A DNA stretch of 64,000 nt from NCBI RefSeq assembly GCF_964355755.1, contig NC_092676.1, positions 1,369,788-1,433,787 of the forward strand, given 5' to 3'. The notes under the pieces were generated by a model that was not told the origin of the DNA, did not search any database, and saw nothing but the letters and a program-made list of their open reading frames with translations. Positions 1 through 64,000 of the stretch are shown piece by piece. A program made the translations under genes and the position numbers. The stretch comes from Antedon mediterranea. Taxonomy: Eukaryota; Animalia; Echinodermata. The stretch's first letter is position 1, and each line of letters begins with the position of its first letter.

Positions 1-244
1 TTATTATTTTATATCTCCCTGAGAGACATCATCTGGGAGAGTATAAAAAGGAAATCTGCAAAAACGTTTTTGCTCTAGCATAAAGTGTTGTGATTTTTTG
101 TATGAAAATCACATACTGCGTACAAAAACAGGAATTTTAAATAAAATTATGTGCCTCAATTTGTTTTTTTTACCTTTATGAAAGATTACAAAATTTGAAG
201 TATTTACCGCTCACAAGATGACCAAATTCATTCATTTTGACAAA

Positions 245-1501
245 TTACTGTGGTAGAATGAAAACTGGTTCCAAATAGTCATTCTCATCACTTGTTGATC
301 TTTGTTCGTCCATTTCACAGTAGAACTCGGAATCGTCATCAATTGTAGATCTTTGTTCGTCCATTTCACAGTAGATTAACTCGGAATCGTCATCAATTGT
401 AGATCTTGGTTCGTCCATTTCACAGTAGAACTCGGAATCGTCATCAATTGTAGATCTTGGTTCGTCCATTTCACAGTAGAACTCGGAATCGTCATCAATT
501 GTAGATATTGGTTCGTCCATTTCAAGTTCACCATTTTTATATCTTTGTTCATCCATTTCACAGTATAACTCAGAATCGTCATCAATTGTAGATATTGGTT
601 CGTCCATTTCAAGTTCACCATTTTTATATCTTTGTTCATCCATTTCACGTTCACCATTTTTATATCTTTGTTCATCCATTTCACAGTATAACTCAGAATC
701 GTCATCAATTGTAGATATTGGTTCGTCCATTTCAAGTTCACCATTTTTATATCTTTGTTCATCCATTTCACAGTATAACTCAGAATCGTCATCAATTGTA
801 GATATTGGTTCGTCCATTTCAAGTTCACCATTTTTATATCTTTGTTCATCCATTTCACAGTATAACTCAGAATCGTCATCAATTGTAGATATTGGTTCGT
901 CCATTTCAAGTTCACCATTTTTATATCTTTGTTCATCCATTTTACAGTATAACTCAGAATCGTCATCAATTGTAGATTCACAATAGAGGGCAGTTTCATC
1001 ATCGTTGGCACTTATTAGATTGTCCATGTTATAGATCTCAACATTTTCTTCAATTTTTTGTGGAATTGTTGCCTCCAAGTGTCCACTTGTTTTCATTGTT
1101 TCTCTGGTTTGTTGACGCACATCTTGGGAAGGTATGTTAAATTCACCTCTAGTTTGACGACATCTTATTCTGCAGATATAAAATTTCTGTTGAATGTTAG
1201 CCCACAATGGAAAAAAAATCATGATTCCAATTCCACCGATAATCATTAGTAATATAAAAATTATACAAAGTACATTTTGAAGGACTTCATTATACTGATA
1301 TTTGTACTTGTAGTCCTCTGTAGAAGAATCATTAATTGTGGTTGAGATTACAGTATACAATTCTGTTGAAACCTCAGTCAAATTCTCCGTAGTCCAAGTA
1401 CTGTTATTCCAAATACTGTTACTTATAGTACTGCTACTCAAAGTGCTGTTACTCTCCATATTATAAGTAATGTTGTTTTCAAAACTTAACTCTTGAGCCA
1501 T
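245..1501 (-). CDS. Single-pass membrane protein with S/T/N-rich ectodomain and a cytoplasmic tandem array of acidic tyrosine motifs (adaptor-like)
   Basis: 418-aa ORF; hydrophobic segment VLCIIFILLMIIGGIGIMIFFPLW; cytoplasmic repeats STIDDDSELYCEMDEQRYKNGELEMDEPI; no clear signal peptide inside the ORF. Confidence 0.75.
   Translation of the reverse strand: MAQELSFENNITYNMESNSTLSSSTISNSIWNNSTWTTENLTEVSTELYTVISTTINDSSTEDYKYKYQYNEVLQNVLCIIFILLMIIGGIGIMIFFPLWANIQQKFYICRIRCRQTRGEFNIPSQDVRQQTRETMKTSGHLEATIPQKIEENVEIYNMDNLISANDDETALYCESTIDDDSELYCKMDEQRYKNGELEMDEPISTIDDDSELYCEMDEQRYKNGELEMDEPISTIDDDSELYCEMDEQRYKNGELEMDEPISTIDDDSELYCEMDEQRYKNGEREMDEQRYKNGELEMDEPISTIDDDSELYCEMDEQRYKNGELEMDEPISTIDDDSEFYCEMDEPRSTIDDDSEFYCEMDEPRSTIDDDSELIYCEMDEQRSTIDDDSEFYCEMDEQRSTSDENDYLEPVFILPQ
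290..980 (-). repeat. Coding tandem repeat with 87-bp (29-aa) units and shorter ~51-bp derivative units
   Basis: Repeated gaatcgtcatcaattgtagat...ccatttcacagta units visible directly; reading frame preserved throughout. Confidence 0.9.
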
Positions 1502-2403
1502 ATGTAAAAAAAATTGCCATCAAAATGAAGTTTATAAGTATGGAGTATTATGTAACTGTGTAAATCTTTACCAACATGAGGTATGGTGAAATTACTTGCT
1601 ATTTACATAAGTTATGTTTCAATTGTCGTCATAACAATACTTTTGCATCATGAGAATGAAACGGCCCAATAGAAGAGTTGTTTGATGTACCTTAGATCTA
1701 TTTTACGATGTAAACATACAAACGCTGTAGGAAAACTGAAAGTGTACATAAATTAAAAATAAAGTTACTTTCCACAGGAATTGATAGAAGAAGATAATGA
1801 TAGGGCAATAAACGAACAAGACCTAGTGAATAATAAGTAGCTGTAGTGTGCATTTATAGTTCTACAGTAACTACCATAGAAAACTTATACTTTTAATATA
1901 CTTACGGTATATAAAATTGTTGGTGGGTTGCGCGGTAATTTAGCTTTTGAATGTAAGCTATTGGTAATAGCGATCTTCGTGAATGTCGTTAATGTCGCCA
2001 CATTAATAATAATTTTTTTTCGTTTAATATAAACATATTTCTATATTGTAAAGTTATTTGTAATAATTATTTAATATACTAGAAATTAGAGTGGAGGGGC
2101 ACACCATTCCCAGTGATAGTGGTATTGTACTGCTCTTGCCTCTCCTCAGCTCTCCACCTCTTTTGTTTTGCATCATGTTTGTTTTTCCCATCTATTTTTG
2201 TTCATATAAAGTAAAACTGTTGCATGAATGCTTAGCTAATGAATATTCATGATATCAATACATTTTATTAATTCCTTTTATTCTTTAACATCTTGCGATA
2301 ATACTTTAGTGTTCAGAATAGTATACAATACAATGAACTATTGAATATGATATTGAATACTGAATAAGTGTACAGAAACAAACATGTTCCTCATTCACTA
2401 ATT

Positions 2404-2558
2404 ATCAAGACACAACTTTGCGCTGATTACTAGCTGCATTATGGGAGTATGTTTCCATCATGTTTGGCCCCCAAAAAAATTACTGGGGTAATAATGTTCA
2501 GCGCTTAGAAGCATTGTGCAATAAGCGCTATATAAAAAACGATTATTGTTATTATTAT
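2404..2558 (+). mobile_element. 5'-truncated copy of the SINE found at 35575-35875
   Basis: atcaagacacaactttgcgctgattactagctgcattatgggagtatgtttc is shared with ~35724-35776; ends in an (ATT)n-like tail. Confidence 0.75.
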
Positions 2559-2994
2559 ATACTGCCAAAATATTATAATATCATTGATTATAGTCCCAGG
2601 GGGCTAGCTAAGGAATTTGGGAGAAATTGGGATTACACTTGGATTGTATATACAATGGAATTTATCAAACTCTTGTGTCCAAATTTTTACTAAACATACG
2701 TGTGTGTGCTGATCTGGTAGACACTACACTGCTGGCTGCCACTGGTTCGTGGAGGCCCTATCCGAATTGCCTCAGTTTCCAGGTAAGACCAAATAAAATA
2801 CATTTAACATTTAATTATAGTTCGGTCATTATGGTAATTGCATAGCACCTATGTAGACCACCTCCTATATGAAGCCCACTTTATATACATTATAAAAATT
2901 AGAACAACAGTATGTACATATTATAGTTTGTTTATCTGTGTTTAAAAGCTTCTTGTTTTAACTAAAACATAATAAAATTTATTGTTTTCATCAT

Positions 2995-5241
2995 TTAACC
3001 CAATGGTACCATATGAGCAATTTCATCATTATTGTCATCTCTGGCCTTATGACCAACATTGTCATTAATAATGTCATTGCAGTTGACATCTTCATCACCA
3101 TCATCATTGCAATCATCATTGTTGTCATCATTGTCATCATTATTGTCAATATTGTCATTGATATATGTTTCATTAGTATCAGGACCATCATCAGTAATAT
3201 CATCATTGCTGTCATCATCCTTATCATCATAAATGTTATCATTGGTGTTTTCATCATCACTGTTTTTGTCATTTTGGTTTTCATGATCATCACAACTTTT
3301 GTTTTCATTGTCATCATGGCCGTTGTAGTTGTTATCAGCATTTTCATTGTTATCTGCATTTTCATTGTTATCAGCATTTCCATCTTTTCTATTATCGATA
3401 CTACAATCTATGACGTTGTCATCTTTATTGGCATCTGTGTCATTTCTATCATTAACTTCATCTTTCATGTTGCCATCAGTGTCATCATCATTGTTATCAA
3501 TGTTGCTTCCATCTTTATCATTTTGGTCATCATTATTTCCATCAATGTCATTTTTTTCATTAATGCTATCATTAATATTTTCAATATCAGCATTATCACC
3601 ATCATTGTTATCAACAATAATTATATCTTTATCATTTTCTTCTTTGTTATCTATTTCATTGGTAACATTTTCATCATTTTGATCCTTGTCATTGTTATCA
3701 ACATTAATTATATCTTTATCATTTCCTTCTTTGTTATCAATTTCATTGTTAACATTTTCATCATTTCGATCCTTGTCATTGTTATCAATATTAATAATAT
3801 CTTTATCATTTCCTTCTTTTTTATCAATTTCATTGTTGTTGCTTTCATCATTTCCATCCTTGTCATTGTTATCAACATTAATATCTTTATCATTTCCTTC
3901 TTTGGTATCAATTTCATTGTTAATGCTTTCATCATTTCCATCCTTGTCATTGCTATCAACATTAATATTTTTATCAATTTCATTGTTAACTCTTTCGTCA
4001 TTTCTATCCTTTTCGTTGTTATCATTGACTTCACTGTTGTTAACATAATCATAATAATCATCAATACAAGCATAGTCATTATCAAAATCATCTTCAACCA
4101 GATGTGAAATACTGCAGTTGTTGGTTTTTGGAGGTTCAAAGAGTTGCCTCTCGTTCAATATGCATATTCCTCCCGTGACCTTTACATTGTCTTTATTGTT
4201 AACAACTTTGCTGTTTTTAACATGACCTTCACCATCACGCAAATAGCCATAATCATCGATGCATGCATAATCATTATCAAAATCATCCTCAACAAGACCT
4301 AAACCTTCATTCCTTGGTTTTAATTTATCCGCACTCTCATAAATTGTATTTTCTTGCTCTATGTAATCATCGGAGAGTCTATCGTAATCTGATTCACATA
4401 TTGGTTTTAGATTAGCATCTTCTCCAGAATTAAGACTAACAGATGAGTACAAACTGGACCTGTCTAACGATGTAATCTTTCTGAACTCATCTGTTGTGAT
4501 ATCATCATATATTTCATTTTCCTGGTTCACATATTCATTTGTGTCATTAATATCTTCATATATGTTACAAGTTTCAAGTATTTCTGAATTTGTCATGCTT
4601 TCATTTGGTGGTGTGGAAATCGTTATTGAACAAGATTCCAGTTTTTGTTCTTTGGGATCTTGGTAAGGATGATTGTCATCCGCAGATTCTTCTAGTAAAA
4701 GCAAATCAGTTGATGCCGCTTTTTTATTGCCATCTTTTTTCAAATCCTTTCTAACCTTTTTTCTATATTTTGCGCAGAGAATAATAAGTACAAGAAGTAT
4801 AAACACAGCTATCAAAGATGGAATAATGATAAGTAAATCATTTGTTTCCAATGGTGATTCATTTTCACTTTCATCTGTAGAAGTTGTTGTCAGTGTTGTA
4901 ATTTGATTTTTCTCTCTATTTATCGTCACATTCGGTGTTGAATTTGTTGTTTCTTCAGATGTAGATAAAACTGTAGCTGTCGTTTGTTCTGCTGATTCCA
5001 TTGTAGTTGAATATGTCACATTTTTATCAGAAGTAGATAAAACCGTTGCTGTGGTTTGTTCTGTCGATTCTATTGTAGTTGAATATGTCACATTTTTATC
5101 AGTAGTCATATATTCAGTAGTATAATATGTAGTAGTTGCGTCGGTATTCATTGTTTCAGTTGAATAGCAACTAGCAAACAATGCATAACATATCACCCAA
5201 TGAATCCATAAAGAAAGCATTATTATTGGAGAAAATAACAT
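2995..5241 (-). CDS. Type-I membrane protein: signal peptide, mucin-like stalk, TM, tyrosine-rich then N/D-rich cytoplasmic tail
   Basis: 748-aa ORF; hydrophobic N-terminus; T-rich stalk; TM LLIIIPSLIAVFILLVLIILCA followed by KYRKK; motifs IYEDI, EYVN, IYDDI, SLYSSV, IYESAD, DYACI x2. Confidence 0.85.
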   Translation of the reverse strand: MLFSPIIMLSLWIHWVICYALFASCYSTETMNTDATTTYYTTEYMTTDKNVTYSTTIESTEQTTATVLSTSDKNVTYSTTMESAEQTTATVLSTSEETTNSTPNVTINREKNQITTLTTTSTDESENESPLETNDLLIIIPSLIAVFILLVLIILCAKYRKKVRKDLKKDGNKKAASTDLLLLEESADDNHPYQDPKEQKLESCSITISTPPNESMTNSEILETCNIYEDINDTNEYVNQENEIYDDITTDEFRKITSLDRSSLYSSVSLNSGEDANLKPICESDYDRLSDDYIEQENTIYESADKLKPRNEGLGLVEDDFDNDYACIDDYGYLRDGEGHVKNSKVVNNKDNVKVTGGICILNERQLFEPPKTNNCSISHLVEDDFDNDYACIDDYYDYVNNSEVNDNNEKDRNDERVNNEIDKNINVDSNDKDGNDESINNEIDTKEGNDKDINVDNNDKDGNDESNNNEIDKKEGNDKDIINIDNNDKDRNDENVNNEIDNKEGNDKDIINVDNNDKDQNDENVTNEIDNKEENDKDIIIVDNNDGDNADIENINDSINEKNDIDGNNDDQNDKDGSNIDNNDDDTDGNMKDEVNDRNDTDANKDDNVIDCSIDNRKDGNADNNENADNNENADNNYNGHDDNENKSCDDHENQNDKNSDDENTNDNIYDDKDDDSNDDITDDGPDTNETYINDNIDNNDDNDDNNDDCNDDGDEDVNCNDIINDNVGHKARDDNNDEIAHMVPLG

Positions 5242-5999
5242 TTCGTCTTCTAAATATTACATACAGTATATCATATATTTTTTGTATTAAAATAACTAGC
5301 GTATTCTTGCCACTGAAGAATTTTCCAGAAAGAAGATGAAGATATAAGTTGATTTCACCCGGTTATCAAAATCTAATACAGTAATTTTGGTTCCCGCTAA
5401 GAAATCAGTTCGAAGGTTATATACCACCAGTAATGTTGGTATTCTATTCTAATCCACAGCTCTCACATACACATTTGTGCAATTTAAGATTTCCAACAAA
5501 CAGAGCTTTACTTACATATTCTTCTGTACATTTGTAATATAGAGATAAACATGAATGTACTAGTGTTTACTGTTTTATGTTGTTCCTGTTTAGAAATACA
5601 ATTCAAACATTGTGTAAAGGGAAGCAATCAAACATATTCCAAGAACGTCTAGATTGCTTTCATGTATGCCTTAATTTACCACAAGTAGGTACATGTCCAA
5701 AAATAGTTTAGTTCCTGTTATTAGATCAGCTTAACTGCTATGACTTGCTATATAAATACCTGTTGGTGTTTTATATTCTCAAATAATATACACTTTTTTA
5801 TTCTAGGAATTGTTTTCCATTGTAATAAAGATGAGGGTCCACAAATAACATATTGTCAAAAATCTGCTATTATGAAAATAACAAGAATTGAATTCAATTC
5901 AGCTGTTGTTGTTGCTATTGTCACTATTTATATTATATAGTAGATTCCAACTTTTTCATGAACTCCCAGGTTGTTGCATTCAATGTACTTAACACAGAG

Positions 6000-6272
6000 T
6001 ATATTCCAAATAAGTAGAAGTCTTTATTCACAATAGTATATAACTCGATTATTCCAAATAAGCATATTATAAGTCTTTATTCCAAATAAGTAGAAGTCTT
6101 TATTCCTAATAAGTTGATTCTAAAGTCTGTAATCCAAATAAGTATAAGTCGATTATTATTCAAAATAAGTATAACTATAAGTCTTTATTCCAAATAAGTA
6201 TAAGTCTTTATTCCACATAAGTAGAAGTCTTTATTCCAAATAAGTAGAAGTCTTTATTCCAGAAAGTAGAAG
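6000..6272. repeat. Degenerate ~23-bp minisatellite
   Basis: Units of the form ttccaaataagtagaagtcttta repeated roughly ten times. Confidence 0.85.
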
Positions 6273-7688
6273 TCTGTCTGCTGCTACTGTGAAATATTCA
6301 TTGTACACAGGTTGTCTTATCTTGGTTAAATCAATCAACCTCAGTGAAAAGCACCTTTTAATGTTTTAATTCTCCAGAGATAGATACAGAAACATAATGT
6401 CTAAACTACTACAGTAACTGTGAAACAATAAACATACAGTCACTATAGTCCACATAAGTACCTATTAAGTTATATTAAACCTCTAGAGGTACAGAAACGA
6501 AAACACAGAATTACTTCCTTGATGTAAAAGTTCAAGAGAGTCATTGTTTATAAAGAGGACATGTCAAGTATTGAACTTTTGCAACAGTGGTATCATTAAT
6601 ATGTTGTTTATTTTATGAAGCCAAGGAGAAACATGTCTGCCATCTTTGGAAGTAGAAGGGTAATTCCCAAGAAAAATATTTTTGATTTGGGGTATTTTTA
6701 CAATTATATTTGAAGTTTGATGAATGTTTAAAATGTGTATCAATAAAATGTTGTTTATTTTTGTAAGCCTAGAGGAAACATATCTACCATTTTTTTTAAA
6801 GTAGACAGAGAATTCCCAAGAAAAATATTTTTAATTTGTTTGTTATTTTTACAATTATATTTGAAGTTTATTGAATGTTTATCAGACATGCATATATAAT
6901 ACAATAAGATACTAATAAAAAAAATGTTTATTAATAAAATTATTAAAAATTTTCATAATACAAACAAATAATTACTATACCCATTTTGGTATTTATGTTT
7001 ATTAATATAGAGTAGAGTTCCTCCTTTATAACAACCTTATTCAACCCTATATTTTTTTCATAATGTGTAAGAAACAGGAAATCCAATAATTGTGTGGTTA
7101 CATGCATACAAAGTATGCAAATTACCAATTTGTTTTCATCTTCCCCTCTTCCCCACAAAAAAATGTTTTTAAAAATTCCAATAAAGTGTTTTTTTTAAAT
7201 TGATCTTCCATTTAACAGTTCAACGGTTGGAATGCAATAAGTTGAATTTATTCAATAAACTAAAAATAAACTATGACAGTAGTCCCAGATTCATGCATGC
7301 ATTCAATGCAAACAGAGAATTTACCACAAAACAACATGTGACGAAATAAAGTATAGTTCCTGTTAAAAAAGTATATAATCATTAATAAACACTAACATAT
7401 TTCACAATCATGCAATAGTACATCCTATTGCACGTTGTGTGACCAACAATGGTCCAATTAAATGACAGGAATTTTCGTGTGTTGTAATAATAATTATGTA
7501 TACTTTTATGATGATTTAGTGTTTTAGTAAAACATATTTAATAGTTTTTTTCCCTTTGAATAGTGGTTTTGAAATCCATTAGTACTTTTTTTAAGGTTCA
7601 GTATTATACATTATATATTATTTTTAATGAAATTAAATTTATATTACTATTATTACATTGTGGTGTTATCTTCAATTTTCTTAACAAT

Positions 7689-8873
7689 TTAATCTGTCAC
7701 TTGCAAATATCCATCCTCATCCAGTTCAAATTCATCATATGCCTGGTTGGACATTCCATAGAGGGTGTTGTTGTGTTCTGTCTGTTGACGCACAGTGCTC
7801 TCCTCCTGGTTTATATTTTGTGTGCTTTGAGACTGCATTTGTTCGGAAGTTGTAAGTGGAGATCTCCTCCTTATACATCTGTACAACTCAATAAGAAATA
7901 AAATAAGAAAAGCAGAAAAAATACATGCAATTGCTACGATGAAGTGTTCTTCTCTTATCCAGTATATGTTTGAATCGGATTCGATATCATATTCAACTGT
8001 GGATCTGGCTTCTTTGGTAGTAATTGATGTGTCTGAAATCACTGTGCTTGGTGTATCAGTTGTTGTTGTGCTACCTTGGGAGGATGTATCTGGAGTTGTA
8101 ATTGGTGTGCTTGGAAACATTGTAGTTGGTGGTGTATTCCTAATAGAAGATATTTCAGTGGCACCAGTTGTTGTTGCTTCTGGTGATGTTGTAGAAGGCA
8201 TCTCAATTATAGAACATGATTTTGATATGCTTATCATTCCAGATAGACTAACATCACATGTAAGACCATAAGGCGCAATATCAGCTGGATTGTATGTGTA
8301 ATATAATGTACATACATTAGATTTTAAGCAGTTTGTTGTGGTTAGAGTGTTTCCGTTACTTCTCAACATCAATGTTTCGATATCGTCTGGAGGCATGTTG
8401 TATGAACATGATGCAATAGAACTAGTATCATTAATGTGTAAACTTGTGCATTTAGGTAATGACTGATAAATGTTCAAAGTAACTGTATTTATTATGCTAT
8501 TAATACTAAAAAATATTAACCTGCATTCATATGTTGAATTAAGATGCTTCCAGATATTAATATCATCAGGAATCTTGACCAAAAGACTATAGTCTGCACC
8601 TTCACCAGGGATTGAGTAATAACTTGACTGTAAACCAAGTCGACTTTCATCTATCATCTTTTCAGTACTGATGTAATCACTATGGACAACCCACCTTACA
8701 ACAGTTCCATCATTCATATGATTATGAGTACAGGGAAGAGATACATTCTGTCCAGGTGTGACCGTAATGACTTCTCCAAATACAAACAAAGAATGTTTAT
8801 CCACCAAGAGAATACTCCACAACAAAAAGATATATCTGCCCATTTCCAAACTGCTCAATGAAAATGTAAACAT
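7689..8873 (-). CDS. Ig-family receptor, short-tail class A (signal peptide, V-like Ig, Cys-rich second domain, S/T stalk, TM, tail ending LDEDGYLQV)
   Basis: 394-aa uninterrupted ORF; TPGQNVSLPC...VRW...YSL...TYEC Ig pattern; TM FIVAIACIFSAFLILFLI; paralogous to neighbouring ORFs. Confidence 0.9.
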   Translation of the reverse strand: MFTFSLSSLEMGRYIFLLWSILLVDKHSLFVFGEVITVTPGQNVSLPCTHNHMNDGTVVRWVVHSDYISTEKMIDESRLGLQSSYYSIPGEGADYSLLVKIPDDINIWKHLNSTYECRLIFFSINSIINTVTLNIYQSLPKCTSLHINDTSSIASCSYNMPPDDIETLMLRSNGNTLTTTNCLKSNVCTLYYTYNPADIAPYGLTCDVSLSGMISISKSCSIIEMPSTTSPEATTTGATEISSIRNTPPTTMFPSTPITTPDTSSQGSTTTTDTPSTVISDTSITTKEARSTVEYDIESDSNIYWIREEHFIVAIACIFSAFLILFLIELYRCIRRRSPLTTSEQMQSQSTQNINQEESTVRQQTEHNNTLYGMSNQAYDEFELDEDGYLQVTD

Positions 8874-9004
8874 TTGAATTCAGACTGCCAACTTCTCTGA
8901 CTGATTTCAGTTTTTTAAATGAGATTTTAGAATAAAAGTTGTGTCTCATTGATCCCAAAAGACAAATTCTTTACCCAATACTCAATAATTAAAAATAACC
9001 TCAA

Positions 9005-9147
9005 GGGGATTCCCAACAATTTGGTTCATTAATAATTCATTTTACTTTACAGTTCATTTGTAATAAATGTATAATAAAGAGTAATTGAAAAATCTTAGAT
9101 ATTTTATTTATTTAGGTTTGCTTCACCGATCAGGGCAATGAGGAAGT
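9005..9147. promoter_or_regulatory. Candidate NF-kB site (GGGGATTCCC, 9005-9014) and ETS site (GAGGAAGT, 9140-9147) upstream of the 7689-8873 gene
   Basis: Consensus matches; the ETS site recurs at the homologous position upstream of paralogues. Confidence 0.45.
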
Positions 9148-9379
9148 AACTATCACACTAAGAACCTTTAAAACATTGGGATATTCATATATTAAACAAT
9201 TCATAGAAAGTTTTTGTAATGTTATCCATCTGAGCTGTATAGATGACAAGTATGTTAATTTTAATTGGAGAACCAAAACAAACAAATCATTAAAAATGAT
9301 GTTCTCTATTGTCAAATTTTATATATTAGATAATTATCATAAACAAAATGATCTATTATATGAGTTTAAGAAATAGTTA

Positions 9380-10270
9380 TTATCTTCCATTACATTGCAA
9401 AACATTCACTTCCAAATATCCATCCTCATCCAGTTTAAATTCATTTCCATCATCCTGTGTAGATGTCATGTTGGACATTCCATAGAGGTCATTGTTGTCT
9501 TCTGTTTGTTGGTGCACAATGCTCACTTGGTTTGTATTTTGTATGCTTTGAGAGTTTCTTTGTTCAGAAGTTGTAAATGGATGTCTCCTCCTTGTACATC
9601 TGTACAACTCAATAAGAAACAAAATAAGAAATGCAGAAGAAATACATGCAATTGCTGTGATGAAGTGTTGTTCTCTTCTTATCCAATATTTGTTTGAATC
9701 GGACTCAAGATCATTCTCTACTGTGGATCTGGCTTCATTGGTTGTAATAGGTGTTTTAGGAAACTCTGTGCTTGGTGTAATACCTTTAACATCAGTTGCT
9801 GTTGTTGTGATAGAATGTACTCCAGATGTGCTGCCTTGGAAATGTGTTGTAATTTGTGCAGACAATGTACTTTCTTGTGCAATTTGCAAAGTAACTGTAC
9901 TTAATACACTGTAACCACCACTCATAGATGTTAACCTGCATTCATATGTTACATTAATATATTTCCAAATATTAATATCATTAGGAATTATGATAAAAAG
10001 ACTATAGTCTGCACCTTCACCAGGGATTACGTAATATTCAGTAAGTAAGTAAAGTACATTTTCATGTAGTTCTTTTTCAGTACTGATATAATCATTATAG
10101 GCAAACCATCTAACATTTCCATCATTCATGTTTCCATTATTACAAGGAAGAGATATATTCTGTCCAGGTGTGCCTGTAATAGTTATCGTTTCTCCAAATA
10201 CAAACAAAGAATGTTTATCCCTCAAGCACACCAATAGAATACTCCACAACAAGATGGTATATCTGGCCAT
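9380..10270 (-). CDS. Ig-family receptor, class A, lacking the second (Cys-rich) domain; tail ends LDEDGYLEV
   Basis: ORF track starts at TTG 10276; first ATG is 10270 (MARYTILLWSILLV); V-like Ig joins the stalk directly. Confidence 0.88.
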   Translation of the reverse strand: MARYTILLWSILLVCLRDKHSLFVFGETITITGTPGQNISLPCNNGNMNDGNVRWFAYNDYISTEKELHENVLYLLTEYYVIPGEGADYSLFIIIPNDINIWKYINVTYECRLTSMSGGYSVLSTVTLQIAQESTLSAQITTHFQGSTSGVHSITTTATDVKGITPSTEFPKTPITTNEARSTVENDLESDSNKYWIRREQHFITAIACISSAFLILFLIELYRCTRRRHPFTTSEQRNSQSIQNTNQVSIVHQQTEDNNDLYGMSNMTSTQDDGNEFKLDEDGYLEVNVLQCNGR

Positions 10271-10368
10271 TTCCAAAGTTTAACTTCTCAAATTAATATC
10301 GACATTTGAATATTCATGGCTTCATATGGCTGTTCTTTCTGACTGTGGTATTCCTGCTTAGAATCAGA

Positions 10369-10482
10369 TTTTATAATAAAAGTAATGCCTCATTGATCCC
10401 AATGTATAAATATTGTGTATTGTAAAGTCTTTGAGTTTTTATTTATTTAGTTTCACTTCACAGATCAGGGCAATGAGGAAGT
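10369..10482 (-). promoter_or_regulatory. Conserved upstream module: TATAAAA (10369-10375, minus strand), IRF-like AGTTTCACTTC (~10449) and ETS GAGGAAGT (10475)
   Basis: TATA recurs at 16471, 18921, 20512 and 26097; ETS recurs at 17428, 20727 and 27038. Confidence 0.55.
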
Positions 10483-10723
10483 AAATATTACACTGTTAAA
10501 CATTGGGAAATTAATAAGTATACAAAGTCACAAAAGTTATTGTAATTTTATCTGTATAGGTGGTAATTATGTTGATTTTAATTTGAAAGCCAAAACAAAC
10601 ACACCATTAAAATGTATGTTCTATAAACTGTATAATTAACATTAGATAATTATTAAAAACAAATTAATGTATCGGCAATGATATCAATGAGTTTAAGAAA
10701 TAAATACTATCTTCAATTATGGA

Positions 10724-11457
10724 TAGATGACAAATTTCGTTTTTGTAAAAGCACAAGTTAACGGAGTACTTACTCGAACGTTTCAATCTCTATCAGAGAT
10801 CCTTCTCAACTGACTGCGGAGTGTTAATGCAGCTTGGTCATTCTTGACGTCATCTGTTGATGACGTCGTACGCCTCCGGTTGTAGGTTGGAGGTTGTGCG
10901 GGGCTCGGCCAGGTGATGTGTCTATCAAATCATTGTACAAATGCGAGAGTTCGTGGGCTCCAGTGTCCCGGTTCATGGTCTTCTCCTTATTTCTCCTTAT
11001 ATGTAATGATTCTCTAATCTGTTTGTCTTTGCGTTTAGGCTCTTTGGTTAAGATGGTAGCCTCCCAGTTTGGTACATGATTGTGTTTTATGACATGTTCT
11101 GTGATGGCAGATTTGTGTATGATCGAAGATGTGGATGTTCTGGAGGCCCTAGTCATTACTCCCCCCGTGTTTGTTGTAACATCTTTTTTGTGATCATTAA
11201 TTCGTGTTTGTAATGCCCTCCCTGTTTCCCCAATGTAAACTTGTGGACAGTAACCTCCAACCTACAACCGGAGGCGTACAACGTCATCAACAGATAACGT
11301 CAAGAATGACCAAGCTGCATTAACACTCCGCAGTCAGTTGAGAAGGATCTCTGATAGAGATCGAAACGTTCGAGTAAGTACTCCGTTAACTTGTGCTTTT
11401 ACAAAAACGAAATTTGTCATCTATACAAAATCGAAGCTAAATAAAATTCTTTCAAGA
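10724..11457 (-). mobile_element. 5'-truncated Penelope-like retroelement with inverted pLTR
   Basis: GIY-YIG remnant CPQVYIGETGRALQTRINDH...SAITEHVIKHNH...RESLHI...MNRDTG (10824-11249); ~170-bp inverted repeat (10724-10893 vs 11253-11424); 12-bp TSD ttcaattatgga (10712-10723, 11458-11469); empty site seen in the paralogue at ~17664. Confidence 0.92.
11338..11371 (+). ncRNA. Candidate atypical minimal hammerhead ribozyme in the Penelope pLTR
   Basis: TTGAGAA-G-[GATCTCT gat AGAGATC]-GAAACGTTC (U3/A8 variant core, 7-bp stem II); inverted copy at ~10777-10810; stem I is not convincing. Confidence 0.45.
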
Positions 11458-11462
11458 TTCAA

Positions 11463-14400
11463 TTATGGAATTGGCAAAACAGTAACTTCCAAATATCCAT
11501 CCTTATCCAGTTTAAATTCATTTCCATCATCCTGTGTAGATGTCATGTTGGACATTCCATAGAGGTCATTGTTGTCTTCTGTTTGTTGGTGCACAATGCT
11601 CACTTGGTTTGTATTTTGTATGCTTTGAGAGTTTCTTTGTTCAGAAGTTGTAAATGGATGTCTCATCCTTGTACATCTGTACAACTCAATAAGAAATAAA
11701 ATAAGAACAGCAGAAGAAATACATGCAATTGCTATGATGAAGTGTTCTCTTCTTATCCAATATTTGCTTGAATCAGATTCAAGATCATTTTCTATTGTTC
11801 TAGCTTTGTTGGTTGTAATAGGTGTGTTTGAAAACACTGTGCTTGGTGTTACAGGAGATGAGTTTAAATTTTCTGCTGTTGTGATTGAATGTGCTCCAGA
11901 TGTTCTTTCTTGGAAATATGTTTTTGTAATTGGTGAGCTTGGAGACATTGTTCTTCCTTGGAAAGACTGGTCCATTTCTGTTCCTTCTGGTGATGTTGTA
12001 AAAGGCATCTCATTTGTATAAAATGATTTTGATGTGCTTATTGTTCCAGATAGACTAACAACACATATGAGACCATTTTGCGCAAAGTCAGCTGGGTTGT
12101 ATGTGTAATATAATGTACATACATCAGATGATAAGCAGTCTATTGTGGTTAGATTCATTCCATTGCTTATCCTCATCAATGATTCAATATCTGAAGGAAT
12201 GTTGTATGAACATGATGCGATAGAACTAATATCATTAATGTGTAAACTTGTGCATTTAGGTAATGACTGATAAATGTGCAAAGTAACTGTACTTAATACA
12301 CTGTAACCACTCATTGATTGTAACCTGCATTCATATTCATATTAAGATATTTCCAGATATTAATATCATCAGGAATCTTGATAAAAAGACTATAGTCTGC
12401 ACCTTCACCAGGGATTGCATAATATCTTGCCAATAAGCCAACTGTGCTTTCATTTATTATCCTTCCAGTACTGATGTAAACTGAATGGCTAAACCACCTT
12501 ACAACGTTTCCATCATTCATGTTATTTAGACTAGGCTATGAATGAGGTAGGTGCCACCCGGAGAGGTAGAAATTCTCATATAACTTTTCTAGACCAGTTT
12601 TTTCTGGGGAATCCAAATATATTGGGTAAACGGGCTGTAACCTGAGAACTTTCGCGTGAGGGCGCTTTTTTCAAAATGGCTGCCAGTTACAGTAGACTAT
12701 GATATCTTGGCAACCACTGGTCATAGAGAGTTGATTTTGGTGTCAAATTGTTTGGAATGTACATGTTCCTATTTGATGTAATAGAAAATTTTGTCAGAAA
12801 ATGGCCGGAAATACCTCTATTGACCTTTGACCCAATATCTAACAGATATCATATCTCCGTAACTACTGGACACAGAAAGTTGTAATTGGTGTCAAACTCT
12901 CCAGAATATAGATGTTTATATTCAAACTAATAGAACATTATCTGTAAAAATGACCGGAAATAACGTTACTGACCTTTGACCCAAAATGCAAGACATTTCT
13001 CCTATCTGATCACGCTAATCCTGTCAATTAATTCATTTTGTGCCAATTGGAGGTTGACATTCTCATATTATTTTCTTGACCAGTTTTTCATGTGCAATCC
13101 GAGTAATATGAGATAAATAAGCCATAACAAGGCCAAGAATTTAATTCTTTTACTACATACATGCTTCCCTTTAGTGTTTCAGTCTGTATGTCGTGTATTA
13201 ATCTTCAAGATCGCTCACATCACTGCAATCTGAAAAGTCTTCATATTCATTATGTGTAAACAGTTCCTGGACATCAGTGGGCATCACTGTCTCAATCCAT
13301 TTAGGCTCCATTTGTTCGTTCCATCCATTGTGTGTACTGTTGTTGACAAAATAATTGACGTCTGCTGATTGCCATTCTTTAGTAATGAAGTTTGCTCTAA
13401 GTATATGAAACTCAAGGGTCTGCTGACATAGTGGCAGTAATGATATATCTGTAATCTTGTTGTGTCTGGAAAACTTTCTGTTGAAGATATCATATCTTGC
13501 TTGATTTACACTTTTCCCCTTCACTCCATACAATGGTGAAACATACTCTTCAAGTTCCTCATACAACTCTTTTGATGGAACATCTGACACTCCAAGGTTG
13601 CAGAATGTGTCTGCGCTTTTGTTAAATCAATGTCACTCAATTTCAGTACATTTCGGTATTTCCCAGTGTTTGTATCAATAATTACCCTCTGCCCATCATC
13701 TATGAAATGAGATAGTGAAATGACTGGAATGTCAAAGTCTCCAGAATGGGAACGAATTATTGCTACGCCTTGATTGTTATTTGTTAAAGCATGCTTTGCA
13801 TGCAGGATGACTTTCATGTCGGCTTCTTCTTGGCTACTATTAAGCTCTGGAACCAATACAACATCTCAGTTAGTAACGTAGATGCATTCTTTGTACGATG
13901 AAAAGTAGATAACATCACTCCTCATATCTGTTAGAATGCTTTCTTTCTTTGACACTAGTACACAGCGAATAAGCTCAATCAATCTGGTCTTGTTTTTGCC
14001 GTTGGCAAGGAAATTGTTAAAATCACGGGGCAACTTTGATATTTTTGAGCTTACAATTACTTTTGGTGCAATACCGCGTCTGTTTCTCGCAGTGCTCGAC
14101 CAGGATCCATAACATCATCTCACTTTATTTTCAAATAGTGGGAAGAAACTCGAAATCAAGGAAAATGGGAAAGTAAGAGTAATATAAGCTAATCGGGATG
14201 TTTTAGGAAAGCTTCTTGCCACCTCAACAAAGCATGGTAGAATAATTGACTTTAAGAAAGCCTTTGAGTATCCACTTACCCCTGTCCCGCTAAGCCTTGC
14301 TAATACAGATGGGACAAGACGAACAACTCAGAAAAGTGTCCTAATGGAAATTCTCATCGAAATTTCAACAGATGTTATAGATCCTGGTCGGGCACTGCCA

Positions 14401-16390
14401 GCAAAGGCTACTGTCATTGCCTATGTTGTTGACTTGATGGCATTAATCAGAACATTTACATCTTACCCTGATGCGTACGAGGATCTTGTAGCAAAGGTTT
14501 TCAACAGCATCCCTAAAGGATACAAGCGAGTTGATATTGTTACCGATGCATACCTGCCAAAAAGCATTAAGTCTGTTGAGAGAAACATACGCGGTATTGC
14601 ACCAAAAGTAATTGTAAGCTCAACAATATCAAAGTTGGCCCGTGATTTCAACAATTTCCTTGCCAACGGCGAGAACAAGACCAGATTGATTGAGCTTATT
14701 CGCTGTGTACTAGTGTCAAAGAAAGAAAGCATTCTAACAGATATGAGGAGTGATGTTATCTACTTTTCATCGTACAAAGAATACATCTACGTTACTAACT
14801 GAGATGTTGTATTGGTTCCGGAGCTTAATAGTAGCCGGAAGAAGAAGCCTACACGAAAGTCATCCTGCATGCAAAGCATGCTTTAACAAATAACAATCAA
14901 GGCGTAGCAATAATTCGTTCCCATTCTGGAGACATTGATATTCCAGTCATTGCACTATCTCATTTCATAGATGATGGGCAGAGGGTAATTATTGATACAA
15001 ACACTGGGAAATACCGAAAGGTACTGAAATTGAGTGGCATTGATTTAACAAAAGCGCAGAAATCATCCCTTATTGGATTCCATGCTTTCACAGGTAACGA
15101 TTATAACTCCGCTTTCTTTCGGAAAGGAAAACGTACCTGCTGGAAGCTTCTGGAATCAAAAGCAAAATTTGTTGACACATTCTGCAACCTTGGAGTGTCA
15201 GATCAAAAGAGTTGTATGAGGAATTTTAAGAGTATGTTTCACTATTGTATGGAGTGAAGGGGAAAAGTGTAAATCAAGCAAGATATGATATCTTCAACAG
15301 AAAGTTTTCCAGACACAACAAGATTACAGATATATAATTACTGCCACTATGTCAGCAGACCCTTGAGTTTCATATACTTAGAGCACACTTCATTACTAAA
15401 GAATGGCAATCAGCAGATGTCAATGATTTTGTCAACAACAGTACACACAATGGATGGAACGAACAAATGGAGCCTAAATGGATTGAGACAGTGATTCTCA
15501 CTGATGTCCAGGAACTGTTTACACATAATGAATATGAAGACTTTTCAGATTGCAGTGATGTGAGCGATCTTGAAGATTAATACACGACATACAGTCTGAA
15601 ACACTAAAGGGAAGCATGTACAGTATATAGTAAAAGAATTAAATTATTGGCCTTGTTATGGCTTATTTATCTCATATATTCGGATTGCACATGAAAAACT
15701 GGTCCAGAAAATAATATGAGAATGTCAACCTCCAATTGGCACAAAATGAATTAATTGACAAAATTAACGTGATCAGATGGGAGAAATTTCTTGCATTTTG
15801 GGTCAAAGGTCAGTAACGTTATTTCCGGTCATTTTTACAGATAATGTTCTATTAGTCTGAATATAAACATCTATATTCTGGAGAGTTTGACACCAATTAC
15901 AACTTTCTGTGTCGAGTAGTTACGGAGATATGATATCTGTTAGATATTGGGTCAAAGGTCAATAGAGGTATTTCCGGCCATTTTCTGACAAAATGTTCTA
16001 TTACATCAAATAGGAACATGTACATTCCGAATAATTTGACACCAAAATCACCTCTCTATGACCAGTGGTTGCCAAGATATCATAGTCTATTGTAACTGGC
16101 AGCCATTTTGAAAAAAGCGCCCTCACGCGAAAGTTCTCAGGTTACAGCTCGTTTACCCAATATATTTGGATTCCCCAGAAAAAACTGGTCTAGAAAAGTC
16201 ATATGAGAATTTCTACCTCTCCGGGTGGCACCTACCTCATTCATAGCCTAGTCTAATTATTACAAGGAAAAGATACATTCTGTCCAGGTGTGGCTGTAAT
16301 ACTCATCGTTTCTCCAAATACAAATAACGATTGTTTATCCATATAGCACACCAATAGAATAATCCGCAACAAGATGGTATATCTGGCCAT
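11463..16390 (-). pseudogene. Class A Ig-family receptor disrupted by a 3.7-kb transposon and a 1-nt frameshift
   Basis: ATG at 16390 (MARYTILLRIILLVCYMDKQSLFVFGETMSITATPGQNVSFPC); sequence resumes after the insertion as NMNDGNVVRWFSHS; -1 frameshift near 12335-12340 relative to paralogues; 3' part is ORF 11463-12314. Confidence 0.9.
12527..16255. mobile_element. Foldback derivative of an Academ-like (XPG/PIN-domain) DNA transposon
   Basis: Termini TAGACTAGGCTATG...CATAGCCTAGTCTA; 3-bp TSD ATT; ~1.56-kb inverted arms (12527-14088 vs ~14580-16255); decayed coding motifs VVDLMALI, DIVTDAY, EEADMKVILHA, SGDxDI, FHAFTGND..SAF.RKGK. Confidence 0.85.
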
Positions 16391-16620
16391 TTCTAAAGTT
16401 TAACTGCTAAACTTAATGTCAACATGAATGACTGTTCTTTCTTACTATGATATTCCTGCTTGGAATCAGATTTTATAATAAAAGTAATGCCTTATTGATC
16501 CCAATGTATAAATATTGTGTACCTGTCCCCTTAACTCGTCCATGCACATCATAACCCCAGTCTGAATAAACAATTACCTGGTTATTTCCTACAACTTAAT
16601 ACAATGTATAATAAAGAGTA

Positions 16621-17374
16621 AATAGACACGTATCGCGCTCGCGAGGTCACCGTCAGTTTGACCTTTTAGTGGGTATGGTAAACAAACACAGCGAGAGGTA
16701 TGTTAAAGCATGGGAGAACTGAGAGATGATCATCTTAAAAAGCAATCGTCAAAACTAGCCTTTTGATGGAATGGCATGGTAAGGATGTTATTTATTTTCT
16801 AAACTTATGTTTTATATTCACTGTAGAATTATTTGGGCATTTGGTTCGGAATCATCGACTTTATTTATGTATTGTCATTTTTGGTTTGACACATATATAT
16901 TACAGTGCATTTAATACATGTTAACTGTTGATTTTATTTACAAATGTTGCGTAAATATATTAATTATTATCTTTCATTCTTTTTCATGCTCCTATTGCAT
17001 CTTCCATGTATTATGTGATGTTCTTCGGCGCTTAAACAGACACCCAAGCCTCCTAGGCCTAGTAGACGTAGTACCGCATCAGGCAACGCCACCGGGCGGG
17101 CGGAGAGACACGAGCACATCGTGGACGTACCTTTCCTTGAAAAATTTCAAAGATTTTGCGCTACTATCCTTCGGAGCCGACGCAAACCACTCAGCAAGTG
17201 TTAAATTCACGATTTATCCAACATATACAACATTTATGATGCACCTTACAACAAAAGCACTCGGCAGTCGCCATTTCGCTATGCTTCAACACGCACTAGG
17301 CGAGAGGTGTTCGGTTTGTTTACAAATCTATACCCACTATTTCTGATTGGTCACGAGCGCGAAACGTGTCTATT
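16621..17374. mobile_element. Non-autonomous TIR element (MITE-like) inserted upstream of the pseudogene
   Basis: Imperfect TIRs AATAGACACGTATCGCGCTCG / CGAGCGCGAAACGTGTCTATT; absent from homologous upstream regions of paralogues; TSD ambiguous. Confidence 0.8.
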
Positions 17375-17668
17375 GTAAAGTCTTTGAGTTTTTATTTATT
17401 TAGTTTCACTTCACAGATCAGGGCAATGAGGAAGTAAATATCACACTGTAAAACATTGGGAAATTGATAGTATACAAAGTCAAAAAAGTCATTGTAATTT
17501 TATCTGTATAGGTGGTAATTATGTTGATTTTAATTTGAAAGCCAAAACAAACACACCATTAAAATGTATGTTCTATAAACTGTATAATTAACATTAGATA
17601 ATTATTAAAAACAAATTAATGTATCGGCAATGATATCAATGAGTTTAAGAAATAAATACTATCTTCAA

Positions 17669-18820
17669 TTATGGAATTGGCAAAACAGTAACTTCCAAAT
17701 ATCCATCCTTATCCAGTTTAAATTCATTTCCATCATCCTGTGTAGATGTCATGTTGGACATTCCATAGAGGTCATTGTTGTCTTCTGTTTGTTGGTGCAC
17801 AATGCTCACTTGGTTTGTATTTTGTATGCTTTGAGAGTTTCTTTGTTCAGAAGTTGTAAATGGATGTCTCATCCTTGTACATCTGTACAACTCAATAAGA
17901 AATAAAATAAGAAAAGCAGAAGAAATACATGCAATTGCTATGATGAAGTGTTGTTCTCTTTTTATCCAATATTTATTTGGATCCGAGTCAAGATCATTCT
18001 CCACTGTGGATCTGGCTTCATTGGTTGTAATCGATGTGCTTGGTTTAATACCTGTAGTAGCAGTTCCTTGAAAATATGCATCTGGGGTTGTAATTGGTGG
18101 AGACACTGTACTTCCTTGGAAAGAATGGTCCATTTCTGTTCCTTCTGGTGATGTTGGAATCTCATTTATAGAACATGATTCTGATACGCTTATCATTCCA
18201 GATTCACTAACATTACAAGTAAGTCCATGTGGAACAACATCTGTTGGGTTGTATGTGTAATATAATGTACATACATTAGATGATAAGCAGTTTATTGTTG
18301 TTAGAGTCCTTCCATTGCTTCTCCATATCAATGATTCCATATCTGAAGGGTTGTTGTAGGAACATGATGCAACAGAAGTGGTATCATTAATTTGTAAACT
18401 TGTACATTTAGGTAATGACTGATAAATGTGCAAAGTAAATGTACTTAATACACTGTAGTAACCACCACTCATTGATGTTAACCTGCATTCATATGTTACA
18501 TTAAGATATTTCCAGATATTAATATCATCAGGAATCATGATAAAAAGACTATAGTCTGCACCTTCACCAGGGATTGCAAAATGAGTTGCATGTAAGCCAA
18601 GTGTGCTTTCATTTATCATCTTTTCAGTACTGATGTAAGCACTCTGAACAAACCACCTTACAACAATTCCATCATTCATGTGATCATAATTACAAGGAAG
18701 AGATACATTCTGTCCAGGTGTGCCTGTAATAGTTATCGTTTCTCCAAATACAAATAATGAGTGTTTATCCCATAAGCACACCAATAGAATACTCCACAAC
18801 AAGATTGTATATCTGGCCAT
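17669..18820 (-). CDS. Ig-family receptor, class A, two extracellular domains; tail ends LDKDGYLEVTVLPIP
   Basis: Uninterrupted ORF; ATG at 18820 (track uses upstream TTG); same architecture as 7689-8873. Confidence 0.9.
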   Translation of the reverse strand: MARYTILLWSILLVCLWDKHSLFVFGETITITGTPGQNVSLPCNYDHMNDGIVVRWFVQSAYISTEKMINESTLGLHATHFAIPGEGADYSLFIMIPDDINIWKYLNVTYECRLTSMSGGYYSVLSTFTLHIYQSLPKCTSLQINDTTSVASCSYNNPSDMESLIWRSNGRTLTTINCLSSNVCTLYYTYNPTDVVPHGLTCNVSESGMISVSESCSINEIPTSPEGTEMDHSFQGSTVSPPITTPDAYFQGTATTGIKPSTSITTNEARSTVENDLDSDPNKYWIKREQHFIIAIACISSAFLILFLIELYRCTRMRHPFTTSEQRNSQSIQNTNQVSIVHQQTEDNNDLYGMSNMTSTQDDGNEFKLDKDGYLEVTVLPIP

Positions 18821-19114
18821 TTTCAAAGTTTAACTTTTCAACTTAGTCGACATGAATATTCATTGATCTATAATGACTGTTCTTTCTTACTACTGTATGA
18901 TATTCTTGCTTAGAATCAGATTTTATAATAAAAGTACTGTAGTGCCTTATTGATCTCAAAAAAATAAATATTGTGTAGGCCTACCTCTTAACCCATCCAT
19001 GCATATCATAACCCCAGTCTGAATAAACAATTACCTGGTTATGTTCATAGTAAACATAAGCTGGAATTTTAGTTCCTTTTTTGTCCAATTCATTCTGATC
19101 TAACTTGGCATTAT

Positions 19115-20449
19115 TTATATTGAATCATCAAGTGATTGATAGGCCTCATTTTCATGGTATACAATGCCATCATTTGTTCCATCTTCATTGCTATTCTCTG
19201 ATGCATCCACCTTCAATGCACTTTGTTCAAGAACTTGTTCTCCTGTTTTATCTGCTCTATTTGTACAATCTCCATCAACAATAACATTCTTAATTTCCTT
19301 CTTTTGCTCATCAGCTGATTCATAAATCTGATTTTCCTCCATGACACTCTCCTTACTATTTTCCAGCATCTCCTGATTTTCTCCTTTTGTTGTTGGATTT
19401 ACTTTCAAGTCAACCTCAACATATTCATGATCATCTGGTGGTGCTGATTTAAATGAAAGGTTTTGTTTATATTCAGAGCGTCTTCTTACATAATAAATGA
19501 TGAAAATAATCAGAAGTAGAATGATGACAAAAGCTACTGACATGATGGCTATTAGATATATTGGGACACTGTCATTAGGTTCTTCTGGTTTATTTACAGT
19601 TAACATTTGTTTGTTTCTTGTTGTACTATCATTAGATTCTGTGGAAGTGGTTGTGATAGTACTTTCTAATGTTGAGAAGTATTTTGTCAAAGTTGTTTTT
19701 TCAATAAAAGGTTCAACAGATGCGCTTCCTTCAAAAGGCGAGTCTGTGTCTGTTCCTTCTGTTGATCCAGGGATCTCATTTATAGAACATGATTTTGTTG
19801 TGCTTATCGTTCCAGATTCACTAACATTACAAGTGAGACCATGTGGTACAATGTCAGCTGGGTTGTATGTGTAATTTAATGTACATACATTAGATGATGA
19901 ACAACTTTCTGTGGTTAGAGTGTTTCCATTGCTTCTCCATATCAATGATTCCATATCTGAAGTGTTGTTGTAGGAACAGGATGCGATAGAACTAGAATCA
20001 TTAATTTGTAAACTTGTGCATTTAGGTAATGACTTATAAATATGTAAAGTAACTGTATTTAATTTGCTATAACTACCTGTAATAAATGTAAATCCGCATT
20101 CATATGTTACATTAAGATATTTCCAGATATTAATATCATCAGGAATCGTGATAAAAAGACTATAGTCTGCACCTTCACCAGAGATTGCATAATAACTTGT
20201 CAGAAAGCCAAGCACAGTACTATCTAGTATTCTGTCACTACTGATGTAATCACCATGGGCATGCCACCTAACACTTCCATCCATCAGTTGATCATTAGTA
20301 GTACAAGGAAGAGATACATTCTGTCCAGGTGTGGCTGTAATAACTTCTCCAAATAAAAATAATGATTGTTTATCCATCAAGCACATTAATAGAATAATCC
20401 GCAACAAGATGGTATATCTGGCCATTTCCAACTTCTTTAATTTCGTCAT
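19115..20449 (-). CDS. Ig-family receptor, long-tail class B, C-terminally truncated (terminal ITIM-like motif lost)
   Basis: 444-aa ORF; TM IYLIAIMSVAFVIILLLIIFIIYYV; tail HEYVEV, IYESAD, AYQSL; 1-nt deletion gives an early stop, and remnant codons KKGTKIPAYVYYE continue to ~19045. Confidence 0.85.
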   Translation of the reverse strand: MTKLKKLEMARYTILLRIILLMCLMDKQSLFLFGEVITATPGQNVSLPCTTNDQLMDGSVRWHAHGDYISSDRILDSTVLGFLTSYYAISGEGADYSLFITIPDDINIWKYLNVTYECGFTFITGSYSKLNTVTLHIYKSLPKCTSLQINDSSSIASCSYNNTSDMESLIWRSNGNTLTTESCSSSNVCTLNYTYNPADIVPHGLTCNVSESGTISTTKSCSINEIPGSTEGTDTDSPFEGSASVEPFIEKTTLTKYFSTLESTITTTSTESNDSTTRNKQMLTVNKPEEPNDSVPIYLIAIMSVAFVIILLLIIFIIYYVRRRSEYKQNLSFKSAPPDDHEYVEVDLKVNPTTKGENQEMLENSKESVMEENQIYESADEQKKEIKNVIVDGDCTNRADKTGEQVLEQSALKVDASENSNEDGTNDGIVYHENEAYQSLDDSI

Positions 20450-21477
20450 GAATATTTATGAATTTATAATGGCTGTTCTTTTTGACTGTGATATTTCTGC
20501 TTAGAATCAGATTTTATAATAAAAGTAGTGCCTAATTGATCCCAAAGTATAAATACTGTGTACCTCTTTACCCATCCACACACATCATAACCCTAGTTGG
20601 AAATAAATATAACCTAGTTGTTTCCTACAGCTTTTGTTACTTAATGCAATTAATTAAAAAAGAGTAGTTGTAAAATCTTTGAGTTTTTATTTACTTAGTT
20701 TCACTTCACAGATCACAGGGGGCAATGAGGAAGTAAATATCACACTGTAAAACATTCGGAAATTTAAAAGTATACAAAGTCACAAAAGTCATTGTAAATT
20801 TTTTTCTCTCTAGATGGCAAGTAATTTATTTGAAAAATTAAATTTGATCTAAATTATTTTCTTCTAAATTGTCAAACTGTCTCTATACATTTTTGTGTTT
20901 ATCCATCTGAGCTGTAGGTAGTTGCAAGTATGTTGATTTTAATTTGTTCTTTGAAGAATGTACTAGTAACAGATTTTCTGTTGAAGCACAAAAGTTTCCA
21001 ATCAAAAATGGTAAATGAATAAATGAAAGATAGAACACTGTGTTACAGTTCAGAGTTCAATGACGAAGTAAACACCATTGTGCAATACAGAATTTTATTT
21101 TCAAATCTCAGACACAGACTATACTATATTATAAAGTTCTATTGTAATTCCATCTTATAGTAATTCATTTTTACAGACCAGCCCAAAAGTTTGTTCTTTT
21201 TTTAACTTTGGTTATTAAGTGACTTATAATTTCACTGCTTTTAAATTAAATTTTAATTCAATATCTTCAATTAAGGTCTACAAATCTCCTTGTCTTATGC
21301 TAATTTTAACAAAGGTTTATTTAACATTTGCAAAAGCATTTTTGATTAATTTAAGCTTTATGAGGTCTAAAATATATTTTTTATTGTTTAGTAAAGTTTT
21401 GTCATTCTAGTTCTGTTAACACTTTCAAAGTTATTTTATTCTCATTCTAACAAATCAAGTAAAAGTTTTAAGTTTTT

Positions 21478-22821
21478 CTATTCAAGTTCTAACACTTCAT
21501 AGTGAACATAAGCTGGAATTTTAGTTCCTTTTTTGTCCGATTCCTTCTGATCTAATTTAGCATTATTTATATTGATGTCATCAAGTGATTCATAGGCTTC
21601 TTTTTCATGGTATACAATGCCATCATTTGTTCCATCTTCATTGCTATTCTCTAATGCACTCTTCTTGAATGCCTCACTTTGTTCAAGAACTTGTTCTCCA
21701 GTTTTGTATATTCTCTTTGTATACTCTCCATCAACAATAACATTCTTAATTTCCTTTTTTTGCTTCTTTGCAACATTACCATCATCATTAATCTGTTTCC
21801 CATTCATGTCAGCTGATTCATAAATCCAGTTTTCCTCCATGACACTCTCTTTACTATTTTCCAGTATCTCTTGATTTTCACCGTTCTTTTGCTTATTTGC
21901 AACATTTTGTTTCCCATTCATGTCAGCTGATTGATAAATCTGATTTTCCTCCATGACACTCTCCTTACTATTTTCCAGCATCTCCTGATTTTCTCCTTTT
22001 GTTGTTGGATTTACTTTCAAGTCAACCTCAACATATTCATGATCATCTGGAGTTGCTGATTTGAATGATGGGTTTTGTTTATATTCAGAGCGTCTTCTTA
22101 CATAATAAATGATGAAAATAATCAGAAATAGAATTACGACACAAGATACTGACATAATGACTATTAGATGTATTGACTGATTAGAATTGGTTGGGTTGCT
22201 TACAGTTGAATGTATTTGTTTGTTTCTGTCCCTTGGTTCTGTGGTGCCTGTGCTTTTGGTACTTTCTAATGTTGTTTTTGTTGTATTTTTGTCTCTGTGT
22301 TCTGCAGTTTTTGTTTTAAATGAGACTGAGCCTGTTGTTTTTTCAATAAAAGATACACTAGTTGTGCTTCCTTGGGATGACAGGTCTGTCTCTGTTTCTG
22401 TGGATGTTGTAGAAGGCATATTATTTGTAGGTAATGACAGATAAATCTTCAAAATAAATTTGTTTAGTATATCATAATTGCCACTCCATGTTAACCTGCA
22501 TTCGTATGTTTCATTAAAATGTTTCCAGACATTAATATCATCTGGAATCTTGATTAAAAGACTATAATTATGACCAGTACCAGGGATTGCAAAATAACTT
22601 GTCTGTAACCCAAGTGTAGTATTAATAACTGTTCTTCCAGTAGTGATGTAAGCTTGACGGGTAAACCACCTAACAATTCCAACATTCACACAAGTAAGCA
22701 ATACATTCTGTCCAGGTGTGGCTGTAATAAAAGTCTCTGTTTCTCCAAATACAAATAAAGAATGTTTATGCCATAAATATACCAAGAGAATCATAAACCA
22801 CAACAAGATATGTTTGCCCAT
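21478..22821 (-). CDS. Ig-family receptor, class B, lacking the second domain; tail ends VHYEVL
   Basis: 447-aa ORF; signal peptide, V-like Ig, stalk, TM; duplicated ENQE..ESVMEEN.IY.SAD block. Confidence 0.9.
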   Translation of the reverse strand: MGKHILLWFMILLVYLWHKHSLFVFGETETFITATPGQNVLLTCVNVGIVRWFTRQAYITTGRTVINTTLGLQTSYFAIPGTGHNYSLLIKIPDDINVWKHFNETYECRLTWSGNYDILNKFILKIYLSLPTNNMPSTTSTETETDLSSQGSTTSVSFIEKTTGSVSFKTKTAEHRDKNTTKTTLESTKSTGTTEPRDRNKQIHSTVSNPTNSNQSIHLIVIMSVSCVVILFLIIFIIYYVRRRSEYKQNPSFKSATPDDHEYVEVDLKVNPTTKGENQEMLENSKESVMEENQIYQSADMNGKQNVANKQKNGENQEILENSKESVMEENWIYESADMNGKQINDDGNVAKKQKKEIKNVIVDGEYTKRIYKTGEQVLEQSEAFKKSALENSNEDGTNDGIVYHEKEAYESLDDININNAKLDQKESDKKGTKIPAYVHYEVLELE

Positions 22822-22937
22822 TTTAAAAAAAAAATTAACATGTGGGAATTTGAATAATTTTCTTTCCTTTCTGTCCTATTTTTTCTTCTAGATTTTTCTT
22901 GGTCCTTGCATTTGCCACTGTTCTTGCATTGTCATTC

Positions 22938-23175
22938 CTGTAGAATATATTTATAACGACTTGTTAGCATATTCTATTGTTTCGGTATTAAATAATTTAT
23001 AAAGCATCTCAAATATTTATTCCATAAAATACTTGTCCATACATGAATGGGCCTAATTTAATTCTTTTTGTAGCAATAAAATTTTAGAAAGGTAACTAGT
23101 GAAGTTTAAAATATCTAAACAATTACACAATTATGATTACAGTAAATATAGTAATTGACAGAAAGCATCACTTAC
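22938..23175 (-). other. Predicted 5'-UTR intron of the 21478-22821 gene (homologues 29516-30635 and 33859-35976)
   Basis: Conserved GAG|GTAAGT donor and TTCTACAG|G acceptor at homologous positions upstream of three class B genes. Confidence 0.55.
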
Positions 23176-23394
23176 CTCCATTAGGATAGCAACAAACTAC
23201 ATACTAAGTTCACTTCCTTATAGCCTGGTGTCACTGTCAATTTAGTTCACTGTTAATAAATAGTGTTACGTTGTATACCCCTGGACGTTCTTTGTACATA
23301 TTCAGACAATATACATTATTTGATTCTAATGTTCTATTTATGATCAATGATGCAAACAAATTATGACTGCTGCATAATAAGTTTTAAAAATTGG

Positions 23395-23635
23395 GGGTCA
23401 CCTTTGATCCTGAAGAGCTATAATAGATTCAAAATAGGCATGATTTTGACAATATTGTGTAACTTTTTCAACTAAAACGCGCACAATTTTGTAATTCGTA
23501 TGGCGTGATTTAAAGTAGAAATAGTTTTTAAAAATTTCAAATTACTAGGAAAAGCTGGAAAGTTATAATTCAAGAGAAAAAAACCTGTTTTTCATACACC
23601 GTACGCATAAAAAGTTTGCACGCGTGGGAATTTTC
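23395..23635 (-). mobile_element. Fragment related to the Helentron-like element at 47226-48830 (duplicated at ~30840-31093)
   Basis: Reverse complement aligns by eye with ~47686-47910 (aaaattcccacgcgtgc...ttccagc.tttt.ctagtaattt). Confidence 0.6.
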
Positions 23636-23990
23636 CTAATATCCATCCTCATCCAGTTTAAATTCATTGCTATCATCGTGTGTAGATGTCATGTTGGACA
23701 TTCCATAGCGGTCAGTGTTTGTTGACGCACAGTGTTCATGTTGTGTAGATTCTGTTTACATCAAGGGCTTTTTCATACATTATAAATGATGAAAATAACC
23801 AGAAATAGAATTATGACAGATGAAAAGATACCAAGACAATAGCTATTAGATATATTACAATACATACTGTTTATTGACTGGTTAGAGTTAGTTTTTTTGC
23901 ATTTTCAGTTGTAATTTATTTTTTGCTGCCTTTTGTTCTATCATCGTATTCTGTTGGAGTGGTCATGTACTTTGTAATGTTGATATTAAT
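23636..23990 (-). pseudogene. Ig-less receptor remnant: class B-like stalk/TM fused to a class A tail (YGMSNMTSTHDDSNEFKLDEDGY)
   Basis: Nucleotide similarity to class A tails (atatccatcctcatccagtttaaattca) and class B TM (aaatgatgaaaataa.cagaaatagaat); stops and indels. Confidence 0.75.
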
Positions 23991-24151
23991 AATGTTTTTA
24001 TACTTTGCCTGCATATTCTGCAATCCTTTTAATTGAAATTAATTATTTAGTTCATTTGAATAGAAGAATGTACTTTACTTTGCAGATTTTTTGTTGAAGC
24101 ACAAAAGTTTCCAATCAAAAATGGTAAAAGAATTATGAAAGTTTAGAACAC

Positions 24152-24201
24152 AGTTTCACTTTCCAACTCGCTCAATGAGGAAGTAAACATCATTGTGCAA
24201 T
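24152..24201. promoter_or_regulatory. Clustered ISRE-like (AGTTTCACTTTCC), ETS (GAGGAAGT) and C/EBP-like (ATTGTGCAAT) sites
   Basis: Three consensus matches within 50 bp; homologous, partly degenerate modules at ~21045-21087, 27385-27428 and 31622-31668. Confidence 0.5.
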
Positions 24202-24576
24202 ACAGATTTTTATTTTCAAATCTCAGACAAATTCACATCAAGTTTCACTAATTTAAATTTTAAAGTTCTATTGTAAGTCCATTAAATCATTTAAAGATGG
24301 GCCCAATAGTGGGTTCCTTCCTATAACGTTGGTTATAATGTCAGATTTTAATGAGTGACTTATAATTTCACTGCGTTTAAAACAAATCTCCTTGTCTTAG
24401 GATAATTAAAAAAAGGTTATTTAACTTTTGCAAAAGTATTTTTGATTAATTAAGCTCCATCTGGTCTAAAATATATTTGTAATAGTTTAGTAAAGTTTTG
24501 TTTTTCTAGTTCTGTTAACATTTGAAAAGTTCTTTTATTCTCATTCTAACAATTCAAGTAAAAGTTGAAAGTTTTG

Positions 24577-26034
24577 CTATTCACGTTCTAACACTTCATA
24601 GTGATAATAAGTTGGATTTTTAGTTCCTTTTTTGTCTGATTCCTTCAGATCTAACTTATCATTATTTACATTGATGTCTTCAAGAGATTCATAGGCTTCA
24701 TTTTCATGGTACACAATGCCATCATTTGTTCCACCTTCATTTCTGTTCTCTGATGCACTCTTCTTCAATGCCTCACTTTGTTCAAGAACTTGTTCTCCTG
24801 TTTTATCTGCTCTATTTGTATAATCTCCATCAACAATAACATTCTTAATTTCCTTCTTTTGCTCAGTAATCTGTTTCCCATTTATGTCAGCTGATTCATA
24901 AATCCAGTTTTCCTCCATGACACTCTCCACATTATTTTTCATCATCTCCTGATTTTCTCCTTTTGTTGTTGGATTTACTTTCAAGTCAACTTCAACATAT
25001 TCATGATCATCTGGTGGTGCTGATTTGAATGATGGGTTTTGTTTATTTTGAGACTGAGAGTGTCTTCGTACATAATAAATGATGAAAATAATCAGAAGTA
25101 GAATGATGACAAAAGCTACTGCTGACATGATGGCTATTAGATATATTGGGACACTGTCATTAGGTTCTTCTGGTTTATGTACAGTTAACATTTGTTTGTT
25201 TCTTGTTGTACTATCATTAGATTCTGTGGAAGTGGTTGTGATAGTACTTTCTAATGTTGAGAAGTATTTTGTCAAAGTTGTTTTTTCAATAAAAGGTTCA
25301 ACAGATGCGCTTCCTTCAAAAGGCGAGTCTGTGTCTGTTCCTTCTGTTGATCCAGGGATCTCATTTATAGAACATGATTTTGTTGTGCTTATCGTTCCAG
25401 ATTCACTAACATTACAAGTGAGACCATGTGGTACAATGTCAGCTGGGTTGTATGTGTAATTTAATGTACATACATTAGATGATGAACAACTTTCTGTGGT
25501 TAGAGTCCTTCCATTGCTTCTCCATATCAATGATTCCATATCTGAAGTGTTGTTGTAGGAACAGGATGCGATAGAACTAGTATCATTAATTTGTAAACTT
25601 GTGCATTTAGGTAATGACTTATAAATATGTAAAGTAACTGTATTTAATTTGCTATAACTACCTGTAATAGATGTTAATCCGCATTCATATGTTTCATTAA
25701 AATATTTCCAGATATTAATATCATCAGGAATCGTGATAAAAAGACTATAGTCTGCACCTTCACCAGGGATTGCATAATAACTTGTCTGGAAACCAAGCAT
25801 AGTACTATCTAGTATTCTTTCACTACTGATGTAATCACCATGGGCATGCCACCTAACACTTCCATCCATCAGTTGATCATTAGTAGTACAAGGAAGAGAT
25901 ACATTCTGTCCAGGTGTGGCTGTAATAACTTCTCCAAATAAAAATAATGATTGTTTATCCATCAAGCACACCAATAGAATAATCCGCAACAAGATGGTAT
26001 ATCTTGCCATTTCCAACTTCTTTAATGTCGACAT
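24577..26034 (-). CDS. Ig-family receptor, class B, two extracellular domains; tail ends TYYHYEVL
   Basis: 485-aa ORF; near-duplicate of 19115-20449 with an intact C-terminus. Confidence 0.9.
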   Translation of the reverse strand: MSTLKKLEMARYTILLRIILLVCLMDKQSLFLFGEVITATPGQNVSLPCTTNDQLMDGSVRWHAHGDYISSERILDSTMLGFQTSYYAIPGEGADYSLFITIPDDINIWKYFNETYECGLTSITGSYSKLNTVTLHIYKSLPKCTSLQINDTSSIASCSYNNTSDMESLIWRSNGRTLTTESCSSSNVCTLNYTYNPADIVPHGLTCNVSESGTISTTKSCSINEIPGSTEGTDTDSPFEGSASVEPFIEKTTLTKYFSTLESTITTTSTESNDSTTRNKQMLTVHKPEEPNDSVPIYLIAIMSAVAFVIILLLIIFIIYYVRRHSQSQNKQNPSFKSAPPDDHEYVEVDLKVNPTTKGENQEMMKNNVESVMEENWIYESADINGKQITEQKKEIKNVIVDGDYTNRADKTGEQVLEQSEALKKSASENRNEGGTNDGIVYHENEAYESLEDINVNNDKLDLKESDKKGTKNPTYYHYEVLERE

Positions 26035-26308
26035 GAATATTCATGAATTTATAATGGCTGTTCTTTCTGTCTGTGATATTCCTGCTTGTAATTAGATTTT
26101 ATAATAAAAGTAGTGCCTTATTGATCCCAAAGTATAAATATGTTGTACCATCCCCTAAACCCATCCACACACATCATAATCCTAGTCAGAAATAAAAATA
26201 ACCTAGTTGTTTCCTGCAGCTTTTGTAACGTAATACAATGTATAATAACAAGTAATTAGTAAAGTCTTTGAGTTTTTATTTATCAGTTTCACTTCACAGA
26301 TCAGGGGG

Positions 26309-27028
26309 TGTTACAACCGCTAATGTAGAAAACGCCAGCTAATGTCGAAACAACCATTAATGTAGAACAATCCACCGCTTATGTAGAAGGTGAGAAGCGG
26401 TCCTTAAATAGAGGTAGTGGTCCTTTAAGAGGTCGTCACTGACAAGTGGTGTGGTCGTTAAGGTGGTTGCTTTCGAGGTGGTCAATGATGAGAAGCGGTC
26501 CCCTAACAGAGACAGTGGTTGTTCAATAGAGGTGATCACTTTCGAGATGTGGTCAATGATGAGCGATGGTCGATTATGAGAAACAGTCCCTTAATAGAGG
26601 TGGTGGTCCTTTAAAAGAGGTTGTCACTTACGAGAGGTGGGGTCGTAAAAGAAGTGGTCCCTTAACAGAGATGGTAGATTACGATTTGTGGTCGTTTTAG
26701 AATGTTGGTTGCTTACGAGAGGTGGAAAGACTGATAGCTAAGTAAAGATTGATGCATTTGCACATGATTTAGACATTTTTGTAAAATAAATAACATTTTC
26801 TACATTAGCTGGCAATAGTAACTACATAAGCTGGGGGGAAATTTTCGTTACTACATAAGCTGGTGTTGATTTTTATTTACTACATAAGCTGGTGTTGATT
26901 TTTATTTACTACATAAGCTGTTGGTGTTTCTACATAAGCGGGAGGTTTTACTACATAAGCGGTGGATTGTTCTACATTAACGGTTGTTTCGACATTAGCT
27001 GGCGTTTTCTACATTAGCGGTTGTAACA
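26309..27028. mobile_element. Non-autonomous TIR element with TGT...ACA termini and subterminal repeats
   Basis: ~78-bp TIRs TGTTACAACCGCTAATGTAGAAAACGCC...; repeated ctacataagc units; splits the conserved gatcaggg-caatgaggaag upstream motif; TSD unclear. Confidence 0.85.
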
Positions 27029-28069
27029 GCAGGCAATGAGGAAGTAAATATCACACAGTGTAAAACATTGGGAAATTTATAAGTATACAAAGGCACAAAA
27101 GTCTCTCTAGGTTGCAAGTACCGTAATTTATTTGAAAAATTAAGTTTTATCTAAATTATTATGTTCTAAATTGTCAAACTGTCTATATACATTTTTGTGT
27201 TTATCCATCTGAGCTGTAGGTAAAGTTGTAAATATGTTGATTTTAATTTGTTCTTGTTTTAATTGAAGTTGAAAGTTAATTATTTAGTTCATTTGAATAG
27301 AAGAATGTACTAGTAACAGATTTTCTGTTGAGCACAAACGTTTCCAATCAAAACTGGTAAATAAATGAAAGGGTAGAACACTGTTACAGTTCAGAGTTCA
27401 ATGAGGAAATAAACACCATTGTGCAATACAGATTTTTATTTTCAAATCTCAGACACAGACTATACTATATTATTCACGTTTCACTAATTTAAATTTTGAA
27501 GTTTTATTGTAATTCCATTAAATTATTTAAAGTTGGTTCTTTTTTAACTTTGGTTATATATGTCATAGTTTGATAAGTGATTTATAATTTCACTACGTTT
27601 AAATCTAATTTTTGATGCAATATCTTCAATTAAGGTCTACAAATCTCCTTGTTTTATGCTAATTTTAAAAAGGGTTTATGTAACTTTTGCAAAAGCATTT
27701 CTGATTAATTCAAGCTCTATCTTGTCTAAAATATATTTTTAATAGTTTAGTAAATTTTTTTTTTTCTAGTTCTATTAACACTTGCAAATTATTTTATTCT
27801 CATTCAACCAATTTAAGTAAAAGTTTCAAGTTTTGTTTTTCTATTTCTCTTAACACATTTGCAAAGTTATTTTATTCTCATTCTAAGAATTAAAGTAAAA
27901 GTTTTGTTTTTCTAGTTCTGTTAACACTTGCAAATTATTTTATTCTCATTCTAACAATTCAAGTAAAAGTTTAAAGTTTTGTTTTTCTAGTTCTATTAAC
28001 ACTTCAAGTAAAAGTTGCAAAGTTATTTCATTTTTATTCTAACAATTCAAGTACAATTTTCAAGTTTTG

Positions 28070-29413
28070 TTATTCTCGTTCTAAAACTTCATAGTGAACA
28101 TAAGCTGGGATTTTAGTTCCTTTTTCGTCAGATTTCTTCTGATCTAATTTAGCATTATTTATATTGATGTCATCAAGTGATTCATAGGCTTCATTTTCAT
28201 GGTACACAATGCCATCATTTGTTCCATCTTCATTGCTCTTCTCTGATGCACCCTTCTTCAATGCACTTTGTTCAAGAACTTGTTCTCTTGTTTTATCTGC
28301 TCTCTTTGTGAAGTCTCCATCACCAATAACACACCTAATTTCTTTCTTTTGCTTATTTGCAACATTTTGTTTCCCATTCATGTCAGCTGATTGATAAATC
28401 TGATTTTCCTCTATGACACTCTCCTTACTATTTTTCATCATCTCATTATTTTCTCCTTTTGTTGTAGGATTTACTTTCAAGTCAACCTCAACGTATTCAT
28501 GATCATCTGGTGGTGCTGATTTGAATGATGGGTTTTGTTTATATTGAGGGCGTCTTCGTGCGTAATAAATTATGAAAATAATCAGAAATAGAATGATGAT
28601 GAAAGCTATCGACATAATGACTATTATATGTATAGAAATATTGTCACCTGATTGATTAGAGTCTTCGGTTGATTTTATTTGTTTGATGTTTGTGAATTCT
28701 GTGCTTAGAGAAGATGTTTCAATGTTTGATGTGGCTGCTGGCAAGTAAGTCTCTAGTCCTTCTGGTGATGTTGTAAAAGACATCTCATTTATAGAACATG
28801 ATTTTGTTGTACTTATCATTCCAGACTTACTAACAGCACATGTGAGACCATGTGGCACAATGTCAGTTTGGTTGTATGTGTAGTTTAATGTACATACATT
28901 AGATTTTAAGCAGTCTATTGTGATTAGAGTGTTTCCATTACTTCGCCATATCAATGATTCCATATTTGAAGTGGTGTTGTAGGAACATGATGCGATAGAA
29001 GTTGTAGCATTAATGTGTACACTTGTGCATACAGGTAATGGCTGATAAATGTGTAAAGTAACTGTATTTAATATGCTATAATCATCACTGCATTCATAGT
29101 CTCCATCAATGTATGACCAGATATTGATATCATCAGGAATCTTGATAAAAAGACTATAGTTGGAACCTTTACCAGGGATTGTGTAATAAGGTGACAGTAA
29201 GCCAAGTGTGCTTTCATTTATCATCCTTTCAGCACTTAGGTAACCTGAATGGCTAAACCACCTTACAACATTTCCATCATTCATGTTATCCTTATTACAA
29301 GGAAGAGATACATTCTGTCCAGGTGTTACTGTAATGGTTGTACTTATTTCTCCAAATACAAATAAAGAATGTTTATCCATCAAGTACACTAAGAGAACCA
29401 TACACCAAAACAT
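28070..29413 (-). CDS. Ig-family receptor, class B, two extracellular domains; tail ends VHYEVL
   Basis: ORF track starts at GTG 29434; first ATG is 29413 (MFWCMVLLVYL); shortened FG loop (YECSDDYSIL). Confidence 0.9.
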   Translation of the reverse strand: MFWCMVLLVYLMDKHSLFVFGEISTTITVTPGQNVSLPCNKDNMNDGNVVRWFSHSGYLSAERMINESTLGLLSPYYTIPGKGSNYSLFIKIPDDINIWSYIDGDYECSDDYSILNTVTLHIYQPLPVCTSVHINATTSIASCSYNTTSNMESLIWRSNGNTLITIDCLKSNVCTLNYTYNQTDIVPHGLTCAVSKSGMISTTKSCSINEMSFTTSPEGLETYLPAATSNIETSSLSTEFTNIKQIKSTEDSNQSGDNISIHIIVIMSIAFIIILFLIIFIIYYARRRPQYKQNPSFKSAPPDDHEYVEVDLKVNPTTKGENNEMMKNSKESVIEENQIYQSADMNGKQNVANKQKKEIRCVIGDGDFTKRADKTREQVLEQSALKKGASEKSNEDGTNDGIVYHENEAYESLDDININNAKLDQKKSDEKGTKIPAYVHYEVLERE

Positions 29414-30629
29414 TTTCAAAGATTGCCAGCTCACAAAATCTTCTCTTTCTTGTTGTCCTAGACTTTGTAGATTATTCTTGGTCTTTACATAGCCACTGTC
29501 CCTGCTTAGTCAATCCTGTAGAAGAAATGGTTAAGATTTGTGTTAGCATTCTTCAGCAAATTTGACTCCTACTTCACTGAACCCACAAAATATTTGTGAC
29601 TTGTGCATACACAGCATCTTTCTCACACATGAATTGTTCTATTATATCATATTTATGCCTGTCAATTTAACCTTTTAAAAAACAATCATTGATCATTTTA
29701 AAGGCTGTATAAAATCAAATTTCATATGATGTACTTAAGTAATAGTATTAGTAGACACTTTAACTTATTTTCCTCAAGAGAAATTTTAGCATGGCAATTA
29801 ATGTTTGAGGTGACTTTCTTTCTGTTTAATCTATTCAACAGGCAGCCAAGTTACTGTCTGTATGCTTACTAGTAAAATAAATGATATGATTATGTAATGT
29901 CAGCAAAACTTAAAATGTAAGAATAAAAAGATATGATCACAGTGAATGGCACATAAAGTCATAATAACATTGTAATAGTTTATGAACAGGAAACTATTAC
30001 ATTTACTAACTAGAAAATATTTAGTTATTCATTGTAAGTTTATTCACATTGAAATATTCAAATTTACTTCCTTGTAATATTACCTTAGATTTGAAGGTGT
30101 ATAAAATGAACACCATAATTTTAATACATCCAAATCATTGTTGAATATGATTTAAACTTAGAAAACAAATTAATATTTGAAAAAGGTATGTGGTCTTTGT
30201 TTTATAATTTTACAATTATTAATAATATAGCAAACTAGAAAGCAGTGACATAAAAATACTTTTTTTGGCAGAATTCTAATGTCCCCAAATCATCATGAGT
30301 ACAATTTAAAACCTTATTGAATTTAAAAAAAAAATTAAAGAAATAGATAATTTTCATTTTCTAAACTAAATTGATGTCGGTTTTCCCTGACGCCATGTAT
30401 CATTCCAGTTAGTAATTTTTTGATTTAATTGGACACATTGGTGTCTCAGCAATAGAGAGTGCAGGAAAAGTTTAGGTGAAGAAAAAAAAGTAAAACATAA
30501 ATAAACACAGTACATTAATTATGAGTCCAACAAATATCTTAGAAAGGTGAAGTAGTCAAGATTCATATACCTATAAAAAAAACTTATCTGTTTTAATATA
30601 AAATTGACAAAAAGTTTATGTATGATATT

Positions 30630-32120
30630 ACTTACCTCCATTAGAGAATACAACAAACTACATACTAAGTTCACTTCCTTATTGCCTGGTGTCACTGTCA
30701 CTTTAGTGTTTTGTTATGTTGTATACCCCTGGGTGTTCTTTGTACATATTCAGACAATATACACTATTTGATTCTAATGTTCTATTTATGATCAATGATG
30801 CAAACAAATTATGACTGCTTGCATAATAAGTTTTAAAAATTGGGGGTCACCTTTGATCCTGAAGAGCTATAATAGATTCAAAATAGGCATGATTTTGACA
30901 ATATTGTGTAACTTTTTCAACTAAAACGTGCACAATTTTCTAATTCAACATGTTCGTATGACGTGATTTAAAGTACAAATAGTTTTTAAAAATTTCAAAT
31001 TACTAGGAAAAGCTGGAAAGATATAATTCAAAAGAAAAAAACATGTCTTTCATACACCGTACGCATAAAAAGTTTGCACGCGTGGGAATTTTCCTAATAT
31101 CCATCCTCATCCAGTTTAAATTCATTGCTATCATCGTGTGTAGATGTCATGTTGGACATTCCATAGCGGTCAGTGTTGTTGTTGTTGTCTTCTGTTTGTT
31201 GACGCACAGTGTTCATGTTGTGTAGATTCTGTTTACATCAAGGGCTTTTTTATACATGATAAATGATGAAAATAACCAGAAATAGAATTATGACAGAAAT
31301 GAGAAAATATCAAGACAATAGCTATACAATTCTGTTTATTGACTGGTTTAGAGAATAGGTTTTTTGCATTTTCAGTTGTAATTTATTTGTTGCTGCCTTT
31401 TGTTCTATCATCGTATTCTGTTGGAGTGGTCATGATACTTTGTAATGTTGATATTAATAATGTTGTTATACTTTTGCCTGCATATTATGCAGTTCTTTTA
31501 ATTGAAGTTAATTATTTAGTTCATTTGAATAGAAGAATGTACTTTACTTTGCAGATTTTCTGTTGAGCACAAAATTAGTTTCCAATCAAAAATGGTAAAA
31601 GAATTATGAAAGTTTAGAACACAGTTTCACGTTACAGCTCAATGAGGAAGTAAACATCATTGTGCAATACAGATTTTTATTTTCAAATTCAAGTAAAGTT
31701 TCACTAATTTAAATTTTGTTTCTATTGTAAGACCATTAAAGCAGTAAAGATGGGCCCAAAAGTGGTTTCCTTCCTATAACGTTGGTTATATGTCAGATTT
31801 TAATGAGTGACTTATAATTTCTCCTTGTCTTAGGATAATTAAAAAAAGGTTATTTAATTTCTGCAAAAGCATTTTTGATTAATTTAAGCTCCGTCTGGTC
31901 TAAAATTGTTAATAGTTCAGTAAAGTTTTATTATTCTAGTTCTATTAGCACTTAAAAAGTTATTTTATTCTCCGATTCTAACAAGTAAAAGTTTAAAGTT
32001 TTGTTATTCTCATTTCATTTCATAAACATTTATTTATATTAATTAATTCTGGTTCTGTTAACACTTGCAAAGTTATTTTATTCTCATTCTAACAATTCAA
32101 GTAAAAGTTTCAAGTTTTGC
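30630..32120. repeat. Segmental duplicate of ~23170-24577
   Basis: Long colinear near-identity including the donor site, Helentron fragment, receptor remnant and ETS/C-EBP module. Confidence 0.85.
31094..31460 (-). pseudogene. Second copy of the Ig-less chimeric receptor remnant
   Basis: LISTLQSIMTTPTEYDDRTKGSNK* resembles the class B stalk FSTLESTITTTSTESNDSTTRNKQ; followed by a decayed TM and a class A tail ending LDEDGY*. Confidence 0.75.
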
Positions 32121-33742
32121 TATTCTCGTTCCAACACTTCATAATGAACATAAGCTGGAATTTTAGTTCCTTTTTTGCCCGATTCCTTCTGATCTAACTT
32201 AGCATTATTTATATTGATGTCATTAAGAGATTCATATGCTTCATTTTCATGGTATACAATGATATCATTTGTTCCATCTTCATTGCTATTCTCTGATGCA
32301 CCCTTCTTCTTAATTTCCATTTTTTGCTTCTTTGCAACATTACCATCATCATTAATCTGTTTCCCATTCATGTCAGCTGATTGATAAATCTGATTTTCCT
32401 CCATAACACTCTCTTTACTATTTTCCAGTATCTCTTGATTTTCACCGTTCTTTTGCTTATTTGCATCATTTTGTTTCCCATTCATGTCAGCTGATTCATA
32501 AATCCAGTTTTCTTCCATGACACTCTCCTTACTATTTTCTAGTATCTCTTGATTTTTTCCTTTTGTTGTAGAATTTACTTTAAAGTCAACCTCAACGTAT
32601 TCGTGATCATCTTGTGGTGCTGATTTGAATGAAGGATTTTGTTTATATTGAGAGCATCTTCTTACAAAATAAATGATGAAAATAATCAGAAGTAGAATGA
32701 TGACAAAGGCTACTGACATGATGGCTATTGGATGTATTGGAAAATCTGGATTTTCAGTTGAATTTATTTGTTCATTTGTTGCAAATTCTGTGGAAGTTGT
32801 AGGCATGATACTGGTTTGATTTACTGGTAACTCTGTAATTGTACCTTTGTCAATGTACTCTGTAGTAGAGAAAGATGTTTCAACTTTAGTCGATTGGTCT
32901 GGATTTTCTGTTGTGGATACGGTTTCTTTGGTTGTAATTGGTGAGGTTTGAAACATTGTAGTTGGTGGTGTATTTCTTATAGAAGATGTTTCAGAGTTTG
33001 AAGTGGTTTCAGTAAAAGATACACTAGTTGTGCTTCTTGGGAAAGACCGGTCCATTTTTGTTCCACCTGTTGATGTTGCAAAAGACATCTCATTTATAGA
33101 ACATAATTTTGATACGCTTATCATTCCAGATACATTAACAGCACATGTGATACCATGTGGTACAATGTCAGCTGGGTTGTATGTGTAAGTTAATGTACAT
33201 ACATTAGATGATAAGCAGTTTATTGTGTTTAGATTCATTCCATTACTTCGCCATATCAGTGATTCCATTTCTGAAGGAATGTTGTAGGAACATGATGCGA
33301 TAGAAGTGGTATCATTAATGTGTAAACTTGTGCATTTTGGTAATGACTGATAAATGTTCAAAGTAACTGTACTTAATATGCTATAATCACCACTCATAGG
33401 TGTTAACCTGCATTCATAGGTTTCTTCTAAAAATTCCCAGACATCAATGTTATCAGGAACCTTGATAAAAAGACTATAGTCTGCATCTTCACCACCAGGA
33501 ATTGCAAAATAAGGTGCCTGTAAGCCAAGTGAGCTTTCATCTATCATCTTGTCAGCACTGATGTAAACTTCACGGGTAAACCACCTTACAACATTTGCAT
33601 CATTCATGTTACCATTAGTACAAGGTAGAGATACATTCTGTCCAGATGTGGCTGTAATGGTTATCGTTTCTCCAAGCACAAACAAATTTGTATCCATCAA
33701 GTTCACAAAAAGAACCATACACAAGAAACTTGTTTTTCTCAT
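32120..33742 (-). CDS. Ig-family receptor, class B, long stalk; tail ends VHYEVL
   Basis: ORF track starts at GTG 33763; first ATG is 33742 (MRKTSFLCMVLFVNL); both extracellular domains, TM and duplicated IY.SAD block present. Confidence 0.9.
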   Translation of the reverse strand: MRKTSFLCMVLFVNLMDTNLFVLGETITITATSGQNVSLPCTNGNMNDANVVRWFTREVYISADKMIDESSLGLQAPYFAIPGGEDADYSLFIKVPDNIDVWEFLEETYECRLTPMSGDYSILSTVTLNIYQSLPKCTSLHINDTTSIASCSYNIPSEMESLIWRSNGMNLNTINCLSSNVCTLTYTYNPADIVPHGITCAVNVSGMISVSKLCSINEMSFATSTGGTKMDRSFPRSTTSVSFTETTSNSETSSIRNTPPTTMFQTSPITTKETVSTTENPDQSTKVETSFSTTEYIDKGTITELPVNQTSIMPTTSTEFATNEQINSTENPDFPIHPIAIMSVAFVIILLLIIFIIYFVRRCSQYKQNPSFKSAPQDDHEYVEVDFKVNSTTKGKNQEILENSKESVMEENWIYESADMNGKQNDANKQKNGENQEILENSKESVMEENQIYQSADMNGKQINDDGNVAKKQKMEIKKKGASENSNEDGTNDIIVYHENEAYESLNDININNAKLDQKESGKKGTKIPAYVHYEVLERE

Positions 33743-34705
33743 TTTCAAAGATTGCCAGTTCACTTAAAATAAAAAATATTTGTCTTCTCTTTCTGTTGTC
33801 CTAGACTTCTCTATCTCTTCGTAGATTATTCTTGGCCACTGTTCCTGCATAGTCAATCCTGTAGAAGAAAATGGTTAAGATTTGTTAGCAAGCATTCTTC
33901 AGCAAATTTGACTCCTACTTCACTGAAAATATTTTTAACTTGTCCATACACAGCATATCTCTCACACATGAATTGTTTATTTAATAATTATATTATTATG
34001 CCTGTCAATTTAACCTTTTAAAAAACAAGAGGATGCTTGATAATTTTAAATGCTGTATAGTAAAACAAATTGTATATGGTGCACTTAAGTAATATAGTAG
34101 ACAAATTATTTTTCTCAAGAGAAATATTTCAGGACTGCAAATAATGTTTGAGGTGACTTCCTTTCTGTTTAATCTATTCAACAGGCAGTTAAGTTACTGT
34201 TTGTATGCTTACTAGTAAAATAAATGATATGATTATGTAATGTCAGCAAAACTGAAAATGTAAGAATAAAAAGATATGGTCACATTCAAAGTACAGTGAA
34301 CAGCACACACAGTCATAATTTACATTGTAAAAGTTTTGTACAGGAACCTATTTCAAGTTTGGTCTTTGCTAATTATTTACTTATGTTATTTCTCTATGTT
34401 TATTCACTTTGAAATATTCAAATTTACTTCCTTGTACAGTTTTACCTTAGAGTTGAAGGTGCAGAAAATGAGCATCCTCATTCTAATACCCCCAAATCAT
34501 TGTTAGATATGATTTAAAAATTTAAAAAACAAATTAATATTTGAAAAAGGTATGTGGTCTTTTATAACTTTACTATGGGAAACTAGAACACTTTTTTTTG
34601 CAGAATTCTAATGCCCCAAAAGACAGAATACATTGGTATCTCTCAGGAAAAGTTTAAATTTCAGAGAAAAGAAGAAAAATAAACAATGATACAGTACAAG
34701 TCTAA

Positions 34706-35521
34706 GGCCCTGTTTCTGCTGCCAACTAAATACCGTATATTATACGGTATTTTTTGAATACCGTATATATACGGTATATTTTTGGCAGCAGAAACTGCGC
34801 TCATAAAAAATATACCGTATTTTGTATACCGTATTTTCCCCACAAAATTTGTGGATAAAATACGGTATTTACAAATTTATACCGTATTTTTTGTACCCGT
34901 TTCTGCTGCCAATAAAAAATACCGTATTTTTTTTTTACATGACAAAAGGTCAACATTCGTATTTTTATTTTCTGTCGCTGTCAGATGCTTTACACACGTG
35001 TATAGATATATTCGGCGAAAATGTGGAGCGAAGACGTCACAGTTTTACTAAATAAATGTGTGTGGGGAAGCTAAAATGTCTGGCCAACTAATAAAAGGGA
35101 CAACCACATTTATAAAGACATTTCTAAAAAAATAAAGCAGGAGTATGGAATAGACTTGTCTCCAAAGCAAGTAAACTCAAAGCTGAAGAGCCTGCGAAAG
35201 CAATACAACATTGCAAAATACAATAACTCGGGGAGGGAACGAATTAATTGTCCCCATTACGATGTTTTCTGTGCTCTCACAACATCTCTATCACTAGGGC
35301 TAGGCTGTTGAAAGTGAGACGTAAAACTTCCTTTATTGCGACTTTTAATTATCGACCAAATAAATGAATGGCAATTTGGGTAAAAAAGATGGAATTTAAC
35401 ACGACCACCCAAGAAGTATTGTTAGCAGAAACGGGGTACTAAAAAATACGGTATAAAAAATACCGTATTTTATACCGTATTTTTATACCGTATTTTGAGC
35501 AGTTGCAGCAGAAACAGGCCC
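34706..35521 (+). mobile_element. Non-autonomous PIF/Harbinger element with a Myb/SANT-like coding remnant
   Basis: TIRs GGCCCTGTTTCTGCTGC / GCAGCAGAAACAGGCCC; TAA TSD; many subterminal ATACCGTAT repeats; 35102-35270 translates IYKDISKKIKQEYGIDLSPKQVNSKLKSLRKQY...CPHYD. Confidence 0.88.
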
Positions 35522-35574
35522 TAAGGAAGATCTCAGAAAGGTCACTAGTGAAGTTTGACATGATGTTTATGTAA

Positions 35575-35875
35575 GGGCGTGTGGCGCTGTGTGTTGGACG
35601 TTCAACTACTGATCTTGAGATCGAGTTTTGAATCCAACTCTCATCGCATTTCTTGTATCCTTAAGCAGGTACTTTTCTTACGTTTGCCGCTCCACCCAGG
35701 TGTATAAATGGGAACCCGGTTAGATCAAGACACAACTTTGCGCTGATTACTAGCTGCATTATGGGAGTATGTTTCAATATGTGTTTGATAAAAAAAAAAT
35801 GGGGTAATAATGTTCAGTACTTATATGTTTCACAACATTAGGCGCTATATATATCCAGGATATTATTATTATTAT
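35575..35875 (+). mobile_element. tRNA-derived SINE
   Basis: Degenerate A/B boxes (gtggcgctgtg, gttttgaatcc); central ccacccaggtgtataaatggg; (ATT)n tail; partial second copy at 2404. Confidence 0.75.
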
Positions 35876-36244
35876 TGTTAAAAAAATTGTAGAAAACACA
35901 TACCTAATATTTGTGTTATTACATTATGAATACAATTTTAATAGAAAATTGACAAAAAGTATAATGTATCACTTACCTCCATTAGGATAGCAACAAACTA
36001 CAGTACATACTAAGTTCACTTCCTTATTGCCTAGTGTCACTGTCACTTAGTTCACTGTTAATAATAAATAGTGTTTTGTTATGTTGTATACCCCATGACG
36101 TTCTTTGTACATTCACACAATATACATTATTTGATTCTAAAGGTCCATTTATGACCAATGATGCATACAAATGATGAATACAAACAAAGACATCCTGTAA
36201 TTAAACATTAAAATGAAAGTAAAATGTAAAAATAAACAGATTTC

Positions 36245-36618
36245 ATATCTTATTTTTATTTTATTTTTATTTATTTATTCGACTTCTCACTAATTCAGTT
36301 AGTGAAGGATCTGGACCAACAGGTGGTAAACACTTCTAAAACGGCCCAGTCCGAATTTGCACAGTGGCTGTGTGTGACAGTGGCTGTGTTTGTGTGGACT
36401 AGTACACCGGGGTAACCCCCCCTACTCGTCTCGAAAGATGTACTAGGTTCTTTAAAGTGCGCATGAGCTATGTGTACACTGGACCTACGGTTTATAGTCC
36501 TTATCCGAGAAGACTCGTTCTACCACCAGAACCATGGAGCGAGTGAGCCTCGAACCCTTGCCGATGTTATGGCTACTTAATTACGGTTCCACTGTCTTAA
36601 CCGCTCGGCCACTCACTC
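36245..36618 (-). mobile_element. tRNA-derived SINE (second family)
   Basis: Minus strand begins gtggccgagcggttaagac (A box) ... gggttcgaggc (B box); A-rich (AAATA)n tail. Confidence 0.8.
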
Positions 36619-37691
36619 ACTATCTTATCTTTAACATTATTTTAAACACAAACCGTTTGTTTTATTTTGTTAATAGTATATATTTATATAGATTTATACT
36701 TAAGCATATGATTATCGATATTGATAATAAAATAAAAGTTTTGAAAGTAAGGTACTACCTGTACTGTTAAACAATAGACAAAAGTTTAAAATCTCAGTTT
36801 TCAATGTCTAAGTCAGAAATTAATATTAGTAGTAGACAGATACATTTAAAGTAACCGTTAAATATTTTCCCTCCATGTTTGGCTTATTTTAAGAGGATTG
36901 CCAAGTACAAGATTGATTCATAATATTGAAAGAATAAATTTATAGTGAATAGTTACTATTTTGTTATATATTCATATTCTTTAAAAACTTAGTCATTAAT
37001 CATCAAGGACTGAAACAGAACACAGCATATGAGGAATTGTAGGAACATAAAGTAGATTATTGCATTTGACCCTGATGCGGAAATTTTTTGATATCACCCT
37101 ATACTTACATCATACGTCTGTAGAAAAATAGAAAAAGTTTCAATTTTATACAAGATTTGTTTAGTGACAGAAAGACTAAAACAAAACATAGCATATATTA
37201 CAGTTATTCAATATGATCTGGTAATAAGGAAATTTGACATAGCGCCCTCTATTTGTAAGCAACTATGAAATCTTTTAAAGAAAGTTAAAGCATAAAATAA
37301 GAACAGAGCATTTTTACAATACATAAAATATCCAAGTTTTATAGAATAAATTATTTTGCTTTGAAATTACATTATTTCAGTTTTCACATTACCTGTGTAA
37401 TCATGTTTTCAATGATTGAACCTTAAATGAAATGTTCAAATTATGTCATGTGACAATCCTTCCATACATCCGATCACGTAGCAAACATCCGTCACAATTT
37501 GCATGTTTTGTTTTTTTTTTCACACAAATTCAATTCATATCCGTAAAGAATTGACGAAAACTGGAAGTGAGCAACATTGTTGTTTTCCCCTTTATAATGC
37601 AACTTTATTTTCAAATTGAAATTCTAAAGCAAAACTAGTTTGACAAACAAAAATTGTAATGTGCCCAAATATGGTTGTGATATGCCCAAAT

Positions 37692-37830
37692 ATTTATTTT
37701 TATTTATTTTATTTTATTCAATTTTCAGGCACAAAAATACATGGCAAGACAGCGGTGCAGCACCCTGAGGATTGCCATGAGTGCCAAGATGGCTCTCCAT
37801 ATACTGCACTTGAACATATAAGTAAACAAT
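37692..37830 (-). mobile_element. 3' fragment of the SINE at 43530-43835, inserted within a Harbinger MITE copy (~37634-38012)
   Basis: Reverse complement of gcactcatggcaatcctcagggtgctgcaccgctg...cctgaaaatt plus A-rich tail. Confidence 0.75.
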
Positions 37831-38260
37831 AAAAATACAAAGATATAACAATTGAAAAATTGCGAGGCATCAAATTGAACAATCGTTAAAATTGAATCTA
37901 AAAATAAATTGAACAATCGTTAAAATTGAATCTAAAAAATATAATATGGTAGTGATATGACATCATCATATCCATATATGAGCACATCACATTTTGTTGT
38001 CACATAAAGTTTAGACCTTTGCTTGGAGTGTTTGATTCAACATTAAGTCTAGCTTGTTTTTCATTTCCATCCACCTAATTTCCTCTACTACTACTTGCTT
38101 TTTTAAAGGCTCATGAACTTAACTATTATGCTGATACCAATAAAGTTTTATTCAGAAACTTCAGGCAGAAGAATATACTAAAAATGTAAGCACCACACTG
38201 TTGTATGTTAAGATGTGCAGTAATTGGGTTTTACTGTTTAAAGTCATTTCTTTCCATTTT

Positions 38261-38644
38261 TATAGAGTATCACGGTGTGACGTCACAACGATAGAGGGCG
38301 CTGCACGATTGCTAACCAACCAAAAAATGCGTTCAGCGCTACTATGTTGATAAACAGTAAAGATCTGTATTTCTATCAAATTATGTACCATAGCTTGATT
38401 TTTTTTAACTTAAACTGTAGTTGAAGAATAAGTATATTATTAAAAACAAATATTTAGTGATCTTAGGAAATTTTAGTTTGTTTTTATTGAAAATTATTAA
38501 GTTTTAAAATGACTACTTCAATAAGCCTATTCCAAACCATTGGTGACCTTGGAGTCACTCAGGCAGGCTGAACGCATTTTTGGTTGCGCTAGCAACCATG
38601 CAGCACCACTTACCGTCGTGACGTCAGCACAGTGATACTCTATA
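38261..38644. mobile_element. Palindromic MITE-like element
   Basis: ~75-bp imperfect TIRs TATAGAGTATCAC.GTG.TGACGTCAC...ATGCGTTCAGC / GCTGAACGCAT...GTGACGTCA...GTGATACTCTATA. Confidence 0.75.
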
Positions 38645-40976
38645 GGAAAATTTTTAATAATTTTAACTTTGAAATTTTCAACGTGTTAAAGAAGAAATGA
38701 TTTACCTCACCTCAATTTCATTTGATACAAATCAGAGTTTCCATCGCCATGTGTTTAAACATATTTTGCTATTCATTAAATACATTTGCCATCTTCTCTT
38801 GTACTGGTTTGATTTCATGTTGTTCATGAATATTCATGATTTACTTTATATGACACCACTAAAAGCTGATTTAAAAATCTCAAATAAACACGACGACTTT
38901 ACACAAACACAAGCATACCGAGATGTATAGTTTCACTGTATATTATTTATTTGTAATATTTACAAAATATAATTTATTTAAATTAAATATCATATACATG
39001 TTTTATATACATTCAAGATACAGTTATAGTCATTATTATGTACCAAATAACATTCTTTATGTTAACTATTTAATGTAACATTAATTTAAAAGTAGCCTTA
39101 ATGTTATAACATTCTTTATGTTAACTATTTAATGTACCATTAACTTAAAAGTAGCCTTAATGTTTCAATGTAACTTAATTCAAATCTTTCTATTTCTCTC
39201 AAAATATGCAAGGCAAGTTTCCATGTAGTACTCTGTCGGACACACAACCGCAGAACACTATAAATCTGTAGACATGGTAACTTAAATCATGATACACAGC
39301 TAACTAATTAATCAACAGTAGTCAGAGAAATATTTTGAACAAAAATGTTTAAAATAGACTTGTTTTAGCATGTTTACTAAATATAAATACATTATGTTAT
39401 TGATTAGCAAATAATCAGACTTTAATGTCCAAACTGTGTATTATTATTAATATTATTTAAAGTTGTTTTACCACATTTTTGTTATTTTTTTATTCAGTTT
39501 AATATTATTATCCACCGTTTAGTATATAAATCCTGTTTCACACAATAAAAAATGTTTTCCTACATCTCCACATTATATTCATTTTTTTACCACTGTTTTA
39601 TCACAATTTTACTGGTTAAATTTCATATTTTGGTAACTTTTTGTTTACCAGCCTGACGATTTGTTTTTCTCATAAAATCAATTCACAAAGGACGTGACAC
39701 ACAGATCATCTGAGTTTTCCATTCTCGGCTGCCGACATCACTCATACCTCAACAACACAACTTAGAATAGAAGGATGCTCTCATAAGATGTCTGATTTCA
39801 GAACCAACACACATGTTTTTATAAAAAAGATCACATTTAACTTTGGAAAAACGGAAGTATTCTTAAACACTGTCTAAACTATCAAACTAGTTTGACAAAC
39901 AAAAGTGTGATGTACCCAAATATTGTAGGGATATTCTCAAATATGGTATTGATATGACATCACCATGTCCATATATGGGCACATCACATTGTTTTGTCAA
40001 TTAAAGTTTGATAGTGTAGATAGAGCTTTAAATATCTCAGTACACCATGAAATGTACTTTAATGTATTTCAGGGATTCGAAACGATAATGTATTACCATT
40101 ATTACACTCACACACATTTATTCAGTACAGTATTTAAATATTAACCAATCAAATTAGAGAAAGTCAGGATGTTTAAATTACTTTCTATTATCATTGGATT
40201 GAAAACCTTTTTTGTATTCTTATTTACTTCACTTTTCTACTCATTTTATAACAATATGAATGTTATGCCTTTTTTATGTTTTCTACTATTTTTACCTTCT
40301 TATTGTACAGTAAGTGTTTTGTATTTGTTATCTTGTTTTGCCCTGCATATGCTTGGTCTTCCAAGCTGTAACCTGAGATGTTTGTTACATTCTTATGTTT
40401 TTAAAATAAAGGATGATTTTTACAATTTCTCTAATCCATTCATTTTTTCACTGTAAAGATTCTCGTTTCCGTGACCACCTCATTCTTTTCTCATATCATA
40501 ACGCCTTTCATTAAACCTCTTAATGATTTGTTTACGTTTCTTCTACTTCCTATTACCATACAGCGAGTCACTCATTGTTACAGTAGGTTATATAACATTA
40601 AAACACATTATAAACACATTTCCTCAGAAATGATTAACTCATAAATATTTAAATGAAATCTGTTATGTAACAACTGATAAGTATTGTAAGGTATTTCCTT
40701 ATACAAATTATTTAATTATTAGTTATAAAGGATTATTTGATATTAAAAACAAAAATGATGTTATATTTTGTTATATTCCTTGTTTAGTTTGTTATTTTTT
40801 ATGATTATTGTATATTATTGTAGGTATTGACTGTTCCAGAGTTCTTTGTCATCAAAATATATCATCATCAAAGTTCTCTGCTCGCACAAAAATCAGGGTC
40901 ACATTTTGTTAATGAAGTAAAAAATGTTTTAATTGCCAGATATTGGTAATTAAACATTTCCTACATGATGCATTGT

Positions 40977-42272
40977 TCAAACCGGATTAGATGGTGTACT
41001 GTCAGTCACTTGGAATTCTGTTTCAATGGGCAATTTAACTCCGGTCTTTGTCTTGAAACAAATGCAGTGACACGCAATTAAATATATCATAAACTGAAAA
41101 ATTATTATTGCAGATAATGCTATGAAAAGTGTACCACCTTCAGAAGTTTTTAAATTAGAAATTGGAACATCTGGTAAAGAATATAATGTGTTTTCTGTAA
41201 ATAAAGTCCTGTTTGTAGTATTTAGTATTGTGTTAGTTACTGTCTGAATTTCTGTAGTGCTCAATTGTTCCACTATTTTAAGTGTTTTTACTTTTTGAAT
41301 TGTAAGGCGTGTTGTTGCCATTGATATACCTGCTTTTGTTCTCATATAACATGAAATAAGTTTGTTATCATCACTTTCAGATATTTCAGATATCGTAATC
41401 ATTCTGTTATCATCAAAATATGAAATTCTATTTGTGCTGATACTCGTCTGTACTTGCCATGTATACTCTAAGATAGGCAGGTGTGATTCTCCTTTGCATA
41501 GATATGTGGCATCCCCTCCAATGCTTACAGATGGCTGCACAGATTCAATATAAGGTTCTTTGACAACATTTATATATCCCAGTAAACATGAAACTTCATA
41601 ATTTGGAAAATGTGTTGACCTGGCGCGACAGCGAAATATAAATCCTTCCAGTTTGCGTGTGACGTTGACAAACAAGTAAACAAACGAAGGCTTGTACGAA
41701 TAATCCAAATAAACTCCATCTTGATATACTTTACCGAGGTGATCCACAAGGTCAAGATGTATAGGAGGTGTACCGACCTGGGAGAAGCATAACGGAACTA
41801 TCTCATTTTCTCGTATTCCACTTTCGCTTTCTCCTCGAATGCACTCTGGGTATTTGTCCGCTTTTGGGAGGTACGCCACTTGTACAAAAGACGTACGTGA
41901 TTTTAACATAAGCATCCGATCTAGTGTTCTGTATACATGACACGTGTAATTCCCAGCATCGGCCCGCTGTGCATTTTGAATTCTAAGATTATACTGTCCT
42001 TTAGATAAGTCTCCAAAAATAACAAATCGCTTCTTATCTTTAATTGCCGTAATATTACGTCCAGTTGTTATCATCTGATCTCCTTTATACCATTCCACTG
42101 TATATTTGTTGTTAAGATGTGAGACACGACATGATAGTTTAATCTTTCTGTTCTCTGCAACTATTTTATCCTGCGGCTGATTTAATATTTCTAAATTTAA
42201 AGCATCCACTAATGTTGTTACAGATGCCATCAGTGTGAGTACAATCCAAGTATAAATAATCCTACGATACAT
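40977..42272 (-). CDS. Uninterrupted three-Ig-domain cell-adhesion-molecule-like type-I membrane protein
   Basis: 431-aa ORF; signal peptide; canonical C...W...YNLRI...DAGNYTC first domain; two further Cys-paired domains; T-rich stalk; TM LFIALSAIIIFQFMIYLIA; short tail without tyrosine. Confidence 0.88.
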   Translation of the reverse strand: MYRRIIYTWIVLTLMASVTTLVDALNLEILNQPQDKIVAENRKIKLSCRVSHLNNKYTVEWYKGDQMITTGRNITAIKDKKRFVIFGDLSKGQYNLRIQNAQRADAGNYTCHVYRTLDRMLMLKSRTSFVQVAYLPKADKYPECIRGESESGIRENEIVPLCFSQVGTPPIHLDLVDHLGKVYQDGVYLDYSYKPSFVYLFVNVTRKLEGFIFRCRARSTHFPNYEVSCLLGYINVVKEPYIESVQPSVSIGGDATYLCKGESHLPILEYTWQVQTSISTNRISYFDDNRMITISEISESDDNKLISCYMRTKAGISMATTRLTIQKVKTLKIVEQLSTTEIQTVTNTILNTTNRTLFTENTLYSLPDVPISNLKTSEGGTLFIALSAIIIFQFMIYLIACHCICFKTKTGVKLPIETEFQVTDSTPSNPV

Positions 42273-43529
42273 TGCGTTCTTTCACTTCACAGACCCAGGA
42301 GAATTCCGAACACAAACGTTAAAGTTGGTCCGCCGCTGCAAGTTCTCGTATGTGCGTTTGCATCGGCAGTTATTCTCGAAATGAAGTATGAGTCAGACGT
42401 TGTTTGAATGCTCTCAAGCCTGAGCTAAAGCCATGTAGTTGTTCCCCTTGAGGTCAGACGTATTTCCTCTAGGTTTTTCTACGTTGACAGATGACAGTAG
42501 ATTCAACGCCTATTAAACCAAGGTTTCAACCAACCACAGCCAAAAAAACCACTGTCACTCTCTTGTTTTTCAGCTTTACCTACGATGACACAGTTCGCAA
42601 GCAACAGGAAACAATCTCACTTTCCTAATTTTATATTCCTTTTATGTAATTGAAGGTATTTCTCTGGCAAATTGTTCAAAGTATTCAAACTTTAAAGGCC
42701 ATTTTAGTTCATGAACTTTTAGGAATCGCTATTGAAATGTCCAAATTTCATTTATCTTATGAGTGTTTTCGGTCGGAACATAGCAATTGCACTTTTAGAC
42801 CATGTTTCATTTCACATGTGCTATTCTTTGCTATTAATCAATTAAAGTGTGGTTTAAAACATGCCAAAAGAGAAGTACTGTAATAGTTGACAATATCCTT
42901 CTCATTATTTTAATCTACATAAACCTGACAATTCTAAATGTCACTCACTCAAAGTTCACTTATCCTTTAGAAAGCTCTGTCTATCAAACTTTATGTTATA
43001 TGCCCATATATGGAAATGATGATGTCATATCACTACCATATTTAGGCATATCATTTGGCACATCACTACCATATAAAGTATGAAAGGTACAATGTCAAAC
43101 ATTTCATACTGAGTGCAGAATATACATGTTTTTATTGTTCTAAAGATTGAGTCCGTTTCTGTTTTTTGGTTTATAAAAAATAACTTTTTTTAGCCAAAAA
43201 TTGCTCCATGGAAACAGTTTCAGAGACCCAATTCATTTTTTTGATTGATTTAGTAGTGTTAAACATAATTTGATGTATTTTTTATGGGTCTCCCCTATTT
43301 TAAAATCCCCGGAACTTCCACTTCAAAATATATAAAATCAGATATTTTAGTATGAATCAGCCTTGTCATACAATTGTAAGATGTTATGAAATCATAACCA
43401 AAAGATCTCCACTCATAAACTTTATTTGAAAAAAAAAATTGTACTGACATGTTATGAAATCACAACCAAATGATATCCACTGTTAAACTTTATATGCAAA
43501 AAAAAAATTGTACTACATGTTATATGTGG

Positions 43530-43835
43530 AGTGGAGCTGTGGCTTGGTGGTTATGATGCTTGGCTACCAATCTAAGGGTCCTGGGTTCAAGTCCTGTCAT
43601 ATGTCAGGGTTTTTTTCTCATGACAATTTACAACTCCACTCCCAAAGACTTAATAATAAGTCTTTGTCTATGTAGAGCATCTTGTGTATATGTTTGTCTT
43701 ATATGTTCTAGTGCAGTATATGGAGAGCCATCTCGATAGTGCTTTGCACTCATGGCAATCCTCAGGGTGCTGCACCGCTGTGTTGTCATGTATGTTTGCC
43801 TGAAAATTAAATAAAATAAAATAAAATAAATAAAT
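43530..43835 (+). mobile_element. tRNA-derived SINE (third family)
   Basis: A box gtggcttggtgg, B box gggttcaagtcc, (TAAAA)n tail, partial copy at ~37692-37830. Confidence 0.8.
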
Positions 43836-44669
43836 ATGAAACCACAACCAAATGATTGATATCCACTGTTAAAGTTTAAAAACAAGCATATCCCTATTAA
43901 ATGTAATATTAGCATGCTAATAAAACAATAACATCCTAAACATAATTGTTCAGAAGTACAACCTTCCTACACAGAACTCTGTCTTCTTGTATACTTTTTA
44001 TTTTAATGATAAACATTCTTCCGTTTGTAGTAGAATGCTGACAGTCATTGAAATTTCAGTTATTGCCTTTGAGTTCACTAGCTAAAGTTTTGTACAACAA
44101 CTCCCACACACTTATCTCAATTTACCGATCTTTATTAAACAATTAGTTTGTCAATTCAAACACAAAAACAACAGTTAGGCCCATTAAACAACAGTTGTGG
44201 TTTTTATTGTACTGTGTTGTTCCTGCCCACAAATGTCTTTTTTTCATAAAATGATTGAAAATTTGATTTATTCACTGTAGTGTCACTGTTGCAGTTTAAT
44301 GGTGATCACTCAATGACACAATTCGCATTTATATACATAATGAAATTTATGGACAAACAAAACCAATGATATTTCAGATATTTCAGAAAAAAAAACCACA
44401 ATTATGTGTTTAGTTTTGTTTGCTAAGCATTAAAGATATATGGTCCCCCTAAAAAAAATAAAACATAAAAAAAAAAAATTATTTTCCTAAAAAAAATGTA
44501 ATTTAAAGCAAAAAATACATGAATTGTCTATGGTTAAATGCAACCATTTATTTCATATTTTTCTAGGCAAAATATTATTTTTTTTCATTTTTGGCTAATG
44601 AATAACTATAATTTGATATAATTTTGTTTTGCTGATGTATCTTTACTGATTTTTCTTTTCAAATTACAG

Positions 44670-44851
44670 CTGATGGTTCTTCTGGTGGGTTCAAAGCGGA
44701 GCCAAATCGGTACCATCTGTACGTTTCACTGGCGTGTCCATGGGCTCACCGCACGCTTATTATGCGCAAGTTGAAAGGTCTGGAAGACGTGATTTCATAC
44801 ACGGTTGTTGACTGGCTTATGGGACCAAAGGGATGGAATTTTACTGATAAG
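44670..44851 (+). CDS. Glutathionyl-hydroquinone reductase (Xi-class GST, YqjG/ECM4-like), internal exon with the catalytic CPWA motif
   Basis: ag|CT GAT GGT...GAT AAG|gt; translates DGSSGGFKAEPNRYHLYVSLACPWAHRTLIMRKLKGLEDVISYTVVDWLMGPKGWNFTDK. Confidence 0.93.
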
Positions 44852-47225
44852 GTTTATCTTCTATTCTATCTATTGTTACATTTTATTAATTTTATAGTTT
44901 AAGTGTCAACTACATTTATATTAGATAAAGATAATTAAAGATAAAGTATAACATAAATGCAGCTGACACTAAAATTATAAAATTAATATTATCATCACAA
45001 TCAAAATCTGTCTGCACACTTTTCTTTACGTTAAAACATACGGCAAACATCATTGCCAGATGAAGATTTGTTGACAACACGCACGTATCTTACTGGTTTA
45101 AGGTGAATAATTGTATACAGATAGTTATTAAATATAAAACCAGACGAACATTTGTTGTATTTTAAACTTTCTAATTCTTTCTTCTTAATATTGACCTTCC
45201 CAATTGTAAGCAGTTTTTCCCCAAAAGTTTTATTTTATTGTTTACCTTTCCCTATGATGTTATATTTACTTTTTACCTTAATCATTAAAATCTGGGAATG
45301 CAATTATATAATACAAATATAATATAAGCAGTTTACTATACAGTTGAAATTAAATTGTACAATACTGGTGCAACCACCTGCTGCTAAATAGCAGAAATAT
45401 ATTAATCAGTGTAATTTGCAACTGACGCCAATTTTCCTCGTTTCTGATCCCATAATATATTACTACAGTAAGCGTGTTATTTTAAGGGTCAAGCTATATA
45501 CTGGAGCATTGCGCCAGTTTTCTATACGCTCTTCCTAAATTCCTCACGCCACAGCAATTTTTATTTCACTTCCTTCCGGATTTGTCGTGTTTATTTAACT
45601 TTTACTCATTCTATTGGCATGGTAATGGTTTATTTTAAATGGCCTTCGCTAATATTCTGTTTATTCTTGTCATATTTATGTATTTAGATAGTCCAAGGAG
45701 TTGTACTAAAGTTCATCAAACCCCTTTACCACCTCTAAGCTGCCTGATCACAGCAATTATCCTCTGCTTTTTGCATCGCAAAATTATGCAGTTTACTTGT
45801 CAAAATAATCTTGTTATATTATAAGAATTAAATTCTAATTTTAAATCCAGTCCTCCTTCAAGTTGTGAATCATTTCCCAGAATGCATTTGTTCTCTTTTA
45901 CATAAAACTCAGCTACATTGTAACTGTTGGTATCATGTTTTTATTTTTGAGAAATAAATGTTGATTGACAGATTGACTGTGCACCATTTGAAATAAATCC
46001 AGTCATTGATTATTATTTCGTTATAAAATTTAGCGTCGAATCCTTTCTTGTTAATGTTATTATAAGAATTATTTTTCATAAAATGTCTTTATTTTCTTGT
46101 AGTGTTGACAAAAATGTTTTCTGGTTTTCTGATAATTGTTGTAATTTGAATTTGTTCATAGAATAGTTCTAGTAGATAAACAGTAGTATATTTTTCATAG
46201 CTAAAGAATATCTGATCTTTTCTAATCGAGTGTTATTTTGCGATTTTTCATAGAATACCTAATCTTTTATGATGGTTGGTGTTGTTTTGTCATTTTTTTC
46301 TAGTAGTATGTCTGTTTTTGCATTTGTTGACAAAATTGCAATTTTTCATAGAATAGTAGATACAGTAGTATGTTTTTTTTTTTATTTTTCATAGAAAAAT
46401 TAATCTAATCTTTTCTAATAGATCAAGTGTTATTTTGCGATTTTTCATAGAATACCTAATCTTTTAATTATGGGTGTTTTTTGGTGTTTTTTTCTAGAAA
46501 TGTGTTTGTTTTTGCATTTGTTCACAAAATTGCAATTTTTCATAGAATAGTAGATAAATTAGTATGTTTTTTTTTTCATAGAAAGAATATCTGATCTTTT
46601 TTAAAAGATCAAGTGTTATTTTGCGATTTTTCATAGAATACTGTAGCTAATCTTTTATGATGGGTGTTGTTGTGGAATTTTTAACTCGTTGAAGATACCT
46701 TGTATGGTTTGTGTTTTTTTGGTCCTATAGGACTAACTCCAAACCGGATATCCTCATCAAATACATACACCTGGAACTTGATAAAAAACATCTGAAGGTG
46801 TCAATCATCGCAAATTGGTGACCTTTGACATTGTTTGCGGCCTTTCCCAGAATCCATCATGCTACGGATACTTCCATCTATGCAGTCACCGCAAACTTTT
46901 TGTAAAATTATTCCGCTTTCTTGTTTGATATTGTTGTCGTGGAAATTAAACATGTGGAATGGATTTTTATCCCTTTCAAATTGACCTTACATTTCTAGGC
47001 CTGGGATTAAAAAATTATGCCCTAATGTTTTTCTTTCGCTTTTCCTAAACGATCAATAGATTTATCTCCGATAACTCTTTTTTATTGTTATTTCTTTCTT
47101 TCTTATTTGAGTTACCATTGTTGCTTCAAGGATTGTTTGGTATTTTATCATTATTAGGTTATATGCATGCATTCATGCATATAACCTCTTGATTCTGTCA
47201 GAATCTTTATTTATTTATTTATTTA

Positions 47226-48830
47226 TTGGTTATCCGCAACGAAGTTGCAGGATAACCTCTTGTGATTGTACGAAATCATCATCATCATCATCATCAACTT
47301 TTTATTCTTCTTCTTTCTTTCTGTATGATTTTTGTGTAACGCTTTTCTGTAAAACTCGCAAACATAACATTTTGTTAACTATGTTAACATTTTGACATTT
47401 ATGTAACGTCGTCAAGCGAAGCTTTTCATGATGTTTACAATTGCGCAACGTGACGTACGCGCGATTTAACGATTTTATCGTATTTAACATATGTCGAAAA
47501 CCAAATAACATTTTAAAGTGAAACTTTGCAAAAGTTTAATTTATATCATGCGCTAAATTTCTGTTGAAAAAAAATTGCATGTTTTACACAAAGTTACGCG
47601 CGCACGCACATTTAAAATTTCAAAATGCGCAAAATTAATTTATAATCAACTTTCTACGCGTTTCATGTCGTTTTAAGCATGTCAAAAATTCCCACGCGTG
47701 CGCACATTTCTACGTGTGCGGTGCGCACGTAGCATTGAAAACGTATTTTTTTCGCGTGATTTATGTTTTTCCAGCCTTTTCTAGTAATTTTACCAAATTT
47801 TAAACAATTTCGACTTAAAGATACGTCATACGAGCACGTCGAATTGGACAATTTGCGCGCGTTTTTTATGAAAAGGTTAAAAAATTCGTTTAAAATATGC
47901 CTTTTTTTAAACAGTCGTAATTTCTAAACTAGACGGTCAAATTTTTGTGGATGACATATTCTGGAAGTAGATGAGTTGTAGATATCGGATCAGGTATTAA
48001 TATGGCTAACCGGACATTGTGACGTCATCGTATGGCCACGCGAATATAAAATTTAGTATTTTTGTATCTTTCGTCATAGCTCATCACATTGAATAGAGCG
48101 CATCTCCACTTATCCGTTTTCCATTTTCACCCCGATTTTGATATTGTCTAGGTCAATCAACTATCTTTCGCATGAGTTAAAAATATTTTATTTTTTTTGA
48201 CGTCATCATGCCTAAAAATTTAAATCACGTGTGGCATCAATTTCATGTTTACAGTAAATTTTAATCTGTTATAGCTCGTAAGAATAAAATGTGATAATCA
48301 CGATTAAAACTTTTTCTGGAAGCTATTGGATTGTAGATATGGAATTATGTAAAAATGTTGCCAATCGGATGTTGTGACGTCATCATATGGCCAGTTAAAT
48401 AAAAAAGGTCGTATTTTCATCTTTTTCGTCATAGTTCATTACATTTAAAAGAGCGCGCATCAATATTTAACGTATTCAAATTTCTTCTACACGCTAATAC
48501 GTTGTTGCTGAGATAATTTGCTTTCGGAATTGCTAACTTCGCGTTTCATTTTAAAACCATCAACATGTTAAAAATTGCAATAAATAGCGGGTCCCGTAAT
48601 TTCACCTATTCTACACTGTATGTGATATGGATACAGATTATACTGTGTATACTATATATGAATTTAAATAATAAAATTCAGCAATAACAACAGATCATAT
48701 TCTTCAGTTCAGGTCATAATGCCAACGTGAACACTTCCTTTTGTCCTCAACCTATCCCCTTAATGTTAATGTTGCACCACTTGCGCGGCGGATAACCAAA
48801 CTCGTCAAAGTGACGAGTTACATGTCTAGT
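47226..48830 (+). mobile_element. Second Helentron-like element nested in the microsatellite of the first
   Basis: 5' hairpin ggttatccgcaac-gaa-gttgcaggataacc; (ATC)n microsatellite; 3' subTIR gcggataacc plus hairpin actcgtca-aag-tgacgagt then ctagtt; (TTTA)n resumes after it. Confidence 0.75.
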
Positions 48831-49549
48831 TTATTTATTTATTCTTTCCTTAGCACTATTTGTCCGTCAATTATCTTGATATCAGTTTCATCTAACTAAG
48901 TCAATTTTTCAGAGTATATTCCTTATGGCCAGGAATCGATGTGGTTATGTTTTCACGATGCGCAATCAAAAATTACGCGGTCTACGCGCGATTTAACGAA
49001 ATCACGTTTGTAATCATATCTTCACAAGCATGAATCACAATTAAACAAAATTTGGTACTCATAAATTTCAGGTCATATTTCATCATATGGCAATACAATT
49101 ACGTGCGTAGCGCATATAACGCATGCGTACGCGCGCTTAAAATGTTGAAAATTGTCAGAATTTATTTTCGATGAAATTAGAGTACGTTTCAGGCAATTTT
49201 AAGCGTTTAAAAAATTGCCATGAGTGCGCAGATTATTGCACGCGCACTGCGCGTCAAACGTTAATGCGCACTGTTTTTGTCCGATTACTGTTGTATAACC
49301 TTTCTTTAATAATATCATCATATTTTATTCACTTTTCAACGCGAAACAGCGTTATACGAGCACGTCAAAAGTGACAGGCTACGCACGTGTAAGTTAACAA
49401 AATGGTGAAAATATGCAAAATTTTAAAATTAATATATATCGTTAGAATGCTCGGGAACACCTATTTTTTATTTAATTTTCTTGAAGTGTATGTATCATAT
49501 GTATGATTTATTATGAAATTAGAAGAACAAAAGTTGATTAAGTCATCAT

Positions 49550-50170
49550 TAATGGCATATTCACAAACAAGAGGTGAAATGGAATACGAGGAACGTCTCA
49601 CTAAGCTAAATTGGCCTACACTATCTAATCGAAGAAATTATCTTCTGTTATCCTTTGTTTGTAAATCACTTATTGGAACGGTTGATTGTAGTAGTGTTCG
49701 TCAATCTTTAGTTGTTAATGGCCGTCACCTTGATACACTTAAGTTCATTCATCACTATGCTCGAACCAATTGTCTTCATCATTCCGCTATTAATATATTC
49801 CCTAGGTTGTGGGAAGAATTAACGGAAATGATTAAAAATTCTTTAATTTTAGACAGTTTTCAAATATTTTTAAATTCACTTAAATCACATGTTTTATATT
49901 GACTTTGTTGAATCGACTATTATGTATTTTATCCGTTTATTTTATATTGACACTGTTGATTCGTCTATTTGTTTTTTAATATTTTTATATAGTTTATTTT
50001 ATATCATTGTTGTTACTTTGGGAGTACGGAACCTGAACTCTTGTTATAGTGATTAGGTTCACTTTTAGGTTCCTGCCTACTCCCTTAGTTTCTGTGTTTT
50101 GTTTGTTTGTAACTGGTTTTTGGCAATAAATAATAATAATAATAATAATTAAATTTAACAAAATTAATTT
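49550..50170 (+). mobile_element. 3' fragment of a CR1/L2-type non-LTR retrotransposon (ORF2 C-terminus and 3' UTR)
   Basis: YEERLTKLNWPTLSNRR...RTN....INIFPRLWEEL motif typical of the post-RT region; caataaa plus (AAT)n tail. Confidence 0.7.
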
Positions 50171-50997
50171 CGACAATCAAACAAATTATAACATTTTCTT
50201 AGGCCAAAATAACAAACTTAACATTAACTTTCTTCCTTAAGAAGTTCATATATTAAAGTTAAAAGTATATAGTTTGACAGTGCATCATTTTAAAAAATTG
50301 TTAAAGATGTCATCATAGTAAAACATTATAATTCATTGCGGTATGTAATAATCTATCTGCACCAAAGTGGTTACTGCATAGTAAATACACGGAGGAATTT
50401 TTCCATAACTTTTAGTCAGTTGTGTATGGCTCGGTGGTCTTTGCTAGTGTCTATAGCAGTCAAGTACCGAGTTCGAGTCTCACCTTGGGAAACCAAACGA
50501 AATAAGATTTTTTTTATTATCCGTATTGGTTGTTCAATTATATTTCTTAGTGTATAGATTATACACATGATTTATAATGAAATCTAAATAAAAACACCAA
50601 TGTGGTTTATGACATTATATACGCAGAAAGATCTTTGATCGGATTATGATACCGGCTATTGTATTTGCGTTAGCAAGATCCTGTCATATATTATAAATAA
50701 CTAATGATTCTGAGAAAATCAATCGATCAATATATCTTAAATCCATCAATTATCTTTATTTAAATCAATGCATATAACCTATAATTCGTCATAGTGACGA
50801 ATTAAATCTAGTTTTTATTTTGAAATTATCAACTTTTCTACGAATCTGCTTGGGGTGTAATCATTGTGCCATGTTGTGCCATAAAGTGTAGGTTCAAATC
50901 CCCATTGTAGGTCACAGCATCCCTAACACTGTTCTTACCTTTGTTAAGTATATATTATTATAGATAGAAGAGAATTTTTCTTTCTTTTTTGTTGATC

Positions 50998-51022
50998 CAT
51001 GGACCTATAAATTAGGTCCATG
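50998..51022. mobile_element. 25-bp palindromic insertion with 7-bp TSD
   Basis: gttgatc-CATGGACCTATAAATTAGGTCCATG-gttgatc. Confidence 0.7.
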
Positions 51023-51184
51023 GTTGATCCAATAGATCGAAAGTACTAAACAAATTCTCTTCTATAATATTAGGATCCAAATGAAATTATTTCAAGATTA
51101 TTTACATTATTCTCGAAAAAAATTCATCTGTTTTCAAATGATTTATGTTTTTACTAGTATTTTTTCCTTTATTATTTGTATTAG

Positions 51185-51257
51185 AAGCCAAAGTGTACGC
51201 TTGACAATGTCAACAATGCACAGTATATGCGAGAAATCTACCAAAAGGTTGAACCAG
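51185..51257 (+). CDS. Glutathionyl-hydroquinone reductase, internal exon
   Basis: ttag|AAG...CCA G|gtaag; KPKCTLDNVNNAQYMREIYQKVEP; phases compatible with both flanking exons. Confidence 0.88.
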
Positions 51258-52203
51258 GTAAGTTTTCAAGAAATTTCCCTTTCTTTTCCTTACCAATCTT
51301 TTCCCTCCCTTTTTACCCATCTTTTCCCTCTATTACCTTAACCCATTCTTTTCTTGGAAAAACTTTTTACATTAATTTAACCAAAGAATTTAACATTAAC
51401 AATTTATAGCGCACATTTCTATGATAAGCTCATAATCAGCGACGCTTCACATACTCTCATAACATTGGTTGAAATAAAAAGTCTTTCTTTTTTTTTTTAC
51501 TGATAATTATTGTCATTCAATATTTTAATTGTTACTAAATTTCTAACAAGTTAACTCAGTAAATAAAATGATATCATAACTTTTTTTGTTATTTTTCATT
51601 CTCGATTTAATCCTGTATGTACAAGAAAATGTCATAATCAGTATGTGTATTTTTTTCTCAAAATTTTCCAGTGAAAGATTTTATTTTGCCAAAACTATAA
51701 TTACATTTAAAAATGTCAGATTCCGTAATAAATTTCGTAACTGTATATTGATAATTTGGCATCAATTTAAGGATGTGTCTTCTAGACAGATATATCTTAA
51801 TTAATCAACTTGTTCCCCCGGAAGAAATTACAAATTGAGAGCAAAAACGTGCAAAAAAAAAAGCAAATGTTGCTGGGAGCATTCGTCTCTATTGTCTTGC
51901 CAAGATTTTAATAGCAAAAAGCCCCAAAGAAACCCTGTGCCAATTAATAGCTACTTCCTAAACGCATCAAGTTTCCTGATATCTGTACAGATAGCTGTCC
52001 CATGTATTTGACATGTCAATGTAGAATTTTAAATGTTTGTAAGAATTTCCCTATTATCCCTTCCTTTGAATTTCCTCAAATCAGTGTAGATGAATTGCCT
52101 AACATTCTGACTACAGCAACCCTGAACTATTGTACATCTTTTTTCTATATAGGCCTATCACAATCTACTTATTTTTTTCAATATCAAAATGGTTCATTTG
52201 AAT

Positions 52204-52295
52204 AATTATCTGTACTTATTATCTGTACTTATTATCTGTACTTATTATCTGTACTTATTATCTGTACTTATTATCTGTACTTATGATCTGTACTT
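52204..52295. repeat. 13-bp tandem repeat
   Basis: (ttatctgtactta) about 7 copies. Confidence 0.9.
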
Positions 52296-52803
52296 CATGA
52301 TTATGTGAAGCTCTTCTAAATCTTTTGCTTTCTTAAGCTCTGTCTACACTATCAAACTTTATGTGACAAAAAAATGTGTTGTATCCATATACTGTATGGA
52401 CAAAAAGACATCATATCACTACCATATTTGGGAATATTACTACCATATTTGGGAATATCACTAACTTATTTTGGAATATCACTACCATTTTTGGGCACAT
52501 CATATTTTTTTAATCAAAATAGTTTGCTAGTGTAGACAGAGTTTAAGATTTTGCCTCTCTTAATTTTACTCATGATCTAATACAGCTCAGAAAATAGAAA
52601 TAAACATTCCAAAAAAATGTTAATAAAAGTTTTATTCAAAGGACATTGTTTTAGTGTCTAAAAGTTGAAATGATTTTTTGTAAACATTTATACTAGAAGG
52701 CATAAGTGTTAAATTGCTTTTTTTAGTTTTGCACTTAAACCGAATGCCTCGTATCTCAATCTTTCAGTTCATTCAAAATAAAAATATAATATACATTTTG
52801 TAG

Positions 52804-53002
52804 GATACTCTGGTGCTGTTACTGTTCCATGTTTGTGGGACAAAAAAACTTCAACAATCGTGAATAACGAATCTTCAGAAATTATACGCATGTTTAACAG
52901 CAGCTTTCAAGAATTCTGCAAAACAGACGAACAACGAAAGCTAGATTTCTATCCAGAGAATTTACGTGAAGAAATTGAAGAATTGAATAGCTGGATCTAC
53001 CC
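52804..53002 (+). CDS. Glutathionyl-hydroquinone reductase, internal exon
   Basis: tag|GA TAC...TAC CC|gtaag; [31 protein letters not shown]...[19 protein letters not shown]. Confidence 0.93.
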
Positions 53003-54147
53003 GTAAGTGTTATACTTTTATACCTTGAATGGTACAGATAATGGTAAGGTTCATGTTGTATACACGCGCGGCAATTCCAGTATTTGTTGCTGCTCATGGT
53101 ACTGTGGACTTACATTACAGATTTACACTTTTAAACGACATGTCCCATATCAGTACCCCCATAATTCAGGTACTCTTTCTACTGTTTATGACATCATGGT
53201 ACCGCTATGATGACAGTAGGGGTATACAACTAGCCCCCTCAAATTTTGGTTGTTGGCAGTAGGGGAAGGTGTGTATATACACCTCAAATGTTGGTTGTTG
53301 GCAGTGAGGAAAGGTGTGTATATACATCTCAAATTTTGGTTGTTGACAGTGGATAGGTGGGGGGTTATACACCTCATTTTTTTTTTTCGTACATGATACA
53401 TGGAGCATTATAGAGTTAACCACGCCCTTCCTAATAAGATCAACATTAAAATTATCTTCAATATTATGAACAAATTTTTGAGTACATTTAAACCTTTAAT
53501 GACAGCCTTGTATGATAATGTTGAATTACAAATTCCTAAAATTTGCTATCTTTTTCGAAGGACAAAATTGATCCATATTTGTCTATTTTTAGTTTGAAGG
53601 TTTCAAGTGAGTCAACTAAAATCTTTACTAATTTACCAAATGTAAAAAAACATTGATCGAAATTGCAAAATTAATGTAATAATTCTTTATATATATATAT
53701 ATATATATAAACAAATCAGGCAAAGAACATTAATTCTAAACCGCCCGGTGATATACTGAAATTTAATTAATTAATTTGAAACGATAAAGATGAGGAAATC
53801 TGTGAGAATGAGAAAAAGTCGCCCCAACCGAGACTCGAACTCGGACCTATATATACATTTTTCCGGCACACACTAAACAAAGTTGTAATCTTTATGGTAA
53901 AAATGAATTTCAAAAACCAGAAATTATCAAAGGCATAATGTTCAGGGCATAAATGTAGAATGTATATTGGCATTTATAGTTTTTATGTTTTAACTTAACA
54001 TTTCTTTTTTAAAATCACAAAATTTATTAACATTTCACAGTTTCACTTAAACCATACAAACAATATTCCACAATGCATTTGCTTTATAATTTAATACAAT
54101 ACTTTTAATTGATTGGCCGGATGCATTGCAAAACAGAATTGTTAAAC

Positions 54148-54179
54148 CATGGGCCTATAAATTAATTTATAGGTCCGTG
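54148..54179. mobile_element. 32-bp palindromic insertion with 7-bp TSD (same family as 50998)
   Basis: gttaaac-CATGGGCCTATAAATTAATTTATAGGTCCGTG-gttaaac. Confidence 0.7.
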
Positions 54180-55915
54180 GTTAAACACAATAAAACTGTG
54201 GTAGTTAAGAATGATTTAAGGAATTATTTGTGTTTATTTAATTATCATCATCACAAACAATGACAGGATACAAATTTGTTTGTTTAATTAATATTGGAAG
54301 TCAACATTTGTGAAGTTTAATTAAACAATCTCCTACTCCAACAAATCCTTTTTATTAATTAATGATGGAAGTTACATTTTTTATGTTTAATTAAACAAAG
54401 TCCTGTTAGAATTCTCTAATTATTCTGTACTAGTCAAACAAGTTTGACAAAAATGTATGATGTGCCCAAATATGCTAGTGATATTCCCAAATATAGTAGT
54501 GATATGACATCATCATGTTCATATATGGGCACATCACATTTTGTTGTCACATGAAGTTTGATAGTGTAAACAGAGCTTTAGTTGGCAGATATAGGACTCG
54601 TATCCAAGTGAAATATTCCGGTTATTTACATTAATTTCTTATGAAGACAAATTTGTTACTCAACTTCATTCTCAACAAAATATAATCTAATTATTAGTGT
54701 GTGGTTTATTATGTAATAGATGGATATATCCAAGTTAATTAAGATACAGGACATGTAAGTCTAAAAATAAAATACTTAAAGGAACTTAAAATGACAGATA
54801 CTTGCTTCTCTGGAAACGTCTTATTATTTTTGAAAGAACTATTTCACTGAAACTAAAATGGTGCTTTAGTGGTGTATGGTGCCTTTAATTGCTTATTTCA
54901 CAAACAATTAATGTTTCTTGACTAGACGTTTATTAAGGTTCTAAAAAGATTGCGAAAAATTATATTTAAAGTGCATACATGTATATATTCTTAACTTTTG
55001 ACCAGTTTAGATTGTATGTTCTGAAGTTGATCATTCTCAGGTTTTAAGCAGCAGATCTTTGGGTTTAGATTTTATTTAAGCATGTCTTGTAGCCTATATG
55101 CTGTACTGAATTAAATTATGCAAAGATAAGTCCATCATTCTTAACTTTTAACCAGCGGATCTATGGGTTTAGATTTTTTTAGCAAAGTATGGTATTAATA
55201 TCCTGTTAAGAAATTGAGTTATACCATTGAACGACTCGTCATGTGGTATTTGGTTCATGAAAGGTCATCTCAACGGCTACCACGATGTTACAATTAGAGA
55301 GAGGGTGGTACCGCTTCTTAAGTTTCATAACAAAATCTGTCACGAAATTGTCTTTGGTTTTAGAATTTACTATCTTTTGAAATGATGTTAAAATACGATT
55401 TATTTTAAAAAAGAATGCCGAACTGCAGGAATTACTTTCAGTTTTGATGATTTGCGGAATATATTATTTTATACCTGATTAAACTTATTTCTTGTGCAAT
55501 TTGTATTTTAATATATGAATTAGATACACATATGGTACTCAAAAACATGAACACAACTGAGACGCGCAATATCTAATGACGATTAACGTTTAAAATTATA
55601 TGAATTAGATGAATAACTTAATTTCTCAAGTCAATTATTTATAATACAAATTAATTTTTAACATGTTTTTATAATTCAACCAATTACAACTCACCTCATT
55701 AAAACGTTTAACGTATAATTGATGTCATACTAAAATCAATTAAACTATCTGTATCTTATTTTCTTTTTTTCTATAAAACTGAATACTGTAGCGTTTAGGT
55801 TAAATATCACAGTTATTAGGACTAGAAATCTTGGATGATCTCAGGATGTTTCAAAGTCACTCATAAAGTATATCAAAATATATTGAAAATTTGATTTAGT
55901 TTACACACATGGTGA

Positions 55916-55987
55916 AAACCCTAGTAACCAAACCCTAGTAACCAAACCCTAGTAACCAAACCCTAGTAACCAAACCCTAGTAACCAA
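55916..55987. repeat. 14-bp tandem repeat
   Basis: (aaaccctagtaacc) x5. Confidence 0.9.
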
Positions 55988-58309
55988 CTTGTTAAAGTAC
56001 ACCAGCTTTTAAGTTTTATATAGTATCATATTACTTATAACTTTGTGAGATAATTTCCTGCATGATCGTAATCAAAACGGTACTGGGTTTGGTCTACTAG
56101 CGTTCCTGCTCCCAACTTTTCATCCATTCATAGAAGGCTTGATGAAGTAAGCCTACCTGGTGGTGGCCATAGAACAGTCCCGAGATAATGACTACACTTC
56201 GACCTTTATTGGCGATAGAAGATTGAAATATTGTTAGAGATAGAGTATACGATGTTTGATTATGTGTAGATCGTGAGGTAATTTCCCGCATGATCATAAT
56301 CAAAACGGTACTGGGTTTGTATCATATTACTTATAACTTTTGGAGGACAGTTTACTGGGCCCATTTTGTCTTCAGTCATTCCCTCCCTCTATTCATTTAA
56401 GCATAGAGCAATTTGACTGTGATTTAACTTTCTTTTAATCTCACCACACTAAAACATCTCAAAAGCAAATTTTATATAGTAGATTTTTTTTTAAATATTT
56501 TTAGGATATTAAATACATTAGATTAGATTACAATAGTAGGCCTATATTATGCACTGCGACACACCCGACACACCCGACAAACCCCGCTCCCACTTCCAGC
56601 ATTTCATTATGCCATAACATATACATGTATATAACTCAAAGCTAGATATGATTTTATCTGATGGATTTTGACAACTTCTACATATAGCCAAGGCTGATAG
56701 AATCAACTTAATTACCAAATTAGGATTAATTTAAAGTCGCAGAGCCCACAGCAAAGTTCTTGTTCTATTTCAATGTAATTAATTGTATAGCCTTGAATAG
56801 ACCAAGAATTATTATGTACTTTTACTAGTTTAACAAACTGGAGGACTGATTTGGTGACCCTGTGACCTGCTATTTCTAAATTATTACTTATTAAGTTGTC
56901 ACAAAATACCCTTTGTGTTTCCTAAAGTTTTGAGATGTTTTAAGGTTGGTCGGGTGATCACTTATTAGCTGATTTGATTATTTTATCAAAGGTACAGTAG
57001 CCAGTGAAAATGATCATTTAGTAGAGAGAGTTGGTCAGGGTAGAAAGATTGCCACTCAGAGAAAGATGGTAACTTAGTATGAGAGAGATGGCTACTTAGA
57101 GAAATGGCCACTTACTAGAGATATGGTGACTATTGTATAGAGCTCAGTTGATACTTATTATTACTGCAGCAATTTTGTATAAAGGTAAAAATATTTTGAA
57201 GCCCATAGTCAACTTCCGTTGAATGATAGTCTTTAGTTTGAATAGTGCCCATCGACAAAAAGAGAGGTGAGTGGAGGGTTTGTTCAATTAATTTTTGATG
57301 CAATTTTGGTTACAAAGCTAGAGAAACGCATAAAAGATAGACACCAAAAAAAACCAGAAAATATACCAACTTTCTATTACTGATTATATATACTACTTAT
57401 TCTTTCTGATTTGTTACAAATATTTTTGACAAACACAGAGGGGATTGTAAAAAAATCCCCTTCCTCCTGCTCCATCCTGTTATTTTACTGAAACTGCAAG
57501 TGGGTGGGTAGCTACAAGGCAAACACAAGGGTCATGATATGTGACTAACACTTAAGTTAATTATATTATATATTGTGGGTTGAGACAAGTTAAATTATAC
57601 AGTGAAAACAGATGTATTTTGGTATAGATTTTACAATAGATTATTATCCAAGTATTGTTAAGTCATTGTTCTGAAAACAATACAGTGTTACTAATTTAGA
57701 AATGTCTGGTAAACTTCTGTCATCGATGACATTGTTAGCAGTAATGCTGTATAAGCATTTTCCTGTATATATTGCATACCAACTTACTGTATAACCCGTC
57801 ATATGGGACCTTAAAATATAGGAGATTTTATATAAGCATGGTAAATCAATTGAGGGTTCTATCATAAAAATAATGATACTTCAAAACATAGAGGGCTCAA
57901 TTTAAACAAACAGTGACTGATTCAGGGAGCTTAGTGCGCGCTCCCTAATTTTGACAGTTAAAATGAATTCCTCTTTTGGACTATTTAAAATTAGCTCTCC
58001 CTGTTTGAAAAATGCTGGATCTGGGCCTGACGAATATCAGGCATCAGCATCTATAGTCACTTTCCGAAGCATAGCACCGTTACCATGTGCATTGTGCATT
58101 ATCATATCTATATAGTAAACTATGGGTGTGCAACTCACAAGTCCAAGGCATGGCACCATATATATATCCAAAACAATCAAGAGAAATTACTTCTTGGACA
58201 AGAAATATGGTATTGGGAAACTCTTGTGATTATCAGAAGACTTTGGAGGTCTGTAAAGGCAGTGTTACTGATTTTGAAAATAATAGAATAATAATTATGC
58301 TATAAAGGA

Positions 58310-58422
58310 TTTCACTATATGCATTGCATTTCACTATATGCATTGTATTTCACTATATGCATTGCATTTCACTATATGCATTGCATTTCACTATATGCAT
58401 TGCATTTCACTATATGCATTGC
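58310..58422. repeat. 19-bp tandem repeat
   Basis: (tatgcattgcatttcacta) about 6 copies. Confidence 0.9.
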
Positions 58423-59245
58423 GTCCTTTTAAAAAAATCCTATCTACTTTTACAGGTTATTATTTAAGTATCACATATCACATTATAACATATGATCACA
58501 TTAAAAATGAACCTTTATCCCCGTAACTAATTACTAAATTAACATTAGGTTAAAAATTTAAAATTGAATGTTGAGTGATTGATGTTTAAAAGCGATTCCT
58601 GAGATGTGTTCGGTTTGCAGTGAGATGCATAATCCAATCACTGCATGTACATAGCATATCCTATCATAGCGCATGTATACATTAATATTAATGCAACTTT
58701 TTATTATCAAATATTAGGCTTCTTTCAACACGTGACAAAGTTGATATAATCATGTGCATTTGTAAGATTTACAAATTAGCGGGAGGAAATTAGCATTCAT
58801 CGACAGAAGCTGTTTACACTCTCTTCTTTTAATGCATTCAAATCCTCAATTGCTAATTTTATTCAACTTTCTGAGAAGATTTAACAGAATTGTGTTTACT
58901 GAGAGAATGTTTAATAAGTTCTTTATTTCTTGTCCTGTCTGCTGATGAGACATCCTTATCTTTGTTTATCAAATGTTTATATATGGTCATACAAATTACA
59001 ATTGTTATTTTTTTAATAAAAAAAAAATATTTCGGAAGAGAATTTAGTGATTACGTGAGTGGAGTCATGCTTCGTACGTAATTTATTAATGGATTTAACA
59101 AGATTGACATTTTTAGATTTAATAATTCATTAATTGTGAGAAAAGATTATGTGGCAAATAGTAAGATAATATAATTTGTATCTATGTTGTTATCTAAGTT
59201 TGCGGTACACCACGTATATTAGTTCTGAAAAGAACTGTTGAGTTT

Positions 59246-59285
59246 CTCGACGTTTCAATCAATATGCTTTGATCATCTTCAGGAG
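59246..59285 (-). ncRNA. Minimal type-I hammerhead ribozyme motif (Penelope-type)
   Basis: Minus strand CTC-CTGAAGA-T-GATCAA agcata TTGATT-GAAAC-GTC-GAG: canonical core, stem II, GUC triplet and 3-bp stem I. Confidence 0.65.
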
Positions 59286-62200
59286 TGAGAATGCAGAAAG
59301 TCCAGGAACTTTTTATCTACCAACACTATTAAAGTACCATAAAGTTTTCATACATATTTTGTTTTAATGGTTTCTTTTTGTTTTTTGCACAGGTCCTAAT
59401 TAGTATATAGTATATAAAGGTATATTCTACATAGTTTTTTACTTGTAGTTTTCTTTTCAAATCTGGACCTATGTGTGTCACAGACATACATACATAAAGA
59501 TCTGGTCCACTGAGCTGTAAATGAGTACTTACAGTGCAGTAGTTGAAAAGAGAAAAAGGCTGCATGGAAGCCACCCTACCACATTCAGCTGATTTCCTTA
59601 CCTTCATAATTAATTCACCTTTTCCTTACCCTTACTTACAAAATGGCAAAATAATATTCAATTTTAAGATTAATTAACAATGATTTGATGACATAATTTC
59701 AAGAACGAAAAATAAAAAGAGAATTGAGGAGGGATTGAGAGAAGCCCATATTTTTGCGGATCCTAAATTATACCTGGATGTAACATCAATTAGCTGTTTA
59801 TTTAAATCTTTCTATTTTTAAACTTGTAAATTAAAAACAACACAGACAGACAAATGTCAAATAGTAGTTTTTCAATTAAAAAGAAAACCAAAGATTGTCC
59901 TCAAATGAAGGTCAGATATTCTTAGATCTTTATTTGTACTAAATATATGTATCCTGACTACATGTCATATATATGTATATTAGAGGGTCCCCAAGAGAGT
60001 TTAAGTTTACAAGATTATGAGCTAATTGTGATAGGAAGTGGGTTTAGTAAGGCTTTACCATCCACTGCCCCTGGCTTGTTATTTCACACTGATATACCTA
60101 ACACATAGGGGCAGATCCAGGGAATTTTTAAACAGGGAGAGCACTAACATATAATGATATTAATAACAGTCTGTTAAAACTAAATAAAGAAATGTTAGTT
60201 CATAATGAAATTTTAGCTGTTAAGCTCTTCTACACTATCAAACTAATTTAACGACAAAAAAAGTGTGATGTGCCGCCCAAGTAGGGTAGTGATATGCCCA
60301 AATATGGTGGTGACATCATTATGTCCATATATGGCACATCACATTTTTAAAATAAAGTTCGATAGTGTAGACAGAGCTTAAACAGCCTCTTTTGGGTCAC
60401 CCTCATTAAACAAGAAAATAATAATCTGAATCTGCTCCTCCAAAAAAAAGGTCCTACATGAAAAAGAATTATATATTATCAGTTAATTTTTGTTATAAAT
60501 TTTGTGTTTAATCCTGTTGTACTGTGTATACTAATAAAAATTAAAAATATGTATCATACATTCAAATTCCAAATTTAATTTTTAAAAGCTGTTATTAGGG
60601 TAAAAAGTATTCCAGCATTAATTCAAAATGATGCAAAATTTAATTTAACATTTAATTTTATCAAATCAAAAATTTATTTGAAAATTAAAAGTGAACTTTA
60701 AAAGTACAAAGCTTTGAATCAAAAGGGCACAGAATCAACATTGGTAGGATTGAGTTTAAGAAGTATAGAAAGGGTGGAGAAATTAGTTTAAGTTTGCTTA
60801 AAACTAAGCCTATGTCCCTAGATTTTAAGACCGTCTAAATGACACCAAGGCCATTCCTGTACACGTGATTGCTATCTTTACTCTGCTCTTAATTTAACCC
60901 CTGCTAGCTTGTGTGAATCATTTGGTTTATTCAATTAATTTCCTTACAATTTCACTTTTTCATCAAATCTTAAACGATAGTTAAAATTAAATTTTACCAT
61001 ATCTGGTTTTACATCCTTTGATAAAATTATGTGTAGTGTAAATTACCTCGGGTATCATTTCATAATTATTACAATTTTAATATGAAATATTTGTAAATTC
61101 TGTGTTTTCAATTAGGAACCATATCAAAATTTTTCTACTGCAGTTACTGCAGAACTTGGGTTATCTAGACTAAAGCAATCTATTTTTTAAACCTTCTATT
61201 GTTAATGTGATGTTGTTTTTTTTTAGCAATTTAATGAATTAACCATCACAAATGCAGACAAAATCATAAACAGCCTTTATTTCACTTTTATTTCATATCA
61301 AAATTAGATAATGATATTACCAAAAAGAGTAAACAATATTACAAAGTGGAAGGGGAATTGAACCTAAAAAAAGCACCCATCACAGAGCAGGCCTTGCTGT
61401 TTATATAACTGTCCCATATATTATTACATATTAATTTGGCACCACTAAACCATGAACTTAGTGGATGAATAGAATAAGTAGAATTAATAATATAATCAGA
61501 ACTGTCAATTTTTATTTTGCTGATAATTTGTTTTTGTCAATCATTTTAGTGTTATTGTTCTGTTTTATTGATGAATCGGCAAAAAAATAAATATTTTTGC
61601 CACGCTGAAGATAATTGATGATATAAAAATCAATCACTCATTCATTGAAATATTAATAATTTGAGACGACCAAGTTTGATCATACTAACAGTACCATCAA
61701 TAACCAGGAATAAATTGCTGTCAAATTGCAGTCAGTAATACCACAGTCCAGGGTTCAAATCGTATATTGCTCACAATTGTTTTTTTAAATGTTCTTTTCT
61801 GAAATTATTTCAAATATATGTAGTAATCATGACATTTTCAGAAATTATTCAAACTGTGAATGTATATAATTGCCTACATTTTATTTCAACAATATTCTAC
61901 AAGGTCTATCCAGCTGAAGCTGATCATTAGGGACCCTCACAAAAACACAATATGACAAGACATAAACATGAAACAATTGAAATTAAAATTAAAATAAATA
62001 GATTTATAAAGATTAACAAAATAAAATAATGTGTAATAACGAATGGCATAATAATGAATGCAAAAATGTATTTGGAAACTACACTTTTGAAACAGTAGCA
62101 CACTTCTTGAATGAAGATGCGTCCGGAGTAAGTAAAATAGAAGTTAGAGAAAAAATGATTAACAATAGGCCTATTTACTAACTAAATTATGTACAAGAAA

Positions 62201-63412
62201 AAATAACATTGACAAACTAATACAGGATTTAAAAAGATAACGAATGCAATAATGACCTATATAAAATTATGATTGAATAGAATACAAAAATGTACAGTAC
62301 TAACTCAATAAAAAAAAATTATGAGAAAGTGTAAACATGTATAATGTATATTGCAAAGTGGGAAATAATTAATAACCCTTCTTTCTTGATATCAGACTTG
62401 TCTGTCTACCTTAATAAGTATCAGAATGGACATACAAATATGTGGAATAAGAGTTTAGGAAGATGTAAGAGGAAAGATTGTCGTTTTACAGTATTTAAGA
62501 TTACAAGAGACGTAATAATAAATCTGATAGACGCTTAATAAATCATCCTGGACGCCACGCCATCCTACTAAACCCAACATCCAATTACACAAGTTCCTGC
62601 TTTTTGCCGAGAAAATCACGAATAAATCCACCGTCAGTATTGCAGACTGTCAACTCATTACGACGAGAGTGACCGTGACATTGGGAATATACCCGGCACC
62701 AACTTTCTACGGGAAGTTATCACAAATACCAATCTTGTCAATCAGTTTTTGTCATGGCGTTATCGATGCAAACTATCTTGTCTGCATTTGTAATTTTTTA
62801 AACATTTTTCTTCATCTTTTCAAAGTGCAATGACATTACGATGCCACTTGTTTGTTTGCTTGCTTTCGGGTTTTGTTTGTCGTTGGTTTTTGCAGTCCAT
62901 AGATGTTTCTGTTTTTTTTTTGACGAATGCATTTACTATTATTACTAATTTGTCCATAAACAAATAATTTTTTGTAATGAAAATTCCTTTACTATTATAA
63001 ATTAATTTCTATAAATGTTGCATTTTCAAAATATCCCTTTTAAAATAAGTATTTTATTTTGCAATTTTTTTATTTTAGCAGTATACCTCTAAAAAAGTAA
63101 TGATCTTCTTTTAATTACACTTTTCCAGAAAATTTCAAAAAAGTTAATATGTTATAAATCTCAAGGGGAAAAATGTGTTCAGTGTTGCACACAAAATCTA
63201 AAAATAGCATAAAATTAGTCGGATATCATCTTGCTATGTAAAATCTGGAAGTAAAATGGAATTGACATGTTAGATTTTAGGAGTTAGTAATTAAATAGTG
63301 ACCATTCATCTGTTGTAAATTCTAACTCTCTGAGTCATCATATCCACTACAAGTTATCAAGGGTTTATTTTTTGTACCATTCAGGTTGTAAAAGCGATGT
63401 GTTGTTAACTTA

Positions 63413-63572
63413 AGCTCTGTTTACACTATCAAACTAGTTTGACAAAAAAGTGTGATGTGCTCAAATATGGTAGTGATATGATTAAATATGGTAGTGATAT
63501 GACATCATCATGTCCATATATGGACACATAACATTTTTTTGTCACATCAAGTTTGATAGTGTAGACAGAGCT
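63413..63572. mobile_element. PIF/Harbinger-type MITE; further full or partial copies at ~37634, 39870, 42972, 52336, 54430 and 60223
   Basis: TIRs AGCTCTGT(C/T)TACACTATCAAACT / AGTTTGATAGTGTAGACAGAGCT; TTA TSD; internal ccaaatatggtagtgatat repeats. Confidence 0.88.
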
Positions 63573-64000
63573 TTAGTAGCATTTTTTACTTTGAAAGAAA
63601 CATTTCACATTTATAGAAATTCATTTAAATATTATTTTTTTTTTTAGATCATATTTTTTCTTCCAATATGAAAATTAAATAATCGTTACTTCTTTTATTA
63701 TTTAACTAAAAAATAGATTTTTTTGTAAATCTACTGATTGCAACCTTCACTTAGCTAATGACAATATCCCGTGACTACATTGCCGCAGAATGCATTACTT
63801 CCAATTTTACATATAGTTTACTGGTTGTATAAAATAGTTTACATATTAATTTATAGAAATACTGATAGCTCTACATCAATTATGAAATGGTATATCAATA
63901 GGACTTTGCACAACAATGCCCTGATATTTTTTCAACTTCTTTTGAAGAACTTTACACTAGTGATTGTAATCCACATGTTGTTCAGCATCAAAACAAACAA

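Follow-up and report, generated by a model that had tools for sequence, protein, structure and literature searches.

The question raised by this locus is whether a row of related genes in the feather star Antedon mediterranea encodes paired receptors, in which similar ectodomains are joined to different, opposing signalling tails. In the window, by which we mean the whole 64,000-nucleotide stretch analysed, 11 related units were found in a row, all on the minus strand: eight ORFs, A3, which is a split gene, and a pair of remnants. The first-pass annotation had described a same-strand tandem cluster of seven ORFs, one split pseudogene and two remnants; the layout, the pseudogene and the remnants were borne out, but there are eight single-ORF genes, three of class A and five of class B, and in 8/8 the coding region is a single open frame from signal peptide to tail. 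The cluster codes for type I membrane proteins whose tip is a predicted V-type Ig domain and whose tyrosine tail is of one of two unrelated kinds.

Class A begins with A1 (7689–8843, 384 aa), an intact gene encoding a signal peptide, a V-type Ig domain, a 6-Cys domain, an S/T stalk, a transmembrane (TM) segment with an edge Glu and a tail ending DEDGYLQV; it is covered by contigs of run X6, which is possibly RNA. A2 (9380–10270, 296 aa) is without domain 2 and carries DEDGYLEV, and the intact A4 (17669–18820, 383 aa), the sequence used for the fold models, carries DKDGYLEV. A3 is split by a transposon, a high-copy, near-palindromic, unstranded insertion of 3.7 kb (12526–16256), the arms of which are 96% alike over 1091 + 484 bp. 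Its 3′ part (11463–12526) is a pseudogene with a frameshift near 12340 and the tail DKDGYLEV, and its 5′ part (16256–16390) holds a B1/B3-like signal peptide and the start of domain 1. In class B, B1 (19115–20425, 436 aa from the ATG taken, with a second in-frame ATG at 20449) has lost the terminal ITIM region through a frameshift near its end, the out-of-frame remainder (19044–19124) reading VYYEHN, and its recent duplicate B3 (24577–26010, 477 aa) ends in YYHYEVL, a non-consensus ITIM. The terminal ITIM VHYEVL is found in B2 (21478–22821, 447 aa, without domain 2), B4 (28070–29413, 447 aa) and B5 (32120–33742, 540 aa, with a duplicated ENxIYxSAD segment). Runs X5 and X8, from organism B, gave zero cover over 22568–23231, the 5′ part of B2, a gap on which no argument here rests. 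Remnant 1 (23633–23983) is broken and has a B-type stalk and TM fused to the end of an A-type tail (DEDGY followed by a stop); remnant 2 (31091–31451) is the same chimera, within a 1.46-kb block 88% identical to remnant 1, and also carries stops. The ORFs do fall into a class A block (7.7–18.8 kb) and a class B block (19.1–33.7 kb), as first annotated, but the division is less clean than stated because the class B block contains both chimeric remnants.

The signal peptides are putative, read from hydrophobic N-termini. Pfam did not call the ectodomain, the best V-set match (E 0.03) falling below the cut-off, and had no sushi match in it; matches to TMEM154, RIFIN and similar families were rejected as reflecting TM and stalk composition. 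A PDB sequence search returned only weak antibody light-chain matches (best E 0.0012). C17, W30 and C86 of domain 1, corresponding to the B- and F-strand Cys and the C-strand Trp of an Ig beta-sandwich, are invariant in 12/12 sequences, and the model of this domain, with pLDDT about 70–85 in the strands, had V-set domains as its top structural matches: TREM2 (Z 10.5, rmsd 2.4, 94 aligned), followed by NITR10, Dpr and TCR V, tied at Z about 9.7–9.9. The modelled domain 1 thus has a predicted V-set fold of the Ig superfamily, consistent with the atypical V-like Ig domain of the first-pass annotation, for which profile searches and structure prediction had been proposed. The optional 6-Cys second domain that it described was found as well, about 90 aa long and missing in A2 and B2. 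Its model is of low confidence (pLDDT 44) and gave no match at E ≤ 0.001; in an atlas search the top named matches were C1/C2-set at 0.92–0.93, the model being too poor to check the fold.

Across 8 pairs, A tails had no consistent likeness to B tails (z −2 to 3), in agreement with the claim of two different tail types on related ectodomains. D(E/K)DGYL(E/Q)V is present in 4/4 window class A tails, followed by 2–8 further residues and not at the very end as had been claimed; by chance, [DE]x[DE]GYxx[LIV] arises in shuffled A tails at 0.0002–0.0005. Based on the definitions in the available parts of PMC11484026 (consensus DEDGYxxL) and in bioRxiv 2024.10.16.618699, a strict hemITAM (DEDGYxxL or [DE]3xYxxL) occurs in 0/5 A tails from the window and the crinoid Anneissia japonica. 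All five have Val at +3 and Gly at −1, and two (A1, A2) have the exact DEDGY core; A3 and A4 have a Lys within the acidic run and the Anneissia A tail reads DNGGY. In 6/6 A-type sequences a Glu marks the cytoplasmic TM edge. A full ITAM was found in 0/9 window tails.

That class B usually ends in VHYEVL held for 3/5 window tails (B2, B4, B5); B1 lost it by frameshift and B3 reads YHYEVL. With 1/4 Anneissia B tails (P0006), an ITIM is present in 4/9 B proteins over both species, one in each; shuffled B tails contain an ITIM anywhere in 20–31% of cases and within the last 12 residues in about 1%, and C-terminal VHY(E/D)VL is found in both species (B2, B4, B5 and P0006). The ends of the Anneissia protein models may depend on annotation. 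The acidic E(N/K)EAYxSL, which resembles an activating YxxL more, is present in 9/9 B tails, as is ENxIYxSAD or its near form DNCIYQSAD. The unrelated neighbour T2 carries ENTIYESAD as well, so this motif is generic. Anneissia B tails also hold DD(L/F)GYIE, similar to the A motif, and P0003 fits a loose ITAM pattern. Since an ITIM is found in just 3/5 window and 1/4 Anneissia B tails, an inhibitory reading of class B as a whole is shaky.

A profile search of 1.84 billion proteins gave 16 matches: two window genes, five Anneissia proteins and nine short-stretch matches. The nine (eight named vertebrate multi-Ig proteins and one unnamed) were rejected as generic, as were two Xiphophorus matches, and the clustering of B4 with unrelated 53-aa proteins was an artefact; no FcoR was among the named profile matches. 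Close relatives, with both tail classes, were found only in A. japonica, which makes the family lineage-restricted in the taxonomic survey that had been suggested. Anneissia LOC117112836 is annotated with both tails (X1/X2) on one 222-aa ectodomain. Domain 1 is also homologous to that of P0020 (Anneissia LOC117115573), an echinoderm V-C2-I Ig protein (E 4e-10; HHalign probability 97%), and the Ig gene at 41 kb in the window matches the family at E 1.4e-4 in a search within the window. P0020 resembles the family in domain 1 and in its tyrosine-rich tail, but it has a third, I-set-like domain and neither class's terminal motif. Echinoderm V-C2-I single-pass Ig proteins are likely the parent group. 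No published description of the family was found, judged by titles and abstract openings, with most subscription journals outside the coverage. The cluster is an undescribed crinoid family of a kind already known from the ITIM/hemITAM Ig receptor clusters of Botryllus and Hydractinia.

Phylogenetic analysis split the ectodomains by species (support 100/100), not by tail class. Forcing the A-type ectodomains of both species together was rejected (p-AU 9e-9, 4e-60 and 2e-50, with one labelled A-type Anneissia ectodomain in the test), and for the window genes alone, a clade of class A ectodomains was not rejected (p-AU 0.08–0.38). Window A tails scored z 3.4–6.4 against the Anneissia A tail and up to 1.1 against B tails, and window B tails z 6.7–14 against Anneissia B tails (three tested) and up to 0.5 against the A tail. 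Tails group by class across species and ectodomains by species. Domain 1 DNA identity is 81% between classes, compared with 84% among the A genes and 79% among the B genes. Besides the chimeric remnants, there are mosaic genes: the TM and tail DNA of A3 and A4 is 100% identical while their domain 2 is just 84% identical, and B1 and B3 have A-like signal peptides and A-like 5′ flanks; PHI gave no significant evidence of recombination (p 0.066, 0.47 and 0.25). The genes combine clustering, similar ectodomains and different tails, as paired receptors do, and in the two species compared, with PHI not significant, the ectodomains seem to evolve in concert within each lineage while the tail classes persist. 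Alternatively, a single ancestor with two tails may have expanded separately in each species, which would likewise group the ectodomains by species. An origin of the remnants as decayed alternative A exons would agree with where they lie, behind B3 and B5, but not with their B-type TM.

Selection was tested with purpose-written code on eight paralogues. M0 omega was 0.75 for domain 1, 0.54 for domain 2 and 0.39 for the B tail. Domain 1 gave a signal of positive selection (M2a vs M1a, p = 0.003; M8 vs M8a, p = 0.0014), with omega near 5.5 for about 5% of the sites, which persisted when gaps were dropped, when loops were dropped and when a star tree was used, and 0/42 null simulations reached the observed likelihood ratio. 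Positive selection was not significant in domain 2 and the B tails (p 0.11 and 0.29). These codon models support diversifying selection on domain 1, the distal domain. In run X6, the RNA nature of which is a guess, none of the runs listed being on record as RNA, genic bins were about 10 times deeper than intergenic ones, while in run X1, taken as DNA from its flat depth, the two were alike. The A1 contigs of X6, a second sample, differed from the window by 16 letters in 1045 and 9 in 423, and, across domain 1's 5′ half, by 2 in 275. Among the X6 contigs listed, none joined a B ectodomain with an A tail, contigs being an assembly form that drops rare variants.

The available text on Botryllus FcoR describes clustered invertebrate V-Ig receptors of type I, whose tails carry an ITIM, a hemITAM or a bare YxxI/L/V, and motif switching by allele or splicing (PMC12065747; bioRxiv 2024.10.16.618699, section 11). 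The crinoid genes are likewise clustered V-Ig receptors with differing tyrosine tails, and LOC117112836, with both tails on one ectodomain, is comparable. However, FcoR is V-sushi-C2-C2, with many exons and a partner FF gene, whereas in the crinoid genes a single ORF encodes V, an optional 6-Cys domain and a mucin stalk, and the tails are whole unrelated modules, not motif swaps. No tail-less partner gene was recognised within the cluster itself. Hydractinia Alr, as far as bioRxiv 2022.03.04.482883 was available, is a tandem atypical V-set family with pseudogenes, domain shuffling and ITAM/ITIM tails. The crinoid cluster shares the tandem V-set receptors, pseudogenes and tyrosine motifs; in Alr, unlike here, each Ig domain, spacer and TM has its own exon, the fold of most domains is Fn3-like, and full ITAMs serve as the activating motifs.

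Vertebrate paired receptors, among them KIR, LILR, SIRP and NITR, are without close sequence homology to the crinoid family, yet the V domains of TREM2 and NITR are among the best, tied fold matches to domain 1. Vertebrate activators mostly lack tail motifs and use DAP12 or FcR-gamma, whereas class A has its own tyrosine motif, and its Glu lies at the cytoplasmic TM edge, unlike in vertebrate activating members. The hemITAM C-type lectins Dectin-1 and CLEC-2 share the DEDG-Y core; they are of type II, the tail being N-terminal and the residue at Y+3 Leu, whereas class A proteins are type I Ig proteins with a C-terminal motif and Val at +3. Gly at −1 permits activation in Dectin-1 as compared with DNGR-1, according to the accessible part of PMC12669754. 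In the portion of PMC12447643 available, CD300A/C shows concerted ectodomain evolution and pseudogenisation, with a long ITIM tail against a short one and a TM Glu in the short, activating form (CD300C), a pattern of lineage-alike ectodomains that the crinoid genes resemble.

Judged from sequence, the evolutionary signature of the family, with species-grouped tips, class-grouped tails and selection on domain 1, is that of paired receptors. Similar, fast-evolving tips joined to two old, different tails point to an on/off immune sensor pair, and we consider it likely (probability roughly 0.55) that these are paired non-self sensors, with class A predicted to activate and ITIM-bearing class B predicted to inhibit. 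Ligand binding by domain 1 would cluster the receptors and Src-type kinases would phosphorylate the tails. The class A motif D(E/K)DG-pY-LxV would recruit a Syk/Shark-type kinase, as in hemITAM receptors, perhaps with help from the Glu conserved at the TM edge. Class B would form a multi-tyrosine scaffold through ENxIYxSAD and E(N/K)EAYxSL, and its terminal VHpY(E/D)VL, where present, may recruit SHP/SHIP. Recombination among tandem copies would keep the tips similar between the classes, with selection diversifying them at the same time. The activating/inhibitory pairing first proposed is upheld in its two unrelated tails on shared ectodomains and weakened in its motifs, given ITIMs in 4/9 B and strict hemITAMs in 0/5 A proteins. 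More tentatively, and with some doubt, this may be a true paired system evolved independently in crinoids, a self-contained hemITAM-type activator with an ITIM inhibitor, perhaps begun as one gene splicing either tail, as LOC117112836 X1/X2 is annotated, and then hard-wired here into separate tail-swapping single-exon genes.

Other functions have to be weighed against paired sensing. Both classes might mainly activate or scaffold, A through DxDGYLxV and B through E(N/K)EAYxSL and NxxY sites, with the ITIM a feedback brake in some B proteins. The ITIM-less 5/9 B proteins, the two B motifs shared by all nine, the A-like DD(L/F)GYIE and the loose ITAM of P0003 fit this reading, but C-terminal VHY(E/D)VL is kept in both species, B1 lost its ITIM by frameshift, and the Anneissia ends may be matters of annotation; we hold it unlikely. 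A non-immune recognition or adhesion family, for gametes, neural wiring or skeletogenic fusion, with tails leading to different, unopposed cytoskeletal or growth adaptors, also seems improbable. The fold matches of NEGR1, IgLON5, Dpr/DIP, Neph1, Kirrel3 and CAR do tie with those of immune receptors, the family is linked to ordinary echinoderm V-C2-I Ig proteins through P0020 and the Ig gene at 41 kb, and gamete-recognition proteins likewise evolve under positive selection. Against it stand birth-and-death evolution that left pseudogenes, the swapping of tails and the persistence of two tail types on homogenised tips, a combination typical of immune paired receptors, CD300 being a case, and not of wiring or fusion molecules, as well as the presence of both DEDGY and C-terminal VxYxxL.

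An allorecognition locus like Hydractinia Alr1/Alr2, made of hyper-polymorphic homophilic self markers, would fit the layout of clustered atypical V-set receptors with tyrosine motifs, similar to Alr and FcoR, and 7/9 changed A1 codons in X6 are non-synonymous (among the best-supported 40 rows listed). However, feather stars are solitary, not colonial, and no extreme allelic polymorphism is visible at A1, since the contigs of this one other sample are about 98–99% identical to the window; we regard this reading as very improbable. The earlier proposal of an independently evolved immune or allorecognition family is in part supported by the lineage restriction, the V-Ig tip and the distal selection but is less new than implied, as Botryllus FcoRs precede it.

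The balance of activating and inhibitory receptors is a core design of vertebrate innate immunity, and the invertebrate precedents found are two colonial animals, Botryllus and Hydractinia, in which it serves allorecognition. Because the crinoid genes are short and consist of one exon each, their tails are directly testable in chimeric reporters, and the positively selected domain 1 sites point to a predicted ligand-binding surface. If the paired-sensor reading is true, this family of a solitary echinoderm would mean that an old Syk/SHP-type signalling kit repeatedly becomes the basis for this design, and not for colony fusion alone; if the more tentative reading of a true, independently evolved crinoid pair holds, it would be the first in echinoderms and a snapshot of paired-receptor origin.

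Six-frame translation and tblastn recovered eight minus-strand open reading frames (ORFs) within 7689–33742, for each of which an intron-free reading suffices from the hydrophobic N-terminus through the cytoplasmic tail. These are the short-tailed class A genes A1 (7689–8843), A2 (9380–10270) and A4 (17669–18820) and the class B genes with long, multi-tyrosine tails, B1 (19115–20425), B2 (21478–22821), B3 (24577–26010), B4 (28070–29413) and B5 (32120–33742). The overall picture of a tandem receptor cluster in the first-pass annotation therefore held, with its count of seven ORFs corrected to eight, and its split pseudogene and two remnants were both recovered. The former is A3, a fourth class A gene that is frameshifted and interrupted by a 3.7-kb near-palindromic insertion, while the remnants (~23633–23983 and ~31091–31451) are stop-containing chimeras in which a B-type stalk and transmembrane segment (TM) are fused to an A-type tail end. 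A family HMM run over the whole window revealed no additional member, the Ig gene at 41 kb giving a weak score. The genes B2, B4 and B5 are preceded, at about 110 bp, by a pyrimidine-rich CTACAG resembling the splice acceptor of a 5' UTR intron, and A2–A4, B1 and B3, at about 90 bp, by a common TATAAAA-containing block, degenerate in A1. Tail class does not predict which of the two flank kinds a gene carries.

The insertion splitting A3 (12526–16256) is a high-copy fold-back element with inverted arms 96% alike, a spacer of ~485 bp, an apparent 4-bp ATAA target duplication and broken frames of a protein without a Pfam family. An uninterrupted copy is weakly hinted at by one contig of sequencing run X1, in which 12526 adjoins sequence resembling A4. 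Another high-copy fragment (10708–11439), inserted in the 3' flank of A3, has short inverted ends, gives a weak match to GIY-YIG (E 0.06) and is possibly Penelope-like; past it, the flank shares 98% identity with the A4 flank. Three further single-ORF genes, all on the minus strand, neighbour the cluster. The 418-aa membrane protein at 245–1501 combines a short ectodomain with CRIRC behind the TM, ~10 acidic DDDSELYCEM tyrosine repeats and a terminal DENDYLEPV; it matched no Pfam family at cut-off and has the look of a LAT-type transmembrane adaptor. At 2995–5241, a mucin-stalk type I protein of 748 aa without an Ig domain carries many acidic tyrosines, including the class B motif ENTIYESAD, and a long D/N-rich repeat tail. 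The protein at 40977–42272 has V, C2-like and I-like Ig domains, a TM and a short tail; its relationship to domain 1 of the family, and to P0020, a V-C2-I protein of the crinoid Anneissia japonica (hereafter Anneissia), is weak.

The membrane-distal domain 1, originally described as V-like, matched the Pfam V-set at E 0.03 only; its Cys, Trp and Cys are invariant in 12/12 aligned sequences, and its AlphaFold model (strand pLDDT ~70–85) found as its closest structural match the V domain of TREM2 (Z 10.5, rmsd 2.4, 94 residues), followed within 1 Z unit by the V domains of NEGR1, Dpr1, TCR V, NITR10, CD80 and Neph1, bearing out that description. The optional second domain was likewise found, with six Cys, and is absent in A2 and B2; it resembles C1/C2-set clusters in Atlas (0.92–0.93), a lead only towards a C1/C2-set-like fold. 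Mean pairwise dN/dS was 0.273/0.281 in domain 1, 0.130/0.228 in domain 2 and 0.089/0.205 in B tails. Codon site models in our own implementation detected positive selection acting on domain 1 (M2a vs M1a, p 0.003; M8 vs M8a, p 0.0014), with ~5% of sites at omega ~5.5 and two sites at posterior >0.9; for domain 2 and the B tails the corresponding p values, 0.11 and 0.29, were not significant. The signal was robust to gap-free columns, loop removal and a star tree, and the observed LR was reached by 0/21 null and 0/21 null-with-conversion simulations; fitted to these simulations, the alternative model came out slightly more constrained than on the real data.

In class A proteins two Cys lie near the TM, whose cytoplasmic edge carries a Glu (6/6 A-type sequences, Anneissia included). 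Their tail contains an NxLY site and then, as the annotation had proposed, a terminal D(E/K)DGYL(E/Q)V in 4/4 window tails; the Anneissia version is DNGGYLEV. The hemITAM consensus, given as DEDGYxxL (PMC11484026) or [DE]3xYxxL (bioRxiv 2024.10.16.618699), is matched by 0/5 A tails because position +3 is Val in each of them. The DEDGY core is present in A1 and A2, and Gly at -1, described as what permits activation in Dectin-1 (PMC12669754), occurs in 5/5; the class A motif arose in shuffled sequences at a frequency of 0.0002–0.0005. The activating reading of class A is thus based on a near-match, outside the consensus yet rare. Among nine class B proteins of the window and Anneissia, E(N/K)EAY(E/Q)SL is found in all and ENxIYxSAD in eight, and the ITIM VHY(E/D)VL in four (B2, B4, B5 and Anneissia P0006), so that the ending VHYEVL, earlier called usual for class B, was seen in B2, B4 and B5 but not in the other window B genes. 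A full ITAM was present in none of the window tails. Shuffled B tails frequently yielded an ITIM anywhere (0.2–0.3) and infrequently at the very end (0.01).

The strongest evidence of the analysis is the evolutionary pattern. A tails matched the Anneissia A tail at z 3.4–6.4 and B tails at z at most 1.1, whereas B tails matched Anneissia B tails at z 6.7–14 and the A tail at z at most 0.5; on these comparisons, tails are homologous within each class across both species. In the ectodomain tree, by contrast, the two species separated with 100/100 support. Trees joining the A-type ectodomains of both species were rejected (p-AU 9e-9, 4e-60 and 2e-50, with A3 and Anneissia P0015 omitted and the common P0004/P0005 ectodomain unlabelled); a class A ectodomain clade within the window was not rejected (p 0.08–0.38). 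Individual genes are mosaic: A3 and A4 are identical in TM and tail, yet their domain 2 is only 84% identical, and B1 and B3 bear A-like signal peptides and 5' flanks. PHI recombination tests on the cluster genes were not significant. A concerted ectodomain pattern of this kind is also described for CD300A/C (PMC12447643). At Anneissia LOC117112836, two annotated isoforms (P0004/P0005) have 222 residues in common and then a B or an A stalk, TM and tail, reflecting either true alternative splicing or a gene model fused across neighbours; P0002, on a different scaffold, has a near-identical A stalk after its own ectodomain. Should the isoforms be genuine, the trees would equally be accounted for by separate expansions of an ancestral gene with both tails, with little need for gene conversion. 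P0020 is a distant relative of the family; all other database matches beyond the Anneissia relatives were dismissed as short generic stretches, and within the databases searched the family appears restricted to crinoids, from which we infer that the window itself probably belongs to another crinoid.

Median contig depth over 12 genic and 6 intergenic bins (of 30; 9 repeat-overlapping bins dropped, 3 partial ones unclassed) was 23.6 vs 2.5 in run X6, which we took as RNA by guess, none of the runs listed being on record as RNA, and 24.2 vs 18.6 in X1, whose flat depth led us to treat it as DNA (p 0.005). A1 was mostly covered by X6 contigs at depth 18–35 and ~98–99% identity. Contig depth in this one sample, its tissue not on record, weakly suggests that both classes are transcribed. 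At 18400–18650, X1, X5 and X8 yielded several deep contigs that differ from the window at some positions, which suggests that the family has more copies beyond it.

We consider paired sensors the most likely reading of the cluster (probability about 0.55); the data show its architecture, motifs and evolution, and we infer each signalling step, the ligand and the cell type. Domain 1 would bind a variable ligand, the class A Gly-pTyr motif would engage a Syk/Shark-type kinase, and class B would serve as a scaffold for several SH2/PTB proteins, with SHP/SHIP recruited by members retaining the terminal ITIM. Given that ITIM distribution, the inhibitory reading covers under half of the B proteins. 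Activation by both classes with an optional brake, the foremost rival, is rather improbable, and a non-immune adhesion or recognition family is about as improbable; with immune and adhesion V domains (NEGR1, Dpr1 and Neph1 beside TREM2) all within 1 Z unit, the fold does not discriminate between the two roles. Allorecognition of the Alr type seems very unlikely, and extreme allelic polymorphism was not visible at A1 in the single X6 sample.

Paired sensing by clustered Ig receptors has invertebrate precedent, which lowers the novelty: the clustered V-Ig receptors of Botryllus, the FcoRs, have tails with an ITIM or a hemITAM that can be switched by allele or splicing (PMC12065747; bioRxiv 2024.10.16.618699), and in Hydractinia both ITAMs and ITIMs occur in the Alr genes (bioRxiv 2022.03.04.482883). 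The available part of a review of invertebrate IgSF members mentions no echinoderm case (PMC11999971), and our literature search found no description of the crinoid family, which thus looks undescribed, yet of a known kind. Its architecture sets it outside both FcoR and Alr: its own features are single-exon genes, a type I receptor with a hemITAM-like motif at the C-terminus, and two whole unrelated tail modules maintained across species.

Follow-up and report, generated by a model that had tools for sequence, protein, structure and literature searches.

The window, by which is meant the whole 64,000-nucleotide stretch of Antedon mediterranea DNA that was analysed, contains between 7.7 and 33.8 kb a cluster of nine related genes, four assigned to class A (A1–A4) and five to class B (B1–B5), together with two remnants, R1 and R2 (Table 1). 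Both classes deploy a single ectodomain type but two distinct combinations of transmembrane (TM) segment and tail: class A proteins have a TM segment containing Cys and Glu, followed by a tail bearing GYLxV, whereas in class B a plain hydrophobic TM segment precedes a long multi-tyrosine tail. A crude scan of the window open reading frames (ORFs) for splice signals revealed no consistent site. Papers are cited by PMC accession.

Table 1. Positions within the window of the clustered genes, their sites and neighbouring features.
Feature	Positions	Strand	Description
Adaptor-like ORF	245-1519	-	single-pass
Second adaptor-like ORF	2995-5256	-	single-pass
A1, class A	7689-8843	-	one ORF encoding a leader, a V-like and a second Ig-like domain, a Ser/Thr stalk, TM and a tail of 61 residues
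A1 motif DEDGYLQV	7698-7721	-	FEL before; stop at 7689-7691
A1 second tyrosine site [DH]NxxLY	7758-7775	-	also in A2–A4 and P0004 (5/5)
A1 TM segment	7875-7946	-	conserved Cys and Ser; Glu near cytoplasmic end (E[LF]Y)
A2, class A	9380-10270	-	without domain 2
A2 motif DEDGYLEV	9407-9430	-
Retroelement-like fragment	10824-11261	-	between A2 and A3
A3, class A, broken	11463-16399	-	5' part 16256-16399; insertion 12523-16259; frameshift near 12340
A3 motif DKDGYLEV	11484-11507	-	in broken gene
Foldback-type element	12523-16259		in A3
A4, class A	17669-18820	-
A4 motif DKDGYLEV	17690-17713	-
B1, class B	19115-20425	-	tail stops before terminal ITIM; ENEAYQSL 19130-19153
B2, class B	21478-22821	-	without domain 2; terminal ITIM VHYEVL 21490-21507
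R1 remnant	23633-23983	-	class A distal tail on a decayed class B stalk/TM
R1 motif DEDGY + TAG	23639-23653	-
B3, class B	24577-26010	-	terminal YHYEVL, fails ITIM -2 position
Class B E[NK]EAY[EQ]SL site (example)	24682-24705	-
B4, class B	28070-29413	-	terminal ITIM VHYEVL 28082-28099
R2 remnant	31091-31340	-	chimera as R1
R2 motif DEDGY + TAG	31097-31111	-
B5, class B	32120-33742	-	terminal ITIM VHYEVL 32132-32149
Multi-Ig receptor ORF	40977-42281	-	outside the cluster

Both remnants are dead chimeras, in which the TM segment is of class B type (82% to B2) but the fused distal tail belongs to class A (86% to A2). The foldback-type element that interrupts A3 is 3.7 kb long, with terminal inverted repeats of 1.09 kb (96%) and a second inverted pair of 484 bp, and its high depth in DNA runs suggests that it is present in many copies. 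The fragment between A2 and A3, which has the motif YIGETGR, is like that end of a Penelope-like retroelement which encodes the GIY-YIG-type endonuclease. The two single-pass ORFs that precede the cluster in Table 1 both resemble transmembrane adaptors: the first combines a short Ser/Thr-rich ectodomain with a repeat-expanded tail containing nine YxxM sites of the PI3K type, most of which read YCEM, and ending in ENDYLEPV, while the second contains many acidic tyrosine sites, a long Asp/Asn-rich repeat, two matches to the ITIM pattern (SLYSSV and SDYDRL), and IYESAD as in class B. The remaining ORF encodes a type I receptor of conventional form with several Ig domains (Pfam matches to Ig_3, E = 4e-17, and to V-set, E = 1e-13) and a short predicted tail devoid of tyrosine.

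That the clustered genes encode type I Ig-like receptors, as originally predicted, was borne out by several lines of evidence, each weak and all in agreement. The proteins have an N-terminal V-like domain with invariant C38, W51 and Y105-E-C107, and one TM segment; the V-like domain matched antibody V-kappa chains (E = 7.6e-4), and Pfam V-set was recovered in two of the nine cluster proteins at E = 0.033, below the curated cut-off. The top Atlas cluster, which is unnamed and from echinoderms, has 93 members; those next in rank consist mostly of V-set Ig receptors. AlphaFold models were of low quality (pLDDT 41.6 and 49.7), and Foldseek deploying the latter low-confidence model returned 36 matches at E ≤ 0.001, those listed being Ig-domain proteins with TM-scores of 0.3–0.4.

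The closest named relatives came from the crinoid Anneissia japonica. An initial protein search gave three matches among 2577 candidates, namely two window proteins and one A. japonica protein, and a subsequent profile search gave eight among 2195, six of which were Anneissia proteins annotated as uncharacterized; a TM-plus-tail profile run against longer proteins matched none of 7993 candidates at E ≤ 10, which is weak evidence. The relatives (LOC117112836, LOC117108349, LOC117099805, LOC117112842 and LOC117112777, all uncharacterized) exhibited V-domain identities of 40–58%, and belong to the same family as the window cluster, with both classes present. LOC117112836, a predicted gene model, yields both an isoform X2 (P0004) of class A, 41% identical, and an isoform X1 (P0005) in which the same ectodomain is followed by a class B TM segment and tail, a combination that may reflect either genuine alternative splicing or a model in which tandem copies were joined.

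Trees constructed with the ectodomains (excluding A3 and P0008, in which the V domain is incomplete, and for the two-domain tree also A2 and B2) separated the sequences by species with support of 100/100, and an AU test of the V domain conducted without P0005, the ectodomain of which is the same as that of P0004, rejected a single class A clade (p = 3.5e-53). By way of contrast, trees of the TM segment plus tail, from which P0002 was omitted as in all tail analyses, separated the sequences by class (100/99, with a long-branch warning). Since that class split extends across species, both classes predate the split from Anneissia, and the species-wise ectodomain trees therefore indicate that ectodomains have been homogenised or re-paired since that split. 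A layout with ectodomains sorted by species and TM segments and tails sorted by class is, on this phylogenetic evidence, the signature of paired receptors, and constitutes a stronger result than the tyrosine motif considered below. The dN/dS values calculated without A3 were 0.98 (95% 0.74–1.36) for the V domain, compared with 0.55 in domain 2 and 0.44 in the tails of class B; a value near 1 can be the result of relaxation instead of diversifying selection.

A six-frame scan of the window located the tyrosine motif six times, always on the minus strand: the four class A tails read D[EK]DGYL[EQ]V at their ends, and the two remnants read DEDGY-stop. All the copies originally claimed (FELDEDGYLQV, DEDGYLEV, DKDGYLEV twice, and LDEDGY plus a stop twice) were thus found as described, the interval first noted (7689-7740) corresponding to the last 17 codons of the single ORF of A1. 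The accompanying statement that class A tails end in the motif was correct for A1, which stops right after it, but not for A2–A4, which continue for 6–8 residues beyond the Val. Synonymous differences among the four class A copies number only 0–1 across the motif's 12 codons, and the tails of A3 and A4 are identical at 71 of 71 codons; the remnants have the same codons as class A up to the Tyr, followed by stop, Glu and Asn, the codon at +3 thereby specifying Asn and not Val. Because there is almost no synonymous change, the six copies are of one recent origin and are not independent, and because the other DKDG copy sits in the broken A3, the E-to-K replacement, which was suggested might tune activity, amounts to one event in one intact-looking gene (A4). 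When residues were shuffled within each tail, DEDGYxx[LVI] arose once in 200,000, and [DE]3xYxx[LVI] in 0.08–0.16% for the A1 and A2 tails, rates that exaggerate the surprise because the pattern was picked after being seen.

Cross-species evidence concerning the class A tail comes from the single orthologous tail of P0004; P0002 ends at the TM segment. The P0004 tail, which comprises 116 residues compared with 61–71 in the window and lacks DEDG, terminates in QDNGGYLEVTA, and scored z values of 4.5–7.2 against the window class A tails (0 of 500 shuffles in each case) as opposed to less than 1 against class B. Five positions, D(-4), G(-1), Y, L(+1) and V(+3), were conserved throughout A1–A4 and P0004, the latter also retaining E(+2), T(+4) and the C-terminal location, whereas position -3 reads E, E, K, K, N and position -2 reads D, D, D, D, G in the same order. 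The predicted conservation among orthologues consequently held for GYLxV and D(-4) in this one tail, but not for the triacidic patch. The acids in P0004 are shifted as opposed to absent, because a two-residue gap aligns its DQD with DED. The sequence GYLEVT is identical in A4 and P0004 (a common 6-mer arising in 3 of 5000 shuffles), while A2 and P0004 have five letters in common (82 of 5000 shuffles) and A1 has Q for E; this exact match with Anneissia supports constraint on the C-terminal tyrosine motif. Among the window copies, the dN/dS of 0.95 (interval 0.39–3.0) obtained for class A tails gave no measurable constraint and is uninformative. On comparative grounds, the exact DEDG would appear to be a lineage-specific acidic context and not the conserved core of the site.

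The class A TM segment is likewise recognisable in P0004, which keeps the Cys, the Ser and E[LF]YRC. Glu and Cys occur together in all six class A proteins and as a pair are absent from class B; the Glu, kept in both P0002 and P0004, is situated near the cytoplasmic edge of the segment, not in mid-helix, and the two residues may serve to bind a partner chain.

The original prediction had characterised the class A motif as nearly the hemITAM of Dectin-1 and CLEC-2. Since a hemITAM is defined by acids at -4, -3 and -2 before YxxL (PMC3576117, PMC12582321), and Dectin-1 carries DEDG (PMC11624271), the proposal could be compared position by position, and it failed with respect to both the triacid and the +3 Leu. 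The pattern [DE]3xYxxL was present in none of the 14 tails of both classes and both species; three acids at -4, -3 and -2 were confined to A1 and A2 (two of the five class A tails), P0004 having one, with G at -2 and N at -3. The substitution of V for L at +3 was, as predicted, confirmed, with V in all five class A tails and L in none. To judge from these residues, the class A site fails hemITAM membership on two defining features, although a single-tyrosine activation-like function is plausible. The full ITAM pattern Yxx[IL]x6-9Yxx[LI] was likewise found in none of the five class A tails, A1 having YxxF-x6-YxxV only.

We consider it rather unlikely that the class A motif serves as a relaxed hemITAM signalling through Syk, given the absence of Leu at +3, the restriction of the triacid to two tails with only one acid in the orthologue, and the nature of the further Tyr located 10 residues upstream in A1 (YDEF) and P0004, which might count in its favour but is followed by F or C at its +3 position and is lacking in A2–A4. 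Other observations nonetheless accord with such a role: A1 and A2 match DEDG exactly, and all five class A tails have Gly at -1, the residue that favours activation in Dectin-1 and CLEC-2, where a swap to Ile alters output (PMC12669754). Among hemITAM receptors such as NKp65 the spacing of the acids varies, and they serve phosphorylation as opposed to SH2 binding (PMC3576117); the C-terminal SH2 domain of Syk bound a pY-I-Q-V peptide (PMC3514216); and in oysters Syk associates with lectins that carry a hemITAM (review PMC13027682).

Assignment of opposing functions to the two classes is complicated by class B. All nine class B proteins, from both species, carry E[NK]EAY[EQ]SL, and ENxIY[EQ]SAD is also conserved in their tails, whereas the ITIM VHY[ED]VL is present in four of the nine, again in both species; one class B tail, that of P0006, matches the full ITAM pattern. 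The E[NK]EAY[EQ]SL site is as near the hemITAM consensus as the class A site and is better conserved, and is itself a hemITAM-like candidate. Activating versus inhibitory polarity, which we infer, is therefore not clean, because of the ITIM count, the acidic YxxL in every class B protein and the ITAM pattern of P0006.

These same class B features, acidic YxxL sites throughout and ITIMs in a minority, would suit an alternative in which the class A site recruits a phosphatase or adaptor of the SHP2 type, or in which the family functions in adhesion or development, so that the classes do not form an activating and inhibitory pair. Peptides of the type pY-hydrophobic-x-V bind the N-terminal SH2 domain of SHP2 (PMC3514216), the Atlas look-alikes include the adhesion molecules CD96, CRTAM and MCAM, and sites of this kind are common here, neighbouring ORFs having acid-Tyr tails (e.g. 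ENDYLEPV). With D or G at -2, however, the class A site is no ITIM. The cluster also exhibits a rapidly changing V domain, turnover of tandem copies, swapped tails and pseudogenes, features that are typical of immune receptor clusters and argue against a non-immune role, and we regard the alternative as improbable.

It is also quite unlikely that GYLxV operates unphosphorylated as a YxxPhi trafficking signal read by AP-2 or AP-3, with class A proteins acting as scavengers that take ligand into the cell by endocytosis or phagocytosis. The Gly before the Tyr, the acidic X, the bulky +3 residue and the C-terminal location all fit the lysosomal GYxxPhi type, but such signals lie 6–8 residues from the membrane (PMC4584282), compared with 55–59 here and 110 in Anneissia. 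Furthermore, up to eight residues follow the Val, and such a model has no need of the Leu that is conserved at +1. Two other candidates were rejected outright. An EF-hand fails through the lack of flanking helices and the K at loop position 1 in A2–A4; DxDGY[LI] belongs to the common turn-type words, and a PDB search with the tail gave two chance matches, one to the loop of an EF-hand (E = 0.28) and one to an allergen (E = 0.76). A PDZ ligand was discounted as the C-termini differ (VTD, NGR, PIP, VTA).

The reading that we tentatively prefer, and hold to be quite possible if somewhat short of probable, is that the class A motif provides one phosphotyrosine at which an SH2 domain with a preference for hydrophobic residues at +1 and +3 docks, with a likely activating effect. 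The steps envisaged, all of which we infer beyond the sequence comparison itself, would be that binding of ligand to the variable V domain clusters the receptors, and that a Src- or Syk-family kinase then phosphorylates the motif tyrosine, aided by whatever upstream acids exist. An SH2 domain reading the hydrophobic +1 and +3 residues would subsequently dock, PLC-gamma being the first guess and Syk the alternative, and class B receptors for similar ligands would provide a counterbalance through the terminal ITIM where present. Such switching-on would have no need of a hemITAM acid patch. On peptide arrays, the domains bound by the similar site pY-I-Q-V (FRS2 Y436) included SHP2-N, PLC-gamma-C, Syk-C and Itk (PMC3514216); because Syk-C, PLC-gamma-C and SHP2-N bound alike, the SH2 reader is not deducible from sequence, and Val at +3 would be compatible with Syk. 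Assignment to PLC-gamma by motif is in turn weak because the YLDL peptides of FGFR1 Y766 and FGFR3 Y760 gave no PLC-gamma SH2 binding in the same study (PMC3514216).

Comparison with known systems serves to place the family. Dectin-1 (CLEC7A) and CLEC-2 (CLEC1B) resemble class A in having a motif Tyr with Gly at -1, and in DEDG being identical in A1 and A2, although all five class A tails also carry the [DH]NxxLY tyrosine, and A1 and P0004 the Tyr at -10. They are C-type lectins of type II, with YxxL in an N-terminal tail, whereas class A proteins are type I and Ig-like with a C-terminal motif, and the triacid is not kept in A3, A4 or Anneissia. The vertebrate paired receptors, among them KIR, SIRP and Siglec, are similar in sharing an ectodomain type between opposite tails and in that ectodomains are homogenised within a species. 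The activating KIR, SIRP and Siglec members combine a basic TM residue with a separate adaptor, whereas in class A the TM residue is acidic and the tyrosines are its own, in which respect CD3-gamma and CD79a may be loosely alike. The PLC-gamma site of LAT has hydrophobic residues at +1 and +3. It further resembles the class A site in the Gly at -1 of the activating tyrosine (LAT Y132/Y136, the PLC-gamma site being Y136; PMC10063449), although LAT is an adaptor without an ectodomain. CEACAM1 and CEACAM3 form a mammalian Ig pair (PMC11646290) of this kind, with a shared ectodomain coupled to opposite tails, as the present cluster would have.

Among invertebrates, the FcoR genes of Botryllus constitute clusters of type I IgSF genes with ITIM, hemITAM and 'core' YxxI/L/V motifs (PMC12582321; review PMC12065747), two loci swapping ITIM and hemITAM by splicing, and under the FcoR scheme the class A site would be a core-1 or hemITAM-like motif (PMC12582321). 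FcoR4 has a canonical EDDVYAIL, and the idea of a hemITAM on an invertebrate type I Ig receptor is therefore not new (PMC12582321). The FcoR proteins differ as partners of the FF genes in allorecognition (PMC12582321), and the crinoid coding regions, unlike theirs, are single ORFs; the likeness drawn here is one of architecture. The Alr system of Hydractinia likewise consists of clustered V-set IgSF receptors with diverse tails containing ITAMs or ITIMs, but has full two-Tyr ITAMs and an Fn3-like spacer (PMC9546547), whereas class A is without a canonical ITAM. Paired-type IgSF clusters with tyrosine motifs have thus been described in cnidarians, tunicates and vertebrates (PMC9546547, PMC12582321, PMC11646290), and a search of the open-access literature found no description of a crinoid cluster of this type or of the present receptor family.

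What is conserved is not the resemblance to Dectin-1, and the headline claim of the original prediction shrinks accordingly; the cluster remains a concrete crinoid candidate in which two tail classes are older than the split from Anneissia. A more far-reaching proposal, which we put forward only as a long shot, is that it represents an old crinoid paired immune or allorecognition complex, in which recombination, together with alternative last exons, would switch one pool of ectodomains from activating to inhibitory tails and back, the exact DEDGY patch of Dectin-1 having evolved independently here to signal through Syk with Val at +3. The residues DEDG, DKDG and DNGG before YLxV also constitute a natural allelic series that bears on the need of a single-tyrosine activation motif for its acid patch.

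Other alleles or paralogues were encountered in sequencing runs with differing ends after the motif, which read as NVLP-stop in run X1 and LPIP-stop in organism B. Differing ends at 7691-7697 were apparent in runs X1, X6 and X8, and residues beyond +4 therefore vary. A contig of run X5, which is only guessed to be RNA, covers 7020-8055 and so carries no weight as to expression. In organism B the motif was covered by five of the seven pieces listed in X6 and six of the eight listed, out of nine, in X8, the short pieces over the motif having 1–3 mismatches in 32–45 bases.
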